Assembly: GCA_000934665.2 (NCBI GenBank)
Contig: JYFJ02002180.1
Span: 1 to 61,505 of the forward strand
DNA: 61,505 nt
Source: Catajapyx aquilonaris
Lineage: Eukaryota
Direction: 5' to 3'
Under the pieces are notes generated by a model, which made no database searches, was not told where the DNA came from, and was given only the letters and a program-made list of their open reading frames with translations. This document shows, one piece after another, positions 1 through 61,505 of the stretch. The translations under genes and the position numbers were made by a program. Position 1 is the first letter of the stretch, and every line of letters starts with the position of its first letter.

Positions 1-999
1 CCATGTGGGAACAGGTGTGCGTATAGCGTGAGCAACCGCAGCAGCCTCTCATCTGGTTAACTGTGCCCGCCACACCTCTGCGTTACTCTCCTATACGTAC
101 ACACTTGGCTAAGGTTGTATACGTCCTTCTTTCAATTCTCCCGTGAACTAGGAACCCCTCAGGACTAATGGTAGAGGACCAAAATAAGTATGGCCGCGTC
201 AAGCTGTCAACTCCTGCATACGGTGATCTTCGATGCCTTACACAGGTGATACGAGGTGGGCCGGTTGACAAACTGAATGAGTTTTGTCCACTGGAATGTA
301 GTACGAAGGTCCAATAGGTGATATTGCAAGTTGAGCCGCACGCCTACATCTTGACGCATTTTGGAGGAAGCTTTGGGGCAAACTGTTCTGGGAATGTCAG
401 CCAAGTAACGTTGCCTAGCCAAACGGGGGCAGTATTGGCACGTGTATTTTGATGATGGGAGGGGGTGTCTCCTTGACGCCTCCGTTCCCATGTTACTTGC
501 CCGACACGCCTGGGTTGACCCCGAGTTGGGCATCTTGCGAGAAGCGAAGGCAAGAAGGGTCGTACTACCCCCATCTCCGCCTGTGTCACTGTGGGATACC
601 GAGATGTCAAGCTTGTCGAGAGAGCGAGACCCTGAGTTAACGAACAGCGGTTACTTGTTCCCAGACGCAGGGTGTTCACCCATTTACGCAGAAATTTTAT
701 AGGTAGTAAGGGCGCATCGCATTCTTATCCCACGCTCATCTGCCGCATGCACAGCTTAGCTCGCTGTGAGGGATGTGTGTTGGAGGGGAAGGTGATGGTG
801 TTCTGCTGGGGATCAATGTTTTTGGTTAATGGGGAACAGGGAACAAGTCAGGGGACAATTGAGCCATTTAGAGCTCTTGTTGTTTAAATTGGTAGGAGAT
901 TGTTGACATACTCAAAGGAGGAGCAACAACATCAAGTCTGACAATGTAACGTTTTGTTTAGTTTTTATTGTGTTGTTGTTATTTTGTTTTCATTTGGGT

Positions 1000-2516
1000 T
1001 TAATTAGCTTTGGAGGAGTCCATGGATGGCGAGTAAAAGTAGGAGCCGAGTGCCGAGACATGATGATAAACGTTGTTTGAATACATTTTGAAGATTGACC
1101 AAGGGGCCCAGGTTCACCTGAACAGTAAGCCAAAGGAATTTAGAGTCGTAACATTAGCTTCATGTTTCGAAGGGCTCTATCCGCCAGGACCTCCTAGTTA
1201 TTCAAGTTGTATAATCTTGATTTTGTACTTTGGGGTTTATAGTGTGCCATGTATTAGTGTGTGATTTAATCTTGTGTTAACTGCTGTACTTAGTAGCGGA
1301 AAAGGTGGAGAAAATTATTTTTGTTTCCAAACAAAACAGGGGTGATGTGAAATGTACTGGGGTATCTTTGTTTTGGGGGGAAAATGGCTGTTGGTGTCAA
1401 CCGCCGTTACAAAAGAGAATGCAACCCAGATAACACTGTTTGTTTTTCTTTAGCGGAAGTAGTAGTGACGATACGAAGTTGTAACCTTCGGATTCCGCCG
1501 TGTCAGTGTTATCACATCAGCTGTTTATGGAACGTGTAACTTGACTTTGAATTTTTTTAAGGCTTGCAGTTAGGGGCGAGTTTTTGTTTTAGCCGTAATT
1601 GTTTTGAGGAGTAGTTAATTGCCGGGACGTCAATTCTAAGGAAGAGGGATGTTACATTTAAGGCTAAAACCCTGTTTCTTTTCGGCAATTATATACGTTC
1701 TTCTAACGTTGTGCTGAAAGGGCTCTGACCTGAACTCTATTTAAGGGGGTTTGTGGTAGCATGAGTGCTCCACATCCAGGGCGAGTCATTCTTCTAACAC
1801 AGTGTGGATTCATGACCTTTTAGGCTGACCACACTGTTGCCCAACTATTCAGGATGACCTCATCTTGTTAGTTTCCCTCTGAGTAGTCAGCGGACCCTAT
1901 GAACCCGAAATACTGGGAAACATCCTTTTTCCAAGATCACGTTTCCTGTACACGTACTAAAGTCATGTGAATCCTGGAGGGCGGTGCTCTCAGGATTCTC
2001 ACGCCCTTTAACTTCCAGCCTGAGTTCCATAAATAGGGGATGGGTTACTAGAGAGGGGGCATTCGGAATTGGGGCAGTTTTCTATTCTGTACGAGAGTTG
2101 CGAGCACTTGGCTGTGACCAAGGAACTTGAACTTTGGGAGGGGAGTCGTTCGGTGGATGTCGGGGCGGACGGGCTTCGGCCACTGAAGACCTGAAGCCCT
2201 GACCAGACGCCCTACTCCGAGGAGGACGGTCACCATCCGTAGACATCGGGACATCTACCAGGATCAAGTCAGAGTCGACTAGGTGAGATGTCTACCCGCG
2301 AACATGGTTGTAGTGACAATAAATACCTGTGTTTGGTGGAACCCTGTTGTTGATGACTCCGTTATTCCCTGCTGAGCTCTTTATCCGTTAAATAGATCAG
2401 ACGGTACGGAATAGGAACCATAGCAGGTTGCCTATTCGCAGTAATTCGTAGTGGTACGCCCTCAGGCCAAGTTAACTTCAGTTAACTTAATCCTAATTAA
2501 CTACGAATCTACAACA
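1000..2516 (+). mobile_element. Degenerate LTR retrotransposon 3' end (Gypsy-like), with putative 3' LTR 1389-2516
   Basis: ORF 1073-1264 reads IDQGAQVHL...TLASCFEGLY, resembling a decayed integrase C-terminal KL...F.GPY motif. A purine tract GGGGGGAAAA (1375-1384) precedes TGTTG (1389), and the segment ends in CAACA (2516) with an internal AATAAA near 2318. No second LTR or intact pol lies in the window. Confidence 0.35.
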
Positions 2517-2752
2517 ATATAAAAATGAGAACAAAGACATTCCTTTCAATAAAAAGGTAGCAAGACCTCCGTGCCGGAATTAAATGCAAAGTAGGCCTAC
2601 TCTGTCATTTGTGTTTGAACATGCCTGTTTCCGAACATGCTTGTTGTTCATTCATCAGCCACTAATTAACACTAGATAATTATATCGTCAAGTTAAGGCA
2701 CTGACACAGTGGGCAACTGACAAGGGCAACTGACATCTTGCTGATAAAATAT

Positions 2753-4488
2753 TCATGATATCCCAATTGTCACATTTAGTGATGGTTCAAGTGGATGTTG
2801 TGTGGTTGCATCACTACTATCTTCAGCTCCCTTGAACTGCGCCAATATTATGAAATACGTGCAGATGGTGCCCAGGAGCTGCAACAGAGTGTGATTACTA
2901 ATTGAGTGTAGGAATATACTCAGAGAATGCCTAAATAGTTGACTTACCGAGGTGACCAACCCTTGTTTGATTGAGAAGAAGTGTGAGGCTGTGACTTGGA
3001 TGGGAGGACCCAACATCAGCTGTAGCATTGATCTGGCCTGAAATTTCCCCATGCAGGTTTAATATGCAGGCTGACACAACAATGAGATGACATAAATTCG
3101 GCTCATTTATCTGATTGCCATTACCAATGGTTATTTCATTGGATCCCGTCTATATCAACTGTATAATTATGTCAAAAGTGCCTCAAACATCAGCTGATAT
3201 ACTTGGAGGTTAGATGATCTGCACTTCAGACCCATCCCGCATTTTTTGACAATGATCCATAACAATTTCCAGGTAGGTCTCCCATGCAGAATTTTTATGA
3301 CTTACACATGTTATGTGGTTATTGTTGGAAGAATATGTTCGGATGCGCACCAGATCCGTTGCACTCTCTGCAGCCTGTGTTACAAGATAATCAATTATTA
3401 TTAATGAAACTCGTTTGTGAAGGGTATGTGTTTGTTTGCTGGTTTGTGGGTACGTTCAGCTTTGTTATACTTGTGAAAAGCGAGTTAATAGATTGGAGTC
3501 TCACCTTGACAGATATATTACCCAGAAGCATTGTGAGTAGAAGAACACTGGCGGAATTGATCACGATGTACAGAGTATTTGCCGTGGCATCTAACGCGCT
3601 TATGGTAGGTCCATATGAATAGACCACGTAGTACAGGATAGAGATGGTGTCCAGGAGAAAAGCGGAGTATCTGACAGTCAGAATGTAGCCGTACACCTTT
3701 CCAAATTCCTCCATGGCGTCGCACAGATCAACAAAATTCTTGCAGGCCAAATCGAGATCCTGCGTGGATCCAGAATTGGAGTCTTTATCGGTCGGAGTTT
3801 CTATGTCCCCACACACGCTGTGTACTATGGTGTTGACTCTTCCGAAGCAGTTCCGGAGAGCCAGAGCAAAGAAACACACTTGGGTCATCGTCAAGGTGAT
3901 GACGTATGAGCTTTGCGTCAGCAGAAACATGAGCAACACATCAGACGGGGAAGCATCCCTTGATATTATCTCAATGTAAAATGGTATCCAGGAAAGAAGC
4001 GTCACAGTGGTAACACACAGGCAGCCAATGACAAGAATGCATGATTGTTGTCTTAGCCTTGAGTTTGTGTCTGTTTCAACCAGCAAGTTCCCAGTAATGG
4101 TGGCTATTCTCTCCAAGAATCTATGTATGTCTCCCGCCTTGCCCTGAATTATTATGAAGGTTGCCAGAGGAAACAAGAGTTGTGCTGCGTACATTATTGT
4201 ACTGCTGCACGTTGACGTGGTATCGCTTTTAATGAATGTCAGCCACGATGAAGGAGGTGACGCAAAGCAGTAAACGTAGCAGAATAGGAATGCGAATCCG
4301 TTGAGAAAAAAAGGCCACCTTAGCCACCAAGTCCCACGTTTTGTAGATTCCATTCTTATGAAGGAAACAGGCAGCATCCCTCCAACCACTGAGGACACTG
4401 CGATGGGCTGGAATGCCCACTTCACTGACTTCTTTTTTGGAGGAATCCACGCCTTCCTGGGTATGTTCACAGACACTTGATCCTGCAT
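2753..4488 (-). CDS. Gustatory receptor (7tm_7 family) GR-1, ~422 aa
   Basis: Exons 4488-3505, 3374-3306, 3037-2948, 2878-2753, with three phase-0 GT-AG introns near the 3' end. Multi-TM first exon and the TM7 signature TYFIILAQF (TYxxxLxQF). Confidence 0.92.
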
Positions 4489-5001
4489 GTTTAGGAACAC
4501 TCTAATACTCTGCACCAACACCAAGCAGTAGTCGTCATCGCAATGATTTTACCTCCTGTTTTACTGGTCGTCAACAACAATTCTCTTGCCCAAGGGATAC
4601 ATTGTGTAATATCTAGATGCATTTCATTTTTGCGTGAGAAATAGTGCCAGTTAGGCGCTCAATTATTCAGTGATGGTTCAATAACTTCTTGACTATACAG
4701 TTCCTGTGTACACATGTTGTGCAAGTCTGTTTATTATTGCCAGACTGATGCAAAGAGTATAGTAAATCACCATATTTATTATTAAACATTGCACACTTTA
4801 CTGTAGGAGTGCTCACATAGTGGCATAAAAAATTCTTTGCGAATAATAAGAACACAGCGGGAAAATGACGTGAGTTTATAAAATAGACATCAAATTAACG
4901 ATGGTTTTATTGCCAACAAATATTCTCAAATCTACAACATATTGCACGACAACAATTTGCAACTATTTTGAAGCTCCCTGTTAGCCCAGCATGCACCTAA
5001 C

Positions 5002-6531
5002 CTAAACAGTGGCATTTCGAGCCGCATCTCCTTCTCCGGCTCCCTTGAACTGTGCCAGGATAATAAAGTATGTGGTTATGGTGCCCAACATCTGAAAGGT
5101 CGCATCTTAATAGACAGATCAAGAGAGAATGTGACAACAATACTCACGGACGTAACTAGCCCCTGCTTGATGGAAAAGAAATGAGAGGCTGTGATTTGGA
5201 CTGGAGAGACCAATATTAGCTGAAGCATAGACTCAGCCTGGAATAATATAATGATACTGGTTACTACTTGCTAGGCTTATGATGCGGTGCACTGACTCTG
5301 AGTAACATCACTCTATGCTTACATGAATCACTTGGCTCCTGTTGGAAGAATATGTCCGGATTCGAACCAAATCAACTGAACTCCCGCTGGCCTTTGTTCA
5401 GAGCAAGCAAAAGTCAGTGTCATTAATTAATTAATTAATTAATTGAATCAACAATTCTGACACATATATGTTATTTCAGCCAACAATACTTACCTCGACT
5501 GACACTTGACCCAATAGAAGCGTTAGGAAGAGCACAGCACAAGTATTGCTCACAAGGTACAGAATATTTGTAATGATTTCCATCGTGCCTAAAATGTCCT
5601 TAGCTGTGTACACCATGTAGTACAAGATGGAAATGGTGCCTAGTAAAAACGCGCCGTATCTAACAGCCAGAATGTGTCCGTATATCTTCCCAAATTCATC
5701 CGCCGCCTCGCAAAGTTCCGCAAAATTCTTGCACGCCACATCCAGCCCTTCATGTGGTGAAAAAGCCCAAACGACACTTCCGGGGCGTGGTGTCATGCTG
5801 TGACACGTCCGATGCACTATGTCGTTGACTCCTCTGAAGCAGTTCTTCATGGCCAGAGCGAAGAAACACATTTGCGCCAAGGGCATGTTCAGCATGTAAG
5901 AGCTATGGGTCAACACATACACGAAAAAATAGTCTCCCGTCTCTGGGGTGCTACCTTCAAACTCCATCAGAAGGACCATCCAAGACAACGGTGATGTGCA
6001 TACAACGCAAAGAGTACTGACCACCAGAAAGTAGGACGCATTTCGTAGCTTCAGGTTCGTCTCAGGTTTGGACAACAACTCCAAATCGACCGAGTTAATT
6101 GTCTTCAAGAATCTGTGTATCTCTGGAGTCTTTCGTAGAATCAGTACGAAGGTGACTAAAGGAAGCAAGAGCTGTGCACTGTACATTATTGCGTCGCTGG
6201 ACATTGTTGTCGAATCTGACAGGAAGTATACCCAAGGTCTGGGTGTTGAGACAAAGAAGAAGTAAGAGTAGCAGAAAAGAAGGATAAATCCGTTTAGAAG
6301 AGTAGGCCAGTGTCGGTATAAGCATGTCTTACGTAGTGTCGATCCACGTCTGACGAAATAAGTAGGCAGCATCCCACCAACCACTGACAACACTGCGATC
6401 GGCAGAAATGCCCACTTCACTGACTTCTTTTTAGGAGGAATCCGAGCACTTTTAGACACGTCCCCTACTCTACCCTCCATGATCTGTTTTGCCAGGCTAC
6501 CTGTGACAGTATGCAAAAACGAATGTGTCAT
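5002..6531 (-). CDS. Gustatory receptor GR-2, ~428 aa (alternative start 6480)
   Basis: Exons 6531-5494, 5391-5323, 5237-5148, 5091-5002. Shares PPKKKSVKWAFxPIAVxSVVGGMLP with GR-1 and has TYFIILAQF. Confidence 0.92.
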
Positions 6532-6930
6532 TGCAGAGCAACACGACACCACAAGCCTTCACTTACCGATATGATGACATTTGCAATATGCATGAGTAGC
6601 GATGGTTATATACGCGATACGTGCCAGTTATCGATCAAGGGATAATAAATGAGTCTCTTGAGGGGAGATAGCTGTTAATATTTCAGAAGCGCACATGGAC
6701 CTATTTATTTCACCTGGGCTTGTCGTGCATAGAGCAAGGACCAATAAACCCGTAGTATCAAGTTAAGGCAATGCCATCATCATATGATGCATAATCATGG
6801 CACTTCTTTTGATTATAAAATCATTCGTTGGTTGACCGAGGCTTCAGATGCGCAATGGGAGGAGGCAGTGCCTCTGGTGGGTTGGAGTAGGAAATATTCA
6901 TTTGCTTGTTGTCGGCGAGTTCGTATTATT

Positions 6931-8871
6931 TTAAGCTTTCAAAATATTGAATTTTGCCCGTGAACAGAACAGTTGAAACTGCAAGTGGCACACAATTTCT
7001 TTTATAAAAACTACAACTGCAAGGCACAACCCAATGGACAAGATGAAAAAATGACCCCACAACCTTCTCAGTGAAAACACCACCCTTCCTTCCTCATCAT
7101 TAAATATTTGATCCCGTCTTCTGGCTTGAGCCGCATCCAACAATCTTCTGTGCTCCATCAGCCTGACTCTTTTCTCTTCCAATCCAATGCTGTAGAAGAT
7201 GTGTAGCCAGTAGTTCCAGTTCTCCGAATAAATAGATCCTTTCATAAGCAAAACTGCGTCATACACAATGGCTCCGTAATCATGGGATATAAAAGCTATG
7301 TCATGTCCGTACACATCCAAACGATTCAATGACTCCTTCAACCACCTGGTGGTTTCCATGCAGACATTGTCTTCAGTGACTATGTTCCGGTAACACTCTT
7401 CCCAATCTGCCACTGATTCTATCCTGTCACATAAAATTTGGAAAGGGTCATCCTCTTCAAATTCAAAACTACTCTTTAACAACAGGTAAATGTCATCTGG
7501 CATTTTTATACTGAAACTAGAATGCATCAATTCCTCGAAGGTCTCAGGAACATCCTCCGTCGGTGGGAAAGTCAGGAGAGTGTACAGTTTGGAACAGTAA
7601 ACTGTGGTCATGACCATCGCAAAATAAATCCAGGTCATTGCAAAAACCTTGGACGCTGGACGATCAGGAAATGGGGCGCTCTCTTCTACAGTCACTTTTA
7701 CAAGGTAGTGAATGTACGAATTAAGTGAAGCAAGGTAACTGGCCTTGTCCGGAAACAAGTTCTGATGATTTATATTAGCAAGCACTACTAAAGTGAGACT
7801 TGAAATGAACAACGAAGATGCAATCAAAAACCAAGTTCCGAATGTGAAGGGCAAAATTGCAATTATTGCTATTCTTTTCTCGAGTGGAGTTCTAACCATA
7901 AATGTCAGTCTCTCACTCGTGTAAGGGGCTATTACATCGCCAATCGCATTTATAAACTCTATGACTGGCATCTCCGAGAGGATATTTATTCTGCCTCGTA
8001 TAATGTCGTCCACAAACTCATTGATCGCAGACATATTGTTAAGCATTGAGGCAAAATCGACTCGAGAGATGTTCCAAGTGAAGTTCAATGCTGTTCCTAA
8101 GAAACACATTTGAATGCTCCTGGACGTTGCATTACACTCTAAATTACTCTCGTGAAATGCGTTCACAGATTGCAAAAATTTACCATGAAAGATTTTGGCC
8201 GTGTCCTTGAATATTATTTTGTTTGTATAGGAAATATTTTCGGACTGTAACATTGTCGACTCAACTGTTGGGTTCCCTTCGTTGCAGAAATAGCAAACGG
8301 AATGTGCCAGCAAAGAATTGTTTCTAACCGAGTTGATCATCACTTTGTACTTGATTTTAGACAGTGACTGCTCAAGAAGAACATCGACGTCCTTGTCATC
8401 CCTCATCCACAACACAAATCTGTCTCTAGTACGTTTCACCACCAGAATGGCCTGTTCCGCTTCCAAGATCTCCTCCACGAAATCTTCGTAGTTGGACGAA
8501 CATGCCACAACCAGATGCACTGCACATTTGGCCAGCTTCTCCTTTGGGTCCAGTTCTAAACCGGTGTGTGAAGTTGATTCCTCAGGATCGCAGGTCCAAG
8601 TGTTGCCGCCTGAGTTCGACTTAGAGACAAGCACAGGTCGTCCAAGAAAAGACATGTTTGTCAACAGAGTCTCGAGAGATTTTGGCAGAGCACCTGCAAC
8701 ATCATGATGCACAACCAGAGAACACTCCTCTTGTTCATCCTCCTTCAGAAGATTCCACATGAACTGAGCCTCTTCACAAGTCTCTCTGACCCTCCTCGTA
8801 TGAATCTGTGTATGACCTAATACCATTGCCAGTAACAAGGTGGATACACAGCAAGTGAAAGTGAGAGGCAT
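6931..8871 (-). CDS. Divergent ionotropic receptor (IR), intronless, ~646 aa
   Basis: Single ORF with a likely start at ATG 8871 and a signal-like MPLTFTCCVSTLLLAMVLG. IR hallmarks: LTFMVRTP...LPFTFGTW (pre-M1/M1), WIYFAMVMTTVYCSKLYTLLTFP..ETFEEL (M3/S2), and LWGHFFILSIGLCLAVVVFIKE (last TM). Confidence 0.88.
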   Translation of the reverse strand: MPLTFTCCVSTLLLAMVLGHTQIHTRRVRETCEEAQFMWNLLKEDEQEECSLVVHHDVAGALPKSLETLLTNMSFLGRPVLVSKSNSGGNTWTCDPEESTSHTGLELDPKEKLAKCAVHLVVACSSNYEDFVEEILEAEQAILVVKRTRDRFVLWMRDDKDVDVLLEQSLSKIKYKVMINSVRNNSLLAHSVCYFCNEGNPTVESTMLQSENISYTNKIIFKDTAKIFHGKFLQSVNAFHESNLECNATSRSIQMCFLGTALNFTWNISRVDFASMLNNMSAINEFVDDIIRGRINILSEMPVIEFINAIGDVIAPYTSERLTFMVRTPLEKRIAIIAILPFTFGTWFLIASSLFISSLTLVVLANINHQNLFPDKASYLASLNSYIHYLVKVTVEESAPFPDRPASKVFAMTWIYFAMVMTTVYCSKLYTLLTFPPTEDVPETFEELMHSSFSIKMPDDIYLLLKSSFEFEEDDPFQILCDRIESVADWEECYRNIVTEDNVCMETTRWLKESLNRLDVYGHDIAFISHDYGAIVYDAVLLMKGSIYSENWNYWLHIFYSIGLEEKRVRLMEHRRLLDAAQARRRDQIFNDEEGRVVFSLRRLWGHFFILSIGLCLAVVVFIKEIVCHLQFQLFCSRAKFNILKA

Positions 8872-9079
8872 ATTTATATAATAATACTTGTAATTACTGT
8901 TGTATGAGGTAAGAGGTCCACTTGTGACAATATACATAGCTACATGCACTTTAGTAGAGAAAGGTTGACAATAATAATTCCTCTACTTGAGGAGCTGAGA
9001 TGTGAAGGACTGCTCTACATTGGCAAAACTGACTCGCCGTAAGGAAACAAAATGGGATAAGACATCATCGGATTACAAG

Positions 9080-9300
9080 TTAGGGCTTCAAGGGATAGAC
9101 CTGAATATCACGTTCGAAAGGAGGTTCGCCATCGCTGTTGACAAAGACCGGTGCGATTTCATTGGCTGTCGGATCGTTATAGCGGCGCTGGTCGGAATGA
9201 CGGTCTCGTCGGAAGACCAGGTTTACCACAGGAAGATCTAGACCTGCCTCTTTGGCTTGCAGAATCGCCTGAGCTTCAAATTCCCGAAGCATGCGATACG
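9080..9300 (-). mobile_element. Helitron Rep/helicase coding fragment
   Basis: Translation DRHSDQRRYNDPTANEIAPVFVNSDGEPPFERDI matches the Helitron RRYN.PT..EIA.VF...DGEPP..RD motif. Isolated ~70-codon piece. Confidence 0.75.
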
Positions 9301-9399
9301 TGTCAGAGAGTCGATTAGGAGCCTGAAGAAGCGGTCGATCTGATCATTGGCGGGATGATGAACTCGCATTTCCGTAGCTTGTGTGCTGTCGATGACGTA

Positions 9400-9400
<1 letters not shown>

Positions 9401-9444
<44 letters not shown>

Positions 9445-9550
9445 GAGGAGTAGTAGGAGTAGTAGGAGTAGTAGTAGTAGTAGTAGTAGTATTTATTCCT
9501 TTTACCCAGGTAGGCTGCCGCCTTTACATGGAGGGGGGGGGGCGGTCCCC
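9401..9550 (-). repeat. (TAG)n microsatellite, probably the 3' tail of a 5'-truncated non-LTR retroelement
   Basis: About 30 TAG/GAG units at 9401-9489. On the minus strand AATAAA is followed directly by the (CTA)n run, after a short GC-rich body. Confidence 0.6.
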
Positions 9551-9782
9551 GTGGTATTAACACACTCACACACAGCTAATCCTGATTTTTATATTTTATA
9601 TGCCAGTATTTTGCAACTACGAATAGATGACAAAATAATATTTTCCACTACACTATTGTCAGTTCTTTTGACTTGTTTCAGCACTGGTATTACGTATTTA
9701 ATAATATTTTGGAGGAAAATACATTTCTGTCAAATAACTGCATAATAATTATTATTTATTATATTGTCACTGCGGCCAAGAT

Positions 9783-10765
9783 CTAAATTGTCACGTTAAA
9801 TCCAAGAGTGGTGAGAGTCGTTGTGTCCTCGTGTTCAGCTCCTTTGAACTGCACCAGGATGATGAAATAAGTACAGATGGTGCCCAGAAGCTGAAGGAGA
9901 GTGTGATAATTTCTTCAGCGGAGGAACAGACACAGAGAATGATTAAATAAGTGACTTACTGAGGTGACTAGCCCTTGTTTGATGGAGAAGAAATGCGAGG
10001 CAGTGACTTGGATGGGAGTACCAAACATCAGCTGGAGCATAGAGTTGGCCTGAAAAATGCTCCATGTTTAATTTGCAGTATGACACAACAATGCATTTTT
10101 CACTTACCCAGTTTACTTCTTTGGGGTTGGAAGAATACGTTCGGATGCGCACCAGATCCGTTGCATTCTTTGTAGCCTGTGTTTGAAATCAATGAATGGT
10201 TTTAATGATCTATTTATTACCTGTTTGCACATGGACTTTTCTTACTCCTAGTATATTTCATGTCTTTCTTTCGCTTATGGAGAGATATTCCACTTCTACA
10301 AGTAAGACATGGTGTGTTATTTACTACAAATGCTTTTCCTGGCCACAAAGCTTTTTGACACGTATATTGTTCACTGTACCAATCCGACATAAACTTGTGA
10401 AAATCGAGTGAATGGGATTGAAGGCTTACCTCGACGGATATATTACCCAGAAGAACGGTGAGTACAAGAACACTAGCTGCATTGCTCATCAGGTACAGAG
10501 TGTTTGCAGTGATATCCAACACTTTTAAGTTAGCTCCAGCAAGATAGATTAAATCGTACAGAAAGGTAATGGTGTCCAGGAGAAACGCTGTGTATCTGAC
10601 CGTCAGCATGTGGCCGTACACCTTTCCAAATTCATCTACTGCGTCGCAATGATCTACAAAATTCTGGCAGGCCAAATCCAGTATATCCTTAAAATTGGGA
10701 CTTGTCGGAGTTTTCATATTGCTGCATACACGGTGCACAATGGTGTTTACTCTTCTGAAGCTTTT
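9783..10765 (-). pseudogene. 5'-truncated gustatory receptor GR-3
   Basis: Homology to the other GRs starts abruptly at KSFRRVNTIVH (~10765), so roughly the first 210-230 codons are missing. The remaining exons (~10765-10430, 10176-10108, 10049-9960, 9890-9783) are open with intact splice sites and TYFIILVQF. Confidence 0.8.
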
Positions 10766-10846
10766 AACACATATATCGTCAAGATAAGGCACTGTCAATA
10801 TTCTGTCTTGCACCCGTCACTGTTCCTTGTTGCGAAGAGGGTTGAT

Positions 10847-12232
10847 TCACCTTGTGGATGATTCACCAGGCAGCTCTGCTCCTTTGAATTGCGCCAGAAT
10901 AATGAAGTAAGTACATATGGTGCCCACCATCTGAAACGAAAGACAACGTGAGAACATGCCAACTCACAAGTCGTGACAGCTGACAGGACAATATTCTATC
11001 TTACGGAGGTGACAAGCCCTTGTTTGATTGAGAAGAAGTGCGAGGCAGTGATTTGGATAGGAGGACCCAACATCAGCTGGAGCATGGACTTGGCCTGGAG
11101 TCGCAATGAATATGTTAAATCTAAATGTAAGACAGAAAGACAACAATAAAAAAATTGCTTACGTAGGTCACTTGCGTTTTGTTGGCAGAACAGGTCCGAA
11201 TGCGAACCAGATCCGTTGCACTCTCGCAGGCCTTTGTTACGAAAAAATATATTATTCAAATTGAACACTGGGTATCGCCGAACTTACCTCAACAGGTATT
11301 TGACCCAATAAAATCGTAAGCACAATCAAAGACGCCATGTTTCCCACAAGGTACACAATGTTGGTCACAATATCAAATGTCTTTAACGTATCACCTCCTA
11401 AGAAGACGAGGTAGTACAAAGAAGTTATAATGTCCAACAGAAACGCGGCGTATCTCACAACCAGGATATGTCCATAAACCTTCCCAAAATCCTGGGCCAA
11501 GTTGCAAAGCTCAGTAAAATTCCTACATGCTACTTCCAGAGACTCTACGTCACTTCCAGGAGTCTGCACACCATCACCTGCCCGATGCACAATAACATTG
11601 ACACCTTTGAAGCAGTTCTTGAGACCCAAAGCAAAGAAACACACTTGGGCAACAGGCAGGTACAAAATGAAGAAGCTGTGAGTCAGAAGAAACACGAGGG
11701 CCATATCCTCTGGCATAATGCTCTTCCTTGATTTCTCCATATAAGGTGCTAACCATGAAAAAAAGCTTCCACTCACAATCCATATGCTGGAAATTGCTAA
11801 AAGACACGAATAATTTCTAAGCCTTCTGTTGTCCTCTGTTATCGATAAGTCTATTTGTACACAACTGATTCGCTCTAAGAGCTTCTCAATGTCGCCCATC
11901 TTGGCCTGTATCAGCAGAAAAGTGAGTGCAGGAAGCAAGAGTTGTGCCACGTACATTATTGCGTCATTGACCATTGTTGTGGTGTCTGATTTGAGGAACA
12001 TCACCCAAGAGTTAGGTACGGAAATGGAGCAGTATATGTAGCAGAAAATGAGTACAAATCCGTTCAGAAAAGCGGGCCACTGTCGTGTCCATTGACGTCT
12101 TATGGTGGACACTGGCAGCATCCCTCCAACCACTGAGGTCACTGCGATTGGTCGAAATGCCCACTTCAAGTCCATCTTCTTAGGAGGAACCCAGGCTCTC
12201 CTGGGGACACTCATTGGGGTGTCTCCTAACAT
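10847..12232 (-). CDS. Gustatory receptor GR-4, ~395 aa
   Basis: Exons 12232-11288, 11231-11163, 11094-11005, 10930-10847; TYFIILAQF. In-frame upstream ATGs exist, so the start is uncertain. Confidence 0.9.
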
Positions 12233-12786
12233 GTCAAGGCGTGTCTGTTGAATGATGTAGCTGCTGCAGGCAACATTGTTTGCACTTTGTGCTGGGTGTG
12301 TCTCACTGCTAGTGACGCAACCATCGTTATTCGATACTTTGCATATATTTCTTTCTCTTAGGAGTGATTCATAACCTGTACTGTACAATGGCTTAAAATA
12401 TGACTTTGCAACTGACATTATGCTGATCATCATATCCAAATTGTCACATTATTTTGGTGAGGCTGCTGTTGCATTGGCGTGGGGATCTTCTGTAGTAAAA
12501 TTGTAGCAGTACCTACGAAATTCCAATACTTATTATTATTGGATTTCTGTTCGTCAATAATTCATTACTTTAAGTCCATTCCTGTCCAATAATGAAAGTG
12601 GACGTTGTTCGGAATTAATCAAGTCCCAATTGATTTCCTTTACAGGGAACTGAGAAATGGCTGCCATCACGGATATTATGGCGCAATAAATTTTATTGTC
12701 CTATAGGAGTTATAGTATACACTCAGCTATTTTAGCAAATATAGGCATGTACAACAAGCACTGTGTGTTTTGAATAATAGCAGGAC

Positions 12787-14540
12787 CTAAACTGTCACGT
12801 TAAGTCCAAGAGTACTGAGAGTAGTTGCGTCCACATGTTCAGCTCCTTTAAACTGCGCCAAGATTATGAAATAAGTAGTTATAGTCCCCAGGATCTGAAA
12901 AATAAAATGCAGATTAATTCCATTGCTATTGTAGCATTGCCATTTACTTACACATGTAACAAGTCCGTATTGAATGGAGAAGAAGTGCGACGCTGTGATT
13001 TGTATCGGAGGACCAAGCATCAGCTGCAGCATAGGTTTCGCCTCCAGATTTATGAAAGGTTCAAAGCATGTCATTTTGCATTGTTTGACTTGTGACTGAA
13101 TATGTAACAATGTTTCTTACAAAAGCGATTTGCTTCCGGTTGGTCGAATAAGTCCGTATGTTCGTCAGATCACCAATTCTTTCTGTGGACTTATCACGAA
13201 AGTAAACAAGATTAGAAAAAAAACATGGACATTATGATTCAATACGAATTACAAAAAATTTTCCTGGCTAGTAGGCTACTGTACAGCACAAAAGCACACC
13301 GCACGCGAAGTGTCATTTTTACCTCTCTAAGGACTCATCCACGCCTAGTTATCGCATGTTGAAAGGCCCTCATTAGATATATAGACCCACTTAATTAGGG
13401 TGCCATTGTGTTACTAAGTATTTAGCTCTATAACTACCCTAAAATTGGCCTCAAAGGTGCCACACTTTAAATATTTTACATGCATATACTGCAAAGGTAG
13501 TTATTAAAATTACATCATACCTCTGTAGATATTTTACCCATACGTGTTGTGAGAAAGACGACAAGCGCAATGTTCCCAGCGATATAAAGAGCATTAGTTG
13601 CCTCGTCGAATGACCCAGCAGCATCGCTGGTGACAAACACCATATAATACAAGATGGCGATAGTGTCCAACAGAAACGACGCGTATCTAATGGTCAAGAT
13701 GCCCCCGTACACTCTGCTGACCTCTTCCGTCACATCATATAGTTCGACAAAGCTTCTGTAAGCCACATCCAGACCTTTGACATACTCGGGACGTTCAGGG
13801 ATCTTCAATCCAGGACGGGTTTGCAACTGGTTATAAGTCAAGTGCACTATGGAGTTAACCTCCCTGAAGCAGTCTTTGATAACCATGGCCATGAAAATGG
13901 CCTGCATCACCGGCATGTTCAGAATCATGGAACAGTGAGACTGTAGCAGGATCAACAATACGTCCGAAGTCTGAACAGGTCCTCTGCATCCGTCCATAAA
14001 GGGTCCAACTAGTGAAATGGCCGTGGCCATGGCCAGACCCACAGCACCGAACACTAACAAGCACGAGTGTCTCCATAATGTTCGTTTCACATCCTGAGGC
14101 CACATGTCCATCTCCACGTACGACATCCGCTCCAGAAGTTGATGTATCCTACCAGCTTTGGTCTGAATCGTGACGAACACTATCAACGGAAGGAGAAGTT
14201 CAGCCGCGTACATGATGGCGTTACTGGACAGACTAGTGGGTGCCGCATCCTTCAAAAGTGTCCATGCTTGTGGCGGTGAGGCGAAGCACCATGTGAAGCA
14301 GGACACTAGGACTAACCCATTGGCTACAACCGGCCATCGTTGGACATACTTCTTCCGGCGTGTCCAGTGACGCAGGAATGAACAAGGCAACAGTCCGACC
14401 ACGGTTGAGACATTAGCCACAGGCTGGAAGGCCGTCTTCAGCCACGGTTTTGGCCTGTTGGTCCACACCATCCTTGGGGTGTCCACAAACCCGTCCATGA
14501 TACTAACCAGGCGAATAGTAACTGACTGATTGCGTGACAT
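12787..14540 (-). CDS. Gustatory receptor GR-5, ~428 aa (alternative start 14498)
   Basis: Exons 14540-13521, 13189-13121, 13041-12952, 12894-12787; TYFIILAQF. The exon-3 acceptor is a weak GAG. Confidence 0.88.
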
Positions 14541-15953
14541 TGGCTGTCGTAAAAGCAAACTGTCGTAAGGAATTCAGGAGAAATGATTGGCAGATGATGT
14601 ACGATTGTCTCCTTGGTGAAACATTATGGTGGGCTTGTTGTCAGGGGTGCTTTAGGCCAATTGATCGGTGCAAAAATGAAGGTGAATTATGTCACCTGAG
14701 ACGCTCAGAGTTGCGTCTGGATTTATTAAGGGAAAGTTTATGGTTAGGACAAAATGAGTTATTAAGGCAACATTGACATTGTTTTATGGTGTCTGGTTGC
14801 ATCGACTATAGAAAATAGTGCCAGAATTGACCATTCATTGTTGACAGAAATTAATCACAAAATTTTCTGGCACTTTTCCAGCAGAAAATAATTACTCGAA
14901 CACTGTAAGTACTGCGAATAATCCTGAAAAGGAGAGAATGAGTGTAATGAAACTTAGGCCTACTAGTAAATTTCTCCTTCTTTTATTACACATTACATAC
15001 ACTGAGTTACAACTCAATTCGGCTAACAATTTATTTGCATTAAGCTAATAATTATTTTTCGGCTTTTAGCTCAGCTGGCATCAGCTGTCCTGGGTCGATG
15101 TCACCATTGTTGTCAGGCTACAGCACACATTTTATTGGCAAGTTATCTGACGTAATCTTACAGTTATTGTGCGAGGTACTTACCAGACTTATCACACTGA
15201 AAGTACAATCGCATTGTGTAATATTTTGTTGACTCATAAGTACATGTGCGGTATGTCAAAGTAGAAACTGATCGTCCTACTTATTTTTTATTTTTTATTT
15301 ATTTTTTATTAATTTACCTCAGGGGGAAGGGGAGGTTCCCGAGGGAGGGCGCTGTAATTTTTGTCATTTCTGACTTTCTGAAATACACCAGACCTTTTCT
15401 CCTAGCCCTGGGCAGAGTAGGGGGTGCAATATAGTCCTACTAATTACAAAACTGGACAAATCGGGGCACAACTGTTGGTTTCATTTAGTTTGCAGCTAAC
15501 CTTAAATTATTCTAAATAATTATACTGTATATTAATTCCTACTGCACAGTAAAATTAAATCATTTTTTACAGTTACGTATGTATAGTAAAAAATAATGGT
15601 ACACATTATTATATTTTTGATGCATAGCTCATACATACAGACCTAGCTATTAATTAAATATACTACATAATAACTCATCCATCACTAAGAATACAAATCC
15701 ATGCACATCTTACCCTCATTGGGTCATCATACTACAGGGTGATGCACTGCACATATCCTTCACAAATCAGTGTAAAATACCTTTCCTTCTCATAAATACC
15801 GCCAGAAAATGGCTACCGAGCGATGAGAGATCCATTCAAAGCAAAACAATAAGGTGCTGTTGCGTCTAAAGGTGCCCCATGTTTCGAAGGAGACCCCCCC
15901 CCCCCACATACAGCGATTGGCACACCATTCATCCCCCTCCACTAACAATGTAC

Positions 15954-15985
15954 TATAAAAGAGCCGGCGAATCAGGCTCACAGTA
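15954..15985 (+). promoter_or_regulatory. TATA box and Inr-like core promoter of the secreted-peptide gene
   Basis: TATAAAA at 15954-15960, with TCACAGT about 25 nt downstream. Confidence 0.6.
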
Positions 15986-16053
15986 TCGCCCTCCCTTCGG
16001 GGCGAACAATTTAACTCATAGCTTCGGTGGAGTGATAGCAGACTGAAGTCGAA

Positions 16054-16698
16054 ATGTCGGCCAAGGCAAGTTGACTTTATAGCCCACTTTACATGGCGAG
16101 GTTGTTTCCAATTTTTTTTCTGACCAGTGCCTAAGTGTCACCATGTGGATCACGAGGACATTGTTGTACAGAGAAGAAATTTCGGAGGGGGCCCCCATTT
16201 CAGAAGCACTAGATGAACAAGGCGTTAATGGCAGGAGCAAACCCGCCGCAGGGGGAATATTTGTTAGGGTGCAAGATCACACGAGCTTAGGTGAATGTGG
16301 GAGATTTGATGAAATTGGTAGCACTTTTTTCAAAAAAAAAGCATTTCAGTGTACATGTAAGATCTTCACAATAGAAAGGGTTGATAGGCGCTGATAGTAC
16401 CAGGCATGACTTCGTTCTGATTACGTTTCAGGTGGTCTTCCTTTTTATTCTGGCTGCTGTGGTTCTGGTAGCTGCAATTGCCAGACCGTACTACGACCAT
16501 GATAGTGCGGCCTACGACTATCGTCCACAATCAGCCTCATACCGACGAGGAGGAGACATCTATCCGAGGGGTTCGAAAAAGATGAGAAACAGACCAGCTG
16601 CAAGCAGGACGAGAGGTTACGACCGATTACGTCAAAGGAACTATCCAGATCGACCAGATGCCTACGACTACAGCTTCGACTCACGTTACACATACTAA
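16054..16698 (+). CDS. Small secreted Tyr/Arg/Asp-rich protein, ~92 aa (cuticle-protein-like gene layout)
   Basis: Exon 1 is ATG TCG GCC AAG (16054-16065) with an AAG|gcaagt GC donor. Acceptor tttcag| leads to exon 2 (16432-16698). Product MSAKVVFLFILAAVVLVAAIA-RPYYDHD...YDYSFDSRYTY; AATAAA at 16748. Confidence 0.7.
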
Positions 16699-17322
16699 TC
16701 ATTTGCAACAGTTGGACTTTTGTCTATTAGCTGTTTACATTTATTTGAATAAATCACTAGCTACCTTTGACAAATAATTGGAAATGTTGATTTCCGTCAG
16801 CTGTTTCAGTGACGATTGAAGTGACAAAAAAAACTAATTTCAATATTGCTTCTACAAAAAATGCTATCTTTATTTCAGTTGTAAATGGTAGATTCTATTG
16901 TTATTTATCTGTGCAAGATTGTGTTAATACTCTATAGAAGTTGGGTTATCTCTTGTTTACGTAGTACATGTCCATTGTACTTGGTTTCTCTGAAAGGTGA
17001 GATACTGTAACTTTTAAAAGTACGCTAAGGTTATAAGATTATAATCAATTACACTTACGCATTTATAGTTATGATAGTGACTACAAATGATATGCATTTC
17101 AGGTATGGAGATGGCGATTGTTGCTATCAAGCTCCAACTGGAAGGAAGTGTTTCTGTATGAATGTTATGCAACACTCTAATCGTGCTAATAAACATGCAC
17201 ATCATTATCATTCGGGAGTGGGTATGGGCATGGTGATAATTTATTTCTGGTTGCTTGTACATTGGAGTAGTAGAGATTAGACCATTGTCATCATTGCTGC
17301 ACAGTGTGTGTGAACTGCGACA

Positions 17323-18201
17323 ATGATGCTGCTCTTTTCTCTGTTGATGTTCTTGGTCGCCGTCCTGGCGAAAGCTGAAGAAATTGTACGTACATGGTGA
17401 TCACTTGTACGACGAAATCTGTTGGCACTAAACTAAATCAATTGCTATTTGTTTAAATGTAACAATGACATTTACACCCATTTTTCTGCGCCAGTCAAGC
17501 CAATGCGGACCGCTCCCTGCACATGATGAAATTCCTAATCCTGATGGAATGTTTCGTGCACAATCAGATATTTGCGAGGCAAATGGAGAGGAGCAAAAGG
17601 TAAGTAGTAATATTCTACAAGTATGCAGTTCCCTAATTGTCAGACTTTGCCTACGCTCTGATTAAATTGTCGTAAAAAATATTGCTACTGGAGTAAGCCA
17701 AGTGTTGATATCTTATTTCAAATTTCAGTGTCTCATGCAATGTTCAATGGAAGCACTTCATGTGGTATGTATTTATCCAAATCATCATGCCATTATTTTG
17801 CGAAAATAATTAATCAACAATTTTATTAACCCTGTTTCTGACCTCCATTAGCTAGACGACGATGGCGAGATAGACCCGGAGAAGTTGGCCAACATAATGA
17901 TACCCACCTGGGGATATGATGAGCTCAAAGCTGTCCTAGCTGAAAGTGTTAGAAAATGCGAAACTAAAAGTAAAGATTGCCCTTATTTTATGGCATGTTT
18001 GTTGCGAGGAAATTAATTTGTTGACATTATCTGTCAATCATTTCAGTGCGAAGATATTCAGCATTTGCGGATGATTCGTGTGTACTGAAGGAAAAGGTTG
18101 CAATGTGCACTTTCATGCACTTTATTGAGGTATACTTCACTACAATCTTTAATTTGTTGCAATATTGAACAACCGTTTCTTTGCAGAAATGTTCTGCCTA
18201 A
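17323..18201 (+). CDS. OBP-like secreted protein A1 (8 Cys), ~139 aa
   Basis: Exons 17323-17385, 17495-17599, 17729-17764, 17852-17969, 18047-18129, 18187-18201. Signal peptide, then C-x22-C-x8-C-x3-C-x42-C-x14-C-x8-C-x8-C with LDDDGEID after C3. Confidence 0.82.
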
Positions 18202-18764
18202 TGAGGAAGATCTATGAACAGGCAGAAACACAAAGGAATCCAACATGCATATCTCATAGTTTATAATCCAACAAAGTCTAACTAAACCCATTATCAAAAA
18301 CTAACGAAAAATTCTTGCTACACAAAATGCATTTTTTTCCCTGCAGAAATGCATTTTGACCCAGGTAACTTTCAGTATGTAGACTACCAAAGTTTCTTAT
18401 AAGCAGTTAATTCAATTTATACTTTCCTTCCACCTGCTGAGCAACCTCACCGCACCTTACCTCCCTTTTGATGAATGTTTTCCAAAATTCTGTCTACATC
18501 GAATAGAAGAAAAATCAAGAAAATATGGGTCAGAATAAAAAAACCATTCACAATGTTCATTTTATTGCTTCAGTCATCCCCACCCATGCCTCCTTTACTA
18601 CATATAATTTGAAAAGTCAAAATAGAAACAAGAAGTTATATACGGATTCGAATTTTAGTTAAGTTTTTTTTTAAATATTTTTCTGAAGGGTCATATTATT
18701 GGTCATTGCATCTTCCAGTGTCCAGTGTACGGTCATCGATCTTACTCTTTCAGCCATCTTCTTA

Positions 18765-19685
18765 TTACATGACACGCACGTCACACTCCTAAAACGGAAT
18801 GATTTTAAGCAATGACAATTAATACATTATAAATTATTGTGTATAACTTACTTCTTCATATGGACGGAATGCACAATTGTAAATTTCGGCATATTTTTCA
18901 GGGCAATCATCACTAGCTGAAAACGTAAACGAATGTATTTACCAAACTATTCTGAAATATATTTTTTCTGATTATCTGATTAACCAATGATTGTACCAAT
19001 ACCTTCTGAGACGCATTTAGAAATTTGTCCTGTCAAATAGGCCTTGGCTTCATCGCTTCCTGCAGGGAAATGAATGCTTTGGACAACATTTTCTGGTATC
19101 AAGTTACCTTCATCATCAAGCTGGAATAAAACCAAGTCGGTTTGTATAACTAATGATTACAAGCAAAAAAAAGTTCCGGACAACGGATCCTGGTGCTATG
19201 AAACCGTCAATATTCTCGCAAAGTGAAGGTCTTCTTTTCATTACTTCCACCTTGCTAAAGTGCTGATGGTTAAATAGCTCCTGCATACAATATTGATTGA
19301 TTTTTTTCTATTTGACAAAGTACATACCCAGTTAATCATATCCATTATGCACATCGCCATGTCACACTGGAAATAAAAATTCACGTTGCAAGAGACATTC
19401 TCTTGGATAATAATAATAATAATAATCGTTGCATGCACAATACTCTGACCTCATCTCCAGCAGCTTCACAGGTTTGAGAGACGCCGTAAAGCATCCATCC
19501 ATGGCCTTCCCTCCATTTAGAATCAGGTTTTGCGCAATAGCTAGGCTTATCTGGCTACATGATTGTGGATTAGTAAACCGTTTTCCAAATGCAATTACTC
19601 CCATGCTACTTACTTGGTCATCAGCATTCACCACCAAAGCTGAGAGAAGCAGCAGAAACGAAAAGGTCAGCATAGTCGCAGGCAT
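18765..19685 (-). CDS. OBP-like secreted protein B1 (8 Cys), ~140 aa
   Basis: Exons 19685-19614, 19554-19450, 19366-19328, 19120-19003, 18916-18852, 18788-18765. Pattern C-x21-C-x6-C-x4-C-x42-C-x7-C-x9-C-x8-C; same intron phases (0,0,0,1,0) and 118-nt exon 4 as A1. Confidence 0.82.
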
Positions 19686-19832
19686 CCGTCAACCGGAATG
19701 AAGTATGTTACTTGCAACAGTAGATTGTTGATATCAACTGAGTCTTGCTGTACTGTTTCCGCAACACATAGATGTAATGGCACACTCTGTTCATGTAATC
19801 ATAAGTGTTTTATGTTGATACCGGTTATGCCG

Positions 19833-20166
19833 AACTAGCAGGATACCCGGCGTTGCTCGGGTTATGAAATATTTTTCCATAGGAGTGACTCATAGGAGGT
19901 GTTGGAAACCAGTATTACCCAAGACAGCGCTACCATTGTGGCGTTTATCCACGTTGGGCGCCATTGTGACGGCCCGAGGTTCGCCCCGGATCCGCCCCTA
20001 GCTAGCTCATACCAAGCAAACTAGGTGGGTTCGTTGAGCACTGGTTTATTGGACCTTCCTGGTCCCAACCTGAGTACAAACTGCCTTTTACGACGTAAAC
20101 CCGCTGGGAGGGAAAGGCCGGGTTCCACCACCAATAGGGTGGTCAGGGTCAAACAAGTTACAATGT
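19833..20166 (+). mobile_element. Non-autonomous element fragment (Helitron/HINE-like 5' hairpin) at duplication junction 1
   Basis: Begins AACTAGCAGGAT followed by hairpin ACCCGGCGTTGCTCGGGT (19845-19862). Absent from the outer flanks of the array. Confidence 0.5.
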
Positions 20167-20357
20167 TCCAACTGGAAGGAAGTGTTTCTATAGGAATTTT
20201 ATGCAACACTCTAATCGTGCTAATAAACATGCACAGCATTATCATTCAGGAGTAGGTATGGGCATGATGATAATTTATTTCTGGTTGCTTTCACAGTGGA
20301 GTATAGTAGAGATTAGACCATTGTCATCATTCTGCACAGTGTGTGTGAACTGCGACA

Positions 20358-21245
20358 ATGATCCTGCTCTTTTCTCTGTTGATGTTCTTGGTCGCCGTTC
20401 TGGCAAAAGCTGAAGAAATTGTACGTACATGGTGATCACTTGTACGACCAAATCAGTTGCACTAAACTAAACCAATCTGTTTATTACATTTAAAAAAATG
20501 TAACAATGACATTTACACCCATTTTTCTGCGCCAGTCAAGCCAATGCGGACCGCTCCCTGCACATGATGAAATTCCTAATCCTGATGGAATGTTTCGTGC
20601 ACAATCAGATATTTGCGAGGCAAATGGAGAGGAGCAAAAGGTAAGTAGTAATATTCTACAAGTATGCAGTTCCCTAATTGTCAGACTTTGCCTACGCTCT
20701 GATTAAATTGTCGTAAAAAATATTGCTACTGTAGTAAGCCAGTGTTGATAATTATCTTATTTCAAATTTCAGTGTCTCATGCAATGTGCAATGGAAGCAC
20801 TTCATGTGGTATGTATTTATCCAAATCATCGTGCCATTATTTTGCGAAAATAATTAATCAACAATTTTAATAACCCTGTTTCTGACCCCGATTAGCTAGA
20901 CGACGATGGCGAGATAGACCCGGAGAAGTTGGCCAACATAATGATACCCACCTGGGGATATGATGAGGTCAAAGCTGTCATAGCTGAAAGTGTTAGAAAA
21001 TGCGAAACTAAAAGTAAAGATTGCCCTTATTTTATGGCATGTTTGTTACGAGGAAATTAATTTGTTGACATTATCTGTCAATCATTTCAGTGCGAAGATA
21101 TTCAGCTTTTGCGGATGATTCGTGTGTACTGAAGGAAAAGGTTGCAATGTGCACTTTCATGCACTTTATTGAGGTATACTGCACTACAATCTTTAATTTG
21201 TTGCAATATTGAATAATCGTTTCTTTGCAGAAATGTTCTCCCTAA
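20358..21245 (+). CDS. OBP-like protein A2
   Basis: Near-identical copy of A1 with all six exons open, ending KCSP-stop; about 5 amino-acid differences from A1 by manual count. Confidence 0.82.
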
Positions 21246-21782
21246 TGAGGAAGATCTATGAACAGACAGAAGCACAAAGGAATCCGACATGCATATCTCA
21301 TTGCTTAAAATCCAACAAAGTCTAACTAAACCCATTATAAAAAACTAACAAAATTTATATTTTTGGTCTACAGCAATGCATTTTGACCTAGGTAACTATC
21401 AGTATGTACCAATGTTTCTTATAAGCAGTTAATTCAATTTATACTTTCCTTCCACCTGCTGAGCAACCTTACCTCCCTTTTGACGATAATTTTCCAAAAT
21501 TCTGTCTACATCTAATAGAAGAAAAATCAAGAAAATATGGGCCAGAATAAATCCATTCACAATGTTCATTTTATTGCTTCAGTCATCCCCACCCATGCCT
21601 CTTTTACTACATATAATTTGAGAAGTCAAAATAGCAACAAGAAGTTATATAATTCATTTCGAATTTTAGTGAAGTTTTTTTTAAAATTTTCTAAAGGATC
21701 ATATTATTGGTCATTGCATCTTCCAGTGTCCAGCGGTGTCCAGTGAATGGTCATCGATCTTACTCTTTCAGCCATCTTCTTA

Positions 21783-22702
21783 TTACAGGACACTCACGTC
21801 ACACTCCTAAAAAGGAATGATTTTAAGCAATGACAATTAATACATTATTATTTTGTATAACTTATTACTTCTTCATATGGACGGAATGCACAATGGTAAA
21901 TTTCGGCATATTTTTCAGGGCAATCATCACTAGCTGAAAACGTAAACGAATGTATTTACCAAACTATTCTGCAATATATTTTTTTCTGATTATCTGATTA
22001 ACCAATGATTGTACCAATACCTTCTGAGACGCATTTAGAAATTTGTCCTGTCAAATATGCCTTGGCTTCATCGCTTCCTGCAGGGAAATGAATGCTTCGG
22101 ACAACATTTTCTGGTATCAAGTTACCTTCATCATCAAGCTGGAATAAAACCAAATGGGTTTATATAAGCAATGATTACAAGCACAGGTCTAGTCAATGCC
22201 AAAAAAGTTCCGGACAACGGATCCTGGTGCTATGCAACCGTCAATATTCTCGCAAAGTGAAGGTCTTCTTTTCATTACTTCCACCTTGCTAAAGTGCTCA
22301 TGGTTAAATAGCCCTTGCATACAATTTTTTTCTCCATTTGACAAAGTACATACCCAGTCAACCATATCCATTAGGCACATCGCAATGTCACACTGGAAAT
22401 AAAAATGCACATTGCAAGAGACATTCTCTTGGATAATAATAATCGTAGCATGCACAATACTCTGACCTCATCTCCAGCAGCTGCACAGGCTCTAGAGACA
22501 CCGTAAAGCATCCATCCATGGCCTTCCCTCCATTTAGAATCACTTTCTGCGCAATAGCTGGGCTTATCTGGCTACATGATTGTCGATTAGCAAAACGATT
22601 TCCAAATGCAATTACTCCCAGGCTACTTACTTGGTCATCAGCATTCACCACCAAAGCTGAGAGAAGCAGCAGAAACGAAAAGGTCAGCATAGTCGCAGGC
22701 AT
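21783..22702 (-). CDS. OBP-like protein B2
   Basis: Copy of B1 with six open exons and 8 Cys, ending ECDVSVL-stop. Confidence 0.8.
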
Positions 22703-22848
22703 CCGTCAACCGGAATGGAGTATGTCACTAGCAACAGTAGAATGTTGATATCAACTGAGTCTTGCTGTACTGTTTCCGCAACACATAGATGCAATGGCAC
22801 ACTCTGTTCATGTAATCATAAGTGTCCATGTTGATACCGGTTATGCCG

Positions 22849-23146
22849 AACTAGCAGGATACCCGGCGTTGCTCGGGTTATGAAATACTTTTTCATAGGA
22901 GTGACTCATAGGAGGTGTTGGAAACCAGTATTACCCAAGACAGCGCTACCATTGTGGCGTATATCCACGTTGGGCGCCATTGTGACGACCCGGGGTTCGT
23001 TGAGCACTGGTTTATTGGACCTTCCTGGTCCCAACCTGAGTACAAACTGCGTTTTACGACCTAAACCCGCTAGGAGGGAAAGGCCGCGGGTTCCACCACC
23101 AATAGGGTGGTCAGCCTGGTGGTCAGTGTCAAACAAGTTACAATGT
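22849..23146 (+). mobile_element. Second copy of the junction element
   Basis: Same sequence as 19833-20166, lacking 50 bp between two GGTTCG direct repeats. Confidence 0.5.
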
Positions 23147-23335
23147 TCCAACTGGAAGGAAGTGTTTCTATAGGAATTTTATGCAACACTCTAATCGTGC
23201 TAATAAACATGCACAGCATTATCATTCAGGAGTAGGTATAGGCATGATGATAATTTATTTCTGGTTGCTTTCACATTGGAGTAGTAGAGATTAGACCATT
23301 GTCATCATTCTGCACAGTGTGTGTGAACTGCGACA

Positions 23336-24230
23336 ATGATGCTGCTCTTTTCTCTGTTGATGTTCTTGGTCGCCGTTCTGGCAAAAGCTGAAGAAATTGT
23401 ACGTACTGTACATGGTGATCACTTGTACGACCAAATCAGTTGCACTAAACTAAACCAATCTGTTTATTACATTTAAAAAAATGTAACAATGACATTTACA
23501 CCCATTTTTCTGCGCCAGTCAAGCCAATGCGGACCGCTCCCTGCACATGATGAAATTCCTAACCCTGATGGAATGTTTCGTGCACAATCAGATATTTGCG
23601 AGGCAAATGGAGAGGACCAATAGGTAAGTAGTAATATTCTACAAGATTAGTATGCAGTTCCCTAATTGTCAGACTTTGCCTACGCTCTGATGAAATTGTC
23701 GCAAAAAATATTTTTACTGTGGTAAGCCAGTGTTGATAATTATCTTATTTCAAATTTCAGTGTCTCATGCAATGTGCAATGGAAGCACTTCATGTGGTAT
23801 GTATTTATCCAAATCATCATGCCATTATTTTGTGAAAATAATTAATCCACAATTTTAATAACCCTGTTTCTGACCCCCATTAGCTAGACGACGATGGCGA
23901 GATAGACCCGGAGAAGTTGCCCAACATAATCATACCCACCTGGGGCTCAAAGCTCAAAGCTGTCCTACCTGAAAGTGTTAGAAAATGCGAAACTAAAAGT
24001 AAAGATTGCCCTTATTTTATGGCAGGTTTGTTACGAGGAAATTAATTTGGCGACATTATCTGTCAATCATTTCAGTGAGAAGATATTCAGCATTTGCTGA
24101 TGATTCGTGTGTACTGAAGGAAAAGGTTGCAATGTGCACTTTCATGCACTTTATTGAGGTATACTGCACTGCAATCTTTAATTTGTTGCAATATTGAACA
24201 ACCGTTTCTTTGCAGAAATGTTCTGCCTAA
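23336..24230 (+). pseudogene. OBP-like A3 pseudogene
   Basis: AAG to TAG nonsense change at 23621-23623 (end of exon 2), plus an in-frame 3-nt loss in exon 4. Confidence 0.8.
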
Positions 24231-24765
24231 TGAGGAAGATCTATGAACAGGCAGAAGCACAAAGGAATCCGACATGCATATCTCATAGTTTAAAATCCAA
24301 CAAAGGCTAACTAAACCCATTATAAAAACTAACGAAAAATTCTTGCTACACAAAATTCATTTTTTTCCTGCATTTTTGACCTATGGAACTATCAGTATGT
24401 ACCAATGTTTCTTATAAGCAGTTAATTCAATCTATACTTTCATTCCACTTGCTGAGCAACCTTACCTCCCTTTTGACGGATATTTTCCAAAATTCTGTCT
24501 ACATCGAATAGAAGAAAAACCAAGAAAATATATGTCATAATAAATCTATTCACAATGTTCATTTTATTGCTTCACTCATCCCCAGTTCCCCACCCATACC
24601 TCCTATACTACACATAATTATTTGAGAAGTCAAAACAACAACAAAGAAGTTATATAATTAATTTCGAATTTTAGTGAAGTTTTGATTTAATTTTCTGAAG
24701 GGTACATATTATTGGGCATTGCATCTTCCAGTATGGTCATCGATCTTACTCTTTCAGCCATCTTC

Positions 24766-25668
24766 TTATTTCGTGAGCCCCACATCACACTCCTAAAAGG
24801 GTATGATTTTAAGCAATGACAATTAATATATTATTATTTTGTATAACTTACCTTTTGATATGGACCGATTGCACATTCGAGAATTTCGGTATATTTTTCA
24901 GGGCACTCATCACCAGCTGAAAACGTAAACGGATAATATATTTTCCAAACTATTCTACAATATATTTTTTCTGATTATCTGATTAACCAATGATTGCATC
25001 GGTACCTTCTGAGACGCATTTAGAAATTTGCCCTGTCAAATAGGCCTTGCTTCATCGCTTCCTGCAGGGAAATTAATACTTTGGACAACATTTTCTGGTA
25101 TCATGTTACCTTCATCATCAAGCTGGAATAAAACCAAGTCGGGTTGTATAACCAATGATTACAAGCAAAAAAAAAAAGTTCCTGGTCCTATGAAACCGTC
25201 AATATTCTCGCAAAGTGAAGGTCTTCTTTTCATTACTTCCACCTTGCTAAAGTGCTGATGGTTAAATAGCTCCTGCATACAATATTGATTGATTTTTTTC
25301 TATTTGACAAAGTACATACCCAGTCAATCATATCCATCATGCACATCATCAAGTCACACTGGAAATAAAAATGCACATTGCAAGAGACATTCTCTTGGAT
25401 AATAATAATCGTTGGATGCACAATACTCTGACCTCATCTCCAGCAGCTTTACAGGCTCGAGAGACACCCATCAGCATCCATCCATGGCTTTCCCTCCATT
25501 TAAAATCAGGTTCTGCGCAATAGCTGGGCTTATCTGGCTGCATGATTGTCGATTAGCAAAACTTTTTCCAAATGGAATTACTCCCAGACTACTTACATGG
25601 TCATCAGCATTCACCACCAAAGCTGAGAGAAGCAGCAGAAACGAAAAGGTCAGCATAGTTGCAGGCAT
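24766..25668 (-). pseudogene. OBP-like B3, frameshifted
   Basis: 1-nt deletion in exon 4 near 25049 (TAGGCCTTGCTTC versus TAGGCCTTGGCTTC in B1). The other exons are open, so an assembly error is possible. Confidence 0.7.
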
Positions 25669-26261
25669 CCGTCAACCGAAATGAAGTATATCTTACTTGC
25701 AACAGTAGATTGTTGATATCAACTAAGTCTTGCTGTACTGTTTCCGCAACACATAGATGTAATGCCACACTCTGTAATCGTGGGTGTATATGTTGATACC
25801 GGTTATACCGGATTATATTCTTCTGCAACCGCGACATCATTGCAAACGTGATCTATGATAATGTAGATCTCAGTAATACGTAAAGGGACGTACATTTCAT
25901 GATTTATTTTATTTCACTTTCCCATGACATACAGTTGAAACATTACATGGACTAGAAAATTTAAAAAATAAACAGTATGAGCCCAAACATAAATGCTAAA
26001 ATATATGCTTAAACTCTATGAAACCCTGTACTACCTGAATACATTCTTTTTGCACTCTGACATGATTTTTCCTTTAATAATATTTAAAATCAGGATACGA
26101 CATTAGTTTTATCTTTGGTCTTTGTCACTGAAGCTACTTTATTGTTACAATTTTCTTCCATGAATTTCCTGATATCAAACTACACAGTTAAATTCTCCAC
26201 CTCCTGTAAATAAAAACCTTAAGTCTAATGATATTCCGAATATGAATCCATGTGTCAGTAC

Positions 26262-27655
26262 TCAACGTACACAATAATTGTGTTCGTCATGCACCCTCTG
26301 CTTGCGTTGTGGGCAATCATGTGTCTTTAACCCTGACTCCTCAAAGTATGAAGTCCCGCATCCGTCGCAGAGGTCATTCTTTTCACATTTGTGCACCTTC
26401 CTAACATGCCTCTTAACTGCGGAAGGGCTGCTAAACTTCTTGTTGCAAGAAACGCAGTGGTTAGGAGATGTAACCTCCGGTTTGGGGCTGGTACTGAACT
26501 CAACGTCAACCGCCATGTCATTGTTCGGTACAAGGTTGTAAGTGATCGGCATCTCATCATTGTTACTGTCTTCTTGCACAGGGAACGTGGACTGATTGTA
26601 GTTGAGGGTCATCAAGTAACCAGTGATAAGAAAAGATTTCCGACCCTCTGCCTGCTGGTTCGTGGTGACAGTTGTCATTACACCTGGGCCAAAAGTCTGT
26701 GGAATTGGGCCAGACTTTTCAAACAAATGAATAAAATATAATCGCTACACTGCGACATGCAATAAAAACTTACCAACAATAAGAGACCATGAAAATGAAA
26801 TATTTACACTGTGATGCTCAAAATCAAGTTTGATCAAAATAAACAGTTAGATTAGGGCATGAAAAAATGAATTAAAATTTTGGTTTGTAGTGTCAGGCAA
26901 TAAAATCAAAAAGATATTTCTTACCTGTGACTGACCTGCACCCCTAGGGGCATCCAGAACTGTTACTTTCTTCAGGTAGAGTCCACAAACCTGTTGAAGG
27001 TGACGGAAGAGTGAAACACTGTATGCTGCGAATTTCATAATGAATTGACATATTTTGACCAACAATGGCAATATCTACCATAGTCAATACAATATTTGCA
27101 TAATGAAACTGCCATTTGCCATTGTGCAAATCACTCATTGGCAATATATGTTATGTTATAAAATTAAAAACTGATGTCCACATGAGATCAGAGTGGGCAA
27201 ATCCATGGAAAAAACTACCAAAACTACATGAGTGACCAAGTGACCTGCTCAAAACCAGGGACTCCCTCGGTCACCATAGGGCAGTAGTAGTCAGGGCTTG
27301 AAATGTCATCCGAGTTGTGACTTGTGTCTCCATTCTGCAGAGGTAACATGAAGGGCTCAAGAATGGAGCAATCGTCTGAGTCTGGGTCCATCGCGTCATC
27401 GGTGGTAAGGAAAGACTCTTCACCTCCTTCCTGCTGGCTGATGGGGACACTTGGTCCCGCTTCTGATGCAAAAGGCTGTGAGAAGACAAAGTCATAGTAT
27501 GGCACAGCTGTATGATTAGCAAAAGCAAGCAACAATGGATTTGGCCATGACAATAAGAGGCAGGACTGGGCTGCCTCGAAACCATTTCTTCCCCCAGTGG
27601 ACCTACGTACCTGTTGGTGACCGGTCCCCTCTCCGATGGCAAGATAGTGCAGCAT
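26262..27655 (-). CDS. Zinc-finger protein ZF-1 (one C2H2 and one C2HC finger)
   Basis: Proposed exons 27655-27611, 27475-27245, 26990-26925, and 26714 (or 26696)-26262. Motifs CVSC...HVRKVH and CDGC...HDC, with C-terminal EHNY. Confidence 0.72.
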
Positions 27656-28476
27656 CCCTGATTGTCACTTCGATGGGCGAAAGTGTGAAAGTGGCAGTGC
27701 CTAGACTGGGCGGACAGGTACAAAGAGACAATAGGAAACTATTTTCTTCGACCCCAAAGGACGCTAGCTCAGATGGCGCCACTCTACCACTACGGGACCG
27801 TTAAAACCATAGCTGCTGCTCAAAAATGACGTGATTTCCAGATAGCAGTGAGCGTGAGAAGAACGTTTGATGCTGCCACGGTTGCAGATTGACTCTTCTG
27901 GCACGGTGGTCATCTCAGTCTAGGTCGGTCGTACCATCCTACACTACCACATGCACTGTGGCAAGAGTTCGTGGATGTAAATATTGCAAATTCAAAATGG
28001 CTATATATTAGTGATGGAAATTAACTGCTCCTCCTATTAGTTCACGGCATTATTACAGAGTGTAAGGTCGATCCAGACCGGGACGGCCATCTTGCGTCCA
28101 ATGTCAGGCGGAAATTTAAATAGCAATGGTGCTGGGGGAAAATGGCTAAGTTGTTAGGGGGGAAAATATTAATTAAACCAGCGTTTCAATGAGGAGAGAT
28201 GTGGGTAGGGACGATGAGGTCTCGTTACCTTCGTTCATGCCCACAAATCTTGCAACTCTTCAGGCTGAAAGATCCCGATTGCATAACCCTCGTGCTTTTT
28301 TTTTTGCAGTTTATTTAGGAGACCGTATTACAACATCATGATACACACATTGCTGTGGAAAAGTAGTCATCCTCTGCATCATTTTAATCCATTCTTTTCC
28401 CTTCAGATTTTGCTTGCCGGATACTAAATTACCCTGTCGAGATTATCTTCCATGATTTTCCACCTTCTCAAACCAC

Positions 28477-30514
28477 TTACTTGTCATGCTTGTTACCTTC
28501 GTCAACCTTCTTGCATGTGCCCCGAACATGCTCATTCAATTCATAGTGGTAGCGGAACCTGGTGCCACAGCTCTTACAATTGAACCTCTTCCTCACTGCA
28601 CCACAAGCATGATTCTTCAGACCAGACTTCTCAAAGCACCTGTATCCACAATACTGGCAAATATTATTTCTTTGGCTTAGATGCAACCTTTTGTTGTGCC
28701 TGGTAAGTTCCGAAGGCCTGCTGTAGTTTCTCTCACACAGGTCGCAGTATGTACCTGTAGTACGTGTACGTGAAGAACATGCAGGACTAGGCTTATCATC
28801 CGGGGTGTCGTTCAGAGAAGACTGATCAGAGTTGGGGATCGCGTTACCATCTGAAGAGGATTCGCTAACGGCTGGCTGTTGCTCGATGGGAAATCCTGGC
28901 AAATCTTTTGGGGCTTCAGCCTGTGGGATTTGGACAGACTCAACTTTAGCATATCAGTAAAAGCCATAAGGGCTATGAAAAATGCACTCTTCAGTGTCAT
29001 TTGTCAAGTAGTAAGAATCAAAGTTCCTTACCGTTTCCGCTTCCTGAGAAGTATCCGGAGAGACATCCGGTTCCATGGGAGTCTCTCGGTCACGATCACA
29101 AACCTGTTGATCAAAAGAGAGTGCTGAGCGGTGCTGAGTGACATTGTAAAAACTTTTCACTCTGCATTTTCTCAATGATTAATTGTTTCATTCATCATTC
29201 GGCTATTTTCATTTGATTGTTGTATACTTTTCCGAATTCTTTAAAAGCTCTATACGTATTTTCTTTGCATTTCTATACGATTATTTTATGCTCTTTCCCA
29301 GCTAACTGGCTAGTACTGACCTCAACACAATTAGCGACACCAGTGTTCAGGTCAGGGCAGTCGGAGACAGTGACAGGAGTGTCGTCTCCCTCTTGTACGG
29401 TGGACGTGGGTACCTCAGAGCCCGAGTTCACATCGGACTGAACGAAGATGGGCATCATGTAACTATTGAACCAATGCTCGATGGAAAATCCTGGCATATC
29501 TGGCATATTCTGTGGGATTGAGACATATCCATATGTTAACTACTCTTGTAGATTTGTCAATTTATGCATCACATGTCACCCTGCAAAAATGTGACATGTT
29601 GAAGGATTAACCTAATGAAACTCAAGCAGTCAATCGTATGCGGGAATCATTGCAATGACATCGAGAAAATGTGGAATGTGAAAATTTCTAAGGTCTGTTT
29701 CGGGCATGGATTTTAAAAAGTAATATATGGCCATAAATTATATGGCAGTAAAATATTATAGTTAAGTTCCTTACCTCTGCCTGAGATGTGCCCATAGAGA
29801 TGTTCTGTTCTGTGGCAAACTCTGCTTCTACTGGAATAAACTGTCGATCCAAAGGTGAGTGCAAAGGACATATTGTACAGTATAAAATGACATAGTGTGT
29901 GTATACACTTATACAGCCCATGAGATAGTGTGAAAAGGAGGCGGAAACAATAATTCATAAAGGCAATGGAACACGTAATATTTACTGACCTCCACAAAAC
30001 CGAAGGCGTCATCGTCCAGTAAACGGAAGCCCCAGCCCCAGTCAGCGCTTTGAGTTGCATCACTGTATATCAAGTTGTATGTGGGTACCTCAGAGTCAGA
30101 ATTCTGAGAGGACTGAGAGGAGTAGACATAACTACCCCGTGCTTGCTGATTGATGTCTAAACCTCGCATATCTCCTTGGGCTTCAGCCTGTGTGATTAGG
30201 TAGACTCATTACGTAACATAGTTAAATAATTAATCAACGTGTGCATTATGGGTCACTTAAAGTATGGCATTTACACATATTAAAATGAATCTGATGGTCA
30301 TAACAATTTTATTTGTCAGAGAGAATTTTTTATAATCTCCACTGCTCATAATGAGCATTTATGATCATTGTTAAAGTTCCTTTTTGTTGTTCTAACAATC
30401 AGGCAAAAATGATATTGATTTTTTTGAAACACTCAATTATTGTCATGCAGTGAAATCAAGCATCGAGGTCCTTACTAGTGGCTGAGATGAGTTTACAGGT
30501 GTAGTACTATCCAT
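28477..30514 (-). CDS. Zinc-finger protein ZF-2, ~335 aa
   Basis: Exons 30514-30476, 30187-29990, 29840-29775, 29509-29321, 29103-29032, 28920-28477, all phase 0. Fingers CDLC..HNKRLH, CQYC..HAC and CKSC..HVRGTC. Confidence 0.78.
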
Positions 30515-32245
30515 TGCAGTGGCTCTCTCCTGGGTGATATCACGAGGCTGTAGATGAAGAGGAAAGGAATATAAATAATGAAAAGTTACAGAGGTTGCAA
30601 AGTTATACTGTACAGGGTGACTGTGTTACAGGTAACTGTAATAACATAGGTAATTAAATTGCATTGTGGGTTTTCAGTTGTGCCAACTCCAAGTGCCAAC
30701 TGACACTTTACTGACCAGTTACTGACTTTCAATAATCTGCTAGTTTGCACAACTGGAATACAACCATTCAATCTAATTACCTAATAATTGTATCCTGACT
30801 TTATAGAGTCATCCTGTAAAAGGTACAATACAGTCAAAATGGAGTGTCAGTTGCTTCATTCTGCATCTGACTCCAGTGCACACTGTAAATGAATGTGCAC
30901 AGTAATGACTGACTAAAAATAATGCCTATACCAATAGTTCCGTCCAGACTTCATGATTTTACACTTTCGTTTTACACATCACACTGGTTTGAATGTTATC
31001 CTAATTGATAAAATAAAATATTCAGATATTTCTCTAATACTATTTTAGAACAGTATTTGGCATGGTTCAAATGAGAATGAGCTTAATGTACAAAAATATT
31101 TATGATTGCGAATTAAATAAAATGGGAGGAAGCTAAATAAATTATTGACAAATGAACTTAATTGAATGCTGTAGTTGAAGTGAATGTAAAAGGCTACTAA
31201 GGAAAAGAAATGAAAGTATAATAATAATAATGCCATTTTGATGATAACGGTGCCCAACATTGATTAAAACTGAGATGTAGTGATCTTCCCATTTTAACTG
31301 CTGTGCTTATAATGCCAACCTGGGATAATAAGTGCTATGTTTATAACAAGCTCCAAATGCACACATGGACAAAGTCTGGCTGCCACATGCCTTGCTATTT
31401 AATTTATTAAAAGTGCTTTTCATTTCCTCTGCATTTGGCATTCATCACAATAACACTGTGGACAGTGTCCACTGTCTCCAGACAACATTACCCAACTGGA
31501 AAAGAGGGCTCCATAAGAAGATGTTAATGGCAGTACAACAGAGTCCGCAACAACGAGGAGCAATATTTGCGGTCTCTTTTCCAGGAGCTTACCTGCTGCT
31601 GCTGACCGTTCTCCGATTGTCCCTGATGGTCCATTCTAATGGGCAAAAGTAGGTTGGTGTCGGCGGACAGTGGACACGGACGGGCAAACAGACGGGGAGG
31701 AGAAGAAGACCGTTTTATTGCGCAACCCAAGCGACGCCAACTGAAATCACGTCACTGTTGGCAGAGGGGGACAGCAGTTAAGCTACCCCGTAGCTGCTAC
31801 TTGGGGCTCAGTGGGTGCACGAGGGTGTGGTCGATCCCGTCCTGATGGGACGGCCATCTTGTGTCCAACTATCTGGCGGGAATTCAAACCGCAATGTACA
31901 GCATTAGTGGGGCCACGGCTGGGGGAATAATAATAATTAAATCTGCTTTCCAAGGAGGAGGGATGTTGGTTTGGGACGATGAGGTCTTGTTATCTTCGTC
32001 CATTGCCACAAATCTGGCAACTCTTCAGGCTGAAATATCCAGATGGCTTATCACCACTCTTTCGAAAAATCCTCGTGCATTTATTTTCGGCAGTTTATTT
32101 AGGAGATCATATTACAACACCATGATACACACATTGCTGTGGATAAAAAGAAGTCGGCACCATTTTAATCCATTCTTTTCGCTTCAGATTTCGCTTTTAA
32201 ACCTAACTGAGATCATCTTCCTTGATTTTCCACCTCCTCAAACCA

Positions 32246-33310
32246 CTACATGTTACCTCTGTCTACCTTCTTGCATGTGCACAGAATATGCTCATTCATT
32301 TCATACCGGTAGCAAAACTTGGCTCCACAGGACTTACATGTGAACCGCTTCCTGAATACACCACAAGCATGAACCTTGAGCCGATACATCTCAAAACAAT
32401 TGTATCCACATCGGTCGCACAGGTGATTTCTTTGGCCTAGATGACACCTTTTCTTGTGCCTGTTCAGCTCGGATGGACTGGAGTAGGCTCTACTGCACGA
32501 ATTGCAGTATGTTCTAGGAGAATGTTCAGGACTCGGCTTGGTACTCTTGATAAGCTCGAAATATACAAAGAGGCTCCCATTAAGTGCAGGGGAGTTGTAG
32601 ACAGTGCTTGGAGACTCATCACTGCCTTGCGTTGCCTCTTGCATGGGGGGCATGAAGTGCTCAGGAGTGTTGTTCAGAGAATACTGATCGTAATTGGGCA
32701 TCTCGTAACTATTAGAAAAAAAGGACTCGATATCCTCGGCCTGTTGGTCTTTGCAGAATCCTGACATATCTTCTGGGGCTTCAGTCTGTAGGATTAAGGC
32801 ACATTTGATAACAACTTTAGTATATAGATCGGTCTATTAATAATGCATAGAATTTATTGCAATTTCATGTAATCTCCAGTAATTCAGTTGAAAAATTTCT
32901 TCAGAAATGACCAACAGCTGTAAAACTCATTCAGGCACGAGTCGCAGTAAATGTGTAGGAACGTTCTCATGACTAGTACTGACCTCAGCATAATCCATGA
33001 CATCATCGTTCAGGTCAGGGCAGTCGGAGACAGTGATTGGAGTGTCATCGTCTCTCTCTTGCACGTTGTACGTCGGTACCTCAGCCTCAGAGTTCAGTTC
33101 GGACTGATCGCAGATGGGCATCATCATGTAACTATTGGGCCAATGGTAGATGTAAAATCCTGGCTTATCTCCTTGGGCTTCCACCTGTGGGATTATTCAG
33201 ACTCATTAGTTAATATAGTTAAATTAATCATCGTGTGCATTACATTTAAAATCAAGAATCAAGTTCCTTACAGGTGGCTGAGATGAGTTCACAGATGTAG
33301 AGGTATCCAT
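32246..33310 (-). CDS. Zinc-finger protein ZF-3, ~259 aa
   Basis: Exons 33310-33272, 33184-32984, 32785-32246. Fingers CNSC..HKKRCH, CDRC..HAC and CKSC..HILCTC; paralog of ZF-2. Confidence 0.8.
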
Positions 33311-34332
33311 TGCAGTGGCTCTCTCTGGGCTATATGATAACGAACCTGTTGTTCGACAGGAAAGGACAAAAGTGAAATATTGTCAATTTTGCACATGTAA
33401 GAGTCTCTCCCTAATGAGCCCTAATCAGGCCCTAACCCCCTTCACCACTTATCCACCCTGACCAAGGATGATCCTGACCTGCTGCTGACCTGTCCTCTTT
33501 CTGTGATGTCCCTGATAGTCCGTTCGATGGATGGCGTCGCTGGACAGTGACCACAACCTTTGGCGGACGGGCAAACAGACGAGAGGAGAAGACGCTTATG
33601 CGACCCACGCGACGCTAGCTCAGATGGCGCCACTGTACACAACACAGCACGCAGCAGTTACTCATTAGCTGCTACTAGGAAATAACTGTAATCAGGTGCT
33701 TGAGCATTATAATGTATGCGCGGAAGGCGTGGTCAATCAAGCCCTCATGGGACGGCCATCTTGTGTCCATCTACCTGGCGGGAACAACAACGCTGCAACC
33801 GTGGTCAGTTGGATCAGTCTTCACCTGGGAACAAGTCTGGCAATCTTGACCTTTCCACATCTTTGTGCCATTTTTAAAATCTTTGGCCAATTTACATATT
33901 TCCTTCACCTGACCTCTTCACCATGACCAATACAGAACTACTTGTGGGAACGTGAAGATTTCACTGTTGTTATTACAATAATACCTGTGACATTGGACAC
34001 TTATGGTTGCTAAGTTGGACACCCATCTATCTTGGAAGTTAGACACGTTTTCCTCCCAAGTTGGACAAGTACAGTACCGTACAATAATTGTCACATTTAC
34101 TGGTGCAGGTAACCAGCATCTTTAATAAACTCTTCAGACTAAGCCAGAGTAAGCCGGATAGATAAGACTGATACTATTTTTTGTTACAAGAAGATTTGTA
34201 AGAAGCGCAAGAAAACAGTAATAATATTGTTATCAAGGTCAGGTCAGAAAAATATAAACACTGATAAGTTATCATAAAGTTGTTTCCTCCCAATCCAACT
34301 GCCATTCCTATTTCAGTTTTTGTGGACTTAGG

Positions 34333-36558
34333 ATGGAACTATTTTCACTCTTCTCTTTCCTACTGTGGGCAGGAACAGGACTGGTTCTAATTTGGATAGT
34401 TTTGTACATCAATGATCACAGGAACATCGCCAAGAATGATAGAAAAGTAGGACGTGTGATTGGATATCCGTTCGTAGGAAATGCCTTGCAGCACAGATGG
34501 ATAGGACAAGATGGTTTGTTTGGAGTATCACTGACCCATACTAGACTTTAGTTTCCTTGGCTGTATATATGATTTTTATAAGATTGTGTTTCTAGATTTC
34601 TATCCACTTGTGAGATGCGTAGGAGCACTGGACTTACCTAACGTGTTTTTGGTCACACACAAAACAGGAATTTTCAGATTTGCAGGCATTAGCAAACCGG
34701 AAGCTGTTGAGGTACGTAGGCCTACTACACTTTTAAAAAATTGAATTTTTGAATTTTTGAATTTTTTCCTCAATAATATATTATAAACATTTAAGCTGGA
34801 ATTAACAAAGAGCGGAATTTACAGGCGGTCCTGAGCAGCAACGAACATATCACGAAAGCATATGGATATCATATGATATCTCCATGGTTAGGAGATGGAC
34901 TGTTACTGAGCACAGGTCAGCACGTCATTTTCTTTTAAAATGGGCTGAATTGTTCTAGATTATTGTATAGGAAAGAAATGGTTCGCCAGGAGGAAGATGT
35001 TGACACCTGCGTTTCATTTTCAAATTTTGGAGCAATTCATGAAGGTTTTTAATGAGCAAAGTCAAATCTTGGTGTCCAATCTGAAGAAGATGACTAATGA
35101 TTTGGACATTGTGTCGTTCATCATGCCATGCACTTTAGACATTATATGTGGTAGGTACTGCCACAGTATAATACAAGAGGACGCACTTACAAATTCCCAG
35201 TTTTCAGAGGCAGCAATGGGCGTTAAAATGGGCACGCAATCCAACAGAAATTCCCAATATTTGCGAGCCATAAGCAGGTATAATGATGTTGCTCAACATC
35301 GAGGTTTTTTAAATATGAAATTTAGGAAAAATTATTCGTTTATTTTAGGGTCACCGAAATATTCTTGTACCGAAACATTCGCCCATGGTTGTATTCTGAA
35401 TTTATATTTTCACTGACCAAGCTTGGACGTGAAAACACGAAACTACTCAATATTCTACATGACTACACCAATATGGTAAATCATCACTTGAACCTCATAC
35501 AACCAAATTCATTAAAGCCAAAATTAATTTCCCTACAGGTTATAAAAAAGCGCAAAGAAGAATTACTGCAGCAGAAGAAAATTAAATTTACGAACAATGA
35601 CACAGACGTCACAAACGGTAAGTGCACATTTGCCAGGCTAATATCAGAACTACATATTATCATCCATATACAGTAGAGGAAAAAGGAAAGAGACTGGCCT
35701 TTCTGGACCTGCTCCTCAAATGTGCAGAAGAAGACCACACCTTCACAGACAGAGACATTCGAGAAGAAGTGGACACCTTCATGTTCGAGGTAATTCGACC
35801 AATATTATGGAAGTTTAATGTTCATCATCATGGATGGTCTAAAGGGTCACGACACTACTGCGATGGCCATAAGCTGGTGCCTCTTCCTCTTGGGCACCAG
35901 TCCCGATCACCAGATCAGGGTTCATGAAGAGCTGGACTCAATATTCGGGGACAGCGACCGTCCTGCAACCATGTCTGACCTGACCCAGATGACCTACCTG
36001 GACATGTGCATCAAAGAGACTCTTCGACTCTACCCAAGCGTACCAGTTATTGGGCGCCAAATAGATAAAGACCTTCATATTTGTAAGGATAAACTTGACC
36101 GACGTACCAGGCATCATAGTTATGGTGCACCTATTATTTCAGTTGGTACAACTCTTCTCAAAGGAACGAACATGATGATAGCTACTATAAATCTCCACCG
36201 TCGTCATGAGAACTTCCCCAACCCGGAGGTGTTCAACCCAGACCACTTCTTGCCGGACAGGGTGGCACAAAGACACCCCTTTGCTTACATCCCTTTCAGT
36301 GCTGGACCCAGAAACTGCATTGGTAAATTCACACATAATATCCCAGATTTGCTACTTCTGCCATGTTCTTCAGAAGATCACTCATAACACGTCTCTTCAG
36401 GTCAAAGATTCGCCATGATGGAGCAGAAGGTGATCATATCCACCATTTTGCGAAGGTTCAAAGTGACTGCCATGGAGCGAAGAGAGGATGTGATCATTCT
36501 TGTGGACGTCATTCTGCGTCCAAAATCCGGACTTAGAATTACCATCGAGCCTCGATAA
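34333..36558 (+). CDS. Cytochrome P450, CYP4 family (copy a)
   Basis: Multi-exon gene with an N-terminal anchor, [27 protein letters not shown] (CYP4 I-helix), KETLRLYP (ExxR) and [15 protein letters not shown] (heme). Confidence 0.93.
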
Positions 36559-36861
36559 CACAATTTTATGTCAAGTGATGTAATTAACCGTATTGATACT
36601 CTGCATGTACAAAATATATATTGGGTTTGTCACTAAATGAATTGCCTTGTTATGAACGATTCTATGTGTTAAGAAATCAGTAGCTATAAGTTAGGAAATA
36701 GATATGCATAACGATTAACCGAATTGTGCGTCATATCTCTAATGCATATTAATGTCGCCAAACGGTGACCTTTGAAAACACGATAAGATATCAAAAAGAC
36801 ATACGTCCTTGGATTCAAATCCTGTGACATTTTATCAATCTGTTCTTATAGGTTATGTGAG

Positions 36862-39282
36862 ATGGGTGTATTTTCGCTCTTCTCTGTTCCGGATCTGTTA
36901 TTTTACCTCACTGCAGCAATAATTACAGTATGGCTAGTGTTGTATATTAATATTCATAGAGTGAGTGCCAAGTGGTGTACAGGACAAGCCAGACGTGACT
37001 GTGGGTTTCCATTTATTGGATTGCTTCTAATCTACGCTTTTAAAAACCAGGAAGGTTAGTACATGGGTGTGAACTTGCTGTGTTCTGTGAATATAAGTGA
37101 TTCACCTATCCAGAATTATATCACCGGGTGCGATGTGGAGAACCCACGAAGCATCCAAAGGTGCATGTGGATATCTTGGAGATAGCTATGCACAAATTTG
37201 CAGGTGTGAGCAGCCCAGAAGGAGTGGAGGTAAAAATGTTTTAAAATATATTAAAATATATAGTACATATTCAATTTATACATCTAACTATCACCCTTCA
37301 ACAGGCTGTTTTGAGCAGCAAAGACCATATTGCCAAAGCAAATGGGTATGATTTGATATCATGTTGGTTGGGAAATGGACTCCTACTGAGCTCAGGTCAG
37401 ATCAAAATAATTATGCTATAACTACAGTATCAATTTCATACGGTTCATATTTCAGGTACAAAGTGGTTCAATAGGAGGAAGATGTTGACATCCGCGTTTC
37501 ATTTCCAAATCCTGGAAGAATTTATGAAGGTGTTCAATGATCAGAGTCAAATGTTGGCGTCGCTTATTAATAATGAGACGGACGTATTTGACATTGTGTC
37601 ACGCGTTATTCCTTGCACGTTGGATATTATATGTGGCAAGTATGACTCCATTACTCTGTACTTGGATCTTCGTAAAAATTGCTATTATATGAATAATAAT
37701 GGCATTTCAGAAGCAGCAATGGGGGTCAAATTGGAAACACAAGCCAACAAGGATTCCGAATATTTTCGAGCCATAAACAGGTAAAAATATTTTGGCAATA
37801 AGTATGATTTACCCATATTAATATTGATACAAAAAGCAATATTAATTCCTTATAATAAAAATATGACTTATGGCAACATCCCTTTCCATGAAATATTATC
37901 AAAATGCGAAATAGATTACAAGTTAAGCCAACGATATTTTTTATAAAGCTATGGGTGTACTTACCCTGTAATATGCCTGTAATGCATGAGAATATTATGC
38001 AGATGTAATTCTTTTTAGGGTCAGTGAAATATTCACATACAGACAAGTCCACCCCTGGCTGCATCCCGATTTTATTTTTTCATTGACGAATATTGGCCGT
38101 GAAAATAAGCAATGTGTGGCTACTCTTCATGGTTTCACAGATAAGGTATGTACCATTGGATCATTGCAATGCACTTCACTGACAACTTATGTTTGATGCA
38201 GGTAATAAACGCACGCAAAGAAGAACTACGGCAGCAAAACAAAAGGAAAACCATAGCTGTAAAGAGTGGTAAGAGAGGCAAAATACTGATGTTGATATGA
38301 GTACCAGTATTAATTTGAATTTCCCCAGCAGACGAAAAGGGAAAGAGACTGGCTTTTCTGGACCTGCTTCTCAAATGTGCAGAAGAAGACCACACCTTCA
38401 CAGACAGAGACATTCGAGAAGAAGTGGACACCTTCATGTTCGAGGTATTTTGATCACCATAATGCCATGTCTACCATGATGGGATAACAGACAGAGAGAG
38501 CTGTTCTAAAGGGCCATGACACCACTGCGATGGCCATCAGCTGGTGCCTCTTCCTCCTGGGCACCAGGCCCGATCACCAGGTCAGGGTTCATGAAGAGCT
38601 GGACTCAATATTCGGGGACAGCGACCGTCCGGCGACCATGGCTGACCTGACCCAGATGACCTACCTGGACATGTGCATCAAGGAAACACTTCGACTATAC
38701 CCAAGCGTACCAATTATTGGGCGTCAATTGGAAAATGATTTCGAGATCAGTAAGTCCACAAGGATTTGGAAATGACCAAATAATAATATGGACAATTCAG
38801 TTGGAAATGACACTTTCATATGTTTCAATGATGCAGCTAAGTATATAATATCTGCCTTTCCTTTAAGTGGGCACAACCTTACCCAAAGGAACAAATCTTG
38901 TCATTGCACCTATCAATATCCACCGTCTCCCAGAGAACTTCCCCAACCCGGAGGTGTTCAACCCAGACCACTTCTTGCCGGACAGGGTGGCACAAAGACA
39001 CCCGTTTGCTTACATCCCTTTCAGTGCTGGACCTAGAAACTGCATCGGTAAGTCACACATTAGTAATATTGCACCTTTTTCTTCGGCAAATCCCTCATAA
39101 TACTGGACTTTGCAGGTCAAAGATTCGCCATGCTGGAGCAGAAGGTCGTCATCGCCACCATTTTGCGAAGGTTCAAAGTGACTGCCATGGAGCGAAGAGA
39201 GGATGTCACCATGATCACCGACATCATTCTGCGCCCAAAATATGGGCTTAGAATTCTTGTAGATTCTCGCAAAAAGCAATAA
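36862..39282 (+). CDS. Cytochrome P450, CYP4 family (copy b)
   Basis: Same exon series and motifs as copy a; ends VDSRKKQ-stop. Confidence 0.92.
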
Positions 39283-39550
39283 ATGTTATTATATGTCATA
39301 AAACATTGCTTTAATGCGAGTGTTGTACAGCGACAATTATACAATGGTTATTTTCCTGAATAAATTACTATTCTATTGTTTTATAGTCACTAGTAGACTA
39401 CACCATTCCACATTTCCGGTTAAGGAGCCTGATATGTAACACACTCTGCTTGGAAAAATGTTTTGTAATCAGTTACATAAACCTAATAAAAGAGTCTTAT
39501 ATCATTTATCAATTTAATCAAGTTCGGGTCATATAACCAGCTCTAAAAGC

Positions 39551-39700
39551 CTGATAAGTAGTCAGAATGTTGTTTTAGCCAGTTTTTTGCTGATTCAGGG
39601 TGTAACTGATTATCCTACTATTTTTACACTTATCTCTTCCACGCCTCATACTATACAGCGGACTGGTTCTAATTTGGATACTTTTGTACATCAACATTCA
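39551..39700 (+). pseudogene. Remnant of a CYP4 promoter and first exon
   Basis: GGACTGGTTCTAATTTGGATACTTTTGTACATCAA is nearly identical to copy a exon 1 (34378-34412). A CTGATAAGT motif lies upstream; there is no ATG or continuation. Confidence 0.6.
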
Positions 39701-39971
39701 CATGGTCATCAAACCTATAGATTTAACTTTATTGAAACATTTATTACATTTTATGTCACAAAAAACACAGTTTCTACAGTATTAGGCAGTGGTATGGGTT
39801 CTTCACATTGGAATTGAACGAGATACTGTTGGCAACTATACTGTAATTGTATCACTTTTAGGATATCATTGATTTTAAAGGTGCGATTCTTTTTGTTTTT
39901 GAACCAAAGTGGTACGATAACCACAAATGAATGGTCCAAAAAGAATTCATTCTTTTTAACAGGTTTTATTT

Positions 39972-42220
39972 TCATTTCTGGCGAGGTTCTATGTGGATTT
40001 TAAGTCCATATTTTGGACGAAGAATGACGTCTGGAAGAATGATAATGTCTTCTCTTCGCTCCATGGCAGTTACCTTGAACCTTCGCAAAATGGTGGATAT
40101 GATCACCTTCTGTTCCAGCATGGCGAATCTTTGGCCTGCAATAATTATTAGTAGTTTGTTAAAAGAATGGAAATGCACAACCTGTATACATGCAACTATT
40201 CACGGATAATAAATAAGGCAAGAGCCATTACCGATGCAGTTTCTAGGTCCAGCACTGAAAGGGACGTAAGCAAACGGGTGTCTTTGTGCCACCCTGTCAG
40301 GCAAGAAGTGGTCTGGGTTGAACACCTCCGGGTTGGGGAAGACATCGTGGCGACGATGGAGATTCACAAGAGATATCATCACATTCGTGCCCTTGGGTAT
40401 GGTGCTACCAACTGGAATAGCAACTCAATTATTTATTAAGAAACTAATCAACTCCAATCAACTCATTGATGATTATTACGGATAGCCATGTCTTTCTCTA
40501 GCAGGCGCCCAATAATTGGTACGCTAGGGTATAATCGATGTGTTTCCTTGATGCACATGTCCAGGTAGGTCATCTGGGTCAGGTCAGCCATGGTCGCAGG
40601 ACGGTCGCTATCCCCGAATATTGAGTACAGCTCTTCCTGAACCCTGACCTGGTGATCGGGACTGCTGCCCAGGAGGAAGAGGCACCAGCACATGGCCATC
40701 GCAGTGGTGTCGTGCCCCTTTAGAGCATCTCTACTTCTATTATCCCATCGTGGTAAACATTAAACTTCATAATATTTGTCGAATTACCTCGAACATGAAG
40801 GTGTCTACTTCTTCTCGAATGTCTCTCTCGGTCAGGGTTTCGTCTTCCTCTGCACATTTGAGAAGAAGGTCCAGAAAGGCCAATCTCTTTCGCTTTTCGT
40901 CTGTATATTCAGAATAATTACCCTACTTAGTTCACGATGACATTCCATCATGTATGCTGGTGTGAACTTACCTGTGTCGACATCTGATGTTTCACTAGTA
41001 CAACCCATTTTCTTCTGCTGCAGTAATTCCTCTTTGCGTTTCCTTATCACCTACATGAGATTGCGGAACTAAATGTGTCACAAGCAGAGAAGGCCTCTCT
41101 CTTCGTACTTACATTATCTGTGTAGTTATGAAGAGTATCAAGAAGCTGCCTATTTTCACGTCCTAACTTCGTCAACGAAAATATAAACTCCGAATACAGC
41201 CAGGGGCGAAAATTTCGATACATGAATATTTCCGTTACTCTGAAAAATATACTACATGTATTCCTGTTATTTGACATTCCAATGGGTCGATAGTTGATGC
41301 CCCCTGCTATTGTACCTGTTTATGGATCGAATATATTCCGAATCCCTGTTGGTTTGTGTTCCTAGTTTAACCCCCATTGTTGCCTCTGTAAATAGGGTGT
41401 GGTAAGGACATACGTATTCACATTACACATAATCACTACCTGCAATTTTAAATTATTTCCATATGCTTACCACATATGATGTCTAATGTACAAGGAGTAA
41501 TGCAGGACATAATGTCACAGCCACTCGTCTCATTCTTCAGATTTGACATCAGGATTTGACTCTGATCGTTGAAAACTTTGATGAACTCTTCCAATATTTG
41601 GAAGTGAAAGGCTGGTGTCAACATCTTCCTTCTGGCTGACCATTCCTTTCCTGACAAACCGCACAGTGACAATACAGTCATCTAATAATTGTGTATGACC
41701 TCACCTGTATTTATTAGCAGCCCATTTCCCAACCATGGCAATAACAACTGATATCCCACAGCCTTGGTAATGTGTTCCTTGCTACTTAAAAGCACCTGAA
41801 AAATCATTGTGTTAAATATTGTGCGAACATTCACTCACACTTACATACCTCTACAGTCTCAGCATTTTCCGCCTTCGCCAATTCAAACATCCCTAGCCTC
41901 AAAAGACCCAAAGGAGTATGTGGTGAATACAGTGCTCCTACCCATCGCATTACATGGTAGATATCTACTTTATGAAATGCGTGATGGTGTCATTGAGTAA
42001 TAAAGCAAGTAACACAGTCGTACTAACCGTCTGGTTTCATAAATGCAAATTGCAAGACCGCTCCAATGAACGGAAACCCAAGTATTCTCCCGATGACATT
42101 TCCATCTTTGGCGACACTCACTCTATGGAAGTTGAGGTACAAAACGAACCAAAGTGCAATTACTCCAATTACAGCAAAAAGAAATAGATCGGAGACAGAG
42201 ATGAACAGAGACACTTCCAT
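39972..42220 (-). CDS. Cytochrome P450, CYP4 family (copy c)
   Basis: Starts [28 protein letters not shown] and [11 protein letters not shown] present; the exons checked are open. Confidence 0.92.
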
Positions 42221-42551
42221 CACCAAACCATTGCAAATATACACAAGTACGAATGGTGATAACTAGAAAGACACCAAACAAGACGATAACTTATCTCTCA
42301 ATGTGAAAAGTGATAAAGTCACGACCCTATGCCACTTGCCAATCGGTGCTACTTTGCATGATAATATTAGCATTACGCTATGAATAAATTGAACGTGTTC
42401 CAATTAACAGAGATGTGCATTCTGGATGCTGAAAAAGTGATTATTATGACATCCAAAGTCCGGAATAATTTGTGAAGGTTTTAAATGAACAAAGTCAAAT
42501 ATAATTGTCCAGTCTGAATGTTTTATAGGTTACGAGTAGCTGCGTAGCATT

Positions 42552-44787
42552 TCATTTCTGGCGAGGTTTTAATCGGACTTTAAGCCCATATTTAGGTCGC
42601 AGAATAACCTCGCTGAGAATAATCATGTCCTCTCTACTCTCCATGGCAGTCACTTTGAACCTTCTCAATATGGTGGATATGATCACCTTCTGCTCCAGCA
42701 TGGCGAACTTCTGGCCTGAAATGAGTAATTTGTTATAATAATGCACAACCTGTGACTTAAACATGAATCATATACTAATACAAAGTAAGAGACATTACCG
42801 ATGCAGTTTCTGGGTCCAGCACTGAAAGGGACGTATGCAAATGGGTGTCTTTGTGCCACCCTGTCCGGCAAGAAGTGGTCTGGGTTGAACACCTCCGGGT
42901 TGGGGAAGTTCTCATGACGACGGTGGAGATTTACAAGAGATATCAGAAGATTAGTGCCCTTGAGTATCGTGCCATCAACTGGATAAATCAACAGAGATAA
43001 TTATTATTTTCATCTGCCATCAATGGATTAGACGACCTACTTATATGATGATACATACGGATAGTTATATTTTTCTCTATATGCCGCCCAATCATGGGTA
43101 CGCTCGGGTAGAGTCGAAGTGTCTCCTTGATGCACATGTCCAGGTAGGTCATCTGGGTCAGGTCAGACATGGTCGCCGGACGGTCGCTGTCCCCGAATAT
43201 TGAGTCCAGCTCTTCATGGACCCTTACCTGGTGATCGGGACTGGTGCCCAGGAGGAAGAGACACCAGCTGATGGCCATCGCAGTGGTGTCGTGACCCTTT
43301 AGGACACCTTTAGTTAAATTATAACATCGTGGGATGCATGCCACTTGCATTATTTTGGTCGAATTACCTCGAACATGAATGTGTCCACTTCTTCACGAAT
43401 GTCCTTCTCTGTCAGGGTTTCGTCTTCCTCTGCACATTTTAGCAGCTGGTCCAGAAAAGCCAGTCTCTTCCTCTTTTCATCTGCATATTCAGGATAATTA
43501 GCAGTATACATGACAGGAACTTCCATCGCCCTACCGGTGTCGACGTCTGATGTTTTACTTATTGAACCTATTTCCTTCTGGTGCAGCAATTCCTCTCTGC
43601 GTTTCTTAATCACCTGTAGGAGAATGCGAAACCAAGTGAATTTCCCGCCACCAATTTATCTCTCTCTTTGTACTTACATGATCTGTGTAGCCATGAAGAG
43701 TATGAAGAAGCTGCCTATGTTCACGACCAAGCTTCGTCAGCGAAAATATAAATTCTGAATGCAGCCAGGGGCGTAAATTTCTGTATGCGAATATTTCCGT
43801 GACTCTGAAATGGTATGACTTACATTTCTGTTATTTTGGTTGTCAATGTGAAGCTGTTACTGATACCTGTTTATAGATCGAATATACTCTGAATCCCTGT
43901 TGGTTTGCGTTCCTAATTTTACACCCATTGTTGCCTCTGCGAATAGAGCAGAACTTTAAATCACGTTAAGGGTTATAATGTAAGTAGGGTTATGCTTACC
44001 ACAAATGATGTCTAATGTGCAAGGAGTAATGTGCGACACAAGGTCAAAGTCACTCGTCTCCTTCTTCAGAATTGTCAACAAGATTTGACTTTGGTCGTTA
44101 AAAACTTTGATGAACTCTTCCAGTATCTGGAAGTGAAATGCTGGTGTCAGCATCTTCCGTCTTGCGGACCATTTCTTCCCTGCCACACCAGAAGGAACAA
44201 TCCAATTAATATGCAGTCCTTCTGGCAGGTCAGTTTGACCTCACCTGTGCTTAGCAGCAGTCCATTTCCTAACCATGGCCATATCAACTCATATTGCATA
44301 GACTTGGTAATGTGTTCCTTGCTGCTCAGAAGCACCTGACAATATCAAGGATCTGTTAAATTATTGTGCAAATATTATATTTTTCCTCACTCTCCACATG
44401 GCTACATACCCCCACAGCATCAGGTGCTTCCACCTTCCCAATTTCCCATAGCCCCAGCCTCAAACGATCCACAGGACTGAGAGGTGTATTCAATGCTCCT
44501 GCCCATCGTATTAGGTGATAAATATCTATTTTTTAAAAATTCGTGACAGTTAATGAAACAATAATAAAAGTAAGTACACAGTCGCACTAACCGTCTTGTT
44601 TCAGAAATGCAAATTCCAAGGTCTTTCCAATGAACGGAATACCGAGCATTCTCCTGAAGCCGTTTCCATCCTTGCTAACACTCACTCTGTGGAAGTTGAT
44701 GTACAATACTAACCACAGTGTAATAACTGCAGTTACAGCATACCCTAATAAGTAGGAGAGAGAGATAAACGAAGACACTTCCATCAT
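42552..44787 (-). CDS. Cytochrome P450, CYP4 family (copy d)
   Basis: Starts MMEVSS; all CYP4 motifs present; ends LKPRQK-stop. Confidence 0.92.
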
Positions 44788-45173
44788 CACACCACGGCAA
44801 GTAATGAAGTTGAATTGGAATAAACAGCAAAGACACAAAGTATCAACAACAAGACGATAACCTATCTATGGAAAGCCATCACCCTAACGTCCTTTAGATA
44901 TAAATATATCAATGTCATTCAGTTTCACATTATCTTATATTTATTGGACACACTTCAATATTTTTGTTAATTTTTATTTGCATTTTATTGAAGGTTTGTC
45001 ATACTGACAATGCCTTGACATTGTACCTGGAGCTTTTGATTGGGCTAAACGTGAATGGAAATCTAATAGAAAACAAATGTATATACGGTATGCATTTTTT
45101 AATTACGCAATTATCTCATGTTGAGCACTTTCAAAGCCATAGATTTGATCTTAGCGTAATCAATGATGGCTTC

Positions 45174-47445
45174 TCACTTCTGGCGAGCTTCTATTCGGAT
45201 TCTGAGCCCATGTTTTGGACGCAGAATGATATCCGGAACAATGGTCACGTCCTCCCTCCGCTCCATGGCAGTCACTAGGAACATTCGCAAAATGGTGGAT
45301 ATTATCACCTTCAGCTCCAGCATGGCGAATCTCTGGCCTGCAATTAGTAGGTTACACACAGAAATACACGGATTATGGTATAAGACAAGAGATATTACCG
45401 ATGCAATTTCTGGGTCCAGCACTGAAAGGGATGTAAGCAAAGGGGTGTCTTTGTGCCACCCTGTCCGGCAAGAAGTGGTCTGGGTTGAACACCTCCGGGT
45501 TGGGGAAGACATCGTGGCGACGATGGAGATTCACAATAGATATCATCAGATTAGTTCTCTTGGGTATCGTGCCACCAACTGGAATAACAAAATATCTGCA
45601 ATCAATTGACGACAATCAACTCCTTTCGATGAATCTTACGGATGGTCATGTCTTTCTCTAGTTGGCGCCCAATAATTGGTACGCTCGGGTAGAGTCGAAG
45701 GGTCTCTTTGATGCACATGTCCAGGTAGGTCATCTGGGTCAGGTCAGTCATAGTCGCCGGACGGTCGCTGTCCCCGAATATTGAGTCCAGCTCTTCCTGA
45801 ACCCTGACCTGGTGATCGGTACTGCTGCCCAGGAGGAAGAGACACCAGCTTATGGCCATCGCAGTGGTGTCGTGCCCCTTTAGACCACCTTTATTTCTAT
45901 TATACCATAGTGAAAAGATTAAAACTTGCATTGGTCGAATTACCTCGAACATGAAGGTGTCCACTTCTTCACGAATGTCTCTCTCAGTCAGGGTTTCGTC
46001 TTCCTCTGCACATTTTAGGAGCAGATCCAGAAACGCCAGTCTCTTTCGCTTTTCGTCTGTATATTCAGGATAATAATTATTACCCTACATAGTTCACGAT
46101 GACATGCACTTCCATCATGTATGCTGGTGTGAACTTACCTGTGTCGGCATCTGATGTTTCACTCGTAGAACCCATTTTCTTCTGCTGCAGTAATTCCTCT
46201 CTGCGTTTCCTTATCACCTGAATGAGAATACGGAACTACAATCATGATGAAAACCAGACATGTCGCTTTTCGTACTCACATTATCTGTGAAGCCATGAAG
46301 GGTATTAAGCAGCCGCCTGTTTTCACGTCCAAACTTCGTCAACGAAAATATAACTTCCGAATGTAGCCATGGTCGAAAATGTCTGTACATGAATATGTCA
46401 GTGACCCTGAAAAAGATATGACATGCATTCCTGTTATTTGACATTCCAATGTATCAATAGTGCTATTGTACTGTACCTGTTTATGGATCGAATATATTCC
46501 GAATCCCTGTTGGTTTGTGTTCCTAATTTTACCCCCATTGTTGCCTCTGTAAATAGAGCAGGATGTAAGATCAGACAAGTTTTTTCATTGAGGGTTATGA
46601 CATGCTTTGAAGTTGTAATTTCACTTCCATTATGAGGAAAATATCTGCCTTATCCAGGTTACAGAACATTGCAAAATATAGCTTACCACATATAATGTCT
46701 AATGTACAAGAAGTAACGTAGGACATAATGTCAAAGTCGCTGGTCTCATTCTTCAGATTTGACATCAGGATTTGACTCTGATCGTTGAAAATTTTGATGA
46801 ACTCTTCCAATATTTGGAAGTGAAAGGCTGGTGTCAGCATCTTCCGTCTGGCGAACCATTTCTTTCCTTCTAAACCAGAAGATTCATAAGTTATTATGCA
46901 ATCCAATGATTTACTAGTCTGTATGAACTCACCTGTGGTTAACAACAATCCATTTCCCAACCAAGGTCGTAACAGTTCGTACCCAAACGCCTTGGTAATG
47001 TGTTCCTTGCTGGTCAGAAGCACCTGATACATAAAAATATTAAATTGTATATTTTTCCATCTCCTTTCCCCACTATCTTGTGCATACCTCTATAGCCTCA
47101 GCAGTTGCTATCATCGCAAATTCGAATATTCCAACTCTCATGAGCTCCACATGACTCAGTGGCGAACACACTACTCCTGCAGATTGCACGGTGTAGTAGA
47201 AATCTACTCATTGAAATCAGTGATAGTGTCATGAAGCAACAAAAGCAATTACACATGCACTGACCGTCCTGTTGGACAAACGCATATTCCAATACTTTTC
47301 CAATGAACGGATACCCGAGAATTCTCTTGAATCCGTTTCCATCTCTGCTGACACTCACTCTGTGGATGTTGATGTACAAAACTAACCACAGTGCAATTAC
47401 TCCGGTTGTAACACACACTAACAAGTCGGAGAGACACACTTCCAT
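45174..47445 (-). CDS. Cytochrome P450, CYP4 family (copy e)
   Basis: Starts MEVCLSD; all CYP4 motifs present; ends IEARQK-stop. Confidence 0.92.
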
Positions 47446-47576
47446 CACCAACCCGCGAAAATGTATAGCAATAAACAGAACGAAGAGAAACCAGCAGATA
47501 ACTTATCTGTGGAGTGTAATGATAATAAGAAAGCCATGACCCTATGTCACCTGCTAATCTGATGCTTTTAGTCTGG

Positions 47577-47700
47577 CTCCAGCCAATCGGAGTTGACCGT
47601 GACGTCAGCCGGCCACTTTTTCCATAGCGACGAAGATGGCGGCCTCCATAGGACACGTATACACAGTCCATAATAACTCCAGCCAATCAGAGGCGACGTG
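47577..47700. promoter_or_regulatory. Motif-dense segment between the divergent CYP4-e and orphan genes
   Basis: AGCCAATC (47581, 47681), TGACGTCA (47600-47607) and AAGATGGCGGC (47633-47643) match NF-Y, CRE and YY1 consensus sites. Confidence 0.55.
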
Positions 47701-47859
47701 ATACAAGTTGGCTACTCTCTTTCTCGAGAAATTCTGGTAATAAAATGAATCAACAATGACCATCAACAACAATTGGCCATCTTGCACCAAATATCGTAGC
47801 AATAGAAAATTCCATAAAAATTATAGTACGGACTGATTTATTTCGCTTCAATATCCAAC

Positions 47860-49126
47860 ATGTACACTTCCAAGGTGCACACACGTAACTCTCCGAGACC
47901 TGAGGTGAAGAAAGTGAAATATATTAAGGATCCAGACCATTTTACCTACCTGATCGAACGGTACCTGCGAACAGATGAACCTAGTTACGATATCGACCAC
48001 GATACATTGCTCAAGTTCATCAAGACATATGTAAGTACCTCCAAGTACACTTATAGAGGCATTGTACTGATGAGACTCATATTTTCAGTTTGAACCAGCC
48101 ATAGAACCATGTGAATCCCTAAAACCAAAACCTATTTTGAAATACGGAATCCAGGCGGATAGAGCTCGTCATAATTCTACGAGTGCCCAACAGCGCTTCT
48201 TTAACATATACAGAGCGAAGAGAAGAATGGCAAGTACTGTATTGTTGACAAAATACAAAATGTTCAACGCTGATACACTGATTGTCTGGATCTGACAGCA
48301 GTAGATAAATTTTTGTACGAGCGCAACCGAGTGCGCACCCTCCCTTACGCAGCTCCTCTATTCGCAACATCGCAAACGTCGGTCATTTTGTTCCCCACCC
48401 CCAAGTGTACCGGTACACCCACTATACACAGAGCTTACCAACTATCATTGATAATTCCAACCGTGCACGCTGCGCCAACTGTCATGCGCACTGGGTTGCG
48501 CTCGTAAAAAAATCTTATAAAATCTTACTCTTTCACTGCAGCAATCGACTCTTAGTCCAGCTGCGTACGACATAAGAAGGTGGCCTAATCACATCCCACC
48601 TCGTTACATGCCCATGGCACCACCACCACCAATTGATGCTTGGGAATTAGATGAAGTGCCATTTTTGGAAAGGTTCCTCTGGTACCAGCCACCTAGAACC
48701 CGTCGTTACACGAAGGTTGCATTCGACGATCTCCCAGCTGATCTTCTCATCATGGAAGTGAGTTATTACTACCATTTGCTTATTATTACCTTTATAACAG
48801 TTGATTGTCACAATACGCCTACAAAATGTTTTTGTCTCTTGCAGCAGCAGCACCATCATCGTCTTCCTTCGGTTGGAGGCCAATCCGTAATGAGCACCCA
48901 GAAACTCCGTCGTTCCAAAGAATCCATCTTTGATGACGACTCAGCGAACCAGGCAATGATGCAAGCCGATTACTTGCGTAACTATCGGAAGATAGCTTCA
49001 GTTTGGAGTCCTCCGCATGTCGCAGTGTCGGATGGGGGGCTTCGTCAGAGACAGAGTTTGAGCAGACGTCCTTCATACATGGAACATAAGAAGCACTCTA
49101 CTACTTCTACTCATTCAAACCATTGA
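47860..49126 (+). CDS. Uncharacterised multi-exon protein, ~290 aa, no recognised domain
   Basis: CAACATG start; exon 1 47860-48030 with gtaagt donor. Further open exons from ~48089, ~48299, 48542 (to IME|gtgagt) and ~48845-49126. Internal boundaries are uncertain. Confidence 0.5.
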
Positions 49127-49390
49127 AGTGTACACTACTATGAAATAAAAAAGAACTGCCGTGAGGTGGTGCGGTCCAGACATACGTGTACATGGTACGC
49201 AGGAGGCAGGGGTGCCCCTCTACGTAGACGTACGGTGTCCAGACAAGCCCCTATACGTGTACGTGGTTCTATCCTTCTGTCAGGCGTTTTGTGTGGCCCG
49301 CGTCTACGTTGGGTTGGCTCCCCTGGGGTAGGAGCGGTTGGCGCGCTTGCGGGGGGGCCGCCCAGCGGAGGCGTGGGGAAACACACAAAG

Positions 49391-49441
49391 GGAGACGAGA
49401 GACACAGAGAGAGAGAGAGGGAGGGAGGGAGAGAGAGAGAG
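49391..49441 (+). repeat. Imperfect (GA)n microsatellite
   Basis: GAGA/GAGG run visible directly in the sequence. Confidence 0.8.
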
Positions 49442-49788
49442 GGTTTCTCCGTAATTGTGGAAACTACTACTTATTAACGTTTTATTGAAATTTTAGCAAA
49501 TCTAATTTAACTTTCATTATTTACAAGTATAGTCACGAGCGAGGGATTTTCGGGTTACATAATTCGTTATCTCTAGACGAAATGAGCAGGCCTGAAAATC
49601 AGCCAGTGTTTGTGGATAGACCAATCGGGGTCAAAACTAGATAGCTAAATCACCCTTGGCATCCTCGTCAAAAAAAATAAAAATAAAAAAATAACCAGAT
49701 ATAACAAAACGGACGTTCCGCGATAATTTCTCAAATTTTCCTGCAATTCGTGGATAAGGACGGTTCAATTTTTGGACGAGCATCAACA

Positions 49789-50529
49789 ATGATGAGACTT
49801 GCAGTACTTCTTCTGTTTGTGTGTCTGGCCTCAGCCGATGAAACAGTAAGTTACTTACTCCATTTATTAAAATAATATTTATTATTATTTACTTATCTGC
49901 AACAATCAGCCAAGCCACTGTCGTATTCCGTCAAGAAATGGTGATTCATCAACAGTCAGACGAATCCAAGCAGCTTATCGCGAATGTGCATCGAAAGAAA
50001 TCGAGCCAAGAGTATGTAGAGTCATATATTTTATAATACAACAGAGGTCATTGAGTCACATATTTTTCAGTGCATGTTGGAATGCCTGATGGACACAGTG
50101 GAAGTGGTAAGCTCATAATTTCGGATTTTAAAATGTGCAAAAATTAATTTTAACATTTTGGATACAGCTTGATGAGAACAGTGAGGTAGATGCTGAAGAA
50201 ATAGTGGATCTGTACATATCTGAGGAAGGATATGAAGACACCAAAGCTTTCATGGCTGATAAATTCCGCGAATGCATTTCAAACAGTAAGTTGCACTTAT
50301 TTTTAAAATAAATAAAATTAATAATGTTGTCTTTTTTTATAATAAGATTATGAAACGGATCAGTGTACTCGAGTCCAACAAACTGTGGAGTGTGGTAATT
50401 CAGCATTTGCTGAGGTACAGTAATTACTGTTTAAGTATGTGTGTGAAATGCTAATTTAAATTTATGTTATAGGAATGCGATGAATTCAACGAAGTAGAGG
50501 ACACTACAACACAACTATTCCAGGAGTAA
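49789..50529 (+). CDS. OBP-like secreted protein C (8 Cys), ~145 aa
   Basis: Exons 49789-49845, 49910-50011, 50071-50106, 50168-50285, 50347-50414, 50473-50529. Signal MMRLAVLLLFVCLASA; mature C-x21-C-x8-C-x3-C-x42-C-x9-C-x8-C-x8-C. Confidence 0.82.
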
Positions 50530-51146
50530 AATGCCTCACATAATTTGTCACATTTATGTCACATTTTTGTTCATCCATAAATATTCTCAGAAATGTAATT
50601 GGGCTGGAAAAATATTTTTCTATTCTTTTGGTGTAAAAAATAAAACTAATATTTTTAAGCTACGTTATCATCTGACATATTGCCAAATGTCACGACACCA
50701 TTGGTATTTCCATCTGCAGTCACATGCCTAATGATTAGGAATAATTAGTTCATTTGACATGTAAAGAGTGTAATCACTATACTGTGGGTTGGTGACATGC
50801 CACATATGCAGAAAAATCTTGAAGGTCAGTTTATAATATGTGAAGAAATCTAAACGCACTAGCTCCAAGTTCAGAGGGTCATTGTTGAAACGACAGAGTT
50901 GACATTAACTTTCATCCCGAATGGAACATACGCAATATGTACGAATGTTTAAACAAATAAATAAATACACATAACTCAAGGCCGTCACCAGTGTCCAATA
51001 GAAATCAACCTAAAACACATTTCCGAGAAAAAGTTTTAGATATTAGTCATATTACTTTACGTCACACCCAGTCATGTAAACAGCGATAGTAAACATGATT
51101 CATAGCAGACTATTTCACTCCCTGTGAGTAGTTTCATCCAGCAACA

Positions 51147-51927
51147 ATGCAACTCCTGGTTCTCCTTTTTATTGTGGCAACATTTGTCCTGGCAGATGAC
51201 GAAATAGTAAGTGTCCAGTTTGCACAATTTATTCCTCATAGGCTAATCTATCACTATTATGCCAGCCAGCTCATTGTCGCATGCCCTCCACTGATGTGAG
51301 TGAATCAGTCGGCGAGCGACTCTCAGCTGCAGAACGACAATGTTTACCCAAAGAACAAGAATACAGGGTGAGTTTAAAAATCATTGACCTATATACAGAA
51401 TGAGTCAACATCATGTCATCCAATATTATTCTGATTCAATTTATAATTATTACAGTGCTCTGAAGAGTGTGTGCTGTACCAACTGGGTGTGGTATGATTG
51501 TATCAAAATGCTGTACCTATAGTACAATGAGAAGCTGTCAAAACCCTTTTAAAACTCAGGTGAATGAAGAAGGAGGCTTAAAACCAGAGGAGTTGGCCCA
51601 TATACTAATTCCTGGATATGGGTATGACGCAACTAGAGAATTTTTGGTGGACAGTTTTCAGCAGTGTGCTGAGAAGGGTAGGTTCATACTCCTCAATATT
51701 TTGACTTAGCAAATTTTTGGGGCGATTCGTTTTTCTTTGTGTTGACAGATCATGCAGACATCTGCGGGGAGGCGAAGGCAGTAGCAGAATGTGGATACGC
51801 TAAATTCTGGATGGTTTGTAGCAATCTAGTAATTTTGATGACTTATGTGCACAACTAGCCAATATTAATCGTGATTTCCATATCATTTTGTCAGGAATGT
51901 GCCGAAATCCCCGAAAGAAGCATTTAA
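51147..51927 (+). CDS. OBP-like secreted protein D (8 Cys), ~137 aa
   Basis: Exons 51147-51206, 51266-51367, 51456-51491, 51560-51677, 51749-51813, 51895-51927. Pattern C-x21-C-x8-C-x3-C-x42-C-x8-C-x8-C-x8-C. Confidence 0.82.
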
Positions 51928-51948
51928 AAAACGGTTATTTTGGAAGAA

Positions 51949-52974
51949 GTCATCGAAAGGAGTGTCCCATTTTAAAAACCCCATAACTCGAAAACTTGTA
52001 GACATATCTTAATTATTTCAGTTTTGAAATGCTACGAAATGTCTACGTTTCGGTCTTACAATAGTTTGTTTAGATATGAGCTCCATTTATTGCTCAGAAA
52101 ATTTAAATACGGTAATCGGTGTCGTGCCTAACCCCGTCAGACATATCCGGAGCAAGGGCCAAGGCTTGCTGTAGCGTGCAGTTCTACACAAGTTGTGCAG
52201 TTCTAAAAGTCAAATGTGCAGTTCTGAATACTGATTTGTGCTGTCAGAAAGTAGCAGACAAGTCTGTTATACCAGGATTCAACATACTGTACTTGTACTT
52301 TGACCCTGCTGGAAATATGAAGGGACTTGCATAACACACGGACACTGCGCAGTGTTTTTTGAAAAAAATGTTTTATATCCGAATTACTTACAGTATAGGA
52401 AGATTCCACTGTTACATTCACCTAAGCTTGTGTGACCTTGAATAAAAAAGAATATTTCGCGTCCCGCGGACTGATTTGCACTTTGCTCATTTCCCCTATT
52501 ACATGTTCGACATGACTTTTGTGCCGTTGAAAATATTCCTTAGAATAATCTCTGATCTGGCTCTGGAGTCACCTTTGTGATCCTATCCCGTAGGTGCTGG
52601 AGAAGACGGACCTTTTCCCCATACATGGGTATCTCCACAAAAAAGTCAATCGGGGTAAGATCAGTGGTTCTATGGGTACTAGGCATGGGGAAACGTCTCA
52701 ATTAAGACTTCGCACACTGGGGGGCTGAACAAATGAAACTTTCCTACTGCAGGTTTGTTTCATTGATGAGGCAACGTTTTATGTGCATCATCAAGAACAA
52801 TGTGTATGGTGTAAAGACCCGTCATCTCCAGCACCTACGGGATAGGATCATAACGGTAACTCCAGATATGATTGATCGGGTTTGACTCGAGACCTAATCC
52901 CGTCTTTTTTATTTGGCTAGAATTTTTCGAGTTATAGGGTTTTAAAAATGAGACATTCTTTTTCGATGACCCTG
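51949..52974. mobile_element. Non-autonomous Tc1/mariner (rosa/DD41D-like) fold-back remnant
   Basis: Imperfect ~50 bp inverted termini (51949-52003 versus 52916-52970). Transposase debris on both strands: RTTDLTPIDFF (minus, ~52635-52670) and IKNNVY...LRDRI (plus, ~52790-52850). Confidence 0.65.
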
Positions 52975-53155
52975 TGTATGTCACTAAATTCCCCGATGAT
53001 CTGTGACCTCTAAGGAATTCCGTGTCGCTCTCTTTGTTTCATAGACGACAATAGGATCCCAATAAAGAGCAGCAATTCTGTCCCTCTTGTCTCTTTATTT
53101 CATGACTGACAATCATTCTCAGCCACTGATTACGATTAATATTCACACAGGGCAC

Positions 53156-53215
53156 TTCTTCTGCTCATTTGAGGAGCAGGCCCAGGAAAGCCTGCCTCTT
53201 CCGTTTTTTTCCCGG
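53156..53215 (-). pseudogene. Isolated decayed CYP4 exon
   Basis: Reads KRKRQAFLGLLLK*AEE versus [17 protein letters not shown] in the intact copies. Confidence 0.65.
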
Positions 53216-53691
53216 AGAGAATAAGGAAGATCATTTTCTTCCACTCCCAATTAGTAACATTTTTTATACAAGTGCCAAGTGGGGAAAATAATGTGGGTGT
53301 GCCGGATATGGCCATGTTCCTGATATGGCACCCCGCTGTTGTGATTTGGCTAACAAAAAATCCGCTAGATGGCATCAGCAGCCAGCGCCAATTTTAGAAC
53401 AAATGCATATTGCAATGTTCTTCACTTGTCCTTTTTTGATGAGAATTTCTTGAATTTTTGAGGGGAAGGTCCATCTGATGGACTAAAATATACTTCTCAT
53501 GCCGTACCTTCATTTTGACAGCTATATTAATCCGAGTGACCGCCGACCTCTGACCTCAGCGTCACTTTCATAGTAGGCTGTAACTTCTTCGAGGGAAAAT
53601 AAGATCACAATAAATAGCAGCAATTATGACCCTCACGTTTATTTCAGGACTTACAATCAATTCTTTTAAGTGTGTAAACCACTAATTACCA

Positions 53692-56222
53692 TTAATGTCC
53701 AGATGTGGAATTAGTGGTCTTGTTGATGTAGGCCCATGGGGGCTTAGTATTAATGTCTCCAAAGGCAATGCGCCCGGCTGTGATCAGGTATATCATCTGG
53801 GTAATCAGGCACATGATCTTGATCACAAAACCGACGCTTATCTGCAAGTGAGGATGATATACAGTAGAAGGTATGGTCATTAGATGGCGCGCGTGTAAAT
53901 TGGCGCCATTGTACACTTACGCCATCAATGGGGGGAAATTGTACTACGAATCCAGCTGGAGTACCCTTGCTACTATTAAGGCCCATTCACACAGGCCGTC
54001 GACGGTTTTGGTTTTTGGTCTCGTCGACGCCGCGGACCAATCAGAACGGGCCCTCACGTAAACAACGCGTCATGGTTACCGTGAGGGCCAGCTCTGATTG
54101 GTCCAAAACCAAAACCAAAACCGTCGACGGCCTGTGTGAATGGGCCTTTAGACTCACCATGTCCATGGGGTCCAGTTGAGCCATGTCGTAAACCATGGCG
54201 TTTGGAGCGGTGGCAGAGGGCAGCATGAAGGAGTAGGAGGCGGACAGGGTGACGGCCAGACACAGGTACGTCGGGTATATCTCGATACCTTTGACCAGCT
54301 CGACAACCACTGGCAGCAGTATGTTGGTGGTGGCCAGATTGGAGCACATCTCACTGACCACTGCCGAGGTCAGGGAGGTGAAGAAGACCAGCACCATTGG
54401 GGGCATGCCTGCCCCCCATTCGGTCACTCTGGCGCTTATCTTCGTACCCAGGCCTGAGGACACCAGGCCGGAGGACATGGCCATCCCTCCGCCCAACAGC
54501 AGCAGCACTCCCCATGGCATCTTCTGCTGGACCACTTTCCAGCTCACCAGGGGCTCCCTGGGCCACAGTCGGGCCCAATCGCCCTTGAACAGGGCAGGCA
54601 GGAAGGTCAGGTCGGCAGGCAGGGTGAAGAGGATCAGGGCGGCCATCACGGCCACCATCCCATCCGATGCATACCTGTATAGAGAGATGACTCGCATTAT
54701 GGTGGAACACTGAACATATGCAGTGACGACATGTGTGCCTCTAAACTTACGTAACTTCCATCGTGTCCATCCAGCCGTCCATGAAGAGCGGCTTCCGGAA
54801 GAACCACAGGAAGACCAACAACATGAACGCCAGTAAGGTGGAAATCTCCTTGAACTTCATCGGACCCAGAAGAGACATCTCTTTGTCCACGAATGCCTTC
54901 AACCCGGCAGCTTTCTCCTCTGTTGCTTCCATACCCACGTTCCTTGGTACAAAGAAGAGGTCATTACAGTTGCTTTATCCCTCATTGTTCTGCCAATAAA
55001 TGAAACGAATGGGACTCACCGTCGCGCTCGCATGAGAAGGAAGGATATCCAACCCCAGGTGAGGGCAGTCTGGATGATGGCCAGGGGAGCTGATATTAAC
55101 ATGAACGTGGCGTATGACGGCACATTTTCTTTTCCGTATGTACTGTGTGGACAGAAATATGCTATTTGTACCTCATTATGAAAAGGTGTGAGAATAAACC
55201 CAACTACCCAAGTACATACTGCTCCATTTTGTCGTAGAAGACCAGGTTGGGTGGTGTCCCGGTGATCGTCCCGCTTCCTCCAAGGGTGGCCGAATAGCAG
55301 ACTCCAATGAAGTAGAGGACCCTCATCCGATGGGTGGTCTTCTTCTGCAGATTGATGTCGGGCATGGAAGTCTTGAGTGAAACTGGCAGCAGGCCCATGG
55401 ACGAGACATGGCTTAGGGCCCTTCCTCTCTTCATGTTGCTGACTCTTCCCCACAGCAGCCTGGACGTCATCAGGAAGCAGCTGTCCATACAAGAAAATGA
55501 TATTAGTCATGACTCATGAAGTACGACGTATTGTGGATGAGGTCGCGTCACCTGGCCTTGCAGCCTTGGTCCTCCGGGTCCTGAACAGTGTCGTCTGCTT
55601 GATCGACAATCTCTACTTTTGGTGACACAGGCGTGTTTCTGGCAATATCTTCGGTGGCCTCCTCTGCTATGGACAGCTGTTGCACTACCTCGCTAACAAT
55701 GGGCAGCATCATGGCCACGCAGGCCGTGTTGGAGATGAACATAGAGAGGAACATTGTCACGCACATCATTCCGAAGAGGATCCCTGGAGGGCTGGTCCCA
55801 CACCATCGGAGGACTGTGAGGGCCAGGCGTTTGTGAAGATTGCAGGCCTCCACCGCGATAGCCACCATAAGGCCTCCCAGGAACAGGATAATGATACCCT
55901 TCATGTAGTTGGCTCCCACAACATCCGTTTCCGAAATCCCCAGAAGCGGGTACAGGAACAGTGGCAACATCGAAGTGGCCGCCAGTGGTAAGGCCTCGGA
56001 TATCCAGTAGCATGCCATCAGAAGGACCACGAAGGCACATCTGGACGGCTTCATATCTTCACCGGTTTGTAGCAGTAAAGGGCATAGCGCCAGTGGAGCA
56101 CCAACCAGGACCCATGAGCGCCAGAATGGAATCAAGCGGCCCCATGGCGATATATGTATGCTACTGGGAGACACGGACCTCTGCAGGTCTTTGGGTCGTT
56201 CTTCGGGTCCCACGCTTGCCAT
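53692..56222 (-). CDS. SLC13/DASS carboxylate or sulfate transporter (INDY-like) copy 1, ~637 aa
   Basis: Exons 56222-55552, 55480-55220, 55142-55020, 54942-54751, 54674-54158, 53841-53692. Motifs WISEALPLAATS, SMFISNTA, GGSGTITGTPPN, PWGVLLLLGGG and MLPSATAPNA. Confidence 0.92.
53979..54147. mobile_element. PIF/Harbinger (Tourist-like) MITE, 169 bp, in the last intron of SLC13 copy 1
   Basis: Perfect ~37 bp TIR AGGCCCATTCACACAGGCCGTCGACGGTTTTGGTTTT with TTA duplications at 53976-53978 and 54148-54150. Absent from the paralogous intron near 57960. Confidence 0.9.
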
Positions 56223-56752
56223 TCTTCCGCCCAATGCGACTGGAACTTTATCGAGAAACAAGTCTTGTTGCCAAGAGACGCTGGACAACAATCACAGAGT
56301 TAGTAGTTTGGTAAAATGGCAACCTTGATGCTAACAATTAAAATGAATTTTTTGGGGGATAGAAGGGCAATAAAGGGGTAACGGTCACCATACCGTTCCT
56401 GAACACATTACCTTGGTTCCTACTTACTCAGACCAAAGTCATTGCTTATGCATGAAAAGTATCAGTGCAGTCTTCTCATTGAATACTGCTCTACTGTCAA
56501 ACATTGAAGAATCCAGATATGACTCTTCACCAGCAAAAGTCAATGCACTAGTTCAACCACTGATTAAATGTGTTGCTACATTACATACATTACATTACAT
56601 ACAGAACCGTCTAGTACCAAGAAAGCAACTAAGACGTATACACTTGTACACAATGTGTATCACAGGTACTGGTATCTGTCATCAGCAGGTAGCCCACCGA
56701 TTGTAAAAAAAAAAACACACATTGAGCTCACCTTCGTCTCATGTGAACAATG

Positions 56753-56755
<3 letters not shown>

Positions 56756-56796
<41 letters not shown>

Positions 56797-57113
56797 TGTT
56801 TGGGTAATGCTTTCACCCTATCAGGGTTTATCACATGGACCTTTATTTGTTGTATACATTGGAGCCTTTATACGTATCGCCCGGGCCCACGGGCAGGATG
56901 ACAGGAGGGGATGTGCAAGTGCAGTGCATCTGACGTGTGGCCATTTTTAGTGAGCTCCCCCGGGTGGTTTAGTCTGTAGGAAATACCACCCGAGACGAAG
57001 CCAGAGGTGACCGACCTCTGCACGAGATGAAGGGGGTGTCCCCGGGCTGGGATCGAACCCGGGACCTTAACATCCGTGGGCGCGCGCGTTACCGCGGCGC
57101 CACTCCGTCTCCC
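56756..57113 (-). mobile_element. tRNA-derived SINE with (ATT)n tail
   Basis: Minus-strand head with A-box-like TGGCGCCGCGG and B-box GGTTCGATCCC. (AAT)n at 56752-56796. 18-bp target-site duplication CTCATGTGAACAATGATA at 56738-56755 and 57114-57131. Confidence 0.88.
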
Positions 57114-57246
57114 CTCATGTGAACAATGATACAACATGTATACATCCTACGCATATTCTAGAGCAGTAAAATAATTATTGCATTCTGGTTTGTCCATGTA
57201 GCTAAAATACAGCCTGCTATCAACGACATGTAAGGCAATTTACTGA

Positions 57247-57480
57247 TGGCGAGGTTCTTATCCGGATTCCAAGCCCATATTTTGGACGCGTAACGATGTC
57301 CGTAACAATTGTCGCGACGAATGGCGACCTTCTGGCCTGCATTAGTAATTTGTTATAAGCATGTAAATGCACAACCTGTGACTATATACTGTACAATTCA
57401 CGGCTGATAAAATGCAAAAGACATTACGTATACAGTTTCTGAGACCAGCACTGAAAGGGACGTACGGTACGCAAACGGGC
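57247..57480 (-). pseudogene. Decayed CYP4 3' end (last two exons with intron)
   Basis: Matches copies c/d: [15 protein letters not shown], then QKVA...DIVTRPKYGLGIRIR, with internal indels. Confidence 0.7.
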
Positions 57481-57701
57481 GAATTTCATGCATTTACCTC
57501 TTATACCGTAGGCCTACCATCATTTTGATAGCAATATTAATTCGAGTGACCTCTGACCTCTGACCTCAGCGTCACTGTCTTAGTAGGCTGTGACTTCTTC
57601 GAGGGAAAATAAGATCACAATAAAAACAAGCAATTCTGACCCTCACATCTCGTTTATTTCAGGACGTACAATCCATTTAAACCACTGATTACCATTAATG
57701 T

Positions 57702-60017
57702 TCAGATGCAGCTGGTCTGGTTGATGTAGGCCCAATCGGGCTTCTTACCAATGTCTCCAAAGGCAATGTGCCCGGCCGTGTTCAGGTATATCATCTGGGT
57801 AATCAGGCACATGATCTTGATCACAATACCGACGCTTATCTGCAAGTGAGGATGATATAGAAGGTATGGTCATTAGATGGCGCGTGAGTAAATTGGCGCC
57901 ACTGTCCGCTTACGCCCTCAACGGGGGGAAATTGTACTACAAATCCAGCTGGAGTATCCTTGCAAGACTCACCATATCCATGGGTTGCAGTTGAGCCATG
58001 TCGTAAACCATGGCGTTTGGAGGGGTGGCAGAAGGTAGCATGAAGGCGTAGGAGGAGGACAGGGTGAGGGCCAGACACACGTACATCGGGTGCATCTTGA
58101 TGCATCTGACCAGCCCGATAGCCACTGGCAGCAGCATGTTGGTGGTGGCCAGATTGGAGCACATCTCACTGACCACTGCCGAGGTCAGGGAGGCGCAGAA
58201 GACCAGCAGCATTGGGGGCATGTCTGCCCCCCACTCGGTCACGCTTTTGCTTATCTTATCGTCCAGTTTGGAGGACTTCAGGCCGGAGGTCATGGCCATC
58301 CCTCCGCCCATCAGTAGCAGCACTCCCCATGGCATCTTCTGCTGGACCACTTTCCAGCTCAGCAGGGGCTCCCGGGGCCACAGTCGGGCCCAATCGCCCT
58401 TGAACAGGGCGGGCAGGAAGGTCAGGTCGGCAGGTAGCGTGAAGAGGATCAGAGCGGCCATCACGGCCACCATCCCATCCGATGCATATCTGTAGAGAGA
58501 TGACACGCATTATAGTTGAACACTGAACATATGCAGGGCGTGACGACATGTGTGCCTCTAAATACTTACTCAATTTTCAGCCTTTCCATCCAGCCCATCA
58601 TTATGGCTGGCGGCGGCTCCCGGAAGAACCACAGGGAAACCAACATCATGAACACCAGTAAGGTTGAAATCTCCTTGAACTTCATCGGACCCAGATTAGA
58701 CAGTTCCTTGTTCACGTATGCCTTCAACCCAGCAGCTTTCTCCTCTGTAACCTCCATACCCGCTTTCCTTGATACAAAGAAGAGGTCACCACAGTTGCTT
58801 CATCCCTCACTGTTGTGCCCATAAATGAAACGAATGAGACTCACCGTCGTGCTCGTATGAGAAGGAATGATACCCAACCCCAGGCGAGTGAGACCTGGAT
58901 GATGGCCAGGGGACATGATACGAACATGAACTTGGCGTATGACATCGCATGCTCTTTTCCGTATGTACTGTGTAGACAGAGATATTGCCATTATGAAAAA
59001 TTGTAAGTATAATCCCAAGGTACATACTCCTCCATTTTGCCGTAGAAGATCAGGTTGGGTGCTGTCCCGGTGATCGTCCCGCTTCCTCCAAGGGACGCCG
59101 AATAGCAGACTCCAATGAAGTAGAGGACCCTCATCCGATGGGTGGTCTTCTTCTGCAGATTGATGTCGGGCATGGAGGTCTTGAGTGTAACCGGGAGCAG
59201 TCCCATGGACGAGACATAGCTTAGGGCCCTTCCTCTCTTCATGTTGCTGACCCTTCCCCACAGTATCCTGGACATGGTCAGGAAGCACCTGCCCATACAA
59301 GAAAATTATGTAAGTCATGAAGTACGACGTAATGTGGATGAAGTATCACCAGGTCTTGCAGCCTTGGTCCTCCGGGTCCTGAACAGTGTCGTCTGCCTGA
59401 TCGACAATCACTACGTTTGATAACACCGGCGTTCTGACAATATCTTCTGTGGCCTCCTCTGCTGTCGCCAGCTGTTCCACTACCGCACCGACAATGGGCA
59501 GCATCATGGCCACGCAGGCCGTGTTGGAGATGAACATCGAGAGGAACATGGTCACGCACATCATTCCGAAGAGGATCCCAGGAGGGCTGGTCCCGCACCA
59601 TCGGAGGACTGTGAGGGCCAGGCGTTTGTGAAGATTGCAGGCCTCCACCGCGATAGCCACCATAAGGCCTCCCAGGAACAGGACAATGATATTCTTCATG
59701 TAGTTGGCTCCCACAACATCCGTTTCCGAAATCCCCAGAAGCGGGTACAGGAACAGTGGCAACATCGAAGTGGCCGCCAGTGGTAAGGCCTCGGATATCC
59801 AGTAGGTGGCCATCAGAAGGACCACGAAGGCACATCTGGACGGCATCACATCTTCACCTGTTTGTAGCAGTAAAGGGCATAGCGCCAGTGGAGCACCAAC
59901 CAGGACCCATGAGCGCCAGAATAGAATCAAGCGGCCCCATGGCGATGTATGAAGGCTATTGTGAGACACGGACCTCTGCAGGTCTTTGGGTTGTTCTGCG
60001 GGTCCCACGCTCGCCAT
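57702..60017 (-). CDS. SLC13/DASS transporter (INDY-like) copy 2
   Basis: Exons 60017-59350, 59288-59028, 58967-58845, 58767-58570, 58489-57973, 57839-57702. Open, and a close tandem paralog of copy 1. Confidence 0.92.
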
Positions 60018-60348
60018 TCTTCCTCCCAGTTTACGACTGGAACTTCATCGAGAAACAAGTCTTGTTGCCAAGAGACGCTGGACAACAATCACAGAGTTAG
60101 TAGTTTGCTAAAATGGCAACCTTCATGCTAACAATTACACACATTTTAATCTTCTAAATAAATGATGTTTTTTGCGAGCGCAACCCTGTGCACACCCACG
60201 GTCGCTCAAGTCCACAACGTTGTCACTAAGGTACCCTGTTCCAGAATCTTGGCTACATCGCAAAATTCGGCCATATTGTTACCCCCTCAAGATTAAAAGT
60301 GTTGGAAACAATTTGCTCGAACTTTGTTGCGCTAATTACAAAACTCAT

Positions 60349-60500
60349 CTAGCATTTTTTCACTACCTCGCAAATGAAACATGTCAGTGCCAAGCCCGCA
60401 CCATACAACAGAAGCTGAAACGGAGCCTCGACCTGACCCATCTTCAAACTTTTAGGGTCATCATTGTAGGGACGATAGTCCCTATAAGTAAGATCCTCGT
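60349..60500 (-). pseudogene. C-terminal remnant of an ionotropic receptor
   Basis: PKSLKMGQVEAPFQLLLYGAGLALTCFICE resembles the IR terminal TM pattern, as in FSLRRLWGHFFILSIGLCLAVVVFIKE of the IR at 6931. No upstream IR frame is visible. Confidence 0.45.
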
Positions 60501-61129
60501 GCAAAAACAACAATGAAAATTTTCCTTGTTCTTGTTGTTGTTGTTGTTGTTGGGAGGACGTTTTTCTGTCAAGCATATCTCAAAAACCGTTGCAAGTACA
60601 GCCTTCATATTTTGAACACGTATCCGGCCCGACGTGCTGCAGTGCCCGATCCCCTACACAAAAAACCCAAGGACGTAATAGAACCCCGAAATAAAATTAT
60701 AAGTGAATAATTCATTATGAGCAGCAATGCGTGCAACTGGAATCCATGTGTGACAACAGTCACACATTATTTAGAATATTATTTTGTGTAAATATAATCT
60801 CTACACTTTATGCGGAATTACGTACGCTAACTGCTTAAATAAATATATGCTTCACCTTATTTTCATTACATTATTATTAAATTATCACAAAAACTAATTC
60901 CCTACGGAATTGTAAAAAAGGAAAGTAAGATCCAAGTAACGGATAGAAATGACTGAAACAAGACTGGGCTGCGTAAGATCTTCAACATTATGGATAAATG
61001 TAACCCAAAGATCTTACTTCCGCATTTTACACAATAATTAGATTTGTAGCATGGTGATGATCAAAGCGCCTTTGTCCATCAGCCATCCTAATGCTAATAA
61101 GCCAATCTGTGGACCATTAAACATTCAAG

Positions 61130-61410
61130 CTACTCAGTAAATCGATGAACAAATTAATTAATTCAAGGATTATATTTATCCTTTATCCTTATTAAATATA
61201 TTATATTATATTATATATTACATAATTATACTATATATTATATAATATATTATATTATATATTATATTATATGTGAATTATTATAATGTGAAACATTTAA
61301 TCTTCCAGCCACTCAGCTAATCGATGAACCAATTAATAACAATGTTTTATTTTTATCGTTTATTCTTATTATCATATTATTATAATATTATTATTATATT
61401 ATATTATTAT
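61130..61410. repeat. AT-rich low-complexity tract with a ~30 bp direct repeat
   Basis: TTATA/TATTA runs; ACTCAG..AATCGATGAAC.AATTAAT occurs at ~61132 and ~61311. Confidence 0.6.
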
Positions 61411-61505
61411 CCCCCTCAAAAACGCACTCGTAAAAAACGCGCCAAGTCGTCTGCCGAAAAAACCTGTGAGATAGTGCCTGGGAGCCATGCCTTGTCCACT
61501 CCGCC

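Follow-up and report, generated by a model that had tools for sequence, protein, structure and literature searches.

In the available text of PMC5850775 and PMC4145409, the odorant-binding proteins (OBPs; PBP_GOBP, PF01395) are reported only from the Hexapoda, and insect OBP genes mostly begin with a signal-peptide exon followed by a phase-0 intron, according to an excerpt of PMC6175461. In Table 2 of PMC2808328, the cysteine pattern is given as C1-X25-30-C2-X3-C3-X36-42-C4-X8-14-C5-X8-C6 for the Lepidoptera, with an order-level range of C1-X20-35-C2-X3-C3-X27-46-C4-X7-14-C5-X8(9)-C6. The same source lists a spacing of C1-X6-8-C2-X18-19-C3-X2-C4 for the chemosensory proteins (CSP / OS-D) and quotes the Plus-C motif of Zhou et al. 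(2004), C1-X8-41-C2-X3-C3-X39-47-C4-X17-29-C4a-X9-C5-X8-C6-X9-11-C6a. The plus-C type-B OBPs of locusts contain eight cysteines, with an extra one preceding C1 and another following C6, as described in the available part of PMC6062766. The Varroa OBPs consist of five helices without helix 2 and have the pairing C1-C6, C2-C3 and C4-C5 in the portion of PMC8222343 used here, and VdesOBP1 reads C-x19-C-x26-C-x42-C-x20-C-x8-C when counted by eye in Supplementary Table S1 of that study.

The window, by which we mean the whole stretch of 61,505 nucleotides of DNA that was analysed, contains eight OBP-like genes of six exons each, six intact and two broken, at positions 17323-25668 and 49789-51927. 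A threefold tandem repeat at 17133..25810, with a unit of about 3.0 kb and about 90% identity, carries in each unit one gene on the + strand (P) and one gene on the - strand (M), arranged tail to tail; these convergent pairs correspond to the A and B triplets of the first-pass annotation. In a self-comparison with blastn, 17133-22848 matched 20167-25810 with 90.0% identity and 17133-19832 matched 23147-25810 with 89.6% identity. P1 (17323..18201, + strand; exons 17323-17385, 17495-17599, 17729-17764, 17852-17969, 18047-18129 and 18187-18201) is intact and encodes 139 amino acids in an open spliced frame with GT-AG introns and eight cysteines. It is convergent with M1 (18765..19685, - strand; exons 19685-19614, 19554-19450, 19366-19328, 19120-19003, 18916-18852 and 18788-18765), an intact six-exon gene for 140 amino acids. 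P2 (20358..21245, + strand; exons 20358-20420, 20536-20640, 20773-20808, 20896-21013, 21091-21173 and 21231-21245), the model of which was projected from P1, and M2 (21783..22702, - strand; exons 22702-22631, 22571-22467, 22392-22354, 22138-22021, 21933-21869 and 21806-21783) are intact copies with 96% and 91% amino acid identity to P1 and M1, respectively. The third copies are pseudogenes. The last codon of exon 2 in P3 (23336..24230, + strand) is an in-frame stop and its exon 4 has lost one codon (115 nt), while a 1-nt deletion in exon 4 of M3 (24769..25668, - strand; 117 nt) leads to a frameshift and an early stop.

The remaining two genes, C and D, are intact, have six exons and are placed in tandem on the + strand. 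C (49789..50529; exons 49789-49845, 49910-50011, 50071-50106, 50168-50285, 50347-50414 and 50473-50529) encodes 145 amino acids, and D (51147..51927; exons 51147-51206, 51266-51367, 51456-51491, 51560-51677, 51749-51813 and 51895-51927) encodes 137 amino acids. An AATAAA is located 109 nt past the stop codon of C. A tblastn search with the six intact proteins yielded 65 HSPs, none of which fell beyond the eight models. Upstream, at a distance of 3-14 kb, are four intronless ORFs for gustatory receptors (7tm_7) and one ORF for an ionotropic receptor (Lig_chan), and the CYP4 copies of the window group with the insect CYP4s with an SH-like support of 0.89. The DNA comes from an arthropod that is probably a hexapod.

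In the six intact genes, exon 1 codes for a hydrophobic leader that ends in A-K-A, V-N-A, A-S-A or V-L-A and is followed by a phase-0 intron; the leaders were called as signal peptides by inspection for small residues at -3 and -1, following the -3,-1 rule. Each intact product consists of this signal peptide and an acidic mature part of about 119-129 amino acids with eight cysteines, in which 22-31 D+E stand against 9-12 K+R and in which crude mean propensities are higher for helix (1.02-1.07) than for strand (0.93-0.95). All eight cysteines are invariant across the four subfamilies. The gaps between them are 22,8,3,42,14,8,8 in P, 21,6,4,42,7,9,8 in M, 21,8,3,42,9,8,8 in C, which has one further cysteine within the signal peptide, and 21,8,3,42,8,8,8 in D. 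The first cysteine sits in a coil rich in proline and glycine, and just 7-10 residues separate it from the predicted start of the mature protein.

If Cys 1, 3, 4, 5, 6 and 7 are taken as C1-C6, the six-cysteine OBP pattern fits three of the four subfamilies, with C and D matching the strict Lepidoptera pattern and P the Hymenoptera pattern as tabulated in PMC2808328 (Table 2); M fails, since its C2-C3 spacing is X4. When eight cysteines were placed at random in 120 residues, the strict pattern was obtained 9 times in 200,000 trials, the Hymenoptera pattern 70 times and the broad pattern 662 times. A classic core with one extra cysteine pair is the simpler reading because the strict pattern is that rare among random placements. 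This numbering results in a canonical C1-C2 gap of 28-31, and the very short C1-C2 segment described in the first-pass annotation is dependent on the numbering chosen there. The disulfides of the Bombyx mori PBP are 19-54, 50-108 and 97-117. The mature C protein has cysteines at 7, 38, 42, 85, 95 and 104, which, with an offset of 12 residues, is approximately the same ladder.

Members of the insect OBP superfamily are small secreted proteins with about 110-140 mature residues that form a six-helix bundle held by the disulfides C1-C3, C2-C5 and C4-C6, bind ligands and are typically expressed in chemosensory tissue. We consider it probable that the cluster proteins are divergent members of the insect OBP (PBP_GOBP) superfamily, with the classic core and an extra bridge. 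The classic pairs would then be 1-4, 3-6 and 5-7, compared with a classic PBP the N-terminus ahead of C1 would be shorter by about 12 residues, and a fourth bridge could connect Cys 2, between C1 and C2, with Cys 8, eight residues past C6. The products, with mature parts of about 120 residues, are predicted to be secreted, acidic and mostly helical, and to form a disulfide-braced helical bundle around small hydrophobic ligands. They probably function in the lymph of gustatory or olfactory sensilla, or serve as carriers of a more general kind.

One alternative, which we hold to be possible but unlikely, is that Cys 2-7 rather represent C1-C6, in which case the C1-C2 gap is 6-8, helix 2 is missing, and the last cysteine clamps a proline-flanked N-terminal tail through Cys 1. 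This would give a five-helix, four-disulfide OBP with the three insect bridges and a Varroa-like clamp from the N- to the C-terminus, which may be of the same type as the locust plus-C type-B proteins, where PMC6062766 likewise places cysteines before C1 and after C6 in the text available. The location of Cys 1 so close to the mature N-terminus, in a coil, speaks for such a clamp, as does the five-helix Varroa fold without helix 2 and with C1-C6, C2-C3 and C4-C5 bridges (PMC8222343, in the same portion as above). Furthermore, the x19, x42 and final x8 of VdesOBP1 resemble the x21/22 between Cys 1 and 2, the x42 between Cys 4 and 5 and the x8 between Cys 7 and 8, and W-[FL]-D-D-E-G is found at the same place in VdesOBP1 and M1. 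However, the numbering calls for a deletion of helix 2 that by luck left a cysteine at the canonical C1 site, in a strict pattern that is seen in so few of the random placements, and a spacing of 6-8 from C1 to C2 lies outside all classic ranges and, in M, below the Plus-C minimum of 8, as these are listed in Table 2 of PMC2808328. The exon-4 profile also missed the Varroa OBP chain in PDB at E<=10, and only about 7 of 42 residues are alike in VdesOBP1 over the x42 stretch, as judged by eye.

A more far-reaching hypothesis, which we regard as quite doubtful, is that the cluster encodes an undescribed four-disulfide form of OBP, in which a clamp like that of Varroa ties a proline-flanked N-terminal tail to the C-terminal end, the three classic bridges of insects remain and one of the N-terminal helices is absent. 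Such a form might be intermediate between the chelicerate/myriapod proteins and the insect OBPs, preserved in a lineage of hexapods or other pancrustaceans that is poorly sampled and may have branched off early. If true, the clamped four-disulfide form would represent a structural link of the OBP-like proteins in chelicerates and myriapods to the OBPs in insects. The novelty suggested in the first-pass annotation is weakened by the eight-cysteine type with one cysteine before C1 and one after C6 that the available part of PMC6062766 describes in locusts.

It is also conceivable, although in our view improbable, that the genes form a lineage-specific family without homology to the OBPs, whose secreted helical products are rich in cysteine and have a convergent cysteine spacing and a function other than ligand carriage. 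All profile and sequence searches with exon pieces and read-throughs were blank for OBPs, and M violates the X3 rule. Pfam gave no family match at E<=10 for any of the 14 exon peptides, nor for any of the four in-frame read-through translations, one of which spanned exons 2-4 of P1. In PDB, the exon-4 profile retrieved four sequences at E<=10, none of which was an OBP; the profiles of exons 2 and 5 gave no matches, and a read-through protein gave three, again none of them an OBP. The exon-4 profile was also run against two very large protein collections, with no match among 1100 word-sharing candidates and none among 1.84 billion representatives at E<=0.001. The queries were, however, weak in all of these searches, being either single exons of 21-40 residues or read-throughs interrupted by intron sequence, and the predicted fold of the read-through of P1 exons 2-4, introns included, was unusable at a mean pLDDT of 35.8.

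The sole external lead to another family was to the EF-hand, since a look-up of exon 4 with a language model led to EF-hand clusters at a score of 0.90 and 121-130 shared features, below the 170 that are typical of true family matches. A canonical EF-hand loop has 12 residues, with acidic residues at 1, 3 and 5, glycine at 6 and glutamate at 12. When the glycine of exon 4 is set at position 6, a hydrophobic residue falls at position 1 and a residue other than glutamate at position 12, and C has serine for the glycine; the loop is not canonical and an EF-hand was rejected. Non-homology to the OBPs is also countered by a fit to the classic pattern far above that of random placement, and by the size, the charge, the signal-peptide exon with its phase-0 intron and the chemoreceptor neighbours, all of which are as in OBP genes.

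That the models are no real genes at all, being chance open frames or decayed relics within the repeat, is barely credible: damage is visible in two of the eight copies and no annotated protein was matched in the protein collections searched, but the splice sites are canonical in 40 of 40 cases, paralogs of 24-36% identity agree in their phases, in exon sizes and in the eight cysteines, and six of the genes retain an intact frame with a signal peptide. Chance is excluded because four deeply diverged lineages keep the intron positions, the phases, the 118-nt exon and the eight cysteines, and the eight models are very likely real genes. The first-pass annotation had claimed eight six-exon models at this range with intron phases 0,0,0,1,0 and an exon 4 of 118 nt in the intact copies, and it was correct on each point: GT-AG borders all introns of the eight models, the phases follow from the exon lengths, exon 4 has this length in six of six intact genes, and the length of exon 3 is either 36 or 39 nt across the subfamilies. 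Its cysteine pattern was also recovered, except for the fifth gap, for which the values are 7, 8, 9 and 14, and so was the low overall identity, which is 24-36% at the amino acid level between the subfamilies P, M, C and D.

As further evidence for genes, the indels that separate the recent duplicates are confined to the introns, with 0 gapped nucleotides in exons and 13 in introns for P2 versus P1, and 0 and 41 for M2 versus M1. The exons of M3 have diverged more from M1 and M2 (9.7-10.7%) than have its introns (6.1-6.6%). The dN/dS ratio of the recent copies is 0.43 for P (8 changes) and 1.07 for M (18 changes), with too few changes for power. We hypothesize that the eight paralogs, in four old subfamilies, form a birth-and-death cluster, in which P and M were triplicated recently as a pair and in which the third copy of each has decayed. 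The family is of an ordinary kind.

Among the known systems, the CSP / OS-D proteins are set aside, as the run of gaps 6-8, 18-19 and 2 is absent in every member. The Varroa destructor OBP1, for which a structure has been solved, has in common with the family a cysteine in the N-terminal tail about 20 residues before the next, the x42 stretch, a W-[FL]-D-D-E-G that begins 7 residues past the cysteine opening this stretch in both VdesOBP1 and M1, and an x8 between the last two cysteines, all as judged by eye. It has six cysteines without the C-x3-C pair and a loop of 26 residues, compared with 11-12 residues here; with eight cysteines and a C-x3/4-C pair, and, by eye, with nothing shared beyond the x42 stretch with its opening motif, the family is not placed with the chelicerate OBP-like proteins.

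The interpretation in the first-pass annotation is supported in part, in that these are small, secreted, acidic and helix-prone proteins with eight cysteines, the C-x3-C, C-x8-C and x42 spacings characteristic of insect OBPs, and gustatory and ionotropic receptor genes as neighbours; the label of a minimal Plus-C form is not supported. As in strict Plus-C proteins, the cysteines number more than six and include an extra one past C6, and the terminal x8/9 followed by x8 recalls C4a-X9-C5-X8-C6. The differences are that the cluster proteins have no cysteine at the C4a distance and a last gap of 8, and lack the proline past C6 that is part of the Plus-C definition. If the last cysteine is taken as C6a, it is 8 residues past C6 rather than 9-11, and C4a is missing. 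The Plus-C motif, as quoted in PMC2808328, is matched by none of the four subfamilies, with a gap of 7-14 between the fifth and the sixth cysteine versus X17-29 from C4 to C4a, and strict Plus-C identity was rejected. The locust plus-C type-B proteins agree in the number and order of cysteines under the numbering of the first-pass annotation, a likeness by description in the available text rather than by compared spacings, and LmigOBP6 has 166 amino acids compared with 137-145 in the cluster.

Compared with the classic insect OBPs, the cluster proteins carry two extra conserved cysteines and only 7-10 residues before the first cysteine, and M has X4 in place of the otherwise invariant C2-X3-C3 and X9 from C5 to C6. 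They share with the classic OBPs the signal peptide and the phase-0 intron after its exon, a mature part of about 120 residues that is acidic and helix-prone, tandem duplication near chemoreceptor genes, and, through Cys 1, 3, 4, 5, 6 and 7, the ladder C1-X28-31-C2-X3-C3-X42-C4-X7-14-C5-X8/9-C6.

The OBP-like genes form four subfamilies, which we term P, M, C and D, and comprise eight models of six exons each, obtained by reading the sequence and assembling the exons by coordinates. Six of these genes are intact and two are pseudogenes. The P and M genes occupy a tandem array at 17133-25810, where three copies of a unit of about 3.0 kb stand head to tail with about 90% identity, and each unit holds one P gene on the plus strand and one M gene on the minus strand in convergent orientation. 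Gene C (49789-50529) and gene D (51147-51927) follow each other on the plus strand. Exon sizes range from 15 to 118 nt, the introns are bounded by GT and AG in 40 of 40 cases, and the exon lengths yield intron phases of 0,0,0,1,0. Exon 3 measures 36 nt (39 nt in M), and exon 4 is 118 nt long in all six intact genes. Both pseudogenes are located in the third repeat unit: in P3 the final codon of exon 2 is a stop and exon 4 is one codon short, and exon 4 of M3 carries a 1-nt deletion. None of the 65 HSPs obtained by tblastn with the six intact proteins as queries fell outside the eight models. The first-pass annotation had claimed eight six-exon genes that share a signal-peptide exon, these intron phases, a 118-nt exon 4 in the intact copies and an eight-cysteine spacing pattern in spite of low identity; all of these features were recovered in the assembled models, and the motifs that it named were found at 49910, 51266 and 19525-19545.

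On comparative grounds alone, the predicted models are very likely to be real genes. Protein identity between the four subfamilies is only 24-36%, yet they share every intron position and phase, a 118-nt exon and the full set of eight cysteines. The recent duplicates, P1/P2 and M1/M2, are 96% and 91% identical and have no indels in their exons, and the gapped intron nucleotides number 13 in P and 41 in M. The dN/dS ratios between duplicates, 0.43 for P and 1.07 for M, carry no weight because they derive from merely 8 and 18 substitutions. In the pseudogene M3, the exons have diverged more than the introns.

By inspection, exon 1 encodes a hydrophobic leader with small residues at positions -3 and -1, as is the rule for the ends of signal peptides, and it is directly followed by a phase-0 intron. 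Most insect OBP genes are described as having a signal-peptide exon, a phase-0 intron and then several short exons (Robertson et al., 2018, PMC6175461); explicit phase strings were not found in our literature look-up on OBP intron phases. Mature lengths are predicted at about 119-129 residues, the composition is acidic (22-31 D+E versus 9-12 K+R), and a crude Chou-Fasman estimate gives a mean helix propensity that exceeds the strand propensity.

The eight conserved cysteines, numbered Cys 1-8 in chain order, are separated by gaps of 22,8,3,42,14,8,8 residues in P, 21,6,4,42,7,9,8 in M, 21,8,3,42,9,8,8 in C and 21,8,3,42,8,8,8 in D. Xu et al. (2009, PMC2808328; Table 2 and Discussion) list classic patterns at the level of insect orders together with the Plus-C motif from Zhou et al., and the gaps were compared with both. 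If Cys 1,3,4,5,6,7 are taken as C1-C6 of the published OBPs, the strict Lepidoptera pattern given there is satisfied by C and D and the Hymenoptera pattern by P, and M departs from the classic pattern solely through a C2-C3 gap of X4. When eight cysteines were placed at random in 120 residues, the strict Lepidoptera pattern was obtained 9 times in 200,000 placements, the Hymenoptera pattern 70 times and the broad union pattern 662 times. Judging from the sequences, the four subfamilies are probably divergent genes of the OBP superfamily with a fourth disulfide, and to this extent the earlier interpretation stands. The label "minimal Plus-C" does not, since the eight-cysteine Plus-C motif in the form given by Xu et al. 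fits none of the four subfamilies; by their predicted cysteine patterns, the genes fall outside Plus-C as strictly defined. In the first-pass annotation, a very short C1-C2 gap was claimed, which belongs to one of two numberings: it requires Cys 2 to be C1 and disappears under the classic numbering, which C, D and P fit, and it is not forced because Cys 1,3,4,5,6,7 can serve as C1-C6.

Under both numberings, bridges are predicted for Cys 3-6 and for Cys 5-7; the only difference lies in the partner of Cys 4, which would be either Cys 1 or Cys 2, with the remaining one pairing with Cys 8. With Cys 2 as C1, the C1-C2 segment would be short and the first cysteine would pair with the last, an arrangement for which the mite Varroa offers a model: its OBPs have been described with five helices, helix 2 being absent, and an N-terminal tail clamped to the last helix (Amigues et al., 2021, PMC8222343). 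Counted by eye in Supplementary Table S1 of that article, the cysteine spacing of VdesOBP1 is x19, x26, x42, x20, x8, and a W-F-D-D-E-G motif begins 7 residues past its third cysteine; in M1, W-L-D-D-E-G likewise begins 7 residues past the fourth cysteine, within a matching x42 span. The description of the locust "plus-C type-B" OBPs, with one cysteine ahead of C1 and one behind C6 (PMC6062766), may also favor this numbering. However, over the x42 stretch the likeness to Varroa, judged by eye in the tabulated sequence, extends to roughly 7 residues in 42, and the Varroa chain was not recovered by the exon-4 profile in PDB at E<=10. We prefer the classic numbering, because no deletion of the core is required, and under this numbering bridges Cys 1-4 and Cys 2-8 would form beside 3-6 and 5-7. 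The bridges in the Bombyx PBP are 19-54, 50-108 and 97-117, and we take the cysteine positions of mature protein C to match these at a shift of about 12 residues, which suggests that the N-terminus of protein C is shortened relative to that of the Bombyx protein. An EF-hand identity for exon 4, which in the ESM Atlas fell with EF-hand clusters at 0.89-0.90 with few shared features, was rejected as the loop is non-canonical and the glycine not conserved.

Homology searches were run with exon peptides or profiles of 21-40 residues, or with read-through translations across the in-frame introns. In Pfam, no family was matched at E<=10 by 14 exon peptides, which are short queries, nor by four intron-interrupted read-through translations with X at stops. 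No OBP was among the PDB matches of the exon-2, exon-4 and exon-5 profiles and a read-through protein. The exon-4 profile, used to seek longer proteins in a word-indexed protein collection, gave 1100 candidates with none at E<=10; it gave none at E<=0.001 among 1.84 billion representatives, and 594 pattern matches with none confirmed in metagenome contigs. An AlphaFold2 model of the read-through of P1 exons 2-4 had a mean pLDDT of 35.8 and was discarded. These blank searches weigh against close kinship to well-known OBPs, although they test it weakly: every query either spanned 21-40 residues or was broken up by junk sequence. The exact cysteine spacing was not found described in a limited, keyword-bound literature search, and we make no claim that it is unpublished.

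Upstream of the OBP-like genes are four intronless gustatory-receptor ORFs of 352-398 aa on the minus strand (3391-4548, 5476-6558, 11252-12448 and 13515-14573; Pfam 7tm_7, E 1e-12 to 1e-17), which are tandem paralogs with 65-81% DNA identity in a self-blastn. A related fifth ORF of 199 aa (10217-10816) has no Pfam match and may be a truncated copy. Inside this array sits a divergent, intronless ionotropic-receptor ORF of 683 uninterrupted aa (6931-8982, minus strand; Lig_chan, E 4e-10), for which the word-indexed protein collection yielded no relative at E<=0.001. Within the P/M array, a GC-rich element of about 330 bp is placed between M and the P gene that follows in repeat units 1-2 (19830-20160 and 22850-23170), with a 112-aa ORF (22835-23173) in unit 2; it may have been left by a transposon or SINE, and Rfam and tRNA scans across the window gave no match, this element included.

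Between the P/M array and genes C and D are three paralogous C2H2 zinc-finger ORFs on the minus strand (26262-26744, 28477-28953 and 32246-32833), in a region where 28058-29501 and 31821-33170 are duplicated with 72-82% identity, and five CYP4-type P450 copies (34815-47559; two plus, three minus; 72-84% DNA identity). CYP4 copy 2 has an in-frame stop near 38855-38870, and may be a pseudogene or reflect a misplaced intron boundary. With a CYP4 exon as query, 2436 relatives were obtained at E<=1e-10, the best just 55-61% identical and from insects, decapods and chelicerates alike, and the ESM Atlas gave only generic P450 clusters. In a FastTree analysis of the five copies and matches with a best HSP above 120 residues (shorter ones dropped, taxon labels typed by hand), the clade of window copies groups with 10 sequences (7 insects, 2 unnamed, 1 nematode-labelled) at SH-like support of 0.89, and all 25 crustacean sequences attach at the next node. 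These results point to an arthropod host from an unsampled lineage, probably a hexapod; coming from a single paralogous family, this is weak evidence on taxon. Just upstream of gene C, a 201-aa ORF without Pfam match (48521-49126, plus strand) is followed by a GA/GGA-rich microsatellite (49380-49450). Downstream of the OBP-like genes are two tandem SLC13-type sodium:sulfate/dicarboxylate symporter genes on the minus strand (53505-56340 and 57515-60137; Na_sulph_symp, CitMHS; 86-89% identical), in a region with a GC content of 0.54 versus about 0.42 in the remaining window.

OBPs are the main soluble carriers in insect smell and taste. This compact and well-preserved eight-cysteine cluster, from a lineage without a close relative in public protein sets, adds a data point on whether they originated outside or at the base of the Hexapoda. 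Insect-type OBPs are described as known solely from Hexapoda (Pelosi et al., 2014, PMC4145409; Eyun et al., 2017, PMC5850775), and distant OBP-like genes have been reported in chelicerates and myriapods (Vizueta et al., 2017, PMC5381604). The significance would be greater if the organism were an early-branching hexapod or a non-hexapod, or if the extra bridge were the N-to-C clamp of the mite OBP-like proteins; such an unusual organism or fold would raise the interest, which is otherwise modest. As things stand, the main gain is annotation, and with exons this tiny, automated pipelines may overlook the six intact genes and two pseudogenes. In loose usage, Plus-C is a common name for OBPs that exceed six cysteines (PMC3428353), and the locust plus-C type-B proteins, compared here by the number and order of cysteines as described (PMC6062766), represent an eight-cysteine type that is already known. 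Because both this loose usage and the locust type exist, we count the OBP-like cluster as additions to a known kind.
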